A stretch of 64,000 nt of DNA. Origin: Isurus oxyrinchus (Eukaryota). Positions within the stretch are counted from its first letter, which is position 1. Every line of letters starts with the position of its first letter. The notes under the pieces are model-generated. The model was not told the DNA's origin. It ran no database searches and was given only the letters and a program-made list of their open reading frames with translations. The translations under genes and the position numbers were made by a program. Below, piece after piece: positions 1 through 64,000 of the stretch. The DNA is taken from NCBI GenBank assembly GCA_026770705.1, contig JANJGN010000033.1:14756001-14820000 (forward strand), read 5' to 3'.

Positions 1-840
1 GGGAGTCAGGAGCAATTTAGAGACAATTATAGAGATAGTGAGAGGCAAGGAAATGGACGGCGTTGAATACAATGGTGAAACATTTAATACCTGCTACAAA
101 AGCTTCCATAGCGGGGGGCAGACTTAGGGGAAATAAGTGGGGAGGACATGCTGCAAGTTATCACGTGAGCAAGAGAAATTTGGTCCATTTCAGATTAATG
201 GAAGGTTGGTGACGTCAAGGCCTGGAAGGGATTAGAGAGGTCGGGAGGCGAGATCTTTAAAATCAAGGATTAGAATTTTAAAGTCCAGACGGTGCTTGTC
301 CCCCAGCCAAAGAAATTCAGCGAGCACATAGGTGATCGCTGAATGGGACCTGCTGCGATTTGAGGCCCGGGAAGCAGAGATTTGGATAAGTTCAATTTTA
401 TGGAGGTGGAATGTGGGAGACAAGGCAGGAGTGCATTGGAAAAGCTAAGCCTTGAGGTACCGAACATAGGGATGAGGGTTCCAGCAGCAGATGACCTGAG
501 GAGGGATCGAAGTTTACAAAGGTTATGGAGGTGATAATAGACCGTCTTACTGATGGTGTGACTATGAGTTCAGAAGGATCAAATGTGACAAAACGGCTTG
601 TGAACAGACTGGCTTAATCTCTGACGGCTGTCAGGGAGGGGGATCGAATCAATTGCTAGAGAATGGAGTTTGAAGTGGGGACTGAGTACGGTGACTTCAG
701 ACTTCCCAGTATTTAAGTGAAGGAACCCATTACTCATCCAGCACTGGATGTCGTTAGAAATCCGACAATTTACAACAGTGGAGGAATTGGGAGAGGTGAC
801 GGTGAGGTAGTGCTGGGTGCAGTCAGTGAACATGTGAATA
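1..840 (-). mobile_element. Decayed L2-clade LINE fragment (RT C-terminal region)
   Basis: DIQCWMSNGFLHLNTGKSEV resembles the L2 WMxxNFLQLNxxKTE motif. A paralog lies at 25860-26930. Confidence 0.7.
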
Positions 841-1684
841 CTAATTCTATGCTTTCAAACAATGTTTCCAAATGTTTAATTTGGTTTGTACCTGCTAACT
901 TGGATGTGCAGCTGATACGAATGGGTCTCGATGGCTTGCTGTAATCACTTGCCCATATCTCTCTCGTTATCCGGGTTTATAGAGAGCAATGATCTATACA
1001 TCTGGGTTTACTGATTGAAGTCTTCCTGTCAAACACGCTCAATCCATCACACAACCAAATACGGCGTGGCTGCTGGTATCATTCAAACTGTAGATTGGAC
1101 CCCACGGCTCTCAAATGCAAGATTTCATAAGTCAGGACCTCAAATTCATATAGATACACTATAGTCACTCTTTGAATATATTAGAAAATTGAGGAAATTT
1201 CATGGAACAAGATGTATTCGATATTTATTGAAATCAATGACTTTTGTTTCGTTCATTCTTACAGAGCATGGTTCAATCTCCTGGTCATGTTTTTAATTTC
1301 AACAAACTCGAGGAGCTGGTGGATTTTTTGGTCATTCGGGTAAATAAATAACCGTCCCTGCTACTTCCGCCTTATTATTAGCAACCAACCTAAATTCACC
1401 CTTTATACTCTGCTATGTTATTACATTTGTCCTTGCGGTCACCCACCCACCATCATCCATGCAACTGAGATGATGGGAAATAGGTTTGTATATATCATGT
1501 CAGGCATCAATCACACGCACAGAATGTATCGTCAGTACTGCACATTATAGGAATTCTGAGTGGAATCCGAAACGGGAATGCATGGTTCATGCTTTTATTG
1601 TATTTTGTTAAACAAAGAGTCCAGACTAAAGGATCTGACTCATTTTTTGAATGTGTATATTATTAGAACCATCTTGTACGAGTG

Positions 1685-1711
1685 TAGAATTAGCCCTGGT
1701 CCTGGGGGCTT
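1685..1711 (+). promoter_or_regulatory. 27-bp block identical upstream of A and C, with AATTAG and an O/E-like TCCTGGGG
   Basis: TAGAATTAGCCCTGGTCCTGGGGGCTT is identical at 27794-27820, about 230-250 bp upstream of both ATGs. Confidence 0.3.
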
Positions 1712-2254
1712 TATCGGAATGGCAATTGAATTGTTTTGAAAATTATGGTGAGAATTTTTTGACTTCACCTATTTGTTCAGTTGGTTTAATAAAACCCAGT
1801 CGACATGGGACCAGAATTTCCGAACTGACGGATCCCCTCCCTTACTCGTAACAGAAATCCTCTCAACGTGTCAATCGGAAAGTTGTTCTGAGCATCAGAA
1901 CCGACCACCTAATCTTCTGACGATACAAAAAGGGAAAATGGTTCTCGATTTTCTGACCAAGATCAAGATTTTATGGGCGCTAGATGATATTCAAAAGATA
2001 TATTTCCCAGTTTTGGCTGTGTTTGGTGTGCCAGGTAAGCAGCTGCTTGCAGCAGGTACATCAGTAAACGGAGATGGTCAGTGTGGAGCATCTTAGCCCT
2101 GGGTCCAGCTCGTTCTTTCAAAATTGTCCAAACATTAGACCATGTTATTGGAAACTGTTCTTTTTACAAATGAGGCTGCAATGTAATGACACTTTATTGG
2201 CTGTAGAGCATTTCGAAACTTCCTGAGTTCATGAAAGGTCTTTTCCTTAATCAC

Positions 2255-2362
2255 CATTCATTCATTCATTCATTCATTCATTCTTTGTTTGTTTGTTTGT
2301 TTCTTTCTTTCCTTCATTCTGTCTTTATTTCTATCTTTTTTTCTTCCTTTCTTCCTTCCTGT
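2255..2362. repeat. Compound microsatellite (TTCA)n(TTTG)n(TTTC)n
   Basis: Directly visible. The paralogous site at 28365-28435 is (TTTC)n/(TTCC)n. Confidence 0.9.
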
Positions 2363-2884
2363 GTTTGATAGCTGTTTATGATTCACTAGTGTGAATTCAA
2401 ATGTTTTGCTACCAGTTCAGTGATTACTCTGCCCCCAGTAGTCATCATTATTTCCTTTTAAGGCAATTCTCTAAGAGACTATTGCTCTTTCAGAGCGCAG
2501 CACAAGTGATATCACACTGTTAATCTCAGAATAAAAAATGTTCACTTTGATGTTGATACTGAGCTCGAGAGTCGAGGGAGAAATTGGTTGATGTTCAAGA
2601 ACTCTCTTCAAGTTCTGCAGCAGAGAGTTAGTATTTTAGCATGAAACAAGACCAGTACATAAATTATACCTACACGCATTAGTTTGGCTGTTTCACATTC
2701 CAGCACATACTGCTCCATATTTGTATTACTGTTTCTGAATGGATTAATGAGATAACGAGTTGTTATTCAGAGCAGTTATTGCTTTAATTTCGAGTAATGA
2801 ATTTTAATTAACAAGTTAATCCCTTGTGTATTTGGCACAATTCTTTTTATTCTTGATTGGGATGTACAATAAGTGGAGTGTTCT

Positions 2885-4030
2885 GTTGACAGTATCTTTC
2901 AATACTCCCTCTCTGTTTTGCTTATTCACTTTTCCACCTCTCTTCTGGAAGTTCTTTACTCAGCCATGACCTGAGTTGTATTTTCTACCTAATGCCTGTC
3001 AAGTGCACATTTATTTTTTCCTTATATGAATTTCTACCTTCTTTGTCATCCAGGGAGCTTTGGGTTGGTTTGCCTTACCTTTCTCTTTTGAGGGAATGTA
3101 TGTTGTGCCCAACGCATCTTTTCTTTAAACGTAGCCCCTTGTTCAGATACCGCTTTTCCTGCCGACCTTTGCCTCCAAATCATACCCATTGAAGTTGATA
3201 TTTCCCTGTAAATTATTCCGCCTCTGTTATGCTCATTGCCCCTTTCCATAATCATCCCAAACCTTACGATACAATGATCACAATCCTCTAAACCTTTTCC
3301 TACTGACATTTCAGCTAACTGTCCCAACTCATTCTCAAAAACCGGGCCTAGTAGTGCCTCCATTCTCGTCGGGATGGACGCATAATGATGTACAAAGCTC
3401 TCGTGAAGACACAATATGGACACTTGCCTCTCTCTTTTCTTTACAATAATGCTATCCCAGTCTATATTCAGGTAATTAATGCCCCCCATTATACCTGCTC
3501 TATAATGTTTGCATCTCGCTTTAATTTCACCGTATACTTGTTCCTCCACATCATCCCTAGTAGCTGATGGCCGATATATTGCACTGAGCAATTCAATTGC
3601 ATATGTTTGCTCTTTAACTACCGCCAAGTTGATTCTGACCTTGACTCCTTTGGGATGCAATCTTTCTGTAGCACTGCAAGGGTCTCCTTAATGAATGCCA
3701 CCACCACTACCAGTTTTCTTCTTTCTCTATTTTTCCTGAAGATCTTGTATCCACGACTATCTAACATCTTGTCCAGCCCTTCCTTAAGTGAGCTCTTTGT
3801 TGTAGCCACAACATCACAATTCCAAATGGTAATGTGTGCTTGTAACTCTCCAATCTTATTTAACTCACTCCGTGTGTTCACATACGTGCACTGTAGTCCT
3901 GATTTAGATGCTATCACTTTCTCCACACCTTTTAACTTACTATTCTCTATTCTCATGGCAACTGTCTTTCATAGTATTTTGTGGACTTTTGTTTTCCTCT
4001 TTGTTAATTTCTCCTGATTCCAAAAACCCT
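2885..4030 (-). mobile_element. CR1 LINE ORF2 endonuclease fragment in the intron of A
   Basis: CTYVNTRSELNKIGELQAHI...DVVATT, IYRP and IMGGINYLNIDW match the AP-endonuclease motifs of CR1. Confidence 0.85.
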
Positions 4031-7000
4031 TCCGAGTTTGCAGCCTTCCCCAACGGTCAGTTTTAATGAGGCTGCCAATTCCTTCACAGTTACCTTTGGG
4101 TTTGTTTTCACCTCAGTCTTTGCATTGAAACTTGTTTCACTTTGTACAAAAAGAAGACAAAACAATTACCCTGCCAAGCGCCATCCCACTTCAGCCATGT
4201 CATGGTTAATCTCTATCTTAACTGCATCCACTTAATTTGTTTCCACATCCTGCATTAGCCTTGACTAAAGAAAATAAGGACAGTGTCAATTCTGATTTTG
4301 GCAATTGACCTAGTGTTAATAGATGTTTGCAGGAGATAGTTCCAGATGTCGAATACCTTTTATTAGGAAGAAACAATTTCTGACATCACCTACATATGGC
4401 CAAGTTTATATTTTAACGTTCATACGGTCAGGAAAATAATAGTAACAGTCCTAGGCTATATTTCATTAAGCCAGTTTCATAATGCAATAAGATTATGTCT
4501 GATTTGGTTTTGACCTTGACTTCTTTTTCCTGACCGTCATCCATTATCGTTGCCTGCCTTGTGGATCAATAGTCTATGCCAATTTGATCTAGAGGCTCCA
4601 TCAGAGGGAACAGACTACCTCAGTCTACCCTGTAATCATTTTAATCACCTCAATTTACTGCACTTTTAATCTCACAGTTAATGGAATGTAAGCTTATTCT
4701 GTGCAACTTTATCCAGTTTTTCCATATATTTGTTTGTTTATTACTGATGGATGTAATTATGACCCATTTCTGCACAACCGCCTGTCACTATAAAATACCA
4801 AGTTTCTATCACTGGGGAAAAACTGATCTACATATTTTAGATGTATTTCATGATATGGTGAAGAATAATTAAGCCATCGCCATATATCACTGCATTACAG
4901 AAAACTTCTGTTATTGCCACATGAGAGATCAATTATTTCCCTATATATTTTTTCTCACAGTTAATGTGGTGACGACTGCAATCCCGTCCCCGGGAAAATC
5001 TGGCCTCTCCAAATGTGTGAATCGCTATCTGGTGGCTATGGCAGTTGCAGATCTACTGGGTGTTATAATTGATCTTATGCTAAGGCAGATTCCGATTGTT
5101 TACCGGGAGCAATTTTTTTTTAGAACATTTGTCTGTGTAATGTCCATGCTGTCTTTCTTTATGCTGTCACAGACTGCTCTGTCTGGTTCACAGTCACTTT
5201 CGCCTTTGATCGTTTTGTGGCGATTTGTTGTCAGAATACAAAATCTATATTGCACAGAGAAGTCAGCGGATGTGGTTTTAGGAATTGTGATAGCCCTGAA
5301 ACTGTTGGTATTTTCTACACACTACTGAATACTGGCTTTCTAACAGTTCCTGGTTTTGCCGTGTTGATGCTGGTGTATTTCGTTCAACGGCCCGGGCCAT
5401 TGTTGAATTATTGCATTACATCATAACGCCATTTCTTTCATTTGTTTTATTTCCAGAGTTAAATGCATTAACAGTCAGATACATTTTAGTGGCCAGCAGG
5501 GCCCACAATAGACTCCATGGTTGGAGCCATGGGGCATGGCTCTCTATATTGAGACGATTGGATTGCTTGCAGTATTCTGTTCCTCTGCCAATGTTTGTCC
5601 AGGAAGTGGGATTCATGCTACAAATGTTGAGTTGCTGCACAAACACTTTGATTGATGCAGTGACCAAAAGGAAGTTTAGAGAGGAGTTCTGCAATGGAGT
5701 GAAATATCCCATCACCGTGATCACTAAATTGCTTAATTGAGAAGACATCACAATTCCGAACATTACCAAATGTTTTGCTGTCATGTTCTGTGCATTCCCT
5801 TTGTTGGGTTATGTACCATCATTTTCTTCCTGAAACAAGACTCAAGCCAGTGCAATGTTCTTTGCAAGTTTTTGCCATGTTTGAGAACTTTGCAGCCATT
5901 TGTTTGCAAGGATCTCTTTCTCTGCAAAAAAGGTTTGAAGAATACTTGGCCAAAAGGGTAAGCTGCTTTCGATAGTCCCATGTTGAGCATGTAGTTCAAT
6001 AGTACTTTTAAATGATCCCTTGCTGTGATTATTCCTAGAAATAGACCAATCCTGGGGAATATCAATGCGGGTGTTGAGTATCTCAATGCCAATGAGTTTA
6101 TTTGATCTCTGCCACGTTTGAAGGAAGGCTTTAAAAGATAATTCAAGGCTGGCACCAGCAGAAAAGAAAACAAGTGAACAGGATGACTCTGATGTGTAGT
6201 AATCTCTGCACGATCACTTTGAAAAATGGTGAAAGAGATTTTATATTAAATCCCAGCCCAACACACCACAATCAGCATTTGTCAAAGGCTCCTTATTTTC
6301 TGCATTGAGAGGAGGGCGTTGAACTAATTTAACTAGACATATTTTTGTCAGTGAGTATTATCTATACTCCACCTTGTGTGAATTAAACAGACAGTGAACT
6401 AAAATCAAAGACATTTTCACAACAATAACTTTGTCCATCCATAGAGAGATTGTTTAAAAAAAACAAAGACATAGTGTCATTAGAAGGGAATTGCACTGTT
6501 CATGGCGTGGGTTTCTGTACAATGGACTGCCTGATCAGGTTAAAACACAGGGACCTGTATGACACGTGGGTGGCATGAAGAACAATGCGCCCCGGGGGTC
6601 GCGTACAGCACATGCCCAGGGCCTGGCACAGCACAGATCAGGGTTCAAGCAGGACAAAACTTTGGGAGTGGATGCAGTGAACTGCTGGCTATGGCATTCC
6701 CTTGGGACTCTATCTGACAAAGTCTGAGTTTACTGGGATGGTGCACTCACAGATTCTCACATTGAAAACTGCAGGTTCTTGCTTCACGTCACAGTTATGA
6801 TTGACACACTTATGGTTCCCAGAGCAGCTCTTTCCTAATTTCCAGTGCCGCACATCCCGGGTGAAGGCACACGACCTTCACTATTTCCAGTACATCACAA
6901 TTCAGGTTCCATTTACAGCACTTTCCCGGAACCAAGTCAGGCACCTTTCCCGATCCAGTTGAAGCACATTCCCGCAGCTTGGAGAGCACATTCCTCCCTT

Positions 7001-7749
7001 CCTGTGCAGCATCTTGGTGGTTCTTGGACAGCATATTAAGTAGAGGTTTCTCCCTGTTCTTGGGAAAGCAAAACCGTGGTTGCAGAAGCAACAGTTTCCA
7101 CTATTTCAATGCAGCACATTGCTTGTTCCTGACCTAACAAAGGAAATTCCTAGCAGCTGGTCCAGCAACAATCGCTGGAAAACTATTGTGAGATATCATC
7201 CTGGGAAAAACAAAGTGTCTGAATTATTATGGAATTACTGTTTCAATAAACTGAATTATAATCTGTAACACGTCCGAATGGGCTAGAGTTTACAGCTTTC
7301 ACTTAGATGTGGACTTTCTGCAAACCCTCTGCGATGAAACAACTGATCAACCATAACAATGAAACTTGTGAAATTTTCTCCATACAATACTTTCGTTGAC
7401 GGTTCCCTGCAAAGGCAACTCAGCTAACGACAACATACAACCTACACCCTCCCCACCTCGGAATCCCCCCACCCCATTACACTACTCCTACCCCAACACC
7501 CTTCCCACCTCACCCACTTCACTCTCCATTATCCTGCAGCCGCACTGAACTCGTGACATTAAAATTTTCCCCTTCATATAATGAAACAATTTGCTTTTGA
7601 AAGTCATAACGGAATCCGCTTCCATTTCAAGATCATGTGGCGGACTCTAGATCCTAACTTGCCCTGTATAACAAGGATTGCATGTAATCAGAAACTCTGT
7701 TGCATTTTCCTTATGGCCCTGCATTTATTCTTCATTCCAGAAAATTACC

Positions 7750-8410
7750 CAATGGCCTTTTGAAATCTACGAACGAATCTGCCTCCGTTCAACCATAAGG
7801 AAATGATTCCAAATCCTATCTACACAGGGGGTAAAAAAAAGTTGCTGTTGCTTACCTGCTCATCGCCTTCAACCGGTTTCCTCTGGCTCTCGACCGTTCC
7901 ATCAAAGAGAGCAGTTTCTCTCTGATTGTATTCTGTTCAGACATCTCATCATTCAGAACACCTCCATTTTCAATTTCTCCTAGAGGAGGCGAAAACAGAC
8001 ATCTTTCCGTTCTACCCACATAACTGATATCCTCCATTGACATTCTCGTAAATCTCTTTTCTATCCTCTACAATGCCTCCAAACCGTTCCTATTGTGTTA
8101 TGCCTAGAGGTAGAGTCAGATCTGCAGTTGACGCTGAACAAGTGTTTGATAAATGTTCATCAGCCCTTCTCTAACTTGTACTCTATGTCTCAGCTACTGA
8201 AAACAAAACTTATGTCTTATCCAGTTTACTCTCAACCTGTTCTGCATCTTCAAAGGATTGTGCCCCAGGCTGCTTTAACCTTGTACCCTTCATTTGCTTT
8301 CACCTTTCCCCGTTCTTCCTTCCAAAATGTATCCTTTCACACTTCTCTACCTTGAATTTCTTTTGCCACGTTTCTAGACATCCCAGAAGCCTCTCCACGT
8401 CATTCCTTAA
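7750..8410 (-). mobile_element. CR1 LINE 3' fragment
   Basis: WQKKFKVEKCERIHFGRKN and SRARGNRLK match the CR1 ORF2 C-terminus (WQMxFNxxKCxVxHFG; TRGHxxK). Confidence 0.7.
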
Positions 8411-8599
8411 CTGCCACTGGATCAAAAGCCTGCAACTCCTCCCTGTCCCCGTTCCTCCGCCATCTCCACAGACAGCACTGCGGATAGATCGACACCGAAT
8501 TGACTGCAGCTGTTCAATAAGTTTGTGCAAGGGGATATTAAGATTAACAATATATGCTGGCATTGCCAATGACACCAAAACCCCAAGTCAGCATCGTTA

Positions 8600-10170
8600 C
8601 GAATGACCACAGCACAGTCATTGTGGAGACGAAGTCCCGTCTTCACATTGGGGATACCCTCCATCATGTTGTGTGGCACTACCACCCTGCTAAATGGGAT
8701 AGATTTCGCACAGATCGAGCAAATCAAGACTGAGAAACCACAAGGCGCTCTGGGCCATCAGCAGAAGCCCAATTTTACTCACCCACAATCTGTAAACTCA
8801 TGGCCAGCAAATCCCCACTGAAGCATTAGCATCAAACGAAGGAATTAACACTGGTTAAATGAAAAGCGCAGGAGACATGCCAGAGAAGCAACAGGCATAC
8901 TTAAAATGAGTTGTCAAACAGGTGAAGTAACAACACAGGACTACGTGCATGCCAAATAGCGTAAGTGATAGACAGAGCTAAGAGATTGAATAAGCAGCAG
9001 ATCAGGTCCAAGCTCTGCAATCCTGACACATCCAGTTGTGAATGGTGGTTGACAATTAAACAACTCACTGAAGGAGAATAGTCCTCAAATATCCCCACCC
9101 TCAATGATGAGGGAGCTCAGCACATCAGTTCATTCGCAACAATCTTCAAATGGAAGTGGCTAGTGAATGATCCATCTTAGCCTCTTCCAGTGGTCCCCAA
9201 CAGCATAGACGCCAGCTTTAGCCAAATCGACTCCCTGCACATGATATCAAGAAATGGCAGAAGGCACTGAATAGTGCAAAGCTTTTGGATCCTAAGAATG
9301 TTCAGGCAATAGGACTGAAGACTTGTACTCCAGAACTTTATGCACCCCTAACTGAGCTGTTCCAGTACAGCTGCAACATTGTCGTGTACAGGCTATGTGG
9401 AAAATTACCCAATTAGGTGCTGTGCAGAAAAAGAAGACAAATTCAACCCAGCCAATTACTACCCATCAGTCTACTCTCTATCATCAGTAAAGTGATGGAA
9501 GAGGTCATCACAAGTGCAATCAAGAAGCATTCCTTTCGCAATAACCTGCTCACTGATGTTCAGTCTGGGCTCCGCCAGGGCCACGCAGCTCCTGACCTCG
9601 TTCCAGCCTTGGTTCAAACATGGACAGAAGTGGGTGTGTTCGCTGATAATTGCAAGATGTTCAGCACCGTTCTCAAAACCTCAGATACTGAAGTACTCCG
9701 TGTGCAACTGACAAAAACCTGGAAAATATCCAGGCTTGGTCTGTTAAGTTACAAGTAACATTTGCACCACACAAGTGCCTCCCGAGGTGAGGTGAGAGTG
9801 GCTGGCGTTGGCATCAAGGCAGCATTTGACTGATTATGGCATCCAAGCAAAATTGGAGTCAATGGATATCATGGGAAAACTATCCACTGGTTGGAGTCAT
9901 AACCAAAACAAAAGAAAATGGTCGTGCTTGTTGGTGGTCAGCCATCTCTGCTTCAGGACATCACTGCAGGAGATCCTCAGCGTAGTGTCCTAGGCCCAAC
10001 AATCTTCAGCTGCTTCATCAATTACCTTCCATCCATCATCAGGTCAGAAGTGGATATGTTAGCTGAAAATTGCACAATGTTCAGCACCATTCTCAACTCC
10101 TCAGTAGCCCTAGTGCAAATACACCAAAACCAGGAAAATATCCAGGCATGGCCTGTCAAGTTGCAAGTAT
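8600..10170 (+). mobile_element. CR1/L2-group LINE RT fragment with an internal rearrangement
   Basis: PISLLSIISKVME, QSGLRQGH and GDPQRSVLGPTIFSCFINYLP...MLAENC match the RT motifs GVPQGSVLGP and FADD. Confidence 0.85.
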
Positions 10171-11830
10171 AATGAGACACTCACTAACCACGACCCAGTC
10201 ATGTTGACTCCAGAGTTTAAAGAACTTTTGAAATAATCATTCTGGACCACATTTACGGTCACTTGAACAAATGCTGATAAATTAAGGAAATCGGTTAAAT
10301 TTGTTCAGGTAGAGTGATGTCTTCCTAGCTTTTTGAATGTTTGATGTGGCATCAAATTGGGTAGATGAGGTTAATGCATTAAATGTAGTGTGCATGACCT
10401 TCGACAAGGTATTTGATAACAACATAAGAAGTAGCAACAGCAGTAGACCATTCAGCCTCTCAAGCCTGCACTGCCATTCAATAAGATCATGGCTCTTCTG
10501 CCACTGGCCTCGACATCTCTTTCTTGCCAGCTCCTCATGGACTGCGACTCCCAGTTATTTCAAAAATCTATCTATCTCCTGTTAATGTATTTTCTGTGAT
10601 CCAGCCTCAACAGCTCTCTGGGGTGGAGGATTCTAGACTTTCACTTCACTCTGAGAGAAGAAATTCCTTCGCATTTCAGTTTTAAATGAGCAACAGAAGA
10701 AGCATGCAAGCAAAGTTGCAACGCTGGAAGATAGGGAACCATAGCAGATATGAATACTAAATTCGAGGAGTGAAAGGAAAGAGAGAGACGAGTGGTGAGA
10801 GCTTGTTATTTGGAATGGAGGAGGATTTTTATTTGAGTTCTCTTTGTTCACTGTTAACACCCCTACTTCTTTTTGTTTTATACTAATGACCAAGGCGTGG
10901 ATGTGCAAGGCGAAAATTCTAATTTTGAGCATGACTCAATAGTAGGAAGTGCTGTGAAGTGCGAGGAGGATTGTTTTGAATTTCAAAAGGACATAGACAG
11001 GCTGACAGATTGGGCAGCCAATTGGTAAGTGGAATTTTATGCAGACATGTGTTAAGTAATTAATTGTTGTCGAACAAATTGGGTCATACATTGTAAAATA
11101 AACTATACAATTCTAGAGGGTGCGCAGGCAGAGAGATCTGCAGGTATATACGCACAAATCATTGAAGGTGGAAGACCAGTTTGAGTGAGCAACGAATAAA
11201 ACAGACACGATGCTGGGCTTAATAAATTCGGCATGGTGTACAAAGCTAAGGAATTTTTTCCAAGTGCATAAAGTCCTGGTTCGGCCTCAACTGCATTATT
11301 GCATTGAATCCCGGACACCACACTTTCTGAACAAGGGGACAGTATTGGAGAGGGTATATGAAAGCTTCCTAATGGTTCATTAGATGAGGAACTTCAGTTA
11401 CATATATTAATTGGAGAAGCTGGGACTGTTCTCCTTGGAGAAGAGAAGTTCGTGCGGAGATTTGATAGAGCTGTTCAAAAGTATGAGTGATCTGGAGAGG
11501 GTAGATCGAGAGGAACAATTCCCATCGGGAGTATAATCTGAAACAGAAAACACTGCTTTAAGATGATTTGCCAAATAAGTAATGGTGGCGGGAGGGAAAG
11601 TAAAATTGTATTACAAAGCGAGTGGTTGAAGTGTGGAATGTATTATCCAAAATTGTGGTGGAGGAAGATTCAATGTGCCTTCCAAGGGGGAATTAGATCA
11701 TTATATGAAGAAAAGCAACAAATCAGAGCTTTGGAGATTTGGTGTGGGAGTGGCACTAAGTGAATTACACAGGAAGAATGGCTCAGATGGCTTCCTTCTG
11801 TAATATGAAAATTGTATAATTCAATGATTC
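10171..11830 (+). mobile_element. Decayed CR1 LINE (RT to 3' end) with a nested short repeat at ~10420-10690
   Basis: VDEVNALNVVCMTFDKVFD, plus LEKLGLFSLE-like 3' sequence. A paralog lies at 51900-53840. Confidence 0.8.
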
Positions 11831-11994
11831 TCTCACTGTTGAGCGCTGCCCCAGACCACTAATTGTGTTCTGCTGTTGAGAAATGCTGTATGGTGAGATG
11901 ACTCTGTTATTTTGTGCATTCTCATACAAAGAGGGGCAATTAATGTTACGGTTTTACAAAGCCTTGGTCGATCCTCAAATTGTTTTCATTCTTA

Positions 11995-12370
11995 AATTGG
12001 ATTTGGGCTTCATTGTCAAAGCCAGCATTTGTTGCCCAACACTAATTGATTTTGAACAGAACATTGTAGAGGGCAATTAAGAATCAACTGAATTGCTGCA
12101 GGTCTTGAATGATATGTAGGCCAGACTGGGCTGGGTAAGGGCGGCAGATTTCATTTCCTAAAGGACTTTATTGAATCCGGTGGGTCTTCACGGCAATAGG
12201 TGATAGTTCCAGGGTTACTGAGATCAGCTGTATATTCTAGATTTATTGACTGAATTTCAATTCCACCAGCTACCACAGTGGGATTTGAACCTGTCTCCTA
12301 ATGGGAATAGCCTGGGTCTCTGGATTATCCGGCAAGTGACATTATAGCTATGGCACCATACCCACCATCT
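11995..12370 (-). mobile_element. tRNA-derived SINE (Deu-domain/SacSINE1-like)
   Basis: Minus strand shows the B box GTTCAAATCCC and a GGAAAT(GAAAT)CTGCC...TCTGGCCTACAT core shared with the other copies. The family name is from recall. A paralog lies at 54010-54375. Confidence 0.7.
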
Positions 12371-13945
12371 TTGTAATGTTTTCAGTTTTACACCATAACT
12401 CAGTAAGGATAATAGTTCCGCTGAATAGCTGAGGAGAGGTTGCGTAAAAGTGAATTGATTTATCTTAACTTTAGGCCATTGATAAACAGCTTAATCGACA
12501 AATTTAAAATACAAAGAGGAAGAAAAAAATCAGCAATTCAGCCATAAAGAAACTATTTCACATCACGGGAAGAAAGAAGCATAATCATAAAATTAGAGAC
12601 ACACCCCTCATGGTGCTAACCAGGAAGGACTATTTCACATAAAGTATAGAGGAAATCGAAAACTGACTCCTTTAAATTAAAATTCAGGATGGCTGAGGAG
12701 GAGCAATTGAAGATTGCAGAAACTACATAGCTGGATTGTTGTTCGGTAAATTTATCAAGGTATCTAAAATAACAGTGGCCAAATACAACCGTAGTAAAGA
12801 CAATCTGTGATGTTGATGAACGGCAAATCAGGATTGCGAGGCCAGCACGGCATATTGTAGTGTGGGGAGATCTACTGATAATCTTCCCTAAAGCCCGCAT
12901 GTGTGATCTACAACTAAGCATCCCTAGATTTGGATCTGGATGGTGTCGCAATAATAAACATGGGGACATCTTTTAGCCACATGACATTACCCTGTCCTTC
13001 AAATAAAACATGCCTGAACTGTATCTTAAATTCAGTTAAGTAGCTTTGTGATGTCATCTGATACACCAATCTAATAGAATTTATTTATTGCAGTTTTACG
13101 AAGTCCACAATGCCCCCAAGCATGCAAAGCATATTGGGCTAAAGAGCTGCGGATGTGCACCATTCCATACGTGAAACATTATTTGCTAGTTTCCCTCCTG
13201 GATGCTACATATTTAGTCTGAAATCGAAGCACATTGTCATTGAGCCCACCCTCAGAACGCATAAGTCGTCAGCAGCTAACCGATTGTCATGTCAACTGCT
13301 TTGCTCATTTTAGACTCTTCGATTGCACTTCAATTTTCTGTCGGCCAACATGAACATAACAGGCCAAATGGTCTCCATCTGTGCTGGAATTTGCGAGGAT
13401 TGTAATGATTTATGTCATTCCCGTCATCATACATTCATATTCTAATCCCAGTAACATTCTGCGGAATCTGCAATGCGCCTCCAGCATTTCCCTGATGTGT
13501 GTTTCCTAAAGCTGAAAAAATATGACGCTCTGAATAGGGTCTTTTCTGGGTTCTATGCAGCCATAGAATAATACTTACAATATTTCTTTCCAGCTCCTGG
13601 CACAAAGAAGTGACTGTTGAATTGTTATTTCTTCTTGTGCTTGTCAATTAACTTACAAACATTTTTGTACATGGGCAGCAAAAGCGCAATCGTCTTTGAC
13701 AGATCATATCTTCTCATCGTTTGGAACAAATGCTGGTTATTTTTTTCTAGTGGTCTAAAGGAATAAACTCAGTTTTCCACGTTGAATTGCATCTTCAATA
13801 GTTTGGGCCACATACTCCTTCACTGCGAAACCGCCTGACGCCATAATCAGGGTTTCCAATCACCATAAATGTTTGCATGCATGTAACAAATTAAGCCACT
13901 TATGCCGCTATAGAACTGAACTGGAATAAGATTGAGAACTAGTGT

Positions 13946-14856
13946 TCAGTTGTTTTTATTTTGAAATACGTCCACAATTACATTAAATGGATATATAAGG
14001 AGATTCTTCACCTCCTCTCTGAATTTACGTTGTATCACGGCATACATGCAGGTGTTGGTGCAGCAAGCCGTGAGTTGAAGCATGAAGGCTAATTCCCGTA
14101 TGTATACAGGTAAATACACAGTATCATAGCCCAGGTACGTCATTCGCCAATAAATACAATATATCATATATAACGTCCATAGCAGTATGAAATTCCCCGA
14201 CACCCCATAGAGAATAATCATTGATTTCCTGCGGTTTTCCATCTCTTGGTCAGTCGGACACTCTGTATTGACATGACTGCGTAGTCTCCTGCGGGCTCTG
14301 TTGGCCACTAAAATGTATTTGACTGTTAGAGCATTTAAGAACAAGACCAAAAGAAATGGAACACATGGATTTATAATATAATGGATGAATTCGACAGTTC
14401 CCCAAGCCTTTGATTCAGCAACACTGTCTGGCACATTACAAAACCAGGATTGATTGATTAACCAGTAACTGCCTGTGTACATAAAGCACCAAAAAATATT
14501 TTTTAAGGAGAATAGCGCAGTTATTGCCGTTATGACCACATTTGCTGTTTTCTCCACGCAATATTTAACCTTTAGCCTCTGGCAGCAAATCGCTATATAT
14601 CGGTCAAACGTGAAACTGACAGTGAACCATACAGAACAGTCTGTGACTGCATGAAGCACGGCTGCATGGATATTACATACTGGAATATTCCGCATGAAGT
14701 AGAACTCTACACGGTAATTTGTAGGGATATGTCTCAGCATCACATCAAATGTAACGACCAGTAGATCGGCTGCGGCCATGGCCACCAGGTAACGAGTAAT
14801 ACATTTGGAGAGACCACACTTCCCACGGGACATGATCACAATTGTCACAATGTTAA
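13946..14856 (-). CDS. Gene B exon 2: probable G-protein coupled receptor 139-like (rhodopsin family); spliced product 353 aa
   Basis: Acceptor TTCTTATAG at 14857 is followed by an uninterrupted ORF. Motifs: TM2 LVAMAAADL, TM3 Cys (PVCN) and FTFDRYIAIC, ECL2 Cys (WFCN), TM5 PCVPF, TM6 GNFILLW, TM7 NTCMY, helix 8 RKFREE. 151+911 nt = 354 codons including the stop. Confidence 0.95.
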
Positions 14857-15519
14857 CTATAAGAAGTTAAATGATAACATACAGAAATCAGATTCAAGGT
14901 GTCTGTCTGCTGGACATATTGTTAACATATTATGATTGATAGAACTTTCTTTCACCAAAGATAAAGCTTGACTACACTGCATTGTCTATTGGAAAATGAT
15001 CATCAAATTTGAAACAGCTAAATGGGTGCCACAATACAGCATCAGGATATCAGCTTGAGCATTCAATGATATAGTGTATTGGGAGCCTGAAAGTTTGGCA
15101 CTTGACATTCTTCCATTGCTTAAAGAGACTGCATTGTATCAGGCAACTGAAGAGTATGAGAATGTGTGAAGCCAGTTCTCCAATTGTGATGATTAGCAGC
15201 TGAAGGGATCTTATTGGGCTTCTAGCTTATTGCATTGGTCACAACCCATTCATGCTGCATGGCATGTGCGACTAGTCAATGACTCACCTTTGATCATGAC
15301 TCATATTCAAGATTGTGGAGGAGGAAAAAATCCACGGGCAGATCCTGTTCTTTTTTCTGTATCTGCTGCTGTAATTTAAGACTTCAGATTTCAGGACGAT
15401 TGGATCAGCTGTAATGAGCCTTTTTAGCAATTAACCAGGGTCACATTTATCTGTAGGGCTTAGAAGTGGAGACCAGGCACGCACGTGCAACTAAACCCTA
15501 ATCAAGGTCATGAAATTTG

Positions 15520-15950
15520 TTTCCGATCTTGGAATCTTGCAGCCAAGACTAAGAACATTCGAGCCATCTTGTGTCAGCACTTTTAATGAGCTGTCAAATT
15601 CGATGGATTCCACTGCTTTCCCCCATAATTTTAGTATATTCACTACAAACAAGTCAATATCCAATTTTCTTTTGAATGTTACCCTTGAAGCTGCTTTCAT
15701 CAGTCTTTGAATTATTGAAATCTTAACCTACGCTCTACTTTAAAATGAACTCCTATCTCAGCTCTGGATCTTTTGACAGTTGCCTTAAATTTGTTTGTCA
15801 ATCCTCTTAGCAATGGAAACAGTTCCTCTTTGTTTATTCCTTCGACTCATTTTATAATATTAAGTTGCCAGGAAATATTACCTCCCACCCCGTTAAGCTT
15901 CTCTGCCAGAAGGAGAATAATTGCAGCTTCTCTAGTCTCACCACGTTGAG
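15520..15950 (-). mobile_element. Old CR1 3' fragment in the intron of B (paralog ~57570-57990)
   Basis: MKAASRVTFKRKLDIDL matches the CR1 C-terminal VEAxSxxxFKxxLDxxL motif. Confidence 0.6.
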
Positions 15951-17765
15951 GAAGAGTGAAAAGCACACTTACAAATTGGTTAAGAGTATTTAAAGATAGA
16001 GTCGAGCCAAAGAGCTATACATTAATACGGAAAAAAATAATTTCGGAGAGGAGCTGACAGACGAAGAATGGGGAAGCAAACAGTGAGCGTTCAGCATTAG
16101 AAAATGTTGGGCAGTCTGTGTATCTGTTGTGATACTAACTCTGGATTTTGAGAGAGCAGTTATAAAACCAGCACCTGCTTGCTCGGGAAAGTTGCTGGAA
16201 TACAATGCAGAAAACAATCATATATAATTAATAAAATAAATATTAACTCACCATTCCATTCGTTGCAATAATTACATACACTCTTTGACCTATATTGATA
16301 TCATGGCATATGAATCAAATGCACGCATTATTTGTTCAAACTGTCAAATTACATTCCAGAAATATTGGATCTCTCCTGCGGTGCAACATTGGCCATGCTG
16401 TAGAAATATTTTTTCGGCTGTAAAACATCTTGTTATATCTATCCTTGAATGCTGCCATTCAATTCCACATTTCTCTGTATTTTATTTGTTTTGCATGCAT
16501 CTCTTATTTCGATGTTTTAATAGCATGGATCATAATTCTAAAATATCATCATGGATTCATAAACGAGCTATATAGAAATGCTGGGTGTATTAACCAGTTT
16601 GTGAGTAATGGCTCCATGGCCAATTGTTACTGGAAAGTTGCAACGAACTGATGGAATTTGCTTAATTTACTGATCTATGAATTATCAGTTAACTGTTACA
16701 TTTTGATATGGGAAAACATTTCGAAGAACAATTGTTAATCAGCCATGGATGTTGTGCTGACTAAAGATTTGTTGAACGGAAACTAGAAGTGTCGCACTTG
16801 CAGAAATACCTCAGACGAATGGCTAGAGATACTACATGTTCAGCTGTCAGTGCACTGTAGCAACGTTTCATTGTGTTGCGGTGCTCTGAACACAAGTTAA
16901 CCTGAAGATGTAATGTTTATTGTACGGCAACCATAAGATGGAGCCCGTGTATAGTTACATCAGTATAATTGGTTGCATTATCAGGCACAGAAGAGTTCTG
17001 ATAGCAGCCTAATTGGAACATGCGAACACAGCTAGAGCAAAAAATGCAGTTAATCGTAATTACCCAAATAAGGTATAATTATAAACTCCTAATTACAAGA
17101 ATAATAATGTTGTTTGAAATAAATCATAACTTATCTATTTAAGGATACTGATATTAATGCATAAAGTCCAAATATTCTAAGCGAGGCAGCAAAGTGGAGC
17201 TGGATTATTTCAAAGTGGCTGACCATTTGTCGTCTATCTGTATTCACTCTATTACTCGACATATCAAAGTATGCTTTCAGTTAAGGATACAGTCCTGGCC
17301 TGTGTCGTTCTACTCTCAAACTTCAACTTTACAGCAACAATGTGAGGATCTTATATACCAAAATAAAGTTCGATGGTTGACAAAGTCTCTCCAGAGCAAA
17401 CAAACAGTAAAACACATGCGAAGACACTGACTAAATATAATAAACAGGCGGCTGGAAATAATCACGTCACGGAAGCATGGGACCTCCTTATGCATAAAAC
17501 AGATCGACTATACTCAATGCAGATAACCACTGACAGAAATAGATCGAATAGATACTTTTAAAAATACAGTCTATAGATTTAATTACTGAATATCATGACT
17601 TGCGTGGTGCGTGCATAGTAATTGGGTTCAAAATGTTAATATTAAATATGCAGTCGCCGTACAATCGAACAAACTTCATTGATGATTCAAATTGATACCG
17701 CAGAATGAATAATTCACTAACATCTTAAACGGCAATGAAATACACAGCTGGAAAGAACGACTTAC

Positions 17766-17916
17766 AAGGAACACCAAATGCAGCCAGAATTGGATAATAA
17801 ATGCGCTGCAAATTCCGAAAAGCAAATTGTATTTTCAGCAGTGCCAGCAGAGAAAATTTTCTATCTTGCGTGAAAAGTAATGATCGTTCAAACTCCAGCA
17901 TTTGATTTCCATCCAT
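17766..17916 (-). CDS. Gene B exon 1 (N-terminus and first half of TM1) of an intact GPR139-like class A GPCR
   Basis: ATG at 17916 opens MDGNQ...YYPILAAFGVP (50 codons + 1 nt), followed by a consensus donor T|GTAAGT at 17765. The phase-1 junction joins exon 2 in frame. A paralogous exon of the same 151-nt length lies at 59876-60026. Confidence 0.9.
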
Positions 17917-17959
17917 GAACCACCGTCTACACGGAATCGCTTGGCACTTCGGGATGTGT

Positions 17960-18040
17960 CTTCCTTCTTATAACACTGATAACCCTCGAGTGAGTTAATT
18001 ATGATCCAGTTGGACCCACATTAATTACAGCAATTGAACA
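17960..18040 (-). promoter_or_regulatory. Putative core promoter of gene B: TATA-like TATAAG plus two TTAATTA homeodomain-type sites
   Basis: TATAAGAAG on the minus strand starts at 17972, about 55 bp upstream of the ATG. TTAATTA occurs at 17995 and 18021. All three motifs, and the 26-bp spacing between the two TTAATTA sites, are kept in the D copy. Confidence 0.45.
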
Positions 18041-18910
18041 AGCAGATTCAGGTATTCCCTTGCAACCGAATAGTTTTTTTCTTTGAACACAATGTATTTA
18101 TCACGTGTTATGAAAACCTTGTGAATACCAGCAGGGTACAAATTAAAACAAATACGAAACTAAATATAGTAGAGACATAATAAACTGCAAATTCCAAAAA
18201 TTAATACAAAATCTGAAGCATGGGGTTTTGTGTCCGCTTATGCCAAGGACGAATGAAAGGGCATCCGATTATTTATTTGAGATTACTTAGAACGATTGAA
18301 AACAAAAATCGAGGAAATATTCGGAGACACTCATAGGGTCCAGTGACTTCTTTTTTTAAAAAAAATATTCTATGGCTCCGGAATAATTTGTAAACATTAC
18401 CAAATTCAGGGCAATCTCCACTTTAAATGCTTGGTGTACAATTGCGTGCAAATACTTGCCCTTTCTTTTGATTTCTTTTTGAGTATTGGCACTTGGGCAT
18501 CCCCTATGCAGGCGTAACTCGCACACTTCGTAATTTCCTACAGATTTGTTATGACAATCCACAATGACGTCTGTGAGGGAGTCACATGATTATGATGACT
18601 CCAGGAATGCAAAAGCTTTAGAGTAATTTCCTTAAAGTGTTCGCACTACACGACGATGTAAAGATTCGCAGAGTGGGGGAAACTTCAACGTGCGCTGCAA
18701 ACACATTGATTTTCATGATCTCCACGCACAGCGGTACTGATCCTCGAACTCCCCCTGGACTATATTTGAGAAACTATGAACGTCTCCTCAGAAGAACTTC
18801 GCTGAATCCTGCGACGGCTGCCACAGTTTGGCAACCCCCTGAAAGTGTGGAGTACATAAGCATTTCATAAAAGTTGTGACACACCGAATTCCCTTGTAAA
18901 AGCCGATTGT

Positions 18911-19050
18911 GAGAGGTTTGAAGAAAAGTCAAACGGACTCGAAACATTAACTCTTTTCCTGTCTCCACAGCTATTAACAGGCCTGCTGAGGTTCTGCAGC
19001 ATTTTACGCTTTTATTTCAGATTTCCAGCATCCGCAGTATTTTGCTTCCA
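18911..19050 (+). mobile_element. Penelope-like terminal-repeat relic with a degenerate hammerhead core
   Basis: TTGAAGA-AAAGTC-AAACG-GACTC-GAAACATTAACTC is followed by the arm ...CCTGCTGAG...TTCCAGCATCCGCAGTATTTTG seen in the other copies. Confidence 0.6.
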
Positions 19051-20119
19051 TCTGAGTGCCCTCATTGACTATCTCCAATTTGGAGGATATAGAGCTGCCC
19101 ATAGGACTCTTCTCTCAGAACTGACACACGCCTTGGGATTTACTGCAATAGGTTAAGCTTCCCGGCACAAAGCGTTTATTGTTAAACACGCACCCAGTTT
19201 CCTGAAAACATCGCAACATTCCTCCTCACTTTCACGCCCTCTTGCGGTTCTCTGTGAATATTATTGGATCCTCCACCGTCTCCCTGTGAGACAGGACACA
19301 GCTTCAGAAACTTTTCTGTTCTTTTCTGGAGCTGGTGAGAACATTCAATCTCTCCTTTTAATCTCCTCTAAATACGGAAAACTCCTCTGAGCCTCCGCCA
19401 TGAACATGTAATTCATAGAACCGTCACTTTTAGTTATTATACTCCTGCGACGCCAATTATGTGAAGGAACACTCCCGAGGGCCAACTGAGATGCAGAAAA
19501 GTTCGGAAGCGCCAAGAATCTCACAGAGAATAATATAAATGCGAACAAATAACAACTACATGGTGCGATGCATGCACCAGGAGTGAATTAGTGAGCATTT
19601 GCTCCTCTTCTACAGCTACGAGACATGAGAACCAGCGTGTGCCTGCGCTCTCTGATGGACGCAGCGAATCTATGACATCACATAAAGAAGATGAGCGAGA
19701 AGTCCTTTTGTGGCCCTGCTCAATACTTATTCTACAAACAATATCACTGAAAAGTTTGTCTGATCATTATCACATTGTCTTTGTGAGACTTTGTTCTGCT
19801 TCATTTAGCTCTTGCATTTTATACATTAAGACATCCCAAACCTACTTCACCAACGGAAAGGCGTTGTTTGGATGTCCTCAGATCTGTTGCCGGCGCAACT
19901 ACAAAACATAGAAATATAAAACTTTCCTTTTTGTTTGCTTTTTCTGTGCGTGGTCAGTGGCTCTTGGACAGGATATTGAATCAGTATGCACATCACTTCT
20001 CTACGGTAACATTCTCCTGTGTACATAAACTGATTATATTGGTCCACACCCCGGGATAGCACAGGAATCTCTGTCGCCGCTTGTAAGTGTGAACACAAAC
20101 ATAAGTTTTTTTTTATGGC

Positions 20120-20380
20120 AGCCTGCTGGTAATATTACTGGAATAGTAACCAGGGTCCAGGGCTAATGATCCGGAAACATGAATTCAATTTCACCACAGC
20201 TTCAGATAATTTAATTATTCTGGAAGAGCCATCAGGATGAGAACCGCACTGACAGATAGTTGTAAAAGACCGCCTGGTTCACTACTAACGTTTAGGGAAG
20301 AAATCTGCCATACTTGTTTGGTATGGTTTAAATGTGACTGCAGACATTGAACAATACGGTTGAATCTTAACTGCCCTCAA
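20120..20380 (+). mobile_element. tRNA-derived SINE (same family as 30855-31187)
   Basis: Head GGTAATATTACTGGAATAGTAA and core TTTAGGGAAGAAATCTGCC...ATGTGACTGCAGAC. Confidence 0.65.
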
Positions 20381-21199
20381 CAATTCTCCGCTGCAGAAAG
20401 CTGTTTTGAAAGGGGACAGTAAGCATTGTCGTTATTGCAACAGTACGTGGAATAAAACTTTGCAGGAATTCTCGTCATCAAATTATCCAGCATAATTCTG
20501 GATTGTAATAAATGCTGGTAAAAGTGAAAGAGATTTCTGCTAGGGGCGTGCTGCAACACCGCATCTCGGACACCTTTGGGGTCTTTTTCACTCTGTGGCT
20601 TGGACCAGATTGGTCCTAACAACACAGAGTTCTAACACTATGCCAAGCGGGATGGATTCAGTCCCTGTACCTTCCGCTACTTATGGTGAAGATTGTGGCC
20701 CTTTTGGAGGGACCGGCCTTCAAACAGTGAACGGAAGAAGAATAACATTCTTTATGTTAAACAATAAAGATAACGTCGAAGAAAATGGCGATCAAGGGAG
20801 CTTCACCGCATGGTAACAACACAGCATTAGAAGTTCTGCAGAGCATTTAATGCAGAACGCTTCTAAAAATTCTATAATAATGATAGGCCAGTAACAAGAA
20901 ATTCACTCATGCTCCTATAAAGAGGGAGATACCACATCGCTGATGGTGAGGTGAAGAGTTAGAGGCTGTCGTAGGTATTTCTGTAGATGATGCTTTTTCA
21001 GTTTGTGTAAAGAATGACCACAGTTTCAGCAGCCAGAACATGGCATTTTGGACTGGAACATTGCAACAGAGAAATGTTGCCACAAGGTTAAAGTTGGAAA
21101 CTAAGAGAAAATATCAGGCATAGAATGCAAACCAAGCCATTATAGAAAAAGGCAGACGGCCAGTGTAAACTGTCGGGTCTAATAGGCCCACGGATGTTC

Positions 21200-23700
21200 T
21201 CGGACTCTGAAACATATGGTCAGTTTAAGGAAGAAGGAAGTAACTTTGAGGAGACGCGGCACGATCATGCAATGAGGAAACGATGCCTCTCTTGGCGTTT
21301 TGACTTTCTCTAATAAGTAAAATCGAAAGTAAAGCATGTTGTTAGATGGATGCACATCTTGTGTATATAGAGGAAAGTTAGCATCATATCTTAGAGACTT
21401 TGGATGCAATCGACAAAAAAGAAAATATGATCTGTCAAATTCCATTGAATCACGTTCAGGATTTGATAGATTCCCGAACATAACTCGTCATTCCATGGAT
21501 ATTATGTGTCGGAACAAATTGTATTAAGGTTTAGCATTCAGTTTGGGGATCCCAGGATTAGTGCTGGTGTTTAAATTGAAGGGTTGTATCACCTGGAGGT
21601 TCAACTGGTACCAACGGTCGCCCTGTTCTCAGAGAATGAAATCCTTTTGAACCACCTGTTTACCAGCAGAAAGTAAAAAAAAAATGGAAAGAGGGAGACA
21701 CTCAGTTCCTGAACCTTTGAGGAGCAAATGATGTATCTGTAGCACGATACGGAATAGAATATGGAAGTCTTGACATATTTTGAAAGGGTCTGGATTTATT
21801 CCACAGCTGTTAGTTAGCACAACTTATGAAGAACACGCAAAATGAAGATGGAATCACCTTTAACTGATCTGAATATTTAAGTTGAAGGAAAACTTGGAAC
21901 TAAATAGCTTGCAAATTAACCCCAGGGATGCTTGAGGAATAGATATGATTCGATGATCATTATGGAGTGCACTGTACATATTCAAGTGACAGTCCAAGTA
22001 AAATGACAAAAAATAAAGAGAAATAGGATGAAGATTACAATAGATGCCAACATCAATACAGGTCGCCATCCATTTTATTCCTAGGTTTTGGTGCAGATTG
22101 CTTTAACTGTGCAGTGTTAGATAGTGCTTGTACTTTAAAAATACATGGGGCAGATGTGTTTAAATGTTATAGGCATTCACGAAGTAATGAGGATTCATAC
22201 CAGTTTACCAAAGAGTGCTACTACATGTTTTACAATTTCCATTGACAGCACACATTAAGGAAAATTGTATTTTTTGCAGGTGAACTAGCAAGAGCAAGTC
22301 AATTCAAAAGCTTTGATATAGTATATAATAGAATACCTAAGTGGTTGAACAGATTATATGAAAATTGCACCTACAAAACTCCATATGTTGCCTAATGAGG
22401 AAATTATTTCTGATGGTCAATTAATCTTTATTTTACTCAGCTAGGATAACATGGTGTCTCCTTACTATCAGCGTTTTTTTCAAACATTAGTCGCATCAAG
22501 TGATGAGAATCAGAATGGAAATGTCTTCGAATAACCGAGCAACATTGACTCCCCTCCTTGTAAGAGGTTACAAATACTTCTAATAAGGTGTAAATGTAAT
22601 TGCTGAAGAGGATACAATGGTAATTAAGAGGCCGGTGAGTCGTGTGAAATCTGCAAAAGGCATCACAGGACGCCACCAGGTTCTATCAGACGTGATTTAA
22701 CAGGGTAGCTGACATGTATCATGACCAGGCAGAACAGTCTGTGGTACCTTAAAGCAGAGTGGCCTGGATATTATCCATGTGAATGGACTTCAGTAAAATG
22801 AAATTTCTCCCGCTTATACAAAATAGGTATTTGCTTTAATATGAATTGATCGGTAATTGTCAATAGATCTGCCATCACCTCTGGCACATGGAAATGATCA
22901 ACACATTTGGAAAGATCGCAGTTTTTTTAGGACAGCATCGTAATCTTCACCACATTGACAGGAACGAAGAGGAAACTTTTGGAATTTCTCCAATACAACT
23001 TGACCTCAAGATTCAATGCTTCTGTCCCTGTTTTAATACGAATGGATCTTTGATGCTCTTTCGTCAAACCAATATGTCCTGTCTGATGGACGCTGACAAC
23101 AACTGAATGCAGCAGCACAAACGGAGTCCAACTAAATCTATAGCATTACATGTACAAATTATGTTCGGCAGTTTTTGACACAAACACCTGTGCACCATAT
23201 ATCATGGCAGTTATGTCACTTAGCCCGTGGTTAAAAGGCACTGTTGGGAATATGGAAATGATCTAAATGCCCAGAGACAGGGAGATGAAGATAGAGTCTG
23301 GCTGTCAGATGAATGGAATTATCTATGTGTTCATGGAAGCTAAGGCACTGTTCTCAAAACCGAATTTGATCACAGTTTGAATGAATGTGGTGCTTCTGCA
23401 GAACTGCACAAACGAAACATTATTATTTGGTATCTGTAATGCTTTTGTTCCACTTACTGCCTAATCAGAAACAGTAATCCTTATTATTCTTTTCTGATAT
23501 TAAAGAGGCTCTGTTGGATACCTTATTCCTGGATTCGCAATGATCTAACATTGGATTAATTAAATTATAGGCACGTTCCTTTCCAACCTTGATAATTGAT
23601 TATTGAGGATCTTGTGAACTTTAAAGATTGCAACGAAAATAATTTGCTGACCTGAATAACATTGATAAGTGAATCAAATTGAAAGTTTTAACTTAATAAT
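21200..23700 (+). mobile_element. Heavily decayed Ty1/Copia-type LTR retrotransposon internal region (gag-protease-integrase)
   Basis: A zinc-knuckle remnant near 21920-21980, an aspartic protease motif NCAVLDSACT at ~22105-22135, and an integrase zinc-finger CEICKR...TP at ~22643 directly downstream. No LTRs or RT core were recognised. Confidence 0.55.
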
Positions 23701-25859
23701 TTAGAAACAGTGCCACCATCGTGAAACAGAAATGCGGGACCAACACCATTTAAATTCTATTTAAACGTATAGGTATCTATTCTATTTCTCAGCTTTATTA
23801 ATACAAATGAGCAATTAATTGAATGCTGCTGAAACTGAAGCACACAACATGTGATGAAATATTGCTTGATCTGGAAATTGCCTTTGCATCAATTGTATTG
23901 GTGCAAGTAAGACAGAAAGTTAGTGCCATGGTTTGTGCCCTACCAACGTGATTTCAAACAAAATGCTTAATTTGCAAAATAGTGACCATTGACCACATGC
24001 TAATCATTTTCTAATTCACCAGTTCAATGAGCTGAACACAGTTAATTATACCCTAAAACAAATTTCTGAATTCAAGTTTCCTTCCACACCTATTTCACTT
24101 CCAGCCACAAACACTCCATGCAAATATATAGCAGAGATTGGGAGAAGAGCCATTAGGTTGGAGTAACACTCCGATGATTTGCATACGGGCTGAAATTCAT
24201 TGGGAAGTCCACTTACTTCTGTCAAGATTTCCTCATATAATCTACCCTAAATGTCTCACAGTTGTAGATCCCCACTTTAACACAGACCTCACTTGCATCT
24301 GAAGTGTAGTTACCACATATCTGAACTTTCCTGATTCCAATGTCTATAACTCTGGATGCCTCTCTACAGGAACTTTCTTTCATCTCATTGTCGCTAGGCC
24401 TGAAGTCAAACACACTGTTAATAGTGTCCTCTACTTATCCAGTGCTTTTAGACCATTTTAGCTTGCGCGAAAATATCAAATTGATTCTACTGAAAGAGAT
24501 ATTGCCGACCGCCAGTTCGTTCTAAGCTAACCCACTTGGAAAATAAACATTCGCGGCAATAAACATTTTGTTTACATTTGTTCTTCTCTTGCTTATCTCC
24601 CAGTTAAGATGGTCACATGATCAGCTCCTGGAACTGGTTGCTTTTTACAAGAAACCCTCTTCCAGAAAAGGGTACGTCTCAAATGGGCCACCACTCCAAC
24701 CCAAAATACATAACACTTTTCTTCCAAAGTCGCACGTGATGATCACAAATGGCAGACTGGTCAACGATTAACACCTGAACTAAAAGTCAATTGGTTGAAG
24801 CACATCCCTTATTAAATCGTTTTAATTGGGGAGAAAAAAGTAGAGAGAAAGATAATATAAAGGAAGGAATTTCAGAGTTGATGACTAGGACAATGGAAGG
24901 CACAGCAACAAATGGTTGCAAGAAAGTTTTGCTGCCCAAACCCTAATTGGAAGCAGTTGACATAGAACCACTTTGTGGATGAACCAATATTAACTTTCAG
25001 TCTGGCAATGCATTGGATAAAAAAATGAACCCTCATTTTCAAATCTCGCCATAACCTGCCACTTCCTATCTTTCTAATTGGCTCCAGCTTGAAATTCCAT
25101 AAAACGTTCTTCTCCACTTGCAGCCTTTTCGGAATCATCGATTTCTGATCACTCTGCTATTGGTTAGGCCCAAGCTTAGGCCCTCAGCACTGGGATTAGT
25201 TGCCTAAATACCTTTAGAGTTCTTATTGTGTTGAACGAGCGCAAATATATTTTGTTGCTCAAAGAAACCGATTTAACAAACTATACTTGTTCCAGATGAT
25301 AACCAGCTGCGTCCAAAGTCAGCTATTCATAAACAATGAATTCCCATCTTGCCAGCTGTGCTCACATCCAGAGAACCTTTGAAAGAATCAACTGCTGTGT
25401 CCTCACTGAGAAGGGCACATTCGTTTACTCCTGCAGACATATAATTTAGTTGATAATTCCATTAAATCAATTCACATGTGATGGGCCATATCAACAGGTC
25501 TCATGCTAACTTTATGCAACAGAAACAGTCAACAGGTCAGTCACATAAATGGGAAGATAGTTCACGTTTAGTTATTTCTGCTCTTCTGAAATGATCATCC
25601 AATCGTCGATGAACGGTAATCATTTCTCCATTCACCACAACATCTTGCAAAGTTTCCAGAATTTATTTGGGATTTCCATAATTTTACTTTTAGTTAACAA
25701 GTGGGGATGATTATGCTGCAATGTGTCGGAGAGAAAATGAGGATGAGATGCAAAATGACCAGTGAGACAGTGGAAGGGATTAGATGTGAATTGCAAGGTA
25801 TACACTACATGGGAAAAATAGAGATTTGTAAATGCCGTAAGGTTGAAGTGGAAATGCAA

Positions 25860-26930
25860 CTTTCCAGAATTATATAGTGGATCTAAAAATCTTCCACACG
25901 TGCTTTGCAGGAGCAAACGTTGACACCAAAATTCGTAATGAGATATTAAGGTTGGTGACAAAGGGCTTGGTTAAATACTGGGGCTAAAGGTAATTGGAAG
26001 GGACATACTGACCTTTGGAGTTGTGAAGCCGAAAGCAAGGCGACATTGGAGGGTAGAATATTAGGGATGCATAAGAAGCCAAACAGAAATTGAGAAATAC
26101 ATGGACCTTGAGAGTCTGGAGAAATTTAAACAAAATTACAGAGATGGTACGAGACAAGGGAATGGAGTGCGTTGAGAACAAGGGTAAGAAATTTAATACC
26201 TGCTACATCAATTTCAGCAGCATGACAGAGTAGGGGCAATGAGTGCCGAGGACATGCTATCAGTTATGATGTGGGCATGAGAGGTCTGGGCAATTTCAGG
26301 TTTTGTAAGGTTGGTGAAGGCAAGTCTTGGGCCTGGAAATGATTACAGAGGTAGGGAGGGAGGGACCTTAAAATCAATGCTTATAATTTTAAAGTCCAGA
26401 TGGTGCTTGACCCCCAGCCAAATAAATTCAGCGAGCACATGGGTTGCCGATGAATGGGACCTGGTGCAATTTGATACCCGGCCAGCAGAGGTTTGGATGG
26501 CCTCAATGTTATGGAGGATAGGATGTGGGATACAAGACAGGAGTGCATTGTAATAGCTAAGCCTTGAGGTAACGAAGGTAGGGATGAGGGACCCTGCAAC
26601 AGATGCCCTGAGAAGGTGTCGAAGTTTGGAAAAGTTATGGAGGTGATAATAGACGGTCTTAATGCTGGTTTGGTTATGAGTTCAGAAGTATCAAATGTGT
26701 CATGCAGGATTGTGAACAGACTGCCTTAATCTCCGACGGCTGTCAGGGAGGGGGATCAAAACAATAGCCAGAGAATGGAGTTTGAATTGGGTCCAAATAC
26801 GGCGGTGACTTTAGTTTTCCCAGTATTTAACTTAAGGAACCCATTACTCTTCCATTACTGGATGTCGGTAGAAATCCGACAATTTACAACAGTGGAGGAT
26901 TTGGGAGAGATGACGGTGAGGCAGAGATGG
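25860..26930 (-). mobile_element. L2-clade LINE 3' fragment (paralog of 1-840)
   Basis: Colinear with window positions 1-840 and extends further toward the element's 3' end. Confidence 0.7.
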
Positions 26931-29394
26931 GTGCAGTCAGTGAACATGTGAATACTAGTTCTCTGCTTTCAGATGATGTTTCTGAGTATGTAATACGGTT
27001 TGTAGCTGTTAACCGGAGATCAGCAACCTACGTTTATGGGTTTACGATGGTTTGCTGTAATCACTTGCCCACATATCTCTCTTTATCCTGGTTTATAGAG
27101 AGCAATGATCTATATAGCTGGGTTTATTGCTGGAATTCTTTCTTTCAAACACGCTCAATCCATCACAAAACAAAATAACGCGTGTCTGCGGATATCATTC
27201 TCCCTTTGGTTGGAACCCATGGCTCTCAAATCCAAGATTTCATGGGTCAGTACCTCAAATTCATTGATATACTCTGTGGTCATCCTTTGAATATATTAGG
27301 AAATTGTGGTAATTTCATTCAACATGATCAGTTTGATGATTATTGAAATCAGTGACTCTTATTTTGTCCATTCTTACAGAGCATGGTCCAATCACGTGGT
27401 CATATTTTTATTTTCAACACGGGCGGGGAGCATGGATTTGTTGGTCATTCCGGCAAATAACTACCAGTCTCTGTTACTTCCACCTTACAATCTTAATTCA
27501 CCCTTATAATCTGCTATGTCCTTACATCCTTCCTTGCAGTCACCCACACAGCGTTCTCCATGCAATTAAGATGATAGGAAATACATTTGTATATATCATC
27601 ACGCAACAATTGCAATCACAAAATTTGTTGTCAGTACTGCATAGTGTTGCAATATTGACTGGAATCAGCAACTGGAAAGCATGATTCCTCCTTTCAATCT
27701 ATTTGATTAAAAACGGAGCCCAGACAAAAAGATTTGACTTTTTTTTAAACTGCGTATGTTATTAGAAACAGATTATGTGAGTGTACAAAGGCATAGAATT
27801 AGCCCTGGTCCTGGGGGCTTGATCGGAATGGTTATTGAATTGTTTTGAAAATCTTGAACAGAATCTTTTGACTTCAGGTGTTTGTAGAGTGGTTGTAATT
27901 AAACCCATTCGACATGGGACCAGATTTTCTGAGCTAACGGATTCTCTCTCTTTTAAGTACGGGAAATCCTCTCAACGTGTCAATCGGGAAATTGCTCTCA
28001 GCATCAGGACTGACCATTTAATCATCTTACTTTACAGAAATGAAAAATGGCTCTCGAATTTCTGACTAAGCACAAAGTTTTATGGGCGCTATATTATGTT
28101 CAAAAAGATATACTTCCCAGTTGTGGCTGCTTTCAGTGTGCCAGGTAAGCAGCTGCTTGCAGCAGGAAGATCAATAAGCGGAAATCACCAGTGTGGGGCA
28201 TCTTAGCCGTGGGTTCATCTTGTTCTTTCATTTCTGTTTTTACTTCACACCATTTTATTGGAAGCAGTTTTTTTTAAACAAAGGAGACTGCAAGGGAACG
28301 AGACGTTATTGGCTGCAAATTATTTCTAGAATTCCTGAAATCATGAAAAGCCTTTTCCTTAGTCATCTTTATTTCTTTCTTTCTTTCTTTCTATCTTTCT
28401 TTCTTTCTTCCTTCCTTTCATCCTTTCATCCTTCCTGTGTTCGACAGCGATTTATGATTCACTGATGTGAACTCCAATGTTTTGCTTCCAGTTCAGTGTT
28501 TACTCTGCCATAATTAGTCATCATTTCTTGCATTTAAGGCAATTCTCTAAGAGAGTATTGCTCTTTCAGAGTGCAGCCCAAGTAATATCACACTGTTATT
28601 CTCATAATAAAATAATACTCACTTTGATGTTGATACAGAGCTAGAGAGTCGAGTAAGAAATTGATTGATGTTCTCAAACTCTCTTCAAGTTTTTATGATG
28701 TAGTTAGTGTTTTAGTTGTATGAAACAAGACCAGTAAATGAATTATAACTGCATGCAATAGTTTGGCTGTCTCAGATCCCACCTTATAATGCCCCACGTT
28801 AGTATTACTGTTTCAGAATGGATTAATGAGATAACTAATTGTTTTACGTTACGGCTTTAATTTCGAGTAATGAAATTTAATTAACAACTTAATCTCGTGC
28901 GTCATTTGCACAGATCTTTGTATTCCTGATTAGGATATACAACAATTGTATTGCTGTGTGAGTGAACTCACTCGACAATGGATTGTGTCTTAATCTGCAT
29001 ATGCAGTATAAGCCAACTGGAGTCCGACCATTTATAGAAACAGCTTGGGTGACGACATTGAACTAGAATTTAGAAAAGTTCCAACATTTCTAGATTGTCC
29101 ATTATATTTTCTGTCATATTATCCCGCCCTTATGTTTAATATCCATTTTTATACGTGTTACCTTTAATGCAAATTAAGAAGTACCTGCAAGATTAAAAAC
29201 ATTTTATGTTAATTCAGTACTTTCGTAGATTTGTGAACCCTGATTATCCACTTGCCACGCAAGGAGGGCAGCGAATCTATATCTTGGTTCAGTCAAAGAT
29301 TCGTCTTTGTGATTTCACGAGCAGGGAGAGTGACTGTGCCTCACTTCACATATCGAAAGGAGCAGTGATTCATGGTTCAATTGAAATGCAATCT

Positions 29395-29580
29395 CTTCTG
29401 GAAACTGGGAATCAGAAATAAAAGCAGGAAGTGTTGGAAATCGGCAGTACGCTCAGTCAGCAAATGTGCAAGTTGAAGCAGGGCTTCGTTTGCAGCATGA
29501 TGAAGATACGTTCAATTTTACCTCTACACAGTTGCTGAATTGTCGTGGAGCTCCAGCATTTTCTGCTTTTATTTCACTGT
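29395..29580. repeat. Inverted-repeat element of the Penelope-relic family
   Basis: GAAATAAAAGCAGGAAGTGTTGGA ... TCCAGCATTTTCTGCTTTTATTTC form inverted arms. Confidence 0.6.
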
Positions 29581-29869
29581 TTAATGTTTTTGCAATAGGA
29601 GCAGAAAAGTATAAAGATGTCTTTACAATTACCAGGTGGACGATTTGGTTAGGCCCATTTCATTGTTAGGGAGCGCTCAGTGAATTGTACAATTGACCAC
29701 TGTCAACCTGCCAACATAGAAAGCTCGCTCACCATTCAATGCAGAGGACACCATCCAGTCATGCATTTCCCCAAACCCATAGCTAACTTGCATACAGTAC
29801 AATTATAATTTGCAAACGTCCCAATTTTCTCCTCTTCACTGTCTCATTTTCATAATCTGTGAATTGTTA

Positions 29870-32800
29870 CACAGCAAAAGAAGACCATTTAGCCCATCCT
29901 GTCTGCACCAGCTCTCCAAATGAACATTTCCCCTCATGCCATTCTGCGGCCTTCTCCCCATCACCCTGCAGACTATTTCCATTATAAATAATCATCTAAT
30001 TCTCTCTTTTCTTCCTCGAATGAACCGACCTCTGAGGCAGTGCATTCCAGGCCCGAACCAGCTGATGTGTGAGAAAAATATTTTCTTATGTCGGTTTTGC
30101 TTCTTCTTCCATTTAATAAAAAAAAACGATGCCATCGCCTTTTCGATTCTTTCACGAGTGGCAAGATTTTCAACCTGTCTACTCTGCCCATGCCTTTCAT
30201 GATTTTGAATACTTCTATCAAATGTCTTCTTAGGCTTCTATTTTATAAAGAAAACTGTTTAAATCTATCTTAGTAATTGAAGTTTCTAATCCCTGGAATC
30301 GTTCTCAAAATTCTCTTCTTCCCTCTCACCACTGTCGTCAAATCCTTGCTAAAATGTGGTACCCAGAACTGTAAACATTACTCCAGTGGAAGTGTAACCA
30401 GTGTTGTTTATAACCTCAACATAACCACGTTAGTCTAGTACTCCCAACTATCCTTCCAACTATCTTGCCAGTCCAACACAATGTCCTCCTCACAGTTCAC
30501 AATGCTTCCAAGTTTTGTATCATCCACGAATTTTGAAATTGTTCCCCGTACACCAAGGGCTAGATGATGAATATATATCAGGAGAATCTGGGGCAACAAT
30601 GCCGATCCCTGGGGAGCTCCACCTTCTTCCAACGAGAGAAACAACGAATAACGATTACACTCTATTTCCTGTCACTTAGCCAATATTGTATCAACGTTGC
30701 TATTTCCCTTTTATTCCATGACAATAACTTTTCTCAGAAGTCTGTTGTGCAGCACTGTATCGAATGCCTTTTGGAAGTCCATGTACACCACATCAAAAGC
30801 ATTGCACTCATCAACCCTTTCTGTTATTTCTTGGAAAAATCCCAACAAGTTAGTAAAAGGGAGAGGTGGTGTCCCAGGGGCCAGGGGTAACGTTCTAGGG
30901 ACCAGGTTCGAATCCCACCATGGCAGATGGTGAAATGTGAATTCCATTAAAAATTTGGATTTAGAAGTCTGATGATGACCATTGCCGATTATTGTAAAAA
31001 TTCATCTAGTTCACACATGTCCTTTAAGGAAGGAAATCTGCCTTCCTTATTTGGTCTGGCCTACATGTGACTTCAGACCCATAGCAATGCGGTTAACTCC
31101 TCAATGGCCTTTGCACAAGGGCAGTTAGGAATGAGCAATAAACCCTGGCCTAGCTAGTGACACCCACATCCCATGAACGAAAAATAACCAACGGTTTTGC
31201 CTGAAGAAATCCAAGCTTGCTGTCATTAATTAACCTGCATTTGTCCATGTGACTGTTAATTCACTCCGAATTATAGTGTTGTGAACTTTCCCCACCACTT
31301 AATTGTGAATGACTGTTCTGCAGTTGCTCGGCTTTTCCTTACACTTTTTGTTGAAGAAAAGTGTAATGTTTCAATTCTCCAGTCCACCAGGACCATCCAG
31401 AATCTAAGGAAGGCTGAAAAGATATGGCCAGTGCCTCTGCAATGTCCTCGCTCACTTTCCTGAGTGTCTCTGGATGCACATCATCTGGCCTCGCTGCCTT
31501 GTCAACATTTGTACGGGTAGCTTCTCCACAGGCTCTGCTTTATCAATGTTAAAGTGACTGAAGTTTCTCATCTTTCAGCATGGCCTGGAAGCATCTTCAT
31601 ATATAAAGGCAGAAGCAACTTTTCCATTTAATGCTTGAGCCTTGCCTCCTGCCTCGGTTTGTAAGTCCCATTTGTGGTCCCGAATCGACCCTACTCTCAC
31701 TTGTAGCAAATTTTTACCATTTATATACCCATAGCAGACATTGGCATTCACGTTTACATTAGTTGAAAGTCTCCTTCCATACTCCCTCTTTGTTTCTCTC
31801 ATTTGTTTTTCCACCCCCCTTCTGGAGATTCTTTAATCAGCCATGACCTGAGTTGTAGTTTCGACCGGATGCCTGTTAAAAGCACATTTTTCTTCCTTAC
31901 CTTATTGTCTACCTTCTTTGTCATTCAGGGTGCTCTGTGTTTGTTTCCCCTACCTTTCTATTTTGAGGGAATGTATGTTGTGCCCAAACGCATCATTTCT
32001 TTAAATATAACCCATTGTTCATCTATCGTTTTTCCTGCCAACCTTTGGCTCCAATTCTTACCCATTTGAAATTGACTTCCCGAAGTAAATTATTCCCCTC
32101 CTGGATTGTTCGTTGCCTCGTTCCATAATCATCCCACATCTTATTATACAATGATCATTGTCCCTTAAACCTTCTCCTACTGACATTTGATCTACTTGGC
32201 CCAACCTCATTCCCCCAAAAACCGAACGTTGCAGTGCCCAAGTTGTCATCGGGCTGGACGCTTGATGCTGTACCAAGTTCTCCTGAACACACCCAAGGGA
32301 CTCATGCCTCTCTCTTTCCTTTACACTACTACTATCCCAGTCTATACTCAGACAATCAAAGTTCCCCATTATAACAAGGCTATAATTTCTGCATCTCTCT
32401 TTATTTTCACTGTATAGTTGTTCCTCTACATCCTCCTTACTATCTGGGGGCCAAAAGATTGCGCCAATCAATGTAATTACATATTTCCATTCTTTACCTC
32501 GAGCCAAACCGATTATCTCCTTTATCCATCTGGGATACCTTTTTTTCTGCAGCACTGCAAGGCTCTTCTCAGTGAATTTCGCCACCACGACCCATTTTAT
32601 TCTTCCCTATCTTTCCTGAACATCTAGTGTCCACGACTACTTAACGTCCTGCCCAGGCCTTCATTAAGCCAACTCTTTGTTTCTGCTACAACATCGAATT
32701 TGCACATGGCAGTCTGAGCTTGGAACTCTCCAATCTTATTTAACACATTACGTGTGTTCACATACATGCATGGTAGTCCTGATTAGACTCGATTACCTTC

Positions 32801-32900
32801 TCCCCAACTATTAACTTATTATTCTCTATTCTCGTGGCATCTGTCTTTCCCAGTATTTTGTGCACTTTCGTTTTCCTATCTGATATGTTCTCTTGATTCC
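29870..32900 (-). mobile_element. CR1 LINE, most of ORF2 (endonuclease, RT, 3' end), in the intron of C
   Basis: IMGNFDCLSIDW, DVVYMDFQKAFDTVLHNRL, GAPQGSALLP...KFVDDTKLG and IEVFKIMKG occur in the expected order. Confidence 0.9.
30855..31187 (+). mobile_element. tRNA-derived SINE inserted into the CR1 RT
   Basis: B box GGTTCGAATCCC, conserved core, and tail CAATAAA...CCCACATCCCATGAA. It interrupts the RT just before TNLLGFFQEIT. Confidence 0.85.
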
Positions 32901-34479
32901 AAAACACTGCCGGTTTAGATTGCAGTCTCCCCCATCGGTGAGCTTCAATGAGGCTGCCACTTCCTCCTCTGTTACTTTTGGGTTGTTGTCACCTCAGATT
33001 TTGCATTGAAACTTATTTCATTTAATATAATAAGGAGACACAAATTTATACGGACAAGCACCATCCCATTTGAACTATATCATGGTTAATCTCTATCTTA
33101 ACAACATGCTCCCAATTTGTTTCCACATAGTGTATTAGCCTTGACTAAAGAAAAAAGGATAAGTTTTAATTCTGAATTTGGCAACTGATCCAACGTTAAG
33201 AGTCTTTTTCAGGAGATTGTCAAATACCTACAATTGAGAAGATACCATTCCCGACATCACTAATAAATGCCTTAGTTTTTATTTTAACGTTCATACAATA
33301 ATCAAAATAATTGGAACAGTACTAGGCTATTTGGCCATCAAGCCTGTTTCTTGATGCAATAAAATTATGGCTGATTTGATTGTGGCCTTGACTTCTCGTT
33401 CCTGACCGTCATCCATTATCCTTACATGCCTTGTGGATCAACATTCCACGCCAATTTGATCTAGATGCTGCATCAGAGAGAACTAACTACCTCTACCTAT
33501 CCTGTAATCATCTTAATCAGCTCAGTTTGATGCACATTCAATCCCACAGTTAAGGGAATTCAAGTTCATTTTGTGCAGTCTTATCCAGTTTTTCCATATA
33601 TTTGTTTGTTTATTGCTGATGGATGTGGTTATGACCCATATCTGTACAACTGCCTGTCACTATAAAATACTAAGTTTCTATCGCTGGATGAAAAACTGAT
33701 CCACATATTTCAGGATATGGTGCAGAATTATAAAGCCATCTCCATATTTCACTGTAATACAGAAAGCTTCTATTATTGCCATATCTGAGATGAATAATTT
33801 CTCTACCTTTTTTTCTCACAGTTAGGTGGTAAATGCTGAGCTCTTCAAACACCAGAGGGAATTTTGAAACAACTGCCACAACTATTTTACAATTTGTATT
33901 TATTTTGAGATGTGTCTCTTGAATTCAGTAGTCATAAAGCCAAAGTATCTTATACGCTTCTTGAAAAGCTAAATTAAACATTCATAAATACAAAAAATGA
34001 TTGTAAGCGCATACATAGGTTCACATTTTACTACAATAACTCCTGGCTCCCCTAGTTAATGAAACTTCCAGTTAGATCACCATTAAGGCATCAATAAAAA
34101 CAAAATAGATTTTAACAGACCCAGGCAAAGCACAGAATACCATGGACAGGGATAATCACAGTGAATTATCTTAGCTTCGGTTCCTATGGGAGACACTTGG
34201 TACATAGAGGCTGGAGGCTTTTCTCACTTGGCGTCTCCATTGAAATGACAGAACAGGCAATCTAACAGGATAGTGAACATTCTTTAAAGATAACATGCAA
34301 TGTAACAAAAAAAAAACGCAGTTTTGCTTGGGATTCAGTGATGAGATCTCATTATTTTTAACTGGTAAAATGCCTCTAGGATATTGGCATTTCATCATGT
34401 CAATCCATGACTAATCTTCAAGCAATGATAAAATCATTAAAGACCTGGGAATATCAGGAATGGGTGAGTCTTAGAGCAA

Positions 34480-37400
34480 TGAGAACATTTTTCTGTATCA
34501 TCTCTGTTCAGACCCCTAATGATTTTGAATACATCTATACAAATCTCCTCTCAACCTTCTCTCCTCCAAAAATACGCTCGGAAGTTCTCCACTCAATCTA
34601 CATATTGAAATTCCTCATTCCTCCAGCCATTCCCATGAATCTTTTCTGTGCTCTGCCCAACACATTTCTCCCAACGTGTCCAGCGCATTGGACTTGATAC
34701 TCCAATGGAGACTGAACCAGATTTTTATGCAAGCTCAAAATATCTCCCTATTTTAAAATATCCTATTCCCCCATTAATAAAACTTGCATGTTGTCTGCTG
34801 TATTTATGGCTTTATTAGCCTTTCCTGCCACCTTAGGTCAGTCATGTACATAATGTTCCAGACCTAATTTCTGCTGATCTTTTAGAATGGCGCCCTTTAT
34901 TTTATATTGGTTCTCTGTGGTATTCGAAATAAAGTGAATCAATTCACACTTCTCCGCATTAGATTTTATTTGCCATGTGTCCGCCTACTCCACCATGCCT
35001 ATGTACGTTTGAATTTATAAACTATTCTCCTCGCAGTTCACAATGTTTCCCAATTTCGAATCAACTGCAAATTTTGAAATGTTCCATGTACACAAGTGTC
35101 TACATCATTAACATAAATTGGGAACAACAAGAATCCCAAAACTAATCACTGGGGAGCTCGGTTACAATCCTCCTCTAGTCGAAAAAGAGAAATATTAATT
35201 GATTACTACATTCTCTTTCCTGTAACTCAGCCAATTTCGTAACCATGTTGTTACTGTACGTTTTATTCCATGAGCTATAACTCTGGCCAAAACTCTTTTT
35301 CCAACACTTTCTCAAATGGCTTTTCGATGTCCATGTGCACTACATCAAAACCATCACTGTCATCAGCCTGATGTATTACCTCATAAAAAATCTCCAACAA
35401 TTTAGTTAATTGCGAGTTCCCTTAACAAATCCGGGCTTTTATTCTTTACTTAGCCTGCATTTGTCCAAGTGGCACTTATGTTTGCCCGAATTATCGTTTC
35501 TAGGATCTTCCCCACCTCTGAAGTTAAACTGACTGGTCTATAGTATCTGGGCTTAACTTTATACTCAGTCTTAACTAGGGTGTAGCAATTGCAATTCTGC
35601 AGTCCCTGCTAACAGCGCCTGAATCTAAGGAAGACTAAATTTAATCCACTTTTAATGCAATTTCCATTCATACTTCCTTCATTATCCTTGGATACATCCA
35701 TTTTGTTGCTGGCGCCTCATCAACTCAGTGCAGACAACCTATTCAACTTATTAATTGTAACTCTCTCAAATGTCTCAAAATCCTCTCCCTTCGCCATGAA
35801 GTATGCAGCAAGATCTTACTAGGTAAAGACATATGCATATTACTTATTTAATACATCAGCCATGCCCGATGTTTCGAGGTGAAAATGCCCTCTTTGGTCC
35901 ATTATCGGCCTGATTTTACCAGCTTTATACTGTTTATAATTCCGAGGACGTTTGGATTTCCCTTTTGCATTATCCTCTGGTCTATTTTCATACTCCCTCT
36001 TCCATTCTCTTAACAGTTTTAAAACTCCCCCTGAGCCTTCTACATTTCAGCCTGGTTCTTGGTTGCATAATCCATAGTTAGTACACTTTTCCTTCTTTAT
36101 CTTAATCCCAACCACTTTTATCATACAAGCAGCTCTGGATTTGTCTTCCCCACCTTTCCACTTTGTGAGATTGTATCTTTCCTTTTCCCAACATGTCCCT
36201 TCTTTAAAGGTAGCCCATTGCTTTCCACCATTTGATTCGAATTGATCTGAGCCTGTTCCATTCTCACCCCATTTAACGTTGGCTTTTCCCCAATCAACTA
36301 TCCTTACTCTGGGTTGTTCCTTCATCTTTTCCATAAGCAACCTAAACCTTGTGATATAGTGACCACTATCCCCAAAATGTTCTCCTAATGGCTCACTTGA
36401 TCCTCTTGGCCCACCTACTTACCAAGAGCCCGGTTCAACAATGTCTCATATCTCGTTTCAGTGAAACATTTTGCAGTGGAAAATTTTCCCGAAGACATTC
36501 TTAGAACTCTAACCACTCTCTTCCCTTTATACTACTATTGCAGACTATATTCGGAAAATTAAGCTCTCCCATTCTAACTTCTGTACAATTCCTGCTGCTC
36601 AAATGTGTTCCTCTGCATAAATCACATCAGTTGAAGTCATAGAGACTCCACCAAGCAATGTATTTACTCCCTTTCTGATCTCTAGCTCTAACCAAATGGT
36701 TTGTGCCCTTTGCCCCTCTGGGACATTTTCACTCGGCAGTACTGCAATGTTATCCTTAATTCATGCTGCCACCTTCCCCCTTTTCCTTCCTTTCCTAACT
36801 TTCCAGGTCAATGTGCATCCAGGAATATTTAATACGTGGACCAGTTCTTCCTTGATTCAGGTCTCCCCCACAATCACAACAGTTAATTTCCACATGGTAA
36901 ATTGTGCCTGCACCTCACCAATATGTTGCTTTGTCTGGCACTTTGAACATACCTGATAACCTGCTTAGTCCTTTTCTATGTAGAGTGATAGAAATAGAGC
37001 CATAGAGGTCAATAGCAAAGATTAAAAAGCTTCAGACCTTTGAGTCTATGCCGGTAAAACAAGTACCTAACCATTATAATCCCATTTTCCAGCACTAGGC
37101 CTTAGCCTTGTATGCCGTGGCATCGCAAGCGCACATACAAATGCTTCTCAAATACTATGAGGGTTTATGCATCTAACACCCTTTCAGGCAGTGAGTTCCA
37201 GATTCCCACCATCCTCTGGGTGGAAGATTTCTTCCTCACATCCCTCTAAAACTCTTGCTCCTTACCTTAAATATATGCCTCCTGGCTGCTAATCGCTACA
37301 AAAGGAGAAACGTTCCTACCTGTCTACCCTATCTATGTCCCTCATAATGTTATACACATCAATAATGTCCCCCCTCTATCTGCTCTGCTCCAGAGAAAAT

Positions 37401-38700
37401 AACCTCAGTCTATGCAATCTGTCCACATAACTAAAACTATCCAACCCAGGCAACATCCTGGTAAATCTTCTCTGCACTCTTTCTACTGTAATCACTTCCT
37501 TCATAAAATACGGATTCCAGAAATGCACGCAATGCTCTAGCTGTGGCCTAACCAGCGATTTATACACATCCAACATAGCCTTCCTGTTCTGATATTCTAT
37601 ACCTCGGCTAATAAATACATATATTGCATATGTCTTCTTAACAGTCTTATCTACCAGTCCCGCTACCTTATGGGGCCGGTAGACATGCACAGCAAGGTTC
37701 CTCAGATCCTTGGCACTTCCCAGAGTTCTACCATTCATCGTGTATTCCCCTGCCTTGCTTTCCTGCCCAAGTGAGTCACCTCAGTTCTCCAGCTTAAATT
37801 CCATTTGCCACTGATCAACCCATCTGACCAGCTCGTCTGTATCCCTGCAAAATTAATTTAAACCCTCCCTATCCACACCAGTAATCATTACCGTAAGGGT
37901 ATTGGTATCTGTCTGTTGAGTTGCAGCCCACCCCTTCAGAATAGGTGCCTTTTGCACCAGATTTGGTACCAATACCACAGATCTGATGCGCTTTGCCCGG
38001 CACCGTGCTTCAATCCAGGCTTTGACCCTCAATACCATCTTATTTTCTCGCTCGTGAGTACACGGCACTGGGAGTAATTCAACAATTACTTTCTTTGATT
38101 TCTTAGTTTTATATGAGCTCCCTTCTTCTTGATTTCCTGACAGTAGGGCGTCGATGGCTGCCCTCTCGACGTCATTGGCATTAATGTCCACCACAACTTC
38201 AGGATCAATCCTTCCCTCCTGCAGGATATTCTGCACCCTCTTCATGATGTCCTTTACGTTCACACCAATGAGGCAAAACACCACGTGCTCCCTTGGCTAC
38301 GTAATTTCTCATAACATCTGCACTTTGCTTTTTCCACCTATACAGCCCCTTAGCCATTGGTGCTACGGTGGGCTGCAGTCCTGCAGAGTATCATCACTCC
38401 CAGCAGTTTCCAAAGCTGAATCTTTGAGAGTTTCACATACATTCTAATGCGACCTATTCCTAGTCTTCCTGATAGTTACCGATCTACTGTCCTGAATTCA
38501 TTCTGACTTGTGGGTGATCACCAAAATGAAGGTACAATCTACGATATTCTCCAGCTCCCTGATGCTCCACAGAAACTCAGGCTCGGGAATCCTCAGGTTG
38601 AGTTTCACTTCCTATACACGTGACGTGTCCTGAATTTCCCACATGGAGCAGAAACTGCAAGCAGCAGATCGCAGTTACCCATCCATGATGTTCAAAACAC
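34480..38700 (-). mobile_element. Near-full-length decayed CR1 LINE: ORF1 (38690-37853) and ORF2 (36960-34480)
   Basis: ORF1 has an N-terminal CSFCSMWE and an SGNH-esterase-like FCLIGVNVKDI...PEVVVDINAND...EGLN-stop. Endonuclease and RT remnants follow downstream. Confidence 0.8.
36990..37850 (-). mobile_element. Second, better preserved 5'-truncated CR1 lying between ORF1 and ORF2 of the host CR1
   Basis: YKSLVRPQLEHCVHFWNP...ERVQRRFTRMLPGL...LRLFSLE is the CR1 ORF2 C-terminus, out of order relative to the host element. Confidence 0.8.
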
Positions 38701-38809
38701 CACCCTGAATTCTCCCTTTAACAATCTAGCTAGTACTCTAATTAACTTTTTATTTTGAATTAATACACTTAGACTTGTTATCATCTTTCCACCGTATATT
38801 TTTATTATG

Positions 38810-39130
38810 ATTTCATGGGATGTGGACGTCACTGGCTAGGCCAAAATTTATCACCCACCCCTAAGAGACAGTCATATTGCTGTGGGCTTGGAATCAAACG
38901 TAGGCCAGACAAGCTAAGGACAGCAAATTTCCTTCCGTAAATGGCATGAGCGAATGAGATGTGTTTTTTTCAAGTGGCAATGGCAAAAGTCATCATCAGA
39001 CTTTTAATGCCAAATGTTTATATAATTCAAATTTCACCATCTGTCATGATGGGATTCGAACGCGGGTCCACAGCAAATTACCTTTGGTCGCTGCAATGCT
39101 ACCCCAGTGACTATACCACCGACTCCCCCA
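38810..39130 (-). mobile_element. tRNA-derived SINE
   Basis: Minus strand has an A-box-like TGGTATAGTCACTGG, B box GTTCGAATCCC, and the tail ending CACATCCCATGAA. Confidence 0.8.
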
Positions 39131-39644
39131 CTATTAATGCACATAGGGATAAAGTAGCCCGATTTTAATTCTTAATTTTCCAGCTCCAAATTCAAAATAA
39201 AGGGAGGGAGGAAATGTTAATTTTGCAAAGTAAGGGTCAAGCCATCAAAATGGTTTTGAAGGACAGTCCACTGTTTAAATATAGGGCGCCTAGACAAACA
39301 AAGAGATTGAGATGCAGGATAAAATTTCAAGTGCTGTTAATCTCAGATGACTCATGTAACAGAGGTTGGTAGTAGTTACCTGGGACGCCAACGGCAGCCA
39401 AAATGGGGGAGTAACTATTTTGTACATCGTAAAGCGCCCATAGAACCTTGAGCTTTGTCAGAAAATCAAGAGACATTCTTTCCCTTTCGATAATATCGAT
39501 GAAGTGATGGTTGGTCCAGATGCTGAAATTGTTACATTGAGAATGTTCACCTCATTTATAGGAGAGACAATCCATCAGGTGGCAGATCTGAGTCCGCTGA
39601 TTTTTGGGTTCAATTACAATCATTGAACAATAGAAAAGTTAGCA

Positions 39645-39930
39645 GCTTGAACAAAAACAGTAATACCTGGAAAAACTCAGCTGGTCTGACAGCATCTGCT
39701 GAGAGGGATACAATTTACGTTTCGAGTCCATATGAGCCTTCATCAGAAATAAGACATGTAGAAATAAGATGAAATATAAGCTGTTAGAAGGGGGTGGGAC
39801 AGGAAAGCTCGATAGGGGGCCAGTCAGAAGTAGAGGCAAAAAAGAGACTGCCAAAGATGTCATAGAGAAAAGGACAAAGGGTTGTTGACGGTGGGGATAT
39901 TATCTAAAGGATGTGCTAATGCAGACATTG
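39645..39930 (-). mobile_element. Penelope-like element terminal fragment with a near-intact hammerhead core
   Basis: Minus strand 39750-39711 reads ATTT-CTGATGA-AGGCTC-ATATG-GACTC-GAAACGTA-AATT, and the family arm follows. Confidence 0.65.
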
Positions 39931-39989
39931 CGAGAAGCAAGCTTGCTTGTCAGCAGCTTTCTGTCTAAAGTTATTAACAGGAATTGCAC

Positions 39990-40200
39990 AATTTCCAATA
40001 GATATATTAGGCCAACAGCTGTCCATCTGTAGTTGCCCTTGAGCAGGTGGTGGAGAGCTGTCTCCTTGAACCACTGCAGTCTCTGTGGTGTAGGTACACC
40101 ACAGAGCTGTTAGGGAGGAAGTTCCAGTTCTTTGCCCAACGACAATGAAGGAACGGCGACACATTTCCAAGTTAGCGTGGTGTGTGGCTTGGAGGAGAAT
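39990..40200 (-). mobile_element. LINE 3'-end fragment (same family as 47160-48000)
   Basis: TTGCCCTTGAGCAGGTGGTGG...CTTGAACCACTGCAGTC...GTGTAGGTACAC matches 47205-47360. Confidence 0.7.
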
Positions 40201-43200
40201 GAACCATGTAATGTATCATAATCCTAACAAGAATTTACACTGTTACTGCAATTGGTTTGTGTCCTAAGAACTGGTTACCAATTATTCTGGGCTATATTAT
40301 TAGGAAAGATAATTTACTTTAAACTTCAACAACACCCATGAAGACTGATAACTTTCTAACAAGAAAAGACTCCTATGATTCAAATGGAATGAAAACTGTC
40401 GGGCAAGGTTCCATTCTTTTAAAACTTTTAACTTACCGAACCAAATAAAACCAAAATAATTAAAAAATTCAAAGACTAATGTAAAGCTGAAGTGTGCATC
40501 AAAAAGAAAGGTAAATTTCACTTTAAGAACTCTCCTCAACAAAGAAACTTCACAGAGTTACAATCACTGGCATTACTTCCCGCACAAATAGGGGGAACAC
40601 ATGAAATCTTAGTCTTTCCAGATTTGTTCGACTATGTAGGCTCTCACACATCCCACTCAATCATTTCAACCTCTGAATCACATTTATCTGTGGCTGTATT
40701 CAATCGGAAGTCCCCAGATATGGTTACCACTGACAAAATGCACATCCATATCTCTTCTCTCCTTCGGGTCATTGCAGTCCTGAAGGCCCTAGGAAATCTA
40801 TTCTCTGGCCCCTTTGGACAGTCTGGTGGGCACTGACAACACTGAAGCAGCAGCAATCCACAATCCATTGTCCTTCCTATCTTCTATTTCCAACCGCACA
40901 GAAAACATAGTAGTACTATGTCTGCATGATTCTCAGAAATCTACTTCAACACCGGGATGTGTTCAAAGACGGCCACACAGAGAACTGTTCAATTCAGATG
41001 GAACTTGGCTTGTTTCTTCTCTGCACGAAATCTCACTGTGTTCTGAACTGCCAGACAGACACAACTCCCCCGCAATTTCCTTTATATTTATCATTTGCTT
41101 CTTAGCTTTACATCCTGTGGCAATCTCAGGTTACATGGACATTTCTTGGGAACTAATGAAGTTATTATCATAAGAAAATAAGAAATAGGAACATAAGCAG
41201 ACCATTCAGCCCCTCGAGCCAGTTCTGCCTTTCAATAAATACATGGCTGATCAGGAAATTTTTAACCCTCTTTAAGAATACTCTCCAGCCTAATTTTCTC
41301 TTAAAGGAACATCACTCAATAGAAAATACAGACTTTTCCAGCACGTGGGTCATCAAAATTGCGGAGATCAGTCACAATTTCCATGTTAAAAAGTAAGGGG
41401 GAAGAACAGAACCGGAACTTAGAACCTCAGAACTCCTAGAGACAATGAAAAAATTTTGAAATCTGGGCGCAGCTTCACTGTTGGCAACTTTGCATCAGTA
41501 CAGGCCACAATTAAGTGCAGAACCTTAAGGATCATGTGTCAGTTATGCTTCAAGAAGTTGAAAAAGTAAAAAATGAAATTAACTGTTTAATTAACAAAGC
41601 AAATTCTTTGAGATTAGCACACAGTCAGACAAACACATATTTCAAGGTAGTTTCAGTTTTGAGTGGGAAATATGTTACTTTGGCTGACTCACTTTTAGTC
41701 ACTTCCCAAGTGATTTTAAAAACAGGAAATTTTGGAACTTTCATTTCTAAAGACAGTTCATTGGTTTGAAACGTTAATTCTGTTTATCTCTTCAAAAGTG
41801 ATTCCTAACACGTTGAACGTCCCCACCATTTGTTTTTCTTCAACTTCCAACATTGGTGATCTTTTGCTCTGCTCCTCAGTGGAGACATTATTTTAGTACT
41901 GGTTCTATAATAAGCAGTTATTTCTCGCGTTTCTTTGTTTGTGCCGTGTTTTTTTCTTTACCTGGACACCCATCTTTCGCATAATCTACTGTGCTCGTCC
42001 ATTTGTCGTGTTCGCTGTTATTAAATCATGCCTTTTTCCAAGTAGCTGACAAAAGAACATTCCGCAGGTGGTGCGTATTTATCTTCAGGTACAGTAGAAG
42101 TACTTAAAAATCTTTATAATATTCTACGAAAGCCATTTCCATTACCTCGTGATTTGCATAATATTTGCATCATTTCATAATTTGAGCCAAGAAGCATGAA
42201 ATGTTCCGCATATCCTGCATCCTCAATCAGCACAGTTTCACCTACTGAACTGAATGGTACACACTCCAGTAATCCCGCCCCGCCCCCCACCCCCAGCTCA
42301 TTGAGCAACACGGTTATAACTATTAATCCAAGCCCGTTAACACAATGTTTACAGTGATCAGCACTGATTCACCTCTGCCACTTATTCACCTGTTCAGTAC
42401 TAGCGATGCCACGATTATCTCTGTTGTGCTGAGAGCTTATAATTCACCGATAGGACCTAATGCTACCCGGCCCACTTCCAGACTATCTCACTGACCAGCA
42501 TGGGTACACTAATAGATCCTAGTTCTACTCATCGCACTGCATTCCCTATCATGAACAGCAGGGTGAATACCGAAATAAATTGTACAATTAATGCAGGAAC
42601 GAGGCACCACTGATCCCAATGTTAATTTCCATTCCAGAGGCTGGAGTTCATAAGCTGCGTTTCGTAGTTAACAACCATCTTAATTATCCCTGTTATATTT
42701 GGAAGAGAGAAAGTAGTCAGTCCGATTGAAATAGAGTCAATGTCCCATGAAGCCTCTTAATTAAGAGCCACAGTACCCAATAAACAATAGTGATACAGGC
42801 ACCACCCCAGAACTTTTCATACAAGGGTCTGAGCGTCGTAGAGAGGAATGTGTCTCCAAGAGCCCAGATATATAGTCTTGGGATATCGGCGAATTACAAA
42901 TAAACATACGTTTAAAAGCTGGTGATGCCATTCAACTATGATATCCCAAGATATATAGGATGGTAAACCCCCAAGGTAATCTGATGACGACTTATACAGG
43001 GCTGATGATCTAATAAACATTTTTTACACAAAGGCAGATCGGCGAGTCAGTTCCCGAAACACAGATAAACATGATCTATGTAAAACTCTGCTCTCCCAAG
43101 AAATATAGAATTGTGATTCCGAAAACCTCAAATAAACTCAGATGCAGAGCATGCTGATTAAAGCAAATATTTGTAAACCCAATTATATAGGTTGCCTTTG

Positions 43201-43317
43201 CCCCATCATTTTATAAGACGCTTCAGCAGCCAGATGTATTTGCTAAGCAATACTCGCTCCATCTCCTTTAATACCCTCCTCCCTGTTAAAATCATCATTA
43301 TTGGAACGTTAATATAA

Positions 43318-43450
43318 AGGCAAAATACTACGGATGCTGGGATTTTGAAACTAAAACAAAAAATACTGGAAAAACTCTGCTCTGATGAAGAGTCGTAAGC
43401 ATTTGAAATGTTAACTCTGTCATTCTCTCCACTGATGCTGTCAGAACTAT
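43318..43450 (+). mobile_element. Penelope-relic repeat with a hammerhead-like core
   Basis: Arm AAAATACTACGGATGCTGG, then CTGATGA-AGAGTC...GAAATGTTAACTC at 43382-43417. Confidence 0.6.
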
Positions 43451-44419
43451 TGGAACCTTGTCTGTTGCCTATTAAACCCCTTTCTCCGCTCCCTTAAGTC
43501 TTAGTGACACAGCCTCTAACATATTTGGCGGACAATTGGTTGAACCATCCACCCCACAGCTCGTCTGTATCACAGAAAAGGCTTTGAAAGGTGTTACACC
43601 TCATTAATAAACCATGCCAACTCATAGGCAATTGGGAGAAACAAAGATAGCCCCTGCTTTCTCTCTTCCGCGACACTGCTTCTTCCATCTGACCCACCAC
43701 TGCCTCCTCAACTCACGTTCAAAATTCTTGTTAGGGCTAAGAAAGTAGTACTGCATTATAAGGGAATGAATTGCTAAAATTAGAATCTACAGGCAGGCCA
43801 GCACAACCAGTACATCAACAGTTAAACAGTAAAACCAGGTGAACCTTATGCAATGTCGAACATTGTACGCCCACAGGCTTTGCAATCACCAGCGAGGTTC
43901 TTGAAGTTAGATAGTAGAATTAGGTTGGAAAACGACTACGTTTAAGCGTGCAATTCAACAGATAGAGGAAGGACAGGAGGTTCCAGCTTGGATAGGAGGG
44001 AAGGTCTCTGCCTGGGTGAAAATAAGGACATACGATGAATGTAACTGTTACCAAACATGTCAGTTTAATATAAACGTATATGTTGACGAGATAGTAATCT
44101 GAAGACTGTTCTTGTACATGACCAATATTGTATAAATATGGTGAGCATGTGTAATTGCTATCTCAGGCTGCTTTGAGATGGTTCTCTCCTTGCAATTGTT
44201 CGAATAAACAATCGGGACCTGTACCTGAGACTCATGTGGTCCATTTGTCATAGTTACCACAACATTCTCTTGAAGTTTTAAGACAGGGGCCAACAGTTCA
44301 GCTGCATCCGTCGCTTCCTATCTATTTCCCCTATCACACCAATGCAAAGTTCCACATATTTCTCTAATTCTATCCCACATCTTTCCCTCCTTTCTCCAAG
44401 GTTATTTTACACATGAGAA

Positions 44420-46050
44420 CAAGTTTTTCTGACATTGTCACGTCAAAATTTGCCCAAGGATCTAACATTAGCCCATTCTTGTTTATGTTTTACATGGTGT
44501 ATGAGGACATCCTCTGGAAAGGCAATATTACCAGCAATGCCTCTCATTTGTGAGACTGCTTCCCCGTCATGAAGTGCTAGATGAGAAGACACTTCCTCTA
44601 AATAAGTATTGGGAAAGCCGAATCCATTGACTTCAACACCCACCACAAAATGGCTTTCCCAGCCAATAATTCAATCACTCTGCCTGGCAACTGTATGATG
44701 CCCTGTTCCCAGGTGAGATTTTGACTACTAACGGCACCATTAGTAATACCACCCATTTGCCCCTCCTTCAATTCGCTCTATCCTGTGCTCATCCGCTGCT
44801 GAAACCCTCAGTTGCAAAACATAAAATATCTTGCGGTTCATTGATGGCAGCATAGAGTACACGAGCAAAAGCTTTATTTCAAACCTGTGTGAAACACTTG
44901 TTGGGTTTCAGCTGGAGTAATATGTCCAGTTCTCGGTGTAATTTGGGGATGATGTGAAGGCATTGGAGAGGGTGTAGACATGATTCACACAGAGGTTCCA
45001 GGGACAGGAAACTTCAGTTATGAAGATAGATTGGAGGAGTTGGGACTGCTTTCCATGGGGAATAGATGTCAGGAGATTTGATAGGGTTGTTCAAAATCAC
45101 GAGGGATCCAAACAGAGCATTTAGGGAGAAACTGTTCACGGTCGTGTAAGGATGGCGAACGAAAGGGCACAGATTTAAAATAATTAGTACAAGAAAGAAA
45201 AAAGCGTCGAGAGAAACAGCTTTTTCATGCAGCCAGCGGTTATGGCCTGAAACCCACTACCTGAGAGTGTGGTGGAGGTATTTTCAATCTAAACATTCAA
45301 AAGGAATTACAAAAAATATAAAGGCTGCTTCCTGAAAATGAGGAATGCGCAGGGTAGCACTGAGAAGGTGGGAGGATAACACTAAGTGAATTATTTATTC
45401 GGAAAAATGGTGCAGATACGATGGGACGAACAGCCTCTTTCTGCGTTGTTATAACTCTATGATTCTGTGCCTTTCATGCTGCTAATAATAACGATTCGAA
45501 GGCATCCGTTGCCAAAGTTCCATGTGCTGTCCATAAGGAGATCCGAAGCTCGGGCTCAGTCGTTCTATGGCGTACGAAGACCTGTTCCTGATCCACCGCA
45601 GTGCTCACTGACCCTTCCTGGATTCTGGTTAAGCAGAACCTCGATATTTATTGTCATTGTTTTCAAATCCCTCACCCTCGTCCATGTTTGCAACTTCCTC
45701 CATGAGCAAAAACCTCTTTTATGAAAGCAAAATTCTTCAGATGTTCGAAACGTATTTCAAGCTTCTAATCTGTCTGCACTCCTCTTGAACGTGTCCTGTT
45801 CTAACCTGTTCAGCTTCAGGCGCCATACCTTCACCTGCTAGAGGCCGAACGTTCACAATCCTTTAACAAAGCCACTCTGTGTCCAAACCTTTCTTTTTTA
45901 TCGTTTAAAAGACCATTTAAAGCGCTCCATACGCACGAAATGTTTTATCATGTGCACTAATATCCACGTATACATCTTGTTGTTAAATGTCTTGTGGTAA
46001 TATCATGTGGAGCACCCTGGGACATGTTAATAATATAAAGACCCACTGTA
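44420..46050 (+). mobile_element. L2-like fragment interrupted by a CR1 3' fragment (~44790-45470)
   Basis: L2 LNIGK-like motif near 44600. The CR1 part has ALERV and YEDRLEELGLL-like sequence. Confidence 0.6.
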
Positions 46051-47159
46051 GGTTTAACGTTCTGTTGGTGTGTTGTTGGTGATCCTAAGCTCAGAAACCT
46101 CCAGATACAGAATATTGGTGATCCCAATATGGCCATAAGAAATGCACGCAGCAATAGGCTATTCAGCCCTTCGAGCCCGCCTTGGGGGCAGATAATTCCA
46201 GAGACTCACCACCCTCTGAGTGAAGAAATTCTTCCTCACCTCAGTCCTAAATGTCCTGCCCCTTATTCTCAGACTGTGTCCGCTGATCCTACACAACAAG
46301 CCATGGGAAACTTCCTTCGTGCATCTGCCCAGACGAGTACGGTAAGAATGATGTATGTTAAGAAAAAATAAAACCAGGTAGATAGGTGAATGATACAGGA
46401 ATACCCAGGAAAACCGGGATATTCGGGTTGGCAATCCTCAAGGAGACTGATAAACCACAATTATGAAGTTTGGTGTTCACAATAAATCCAGATAAACAGG
46501 AAAGTGATCAGAAGCAAGCAATCAACCTTCCCATAGCCGAGTAATTTGCAATTATTAGAAGGCCACTTGTGATGGTTATAGAAATACTTACAAATCAATG
46601 TAATGTTAATCACCCATTAGTTCTTACATTGCCAAATTCAACTGTCTGTTCCTCTCGAATTCCTTGAAAGGCCTTAAGATTAATCTTTTTCAGCCTCTTT
46701 CTAATTTTCAGTTTAGTTTTATGCGTGTCAGGTTAACGTCAGGACATGACCATTTGATCTATCCTCTTGCTTTTTTAGAGGAATGCATTGATAATCTACT
46801 CTAGCAGTCCCTAACCGAATTAGACTTTGATCCAGTGCTTGTGCAATAGTCACTGACACCAATAGTCTGAAAGGCATTTTGCCGAAATCTATACGAGTTA
46901 GGGATCCTCATATAATATGAAAGAATTACGACGCAAAGATGCAGCATGTTCTATCTTAAAGCAGGTCATTCAAGTCTGAGATGACATTGGTCCAACAGGC
47001 CTCTTTTCCCACTCAATAGCTTCGATTGTCTGAGTGTGGAACCAACTTCCGGTTGGCTGTTGCGCATTTTCACTTACCACACAAACTAATTTCGCCTGAG
47101 GCTTAACGTAGTCATCGGTGTAATAATGACGAAAATGACCTTTTAAAAGAAGTTTTCAG

Positions 47160-48000
47160 GAGGATGTGGGCATCATGGGCTAGCAAGCATTTATTTTCCA
47201 CCCCTAATTGCCCTTGTGAAGGTGGTGGTGAGATGACATCTTGAACCGCGGCAGTCCGTGTGGTGTAGCTGCACCCACAGTGCTGTTATGGAGGAGTTCC
47301 AGGATTTTGACCAAGCAACATTGAAAGTATGGCGATATAGTTCCAAGTCAGGATGGTGTTTGCACTGGCAGGGAACCTGCAGGTGATGGTCTTTCCATGC
47401 ATCAACTCCCTTTGTCTTTCTAGGTGGTAGAGGCCGCAGGTGTGGAAACCCATTGAATGTCAAGGGGGAGATAGTTAGATTCACTCTTGTTGGAGATGAC
47501 CATTGCCAGGCACTTGTGAGCTGTGATTGTTAATTGACACTTATCAGCCCAAGCCTGAATATTGCCAGGCCATGCTGCATTTTGGAACGGGATTTTGCAG
47601 TAGCTGAGGAGTCCGAAATTGGGCTCAACATTGTGAAATAATTCACAAACATCCCCACTTCTGGGCTTATGATAGGTGGAAAGTCAGTGATGAAGTAGCT
47701 GAAGATTGTTGGGCCAAGGACACTGCTCTGTGGAACTCCTGCAATGATGAAACTGGACTGAGATGCGTGAACGCCAACAACTTCAGCCATTTTCCTTTAT
47801 GCTAGTTGTGACTCCAACCAGAGGAGTGTTCGCCACCTTATGCCCACAGACTCCAGTTTTATTCGCGCTTCTTGATGCCATATTTATTCCAGTACGTCCT
47901 TGATGTCAGGACAGCAACTCTCACCTCATTTCCTGAATTCAGCTCTTTGATCCATGTTTGGACCAAAGCAGTAATGAGGTCAGGAGCTGAGTGGCTATGC
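47160..48000 (-). mobile_element. LINE RT and 3' end (same family as 8600-10170)
   Basis: AGVPQSSVLGPTIFSYFITDFP...EVGMFVN. The 3' tail resembles the SINE tail. Confidence 0.85.
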
Positions 48001-48859
48001 TAGAAAATATGGTAAGATTAAGTTTCATGGGCAGAGACTCTTGGTAGTATTGACACTGACAACATTGTGTCTGCAGAAGTGACTAACCTCTAAAAACAGT
48101 AATTTATCATAGAACCTTAGAAGCATAAAATGGCGGCAGCACACGATAAGGCAATTTGGTCAGCTGAGTCTCTGCCAGGTTTCTCATGAGCAATTTCGAT
48201 AGTCTCACTTTCACTCTCTTTCCCGATGCCCTGCATTTTTTATTTTCTTCAGGCACTGATGCAATTTTCTTTTGCTATCCATGAAGGAATATGACTTCAG
48301 CCACCTCTTCAGGCAATGCATCCCAGGTCATAACCACTCGCAGCTACAAAACTTGCATCTACCCAGCAAGGCAGAAAATTGAGCAGGTATGTCTTGTTCA
48401 CAAAAAGCACGACAACACCTTAATGTCAATAAGTGCCCCGCCAGTCTACTTTCTACCATCAGCAAAGTGATGATATCTCATTAAAAACTTATTTATATCT
48501 GTTGAACACGAATTACCCAAACAAAGCCCTGATGGATTTTCCTTGGATGTAATGAACACTTGTCCTAACGGCTGTTAATTATATCCTGGTTATCGTTTCT
48601 GAAACATTTCCTATGACCATGGTATCTGGCTGGTACATCACAATTTGCTTGTCTATATTTGGAGAGTGTATTCTAAGATGCCTGTTTTATTGGGCATTCA
48701 GGCTAACAGACCCCTATAATTTAGAAGTGACCAACATTTCCTTGTTGTTTTGTTGTATTCCTCCCTATCAGCAAGCAAGTGCCACGAAAAGGGAATGCAG
48801 GGAACATGACTGGACATTTTTGCAGGTTGATTGAAGCAACATGAATGAGGGGCGATCGA

Positions 48860-49190
48860 TTGCACAGGTGTAACATTACTGCACATCAATCCAGAGGCGC
48901 AGACTAATCCCAAAGTAGTGGATAGTGGAAATTAAACTCAATTAATTTACATTTCTAGAATCGAATGCTTGTCTTTGTAATGGTGACCATGAAACTATGA
49001 TTGATTGCTTTCGAAACTCATTTGGTTCACAAATTCCTTTTGGGGAAGGAATCTGCCGTGCTTACCAGGTCGGGACTTTAGACACATCTTAACAGTTCTT
49101 TTAAATGGCCCAGTAAGCCATTCAGTTCAAGGGCAGTTCAGATGGCCATCAAATGTTGCTCTTGCTAGCGACACTCAAGTCCCATAAAAT
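48860..49190 (+). mobile_element. tRNA-derived SINE
   Basis: Core TTTGGGGAAGGAATCTGCCGT and tail GGGCAGTT...GCTAGCGACACTCAAGTCCCATAA. Confidence 0.65.
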
Positions 49191-50719
49191 AATTAAATAT
49201 GTGTACATTCTGAAATGGCCTCCTCTCGAATATGGCTTGTTTTAGCTAGTGACTGAGCCAAAACTTCCAGTTCATAACTGAATTAGAGACAAGAATATAT
49301 CCGGTTACAAACTCTCGACATTGTAAAGAAATAAGGCTTGGCTCAGGTAATAATTGAATCTTTGGATTTCGCTGTTTATCCAGGAATATAACACGTCCAA
49401 AGCTAAGGTCAAGGAGGAGTGTGTCGCAACAACTGAAGCTGCTGATCTGTGGAAAATGTTCATTAATATTTGCCAATAACATCTTTACAGTCTGCACATC
49501 ATTCCCGAAGTTTCATTTCCTGAACTCCAGTTGAGGCCGAAGACACATTTTACACAGGTTTGCAAAAGCATCCTTGCTTTTGCATTTAATGTCCCTACTT
49601 ATAAAGCCTGGGGGCACAGTGAACTGTTTTAAAAACTAACGGATAATATAGAGTTGGAAGATTGAAAAACAGCGAAGAAGGATGTGGTAGATTTCAAGTT
49701 ACTATCGACAGGATGCAACCATTCTAAAACACCTGTCAAGTGCAATTCAAAGCAGTAAAGTGTGAGGTTGTATATTTGCGGGTTAAGAGTAAGGAAAAAT
49801 AACTAAATTTAAATTGTACGACTTAAAGGGAGTACACAGACAGAAAGAAATTCATGAAGCGTGCATGTACAGAAATCTCTGAAGATGGAAGGATAGCATA
49901 AAAATAATCAATTTGTTACCCGTAATGTTCAAGTTATTGCGTGGTGCACAAATTCACAAAGTTCTGAAAATCCTATACCAAAAACTAGTCCATCTGCAAG
50001 AGGAATATTGTGGGCAATTATGAATACTGCACTTTAGAAATGAGAAGACATGTTTGACAGTGTAGGGTAATTTTTTTACAAGATGGAGAATAGCAGTGAT
50101 GTGAATGGATTCGAGATGCTCCAGTTTTATTTCTCCTGGAAGGAGAGAATTTTAAACAGTTGTCGAAATCGTGAAGTACTCCATTGAGGAAAAGAAGATA
50201 AACTGCTTTGAATGGGGGACATTTCAGAACGATAAAACACAGACTCATGGTGACATGCAAAAGAGCCAAACATGAGATGATGGAACTAACTTGTAAACAA
50301 CGGAAAACGTTTTCAATAACTTCATTTGAATTTATATTTTCTAATTGATTTCCATCCAATGCATGAACAGAGTTTCATTCACACAGCGAACTTTAAAGCA
50401 CAACGCTTATGTGAACTTAACGGCTGAGCAACATTATATCAGTTTATGAATGAAACATTAATTTGAATTCATTTAACCTGTGTGACTGGACGGATGCTTC
50501 GCTGGCAATGGAGTAAGGGGAGTTGGGAAAATGCAAATCCATGCAAAGTACCCCTGCCATCCTCTCATGGATTTAGCATAGCTTCAAGCATGATCCTGAA
50601 GTTTTAATCATGACTCTTTCCCTAAGAATGCTTTAATAAAGGAAACCAGCATTGTTTATGGAAATATTTGCCGTGAGTTCTTCTCTGGACCGTGTGGAGT
50701 TGTCCTATACATTTCCAAT

Positions 50720-51010
50720 CCTTTATCTTTCTTTATTTCTCTCTCTCTGTGTTTATGTTTCTTTCTGTCTCTCTCTCTCTCACTCTATGTGTCTCTTTCC
50801 TCGATTTTGGCTGTCTTTCACTTTTCTCTCTCTATTTCATCCTTCTCATTTATTCCTTTGTGTGGTGTGTGGGCACTGTCTCTCTTTCTCTATCTGTCTG
50901 TCGGCCTGTCCATCTATTTCTGTCTCACACTATTGCATAAGCTCCATCATTGCTTGTGGTCCTGTCACACTTCTATTATCCCTCTTCCAATTTTTCTAAT
51001 TGCCCCTGTC
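50720..51010. repeat. CT-rich low-complexity tract
   Basis: Degenerate (CT)n, directly visible. Confidence 0.8.
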
Positions 51011-51169
51011 TTTTGTACTTTTATCTGCTGATCCATTGGTTGTTCATTGACCCCAGGGCAGAATAAGTTCCCTTGGAATATTTTTCTCCATCTTTTTCAG
51101 AGTTCCATCCACCCACACCACTCCCCAACCAACCCTCCACCCTGCCCCCCGCCAAGCTGCTAACTTGTA

Positions 51170-51395
51170 ACTCTTTCGAGTACAAACCCATTTCTATCTG
51201 TTTCAGATGAAGTTACATTATTCCGTAGTTTGCCATTGTGAGATTTGAACTCTTGATACTCTTTCGAGCACAAACCCGTTTCCATCTGTTTCAGATGAAG
51301 TTACATTGTTTCATAGTTTGCCATTGTGAGATTTGAACTCTCGATCTTGGGGTTACAAACCCAGTACCATAACCACTTGGCTATTTAGGCCAAAC
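51170..51395 (-). mobile_element. tRNA-Thr(TGT)-like SINE/pseudo-tRNA with an 88-bp tandem duplication and flanking direct repeats
   Basis: Minus strand from 51391 reads GGCCTAAA TAGCCAAGTGG...CTGGG TTTGTAA CCCCA...GAGTTCAAATCTC. Repeat units start at 51171 and 51259. CTAACTTGTA occurs at both 51160 and 51400. Confidence 0.7.
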
Positions 51396-51899
51396 GCCAC
51401 TAACTTGTACCTGCAAACCTGCCACCCATGCATTAATTAAACATTTGAAACATGTGCAGGTGCTGTGTGCTAATAAGAAGCTGCAATGGAGCAGGCAACT
51501 CCTTGGAACTCAACCACAGCGCACTGAGACTCGCTAGGCAGATCACAAACATGGAGGAGCAGATCTGAGTCTTTCGAGGCTCTGTAGTCAATTCCTGAAA
51601 GGGGCAACTGCTGCTTCCCTTTGGCCAGCTTCGCGGTTGGCCAGGTATTTTGGAAAAAGAAGTTTCACTGAAATTTGCCTCCGGTGGTAACTGCTGCTTC
51701 CAACCTTTGGGCAACATCGGGGGTTTCCTGCAAGCGTTCAATTCGGAGTTTTCAAAAAGCTGGCACTTCTTTTGCAGCTCTCCAAATTTAGCTGCGCTCT
51801 GCGACGACCTAGTTTGCCTAGTGATTGCACTGACCCTGAGTGGATCCAAGGTAACAGATTCCATGGAACTCCATGCCTTTAATGGAAAGAAATTACTGT

Positions 51900-53840
51900 C
51901 CTGACCATGGTGGAAAAGGAGGTAATTGAAATACTTGATGGGTTAAAATTGATAAGGAAGCCATATAAAATTGGTTGACTAATTTCGATAATTAATTTCG
52001 ATAAATCACCTAGATCGCACACTTTGCATCCACGGATACTGAGCAAAACAAGGGGAGAAATTGTAGGGACACTGACGATAATAATACAATTATCCTTAAG
52101 TGCAGAGGTGGTTAAGAGGAATCGAAAATTGGAACTACTTCATCGTTGTTCAATGAAGGTTATAACGAGATGCCCACTAACCATGACCCAGTCACGTTGA
52201 CTCCAGAGTTTAAAGAACTTTTGAAATAATAATTCTGGATGAAATTTACCGACACTTGAACAAAGGCTGATAAATTAAGGAAACTGGTTAAATTTGTGAA
52301 GGCAGAATCGTGTCTTAAAAGTTTTTTGAATTTTTTGATGCGGTAGCAAAGTGGGTAGATGAGGGAAATGCATTAAATGTAGTGTGCATGACCTTCTACA
52401 AGGCATTAGATAAGAACATAAGAAGTCAGTGCTGAACTAATACATTCAGCCCCTCAAGTTTGCCCTGCCATTCAATAAGATCATGGCTGATCTGCCCCAA
52501 GCTTTGACTCCTCTTACGCGCCAGCTCCTCACAGCCCTCAACTCCTCGATATTTCAAAAATCTATCTAACTCCTTTTCAGTACATTCATTAACTTAACCT
52601 CAATAGCTCTCTTGGGTAGAGGATTCTAGGCATTCATTACCCTCTGAGAGAAGAAATTCCTTTGCATCTCATTTTTAAATGAGCTACACAAAGAGCATGC
52701 AAGCAAAGTTATAACGCTGGAATAAATGGAACCAGAGCAGATATGAATATTAAATTTGAGGAGTGACAGGAAAGAGAGACGAGTGGTGACAGTTTGCTTT
52801 TCGGATTGGAGGAGGATTTATACTTCAATTCTCTTTGCACATTGTTAGGAATGCTGCTTCTTTGTGTGTTAGACAAGTGACTGAAGATCTGATGTGCAAT
52901 GCAAAAATTCTAATTTTGGGCATGATTCAATACTAAGAAGTGTTGGGAAGTGCGGGAGGATTGTACTAAACTTCAAAAGGACATAGAAAGGCTGACAGAT
53001 TTGGCAGCCAATTGGCAGTTGGAACTTAATGCAGATAAGTGTAAAGTGATTAATAGTTGTCGAACAAATTGTGTAATATATTGTAAAATAAAGTTTACAA
53101 TGCAGGAGAGTGTATAGACACAGAGAGATCTGGGGGTATATGTGCACAAATCATTGAAGGTGGAAGAATAGTTTGAGTGAACATCTAATAAAGCATACAC
53201 AATCCTGCGCTTTCCAAATTGGGCTTAGAGTGCAAAGTTAAAGAAGCTGTGATCAAACTGGAAAAAATCCTTGGTTGGCCTCACCTGCATTATTGTGTTC
53301 AATCCTGGACACCACAATTGCGGATCAAGGGGTCAGCATTGGAGAGGGTGCATGAAATCTTCCCGAGAATCGTTCATGAGTTGAGAAACTTCAGTTATAG
53401 AGATCAATTGGAGAAGCTGGGACTGTTCTCCATGGAGAGGAAAAGTTTGAAAGGAGATTTGATAGAGCCATTCAAACGTATGAGTGATCTGGACAGGGTA
53501 GATAGAGAGGAACAATTCCCAGTGGGAGAATAATCGAGAAACCGATGACACTGATTTTAGATGATTTCCCACATAAGTAATGGTGGTGGGAGGGAAAGTA
53601 AAATTTACTTACATAGTGAGTGGTTGAGATGTGGATTGTATTATGGAAAATTTTGGTGCAAGAAGATTCAATGTGCTTTCCAAGGGGGAATTAGATCATT
53701 ATATGAAGAATAACAAAAAATCAGTGCTTTGGAGAATTGATGTGGGAGTGGCACTAAGTGACTTACTCACAAAGAGAGCTGGCACAGGAAGGATTGCTCA
53801 GATGGCCACTTTCAGTGCTAAAAACATTGTACGATTCAAT
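51900..53840 (+). mobile_element. Decayed CR1 LINE (paralog of 10171-11830, longer at its 5' side)
   Basis: PHLHYCVQSWTP...ALERVH...LEKLGLFSMERKSLKGDLIE. Confidence 0.85.
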
Positions 53841-54009
53841 GTGTCTATGACTTCGAAGCACTGTGCCAGACCACTAATTATGTTCTGCTGTTGAGAAATG
53901 TTAGTACGGTGAGATGATTCTGTTGTTTGCAACTTGTCCTACAAAGAGGGCAAATAATATTACAGTTATACAAAGCCTTGGTCGAACCTCACCTATTTTT
54001 CATTCCTTA

Positions 54010-54375
54010 ATGGGATGGGTATTGTTGACAAATCCAGCATTTGTTGCCCACCCCGAATTCCTTTTGAATAAAACATTGTGGAGAGCAGGTAAGAATCAAC
54101 TAAATTGCTTTGGGTCTGGAAATTTATGTAGGCCAGACTGGGCTGGGAAAGGGTGGCAGATTTATTTTCCTCAAGGACTTTAGTGAACTAGATGGGTCTT
54201 TCCGACAATAGATGATAGGTTCACAGTTACTGAGACGAGCTTTATATTCCAAATTAATTGACTGAATATCAGTTCGACTAGCTACCACGGTGGGAATAGA
54301 ACCTATCTCCCCAGGGCATTCGCCGGGGTCTTTGGATTATCAATCGAGTGACACTATAACTATGGTACCAGCCCC
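54010..54375 (-). mobile_element. tRNA-derived SINE (paralog of 11995-12370)
   Basis: Same position and orientation within the duplicated block. Confidence 0.7.
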
Positions 54376-55972
54376 GCTATCTTTAGTACTATTTTCAGTT
54401 TTACACCATAACTCAGTAAGGATAATAATTCCGCTAAAATACAGAGGAGAGGTTGCATTAAAGTGAGTTGATTTATCTTCAATCGAGGCCGGTTGATATG
54501 CAGTATAATCGAAAAATTTAAAATAAGAAGAGGGAGAAAAAAATCGGCAATGCAGCCGCAGAGAAACCGTTTCACATAACAGAAAGTAAGGAGGATAACC
54601 ATAAAATTAGATACAAACCATTCATGGTGCAAACCTGTAAGGATGATTTCACACAAAGTGTAGAGGAAATCTAAAACTGAATTCATGAAACGATGATGCA
54701 GGAGGGCTGGGGAGCGGAATTTGGTGATTGCCAGAACTACATAGCTGGATTGTTGTTCTTTAAGTGTATCAAGCTAACTAAAATAACAGTGGATAAATGG
54801 AATTGTAGCAAAGACCATCTATGATGTCAATAAATGGCAGATCGCGATTGCGAGGCCAGCACGATATAATGAAGCTTAGGGGGATCGACTGATAATCTTC
54901 TCAAAAGCACCCAGGTGTGCTCTACAACGGAGCGCCCCTAGATTTGGATCTGGATGATATAATAATATTAAACATGGGAACATCATGTATCACCATGGAA
55001 TTACACTGCCCTTCAAATACATCTGCCCTGCATCTTAAATTAGGTTAACTTGCTTTGTGACATCCTTTGATACACTAATCTAATAAAATGTATCTATCGT
55101 AGTTTTAATAAGTCCACAATGTCCCCAAGCATGCAAAGCACGTTGGGTGAAAGAGCTGCAGATATGCACCACTCTATACGTGAAAGAGTATTTGCTAGTT
55201 TCACTCCTGGATGGCATATGTTTAGTTTAAGATCGAAACACATTGTTACTGAGACCTCCTTCAGAAAGCGTAGGTCATCAGCAGCTAACCAACAATCATG
55301 TCAATTGCTTTGCTCATTTTAGACTCTTTCATTGCACTTCAATTTTCTTTCGGCTAACATGAACATAACAGGCCGAACAGGCTCCATCTGTGTGCTAATT
55401 TTCTAGGATTGTAATAATTTATCTCATTCCTGTCATCATAAATTCATATTCTAATCCCGGTCACATTCGATGGAATTTGCAATGCTTCGCCAGCAAGGCC
55501 CATTTTCCTGATGTGTGTTAGCCAAAATTAAAAAAAGAGATAACGCTCTGGATAGGGTCTGTCCTGAGTTCTATGCAGCCAAAGAATAATGTCTACACCT
55601 GACTTTTCCAGCCCTTGTGACAAAGAAGAACTTCGTAATAAGAGTTAATATTTCCTTTTACGCTTATCAATTAACTTACAACCATTTTTGTGCATGGGCA
55701 GCAAAAGTTTTTGATAGATCCTATCTTCTCACCGTTTGGACCAAAGGCTGGTTTAACTTTTTTTTGGTGTCCTAAATGAACTCAGTTTACCCCATTGAAT
55801 TGCATCTGCAATAGTTTGGGCCACTTACGCCGTCACTGTGAAACCGCCTGATGCCATAATCAGGATCTCCTGGCCCAGAGTTTCCACTGACCAATTTGTT
55901 TGCATGCATGAAACACATTAAGGCAATTAAGATGATAAACAACACGAATGGCTGAATATTGAGATCTAATGA

Positions 55973-56883
55973 TCAGTTATTTTTATTTTTAATCACTTTA
56001 ACAATTACATTAAAGGGATATTTAAAGATATTCTTCACCTCCTCTCTGAATTTGCGTTGTATCACGGCATACATGCAGGTGTTGGTGCAGCAAGCCGTGA
56101 GTTGAAGCATGAAAGCTAATTCCCGTATGTATACCGGTAAATAAACAGTCTCATAACCCAGGTACATCATTCGCCAATAAATACAATATATCATATATAA
56201 TGTCCAAAGCACTATGAAATTCCCTGAAACCCCATAGAGAATAATCATTGATTTCCTGCGGTTCTCCATCTCTTGGTCAGTGAGACACTCTGTATTGACA
56301 TGACTGCGTAGTCTCCTGCGGGCTCTGTTGGCCAGTAAAATGTACTTGACGGTGAGAGCATTGAAAAACAAGACAAGGACAAATGGAATACATGGATTTA
56401 TAATATAATGGATGAATTCCACCGTTCCCCAAGCCTTTGATTCAGCAACACTGTCTGGCACATTACAAAACCAGGATTGATTTATTAACCAGTAATTGCC
56501 CGTGTACATAAAACACCAAAAAATATTTTTTAAAGAGAAGAGCGCAGTTATTGCCAATATGACCGTATTTGCTGTTTTCTCCACACAATATTTAATTTTT
56601 AACCTCTGGCAGCAAATCGCTATATATCGGTCAAAGGTGAAACTGACAGTGAACCACACAGAACAGTCTGTGACTGCGTGAAGAATGGCTGCATGGAAAT
56701 TACATACTGGGATATTCCTTATGAAGTTGAACTTTATACGGTAATTAGTAGGGATATGCCTTAGCATCACATCAAATGTAACGACCAGTAGATCGGCTGC
56801 GGCCATGGCCACCAGGTAACGAGTGATACATTTGGAGAGACCACACTTTCCACGAGACAAGATCACAATTGTCACAATGTTAA
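55973..56883 (-). CDS. Gene D exon 2: probable G-protein coupled receptor 139-like; spliced product 353 aa
   Basis: Acceptor TTCTTACAG at 56884, then a 911-nt exon with the same 7TM motifs as B. About 25 differences in 300 aa versus B (manual count), no indels. Confidence 0.95.
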
Positions 56884-58399
56884 CTGTAAGAAGTTAAACG
56901 AAAACATATGAAAATCAGAGTGAAGGTGTCCGTCTTCTGGACTCATTGTTAACACAATGCCATTGATGGAAATGACTTTCACTGAAGAGAATGTTTGACA
57001 ACACTTCAGTTACTATTGGAAAATATATATCCAGTTAAAAACAACTAAATGGGTAACGCAAAACAGCATAAGAATATCATATTCAAAATAAAATGCTATA
57101 GTGTATTGGGTGCCTGAAATATTGGCACTGGACATTCTTCCATTGCTTTAAGTGACTGTGTTGTATCACGCAACTGAAGAGTATGAGAACATGTTAAGCC
57201 AGTTCACCGATTGTGATACATAGCAACTGAAGGGATCCTATTGGGCTTCTAGCTAATTGCACTGGTCACCACTCACTGATTCTGTGTTACATGTGTGACC
57301 AGTGAATGACTAGCCCCTGATCATGACTCATGTTCAAGGTTATGGAGGAGGAAACAAATCCATGTGCAGGTCCTGCTCATTTTTCAGTATCTGCTGCTGT
57401 AATCTAGGACTTCAGATTTCAGGATGATAGGATTAGCCATAGTGAAACTCTTTAGGAATTAACCAGGGAATATTTATCTGTAGGGGCTTGGAAGTGGAGA
57501 CAAGGCATGCACATGCAGCTACACTCTAACAAGGATAAAAACCTTTATTCCCCATCTTGGAATCTTGCAACAAGAAATGAGACCACTCGAACATTCTTTC
57601 TTGTGCCAGCGCTTTTAATGAATGTCAAATTGAATGGATTACACTGCTTTTCCTTATAATTTTAGAATATTCACCACAACAAAGTCATTATCCAATTTAC
57701 ATTTGAGTGTTACTCTTGAAACTACTTTCATCACTCTTTGAGACGTTGAAAAATTAACCAACGCTCTACTTTCAAATGAAATCCTCATCCCAGCTACAGC
57801 TCTTTTGACATGTACCTTAAAATCGATCCTTTGTTTACCAATGCTCCTTCTAATGAAACACGTCCTCTTTGTTTCTTCCTTCTACTCATTTGATAATATT
57901 AATTTGAAATAAAATATTTCCTGCCACCCCGTTAAGCTTCTGTGCAAGAAGGAGAATTTTTGCAGTTTCTCGAGCCTCAACACGTTAAGGAAGACTGAAA
58001 AGCACGCTTAAAATTGGATAAGAGGATTAAAGTATAGACTCAAGCAAAGGAGCTGCACATTAATACGGCATCATGAAATTCGAGAAGGAACTGACATAGG
58101 AAGAATGGGGAAGCAGGATGTGAGCGTGCAACCTTAGAAAATGTTGGGCAGTATGTGTATTTGTTGTTATACTAACTCTGGATTTTGAGAGCATAGTTAT
58201 AAAACCAGCACGAACAAGCTCGGGTGAGGGGGTGAAATAGAATGAAGAAAGCTACCACATATAATCGATAAAACAAACATTAATTTACTTGTTCCATCTG
58301 TTGCAATAATTAAACACACTGATTGACTTATATTGATATTATTGAATTTGCATCAAATGCACGCAATATTTGTTCAAATTGTCAAAATACATCGCAGAA

Positions 58400-58465
58400 A
58401 TATCGGTTCTTCCCTGCGATAGAACATTGGCCATATCAGATCTTTACTGCAATACAACATTGGCT
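58400..58465. repeat. Diverged 33-bp tandem duplication in the intron of D
   Basis: ATATCGGTTCTTCCCTGCGATAGAACATTGGCC followed by ATATCAGATCTTTACTGCAATACAACATTGGCT. The B intron has a single copy (~16361-16393). Confidence 0.8.
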
Positions 58466-59875
58466 ATGCTGCAGAAAGGTTTTTTTTACATTGGTAAAGC
58501 CATTTTTGATATCCATCATTGAACTTTGCCATTCAATTGCACATTTCTCTGTATTTTATTTGTTTTGTATGCATCCCAAAATTCGATGTTTTACTAACAT
58601 GAAACATAATTCCAAAATATCATAATGGATTAATAAACAAGCGATATGGAAAAGCTGAGAGTTTTAACCTGTTTGTGAGTAATGGCTCCATGGACAATTG
58701 ATACTGGAACATTGCAACAGACTGATGGAAATTGCTGAAAGTGCCTATCTATGAATTATCAGTGAACTGTTACATATTGATATCGGATAACATTTCGAAG
58801 AACAATTGTTAATCAGCCATTGATGTTGTGCTGAAAAGAGATTTGTTGAATGGAAACTAGAAGTGTCGCACTTGCGGAGATACCTCAGACTAATGGCAAT
58901 AGATACAGTGCGGGATTATAAGTTCAACTATCAGTGCACTATAACACCGGTTCAAAGTGTTGTGGTGCACTGAACACTAGTTAACTTGAAGATGCAATGT
59001 TCATTGTATGGAAACCATAAGGTCGTGTCTGCATACAGTTACATCTGTCTAATTGGTTGCATTATCAGGCACAGAAAGAAGAGGGCTGATAGCAGCTAAA
59101 TTGGAACATGCTAACAAAGCTAGAACTAACAATGCAGTTAATCGTCATTACCCAAATAATGTATAAAAATAATCTCCTAAATGCAAGAATAGTAATGCAC
59201 TTTGAAATAAATCATAATATAGCTATTAAAAGATACTGATATTGTTGCATAATGTCCAAGTATTCTCAGTGAGGCAGCTAAGCGGAGTTGAATTACTTCT
59301 AAATGCCTGACCATTTCTCCTACTCACTCTATTACTCGACATAACAAAGTATGCCTTCAGATAAGATTAAAGTCCTGGTATGTAACGTTCTACTCTCAAA
59401 CTTGCATTGTGCAGCCACGACAAACAGCACAAGTAATCATTGAACAATGTGATGATCTTATATACTGAAATAAAGTTCGATGGTTAGCCAAATCTATCCA
59501 GATCAAACAAATTGTAAAAAAAAAAGTGAAGAAACTGATCCCAATGAAATACACAGGCGGCTGGAAACAACCACGTCACAGAAACATGGGGCCTACTTAT
59601 ACTTAGAGCAGATCGACTTTAGTCAGTGCAGATAAGCAGTGACAGAAATAGTCCGATTGGAGATTTTAATACATACAGCCTATAGATTTAGTCACTGAAT
59701 ATCATGACTTGCGTGGTGCGTGAATAGTAAATGGGTGCGAAAATATTAATGATAAATATGAAGCAACTGTGCAATTGTACAAGCTTCATTGATGATTCAA
59801 CTTGATACCGTAGTTTGAGTAATTCACGAACATCATAAACGGCAATGAAATACATAGCTGGATAAAATGACTTAC

Positions 59876-60026
59876 AAGGAATACCAAATGCAACCAGAAT
59901 TGGATAATAAACGCGCTGCACATTCCGAAAAGCAATTTGTATTTTCAGCAGCGGCAACATGTACGATAGTCGATCTTGCGTGAAAAGTGATGAACTTTCA
60001 AACTCCAGCATTTGACTTCCATCCAT
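59876..60026 (-). CDS. Gene D exon 1 of an intact GPR139-like GPCR
   Basis: ATG at 60026 opens MDGSQ...YYPILVAFGIP (50 codons + 1 nt), with donor T|GTAAGT at 59875. 37 of 50 aa are identical to gene B exon 1. Confidence 0.9.
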
Positions 60027-60077
60027 GATCCACTTTCTGTGGGATCCACAAATTCGTTAGTCCCTTCTAGAAATGCC

Positions 60078-60160
60078 TTTCTTCTTATAGAACTGATTAT
60101 ACTCTAGTGTGTTAATTATGACCCAGTAGCACCCACATTAATTACGGCAATTGAACAAAC
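60078..60160 (-). promoter_or_regulatory. Putative core promoter of gene D
   Basis: TATAAGAAG on the minus strand starts at 60089. TTAATTA occurs at 60112 and 60138, matching the B copy. Confidence 0.45.
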
Positions 60161-62494
60161 AGATTCTGTTATTCCCCTTGTGCACAAATAGTTTCTTTTC
60201 TTGGAGCACAGTTATTTTTATCACGTGTTACGCAAACCTCGTAAAAATCAGCAGAGTACAAACTCAAACAAACATGAAACTACAATATAATAGAAATATA
60301 ATGAAGGGAAAATTCAAAAAATTAATAGAGCATCTGATGAATGGGGTATTGTGTCCACTTGTGCAAAGGACGAATAGAAGGACATCCGATTATTTATTTG
60401 AGATCATATCTGAAAACTAATCTGAAGCCGTGGTATCAGTCAGATCTGGGCCATGGATGAATCTTACTTTGAACGATTGAAAACAAAGATTGAGGAGATT
60501 TTCGGAGACACTCTTAAGTCCCATCACATTTTTTTTAAGAAATTATTCTGTGGCTCCGGAACAAGTTTTAAACATTGTCAATTTCAAGGAAATCTCTAGC
60601 TTAAAAGCTTGGTCTACAACTGTGTACAAGTACCTGCCCTGTCTTTTGATTGCTTTTTATATATTGGCACTCGGGCATCCCCATGTAGGCGCAACTCGCG
60701 CTCATCGTAAATTCCTACAGATTTGTTTTCACAATCCACAATGACGTCTGTGATGGAGTCACATGTTTATGAGCAGCACAGGAATGCAAAAACTTTCAAT
60801 TGATTCCCTTAAAGTGTTCTTACGACAAGACGATGTAAAGATTCACACAGACTGGGGTAAACTGTCCAATACGCTCTGCAAACACATTCATGATCTCCAC
60901 GAACAGAGGATCTGATCCTTGACCTCCTCTGGAGAATCTTTGAGAACTTTGAACCACCTCAGAAGCACTTCACAGAATCCTGCGACGGCTGCCAAAGTTT
61001 GACAACCTCCTGAATGTGTGAAATGCATAGCATTTCATGAAATTGGTGACAACCCCACTTCTCTTGTGAAACACATGGATATTAAAAGCACGACATATCT
61101 GAATAACCTATATACATTAATGAATTTAAATGGCTTCCATGGATAGGGCCAGGAAAAAAAAGCAATGCTGATGGACGATTCAGCAAGTGGTAAATTCCTC
61201 AATGCGCCTTCAAAATTTCGAATCACTTCTGCTAGCCTGAAGACCACCTAAAAGCATGATCTCCATATCACAAGCACAAATGCTGTGCTACTATCAAAGG
61301 TGTGGTTCCAGCTAACACACATAATCATGTTGGCCAGTGTATGGACCGAGTCCAAGCCAGCAGCATTCCGAAAATCCATGCTGTAACCAACAATCGCTCC
61401 CGCCATTGTGCCCTTGCCAGTTATTTGAAATAACAACCGAATTAGCCCGACTTTCTGACTTTCTCCCACTCATAGCAATACACTTTTTTTTCTGTTTCAC
61501 ATATTCATCCAATTTCCCATCGAAAGTTATTGGCTACGCTTCCAGCACCACACTGGACGCCAAAACATCGGAAAATTTACAGGGGCTGGCGCTGCCTGAG
61601 TGCCTACGATCCATTGCACCACCGGAATTATTAGCTCACACACCGACATTTGCAAATGCCCTCATTTAGCACAGAAACATAGTAAGGCCCCGGGAACAAA
61701 CTCTGATATTTAATTAGATCATGGCTGGTCTGCACTAAAGCTACATTTAGTTAATGTCACCCAAATTCCTTGGTAATGTTACCTTGTAAAAATCATTCGG
61801 CAGCGTTGTTGGTCATTTAAATTCATCCAATATTCACAAGCAAACCTGTCATTTTGAATCATGTCTTCTTCTAAACTAGGAAGGACCCCAGCACCTTTTA
61901 TGTGCATAATCTGGTTCCAAAAGCCTATCCGTTGCTTCTTAGCCTTGCTGAGGCGCTGCCCAGGCCAACAGGGAGAACCACCTCATCCTCTTCTAAGTTA
62001 TCACTTCAACCAGCTGAGAGGAAGGACAGGCCGGCTTCTCATTCATGTGGGAAAGACGCGGAGTAGCACTCTGTACTAAAACTGGCTGCTCAGATTTTGT
62101 GCTCAACCTCCCAGTCCCACGGACTGCACATGACCCCGCCACAGCGCTTTGCTGAGACAACGCTGAAGAAAAGCTTTTGGATTCGAGCTGCCCTTTCAAA
62201 ATGGGAAATCGAACTTGGCCCACAGAAGTGAAAGCAATGAATCCCAACGGCTTCAGAATCCGAACGGGGCTTTGTCAGTGATGGGAGTTGCTGATTTGTG
62301 ATATGCCGACATGAGCTCGGACAGAGGCATTTTAGAAAAGGTTAACCCAGGGAGAATCTTGGTTGAGAATTCCCGGATTCAAGTCGCTTAGTGTGTTATT
62401 TTTCAACCGAGATAGCTTTAACATATAGATTGGTGTTTGCATTATTCTTCCTCGAAATCGCTTTGAAAGAACGTATTTCCATTTACATACAACC

Positions 62495-62690
62495 ATATAA
62501 TGCCGGAAAAACTCAGCAGGTCTAGCAACATTTCTGGACAGAGATAAAGAGAGTTAATGTTCCGAGTCCGTATGACTCTTCGCCAGAGCTCTGTTTCTCG
62601 CTCCACGGATGCAGCCAGACCTGCTGAGTTTCTGCGGAATTTTACGGTTTTACTTCTGATTTCCAGCATCCGCAGTATTTTGCTTCCATT
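62495..62690. mobile_element. Penelope-relic inverted-repeat element with a mutated hammerhead core on the minus strand
   Basis: AACTCAGCAGGTCT ... AGACCTGCTGAGTT are inverted arms. Minus strand reads CTGGCGA-AGAGTC-ATACG-GACTC-GGAACATTAACTC. Confidence 0.65.
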
Positions 62691-64000
62691 TTATTGTCCA
62701 CACTGACTATCTCCAATTTTATGAGTAGAGAACTGCCCTCAGGACCCTTCCCTCAGAACTGAAACTCGCCTTCCGATTTACTGAACTAGGTTAAGGCGTC
62801 CTGGCTCAAAACGTCTGTTGTTAAACACACACCCAGATTCCTGAATACATTGCAAAATTCCTCCGCACCTGAACGCCCCCTTGCGATCCTCTGAGATTAC
62901 TAATAGACTCTTCGCCGTCGTCTTGTCAGTCAGGACACAGCTTCAGAAACCTTTCTGATTTTTGTTGGAGCCTCTTGAGAACAGTCACTCTCTCCTTATA
63001 ATCTACACTAAATAGGAAAACTCCTCTGTGCTCCTCCACAAACATGTAATTCGCAGAACCGTCTCTTTCAGTTATTATACTCCACTGACGCCCATTATGT
63101 GACTGAACACTCCAGAGGAGCAATAGAGATGCAGAAATGTTCGTAAGCGGCAAAAATCTCCCAGATAATAATGTAAATGCGAACAAATGACAACTAGCGT
63201 GATGCATGCTCCAGGAGTGCATTAGTGATCATGTACTGCTCTTCTGCTGCTACGAGACATGAGAACAAGGGTCTGCCTGCGCTATCTGATGGACTAAACA
63301 AATCCATGACATTACATAATGAGCAAGAACAGGAAGTTCATTTCTTTCCCTGCTCAATACTTATTCTTCAAACAATATCACTGAAAACTTTGTCTGATAA
63401 TTATGACTTTGCCTTTGTGAGACTTTGTTCTGCTTCATTTAGCTCATGCATTTCATACATTAAGACATTCCAAAGCTACTTCAGCATCGGAAAGGCGTCT
63501 TTTGGATGTCTTCAGATCTGTTTCCAGCGCAACTACAAAGGATATAAATATAAGACTTTCCTTTTTGTTTGTTTTTTTTTCTGTACGTGTTCAGTGGCTC
63601 TTGGACAGGATGTGAATATTGAATCGGTATTCACATCACTTCACTATGGCAACATGCTCCCGATTAACTGATTAGCTGCCAATCAACTGATTATATTGGT
63701 CCAAACCCCGGTATAGCACAGGAACCTCTGTCAAACACAAACATACGTTTTTCTTCTTGGCAGCCTGGTGGCAATACTACTGGAATAGTAACCCATGGTC
63801 TAGGGCTAATAATCCAGAAACAGCTCTCTGACAGAAGGATGTTTGGAGGTTCCTGCAATCACTATTCTTAGCTGTGGACTGTAACATGTAAAGTAAAAGG
63901 GCTTACTGCCACACAGCATTTCGGGCACCTTTGGTTTCTTTTTCACTCAGTGGCTTGGACCAAATTGGTGCTACAACAGAGTTCTAACACCATTCCAGAC

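Follow-up and report, generated by a model that had tools for sequence, protein, structure and literature searches.

In Isurus oxyrinchus, the receptor genes of this stretch belong to a family that motif counts suggest has ~3,000-3,400 loci in the genome, an expansion far bigger than is revealed by the window alone (the whole 64,000-nucleotide stretch of DNA analyzed here). Several hundred to ~1,000 of the genes are probably functional. The family ranges over sharks, skates, rays, and chimaera, and phylogenetic analysis places its origin in a sister lineage of GPR139/142, not in GPR139 or GPR142 themselves. A chemosensory role would fit its genomic organization, and we give that role about even chances.

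Gene Content and Local Duplication

The window contains two intact genes (B and D) for 353-aa G protein-coupled receptors (GPCRs) of class A and four broken paralogous loci (A, C, E, and F), arranged with two segmental duplicates as follows:

1938..2034, plus strand: locus A exon 1, ATG to TM1, open, GT donor
4961..5740, plus strand: locus A exon 2, pseudogene with several frameshifts and a deletion
13946..14856, minus strand: gene B exon 2, intact, end of TM1 to stop
17766..17916, minus strand: gene B exon 1, intact, phase-1 GT donor
22724..22959, minus strand: locus F exon-2 relic, TM1 to TM3, stops and a frameshift
26112..33824, plus strand: segmental duplicate giving the A/C pair, matches 3-4963 at 79%
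28047..28144, plus strand: locus C exon 1, duplicate of locus A exon 1, frameshifted by one extra base
33822..34230, no strand: C/E junction, where exon 2 of C (plus) stops and the copy carrying E (minus) ends
39380..39476, minus strand: locus E exon 1, open, an orphan whose exon 2 is absent
52161..63997, plus strand: segmental duplicate giving the B/D pair, matches 10168-20645 at 81%
55973..56883, minus strand: gene D exon 2, intact
59876..60026, minus strand: gene D exon 1, intact, phase-1 GT donor

Genes B and D each have a GT-AG phase-1 intron of 2.9-3.0 kb, and both products match Pfam 7tm_1 in a profile search; the two genes agree at 316 of 354 codon positions (91% nucleotide and 89% protein identity). 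The frameshifts in locus A exon 2 lie near 5116, 5248, 5292-5307, and 5364-5372, with a ~96-nt deletion near 5540, while a search of the window found no exon 1 for locus F. Exon 2 of locus C ends a few bases past its acceptor, at 33822, and at the junction both converging second exons, those of C and E, are missing; from this arrangement we infer a single deletion that would have removed both.

The preliminary description attributed these loci to local duplication, and the window bears this out: besides the segmental matches at 79% and 81%, the locus E region (34230-41193) duplicates, at 84-86%, the locus of an intact gene, L090, situated ~30-40 kb before the window. Its tally of four loci, two intact and two dead, was right about the intact pair and wrong about the total, which is six loci with four broken. 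The compact two-exon structure that it reported is seen in the window, but not family-wide, as exon 1 elsewhere sits upstream of the exon-2 motif used as anchor by distances of ~0.4 to 16.6 kb.

A Family of Thousands of Loci

How many copies does the genome hold? Motif A has 1,994 exact genome matches (control, 1), and two further independent motifs have 1,627 (control, 0) and 368 (control, 1); a broader, overlapping motif has 1,796 (control, 0). For comparison, an odorant-receptor profile gave 20 matches, just 3 of them strong. Motif A is also present at 55 of 95 motif-C loci, and the recapture estimate from this two-motif overlap yields the total of ~3,000-3,400 loci. The family may rank among the largest vertebrate GPCR families.

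Exon 2 is intact in 26 of 59 sampled loci (L080 left out) and in 19 of 40 in a second sample, the remaining 33 and 21 being broken; these proportions are the basis for the several hundred to ~1,000 genes that are probably functional. That number is uncertain because exon 1 was located for only 24 of 45 intact second exons within the stretch searched, and because some copies are nearly identical. At least 10 copies on contig C34 are 99.8-100% identical across 3.9 kb, some C46/C51 pairs are 99.4-99.5% identical, and the 19 intact copies of the 40-locus sample reduce to 16 at a cutoff of 98% identity and to 12 at 95%. On the larger contigs, none of the 26 intact copies merges with another at 98%, and 22 remain separate at 90%. 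Approximately 95% of motif-A matches fall on C33 and later contigs, which are mostly smaller. With ~2,000 motif copies and more than half of the sampled second exons broken, the counts uphold the proposed lineage-specific birth-and-death expansion with many pseudogenes, and the family is not one of a few copies genome-wide.

The expansion is not confined to this species. Among 2,804 candidates there are 1,924 protein clusters at 90%; of the 120 listed, 119 come under the name of a shark or a skate, and one has no name. Members also occur in Callorhinchus, skate, and stingray, and the old B/D subfamily survives in Heterodontus, Mustelus, Heptranchias, and Chiloscyllium. RefSeq models belonging to the clade include XP_038663149.1, XP_038642649.1, XP_038643917.1, XP_038640530.1, XP_038654761.1, and XP_038636254.1.

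Origin Beside GPR139 and GPR142

Are these genes copies of GPR139? They are labelled "probable GPR139" in RefSeq, and an Atlas search returns the same label. Separate genes for GPR139 (L091, 94% to its Mustelus counterpart) and GPR142 (L092) are present in the genome, both outside the window. AU tests reject a grouping of the family with GPR139 (P = 4e-90) and with GPR139 plus GPR142 (P = 7e-4), in agreement with the earlier statement that these genes are not the GPR139 ortholog.

In the trees (with the partial L140 left out), the family forms one clade with a gene of amphibians and sturgeon (XP_031757816.1 in Xenopus, XP_069092602.1 in Pleurodeles, RXM35349.1 in sturgeon; support 99/97). A coelacanth/teleost gene (XP_005988539.1), which we take to be probably one "GPR210" subtype of PMC6504862, joins next together with shark L134 and L135 (99/98). 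A 100/100 branch separates the family and the GPR139/142-related group from six other shark class A receptors, and aminergic outgroups are placed far outside the family; support is only 86/76 for the order in which the family branches relative to GPR139/142 and four invertebrate-type rows. The phase-1 intron before N1.50 that both share, together with this placement apart from other class A receptors, puts the family in the GPR139/142-related group in the wider sense. The sister lineage apparently persists as a single gene in amphibians and sturgeon: among the matches listed there is one cluster per amphibian species, versus thousands of loci in the family.

The family resembles GPR139/GPR142 in several respects. 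Of the solved structures, theirs match it best by sequence (E 1e-8); in the shark, GPR139 and GPR142 likewise have two exons and a phase-1 intron placed directly ahead of N1.50; and NxxxY replaces NPxxY. However, identity to the family is only 21-29%, C3.25 is present in the family and absent from GPR139/142, and E108, R244, N271, and P6.50 are lost in the family. GPR139 binds Trp/Phe through E108, F109, H187, W241, R244, and N271 (PMC7318219). In a set of 45 members, L/V/I/S predominate at the E108 site, 2 members have R at the R244 site, and 4 have N at the N271 site; W241 survives in 40 members and H187 in 24, and the F109 position is aromatic in at least 29. Because E108, R244, and N271 are not kept, amino-acid sensing is not transferable from GPR139 to the family, and this loss, together with the AU tests, rules out GPR139/GPR142 orthology.

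Selection, Fold, and Predicted Pocket

All 86 aligned members match PF00001 (7tm_1), which makes the family class A; DRY/DRF is found in 41 of 45 members and C3.25 in 42 of 45. The exon-2 structure model is a confident 7TM (pLDDT 90.8), and the solved folds most like it are those of peptide and chemokine receptors, with TM scores (0.55-0.74) that are flat across class A. We therefore rejected fold likeness, which does not discriminate within class A, as a pointer to receptor type.

Substitution rates indicate that the family is under purifying selection (dN/dS 0.17-0.5), with values of 0.17 for B versus D, family medians of 0.25-0.48, and 0.34 across 15 independent recent-paralog pairs. The ratio is 0.64 in the extracellular loops versus 0.23-0.28 in the helices; as 0.64 is below 1, positive selection on the loops is not demonstrated. 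Nor is outer-loop variability a specific chemosensory sign, since GPR139 orthologs likewise have outer loops more variable than their inner loops.

Does the predicted ligand pocket vary? Across 31 family representatives, 20 generic pocket positions have an entropy of 2.63 versus 1.92 at other outer-helix positions (P = 3e-4), whereas in 18 amphibian orthologs the pocket is invariant (0.0 versus 0.40, P = 2e-5). In the largest clade of this genome (41 nonredundant members), the values are 0.95 and 1.00 (P = 0.74). The predicted pocket thus appears hypervariable between subfamilies and not inside the largest clade, so that a common ligand may serve many copies.

Between subfamilies, the 500 bases upstream showed scattered short matches only, and we claim no shared promoter element. 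Contigs of four presumed-RNA runs (tissues unlabelled) touch exon 2 as paralog pieces at 80% likeness; the 5' loose ends that were displayed read mostly as intron sequence, with no joint across the intron in these contigs. No RNA data set is listed as carrying gene D, which speaks neither way on expression.

Possible Functions

The family has the genomic character of a chemosensory repertoire: it is large and clustered, turns over by birth and death, and includes many pseudogenes. It may accordingly be a repertoire that senses external peptides or other chemicals in sensory cells, a reading whose chances we judge evenly balanced. A single receptor of ancestral gnathostomes, its ligand fixed, retained in amphibians and sturgeon, would have been amplified by segmental duplication in cartilaginous fishes; subfamilies would then have retuned the predicted pocket while keeping W6.48 and an acidic residue at 3.37, presumably still signaling via G protein, as DRY/DRF is kept. 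Two reports on catshark count against a chemosensory function: in one, every olfactory neuron seems to be a TRPC2/Go microvillous cell served by V2Rs (PMC10116579); in the other, the main sites of expression of OR, TAAR, and some V2R genes lie outside the nose (PMC11979771). Somewhat more tentatively, we propose that chondrichthyans possess a separate set of chemoreceptors, made up of hundreds to about a thousand GPCRs per genome that derive from peptide receptors and are hidden by the "probable GPR139" label. If true, it would match mammalian odorant receptors in size and overturn the view of a shark nose running on a few dozen V2Rs.

The same genomic signature would be predicted if the family served immunity, barriers, or somatosensation, detecting peptides of microbes, venom, or damage in leukocytes, skin, or sensory ganglia, as FPRs and MRGPRs do in mammals. 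We regard this as unlikely but credible. In its favor, the nearest solved folds are peptide/chemokine receptors (albeit with TM flat across class A), and variation is concentrated in the outer loops; against it, known repertoires of the FPR/MRGPR type have tens of genes, compared with hundreds to thousands here. The whale shark paper places the origin of MAS1 and its relatives in bony vertebrates (PMC8455134), so this role would be free in sharks.

Internal or reproductive signaling (e.g., in testis or sperm), with the largest clade amplified for dosage toward one ligand type, seems improbable to us. It would account for the conservation of D2.57, R2.61, H3.28, D3.37, E5.39, H5.42, R6.59, and E7.36 in 37-41 of the 41 largest-clade members and for the invariant pocket of the single-copy relative, as in endogenous-ligand receptors, and it has a parallel in catshark, where several V2Rs and or2 are testis-enriched (PMC11979771). 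It sits poorly with a pocket hypervariable across the 31 subfamily representatives and with about half of the sampled loci dead. We give little chance to the view that segmental duplication in repeat-rich chromosome ends merely carried most copies along, with uncollapsed haplotypes inflating the count further and a small core alone functional. The near-identical C34 and C46/C51 copies, the shrinkage from 19 to 12, the bias to C33 and later contigs, and the 21 of 45 first exons not found in the stretch searched speak for it; the 26 distinct larger-contig copies, dN/dS of 0.34 among recent paralogs, and the same expansion, old B/D subfamily included, in other species speak against it.

Relation to the Literature

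A literature search, with subscription papers outside its reach, found no description of the family. It is not mentioned in the supplements of PMC8455134 (24 files, with one unrelated GPR142 orthogroup line), PMC12498223 (1 file), PMC13188829 (8 files), or PMC11589584 (5 files, minus one picture PDF), nor, by word search, in the main text of 10.1101/2025.06.08.657570, PMC13100897, or PMC10620051. Cartilaginous fishes are described as poor in GPCRs (PMC8455134) and in chemoreceptors (PMC10116579). Thousands of loci contradict "GPCR-poor" cartilaginous fishes, whatever the family's function. If the genes are expressed in sensory cells, the keen smell of sharks with few receptors becomes directly testable through existing catshark RNA atlases. 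The ancestral ligand could be approached in the laboratory through the Xenopus relative, which is apparently single-copy.

Comparison with Known Receptor Repertoires

Odorant receptors are marked by the 7tm_4 profile and the motifs MAYDRYxAIC and KAxxTC, and TAARs by the TM7 fingerprint NSxxNPxx[YH]xxx[YF]xWF and D3.32. None of 86 members matches 7tm_4, and none of 45 has MAYDRYxAIC, KAxxTC, or the TAAR fingerprint, position 3.32 being mostly L/V/I/S. The 86 members likewise gave no V1R/ORA, T2R, or V2R profile match, only 7tm_1, weak Srx, and one DUF. These profile and motif tests rule out OR, TAAR, V1R/ORA, T2R, and V2R identity. The family is like these repertoires in its clustering, many pseudogenes, lineage specificity, and variable pocket positions; it differs in having a coding-region intron and another ancestry. 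In size it is comparable to the largest mammalian OR repertoire, the 1,948 genes of elephant (PMC11979771); shark genomes are reported to have 6-13 OR, 3-5 TAAR, 2-4 ORA, and 8-43 V2R genes (PMC10116579).

Invertebrates offer parallels as well. GPR139/142 are described as sister to protostome RFamide/Wamide peptide receptors (PMC8557429), and nematode srw genes, derived from receptors of this type, turn over fast and are proposed to sense environmental peptides (PMC2576165). The srw genes and a gastropod FMRFamide-receptor-like expansion are, like the shark family, large tandem birth-and-death expansions of GPR139/142-related peptide receptors (PMC2576165, PMC11589774, PMC8557429). The Srw profile matches 0 of 86 aligned members and Srx weakly matches 8 of 86; the srw and gastropod expansions are protostome and independent of the shark family.

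Organization of the receptor loci

What does the window contain? It carries two intact genes and four broken paralogous loci of a GPR139-like class A GPCR expansion of cartilaginous fishes (hereafter, the family), besides degraded frames; a second type of receptor lies beyond it on the same contig (C-numbers are contigs; G000 is this genome):

Genes B and D, minus strand: intact, with GT-AG phase-1 introns; the 353-aa products are 89% identical to each other and match Pfam 7tm_1
Locus A: pseudogene of a different subfamily than B and D, with frameshifts and a partial deletion
Loci C and E: converging genes, each lacking exon 2
Locus F: relic
3046-3687, 32058-32606, 36047-36418, 37376-37780 and 53192-53533: degraded open frames
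G000:C33:15219517-15220293 and 15285114-15285890: two strong 7tm_1 matches of another class A GPCR type, adjoining the cluster end

The preliminary description counted four paralogous loci, two intact and two dead; those loci are real, but the count was too low, as C, E, and F are three further broken loci. Its proposal of local duplication holds, since self-comparison reveals two segmental duplications inside the window at 79-81% identity. The region of E also duplicates an intact gene located a short way before the window begins. The five degraded frames resemble pieces of LINE (CR1-type) retroelements; three of them were scanned against Pfam and had no match. The 7tm_1 pair could serve as synteny anchors.

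Copy number across the genome

How many copies exist in the 4.98-Gb assembly (5,558 contigs, with the window at C33:14,756,001-14,820,000)? Exon 2 of D, used as a query, returned 7,721 candidates, and all 129 that were scored (129/129) were near full length with at least 55% identity. Three exact DNA motifs searched across the whole genome gave 1,994 (motif A), 368 (motif B), and 1,627 (motif C) matches, against 1, 1, and 0 for their controls; a broader pattern overlapping motif A gave 1,796 (control 0). Over the stretch common to both listings, motif A was also present in 55 of 95 motif-C loci, against 100 motif-A loci, and scaling from this overlap yields about 3,000-3,400 loci in total.

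The sampled loci came from the first 100 matches of each motif search and are thus nonrandom: the exon 2 frame was intact in 26 of 59 motif-A loci on larger contigs (60 fetched, one dropped), in 19 of 40 motif-B loci on smaller contigs, and in 17 of the 24 among these 40 that carried both motifs. Extrapolated to 1,994 matches, this corresponds to about 880 (640-1,130) to 1,410 (1,010-1,700) intact exon 2s, the upper figure being biased upward. An exon 1 scoring at least 15 bits lay within 7-17 kb of 12 of the 26 intact loci and within 8.7 kb of 12 of the 19, at least two of the latter 12 having defects. Redundancy reduces the 19 intact copies to 16 at 98% identity and 12 at 95%. An array on C34 (L009-L020, ~1.4-2.35 Mb) holds at least 10 copies, spaced roughly 50-100 kb or more, that are 99.8-100% identical across 3.9 kb; it either arose by amplification very recently or is an artefact of the assembly. 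Overall, we place the number of distinct functional genes between several hundred and about 1,000. The expansion anticipated in the preliminary description is thus evident genome-wide, in many copies and many pseudogenes. The odorant-receptor profile found 20 matches in the same genome, just 3 of them strong.

Clusters also occur at contig ends (G000:C18 0.03-2.5 Mb, C29 0.3-1.1 Mb, C27 34.5-34.8 of 34.96 Mb, and C31 0.11 Mb), which suggests subtelomeric arrays. Some subfamilies have long N-termini (exon 1 of L081 and L212-L221) with short Thr-Met-Asp-rich repeat units and possible N-glycosylation sites.

Distribution and phylogenetic placement

A protein search found 1,924 clusters among 2,804 candidates. 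Among the 120 matches listed, 118 were named "GPR139," one "capa receptor-like," and one was unnamed, the named entries coming from six shark species and one skate. A 50%-cluster library gave 111 matches at E up to 1e-30, and 20 of these representatives were looked up. Cartilaginous fishes accounted for 12, of which 11 were so named (Callorhinchus, Leucoraja, and Hypanus among them) and one had a cut-off name that we take, from its accession prefix, to be Callorhinchus; of the other eight, a salamander, a coelacanth, a teleost, and a nemertean supplied one each, and four had no name. The amphibian relative formed one cluster per species (20 amphibian rows and one sturgeon), a protein listing that points to a single-copy gene, and its best shark-genome match was a family member (37%). 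Several RefSeq accessions or isoforms exist for some members (P0437 from catshark; P0432/P0433 from bamboo shark), a weak hint of transcript support.

The GPR139-specific pattern occurred at three genomic places: L091, the true shark GPR139 (94% identical to Mustelus GPR139, 85% to human); L092, the shark GPR142; and one family member. In a 37-row IQ-TREE phylogeny, the family and the amphibian/sturgeon gene formed a clade (99/97), joined next by a coelacanth/teleost gene with two single shark genes (99/98), with GPR139/142 outside:

L134, G000:C9:126713131-126714114, minus strand: 59% identical to coelacanth receptor XP_005988539.1, of which it is the only ortholog in this shark
L135, G000:C6:157839131-157840036, minus strand: single, intact, deep-branching GPR139-related gene, sharing 35% identity with the coelacanth protein and lacking near relatives in the trees built here

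The second extracellular loop of L134 is interrupted by an in-frame TGA, from either a recent pseudogenization or a sequencing error. An 83-row FastTree phylogeny agreed with this placement. AU tests, run after the tree was seen on groupings set by prior hypothesis, rejected family+GPR139 (p 4e-90) and family+GPR139+GPR142 (p 7e-4). Together with the tree and the separate L091 and L092, they rule out the family as the GPR139 ortholog, as first argued from the window. None of the members examined matched an OR, TAAR, V1R, T2R, or V2R profile or motif. In a survey without sharks, GPR139/142-related "GPR210" subtypes are reported from coelacanth, gar, and fishes (PMC6504862).

The family is a real, very large birth-and-death GPCR repertoire with an ancestry new for vertebrates. 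It is apparently undescribed: the open-access papers and bioRxiv preprints searched held no description of the expansion, though subscription papers or supplements could. The sequences themselves are not new, as RefSeq already has gene models, misleadingly named. A whale shark paper describes cartilaginous fishes as relatively poor in GPCRs (PMC8455134).

Selection and the predicted pocket

The dN/dS of B versus D is 0.17, and medians over divergence bins of 56 intact copies are 0.25-0.48. Across fifteen independent close pairs the overall ratio was 0.34, with 0.23-0.28 for the helices and 0.64 for the extracellular loops, which does not demonstrate positive selection. Exon 2 is modelled with confidence as a bundle of seven helices (pLDDT 90.8, pTM 0.86). 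We chose 20 positions, presumed to face the pocket, by generic class A numbering rather than model coordinates. Among 18 amphibian orthologs these positions show no variation, at 0.0 bits against 0.40 for the remaining outer-helix sites (p 2e-5). Among 31 family representatives they are hypervariable, at 2.63 against 1.92 (p 3e-4), and in the largest clade of this genome (41 nonredundant members) they vary no more than the rest do (0.95 vs. 1.00, p 0.74). These p values are only a guide, because neither the sites nor the related sequences are independent of one another. An acidic residue occupies 3.37 in 28 of the 31 representatives, and C3.25 and DRY/DRF are retained. The polar residues with which GPR139 binds Trp and Phe, given in two papers as E108, R244, and N271 (PMC7318219, PMC12775434), are replaced.

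Possible function and relation to known receptors

What might so many receptors do? As the tree suggests, a single ancestral receptor whose ligand was fixed would have been amplified in cartilaginous fishes; the amplification by segmental duplication is itself observed. Subfamilies would then have altered the pocket and recent copies come to differ mostly in the outer loops, and both differences are present in these sequences. Together they suggest that the ligands are many but belong to a single chemical class, probably that of peptides.

The family may sense external chemicals in sensory cells, as originally supposed, a role for which we judge the balance about even. It is weakened because the olfactory neurons of the catshark all appear to be TRPC2/Go cells that express V2Rs (PMC10116579), and because shark "olfactory" genes are often expressed elsewhere (PMC11979771). 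A repertoire for immune, barrier, or somatosensory sensing is possible but unlikely, and internal or reproductive signalling is distinctly improbable. Least probable, by a little, is a mostly passenger or assembly-inflated family; the near-identical C34 copies favor it, and the dN/dS of 0.34 in the 15 close pairs speaks against it.

Sensing of peptides would have parallels: the wider GPR139/142 lineage binds aromatic-ended peptides (PMC8557429), and in nematodes (PMC2576165) and snails (PMC11589774) it has expanded with fast turnover. GPR139 itself is just 21-29% identical to the family, yet kinship with GPR139/142 is clear because all share a phase-1 intron at the same position, just before N1.50.
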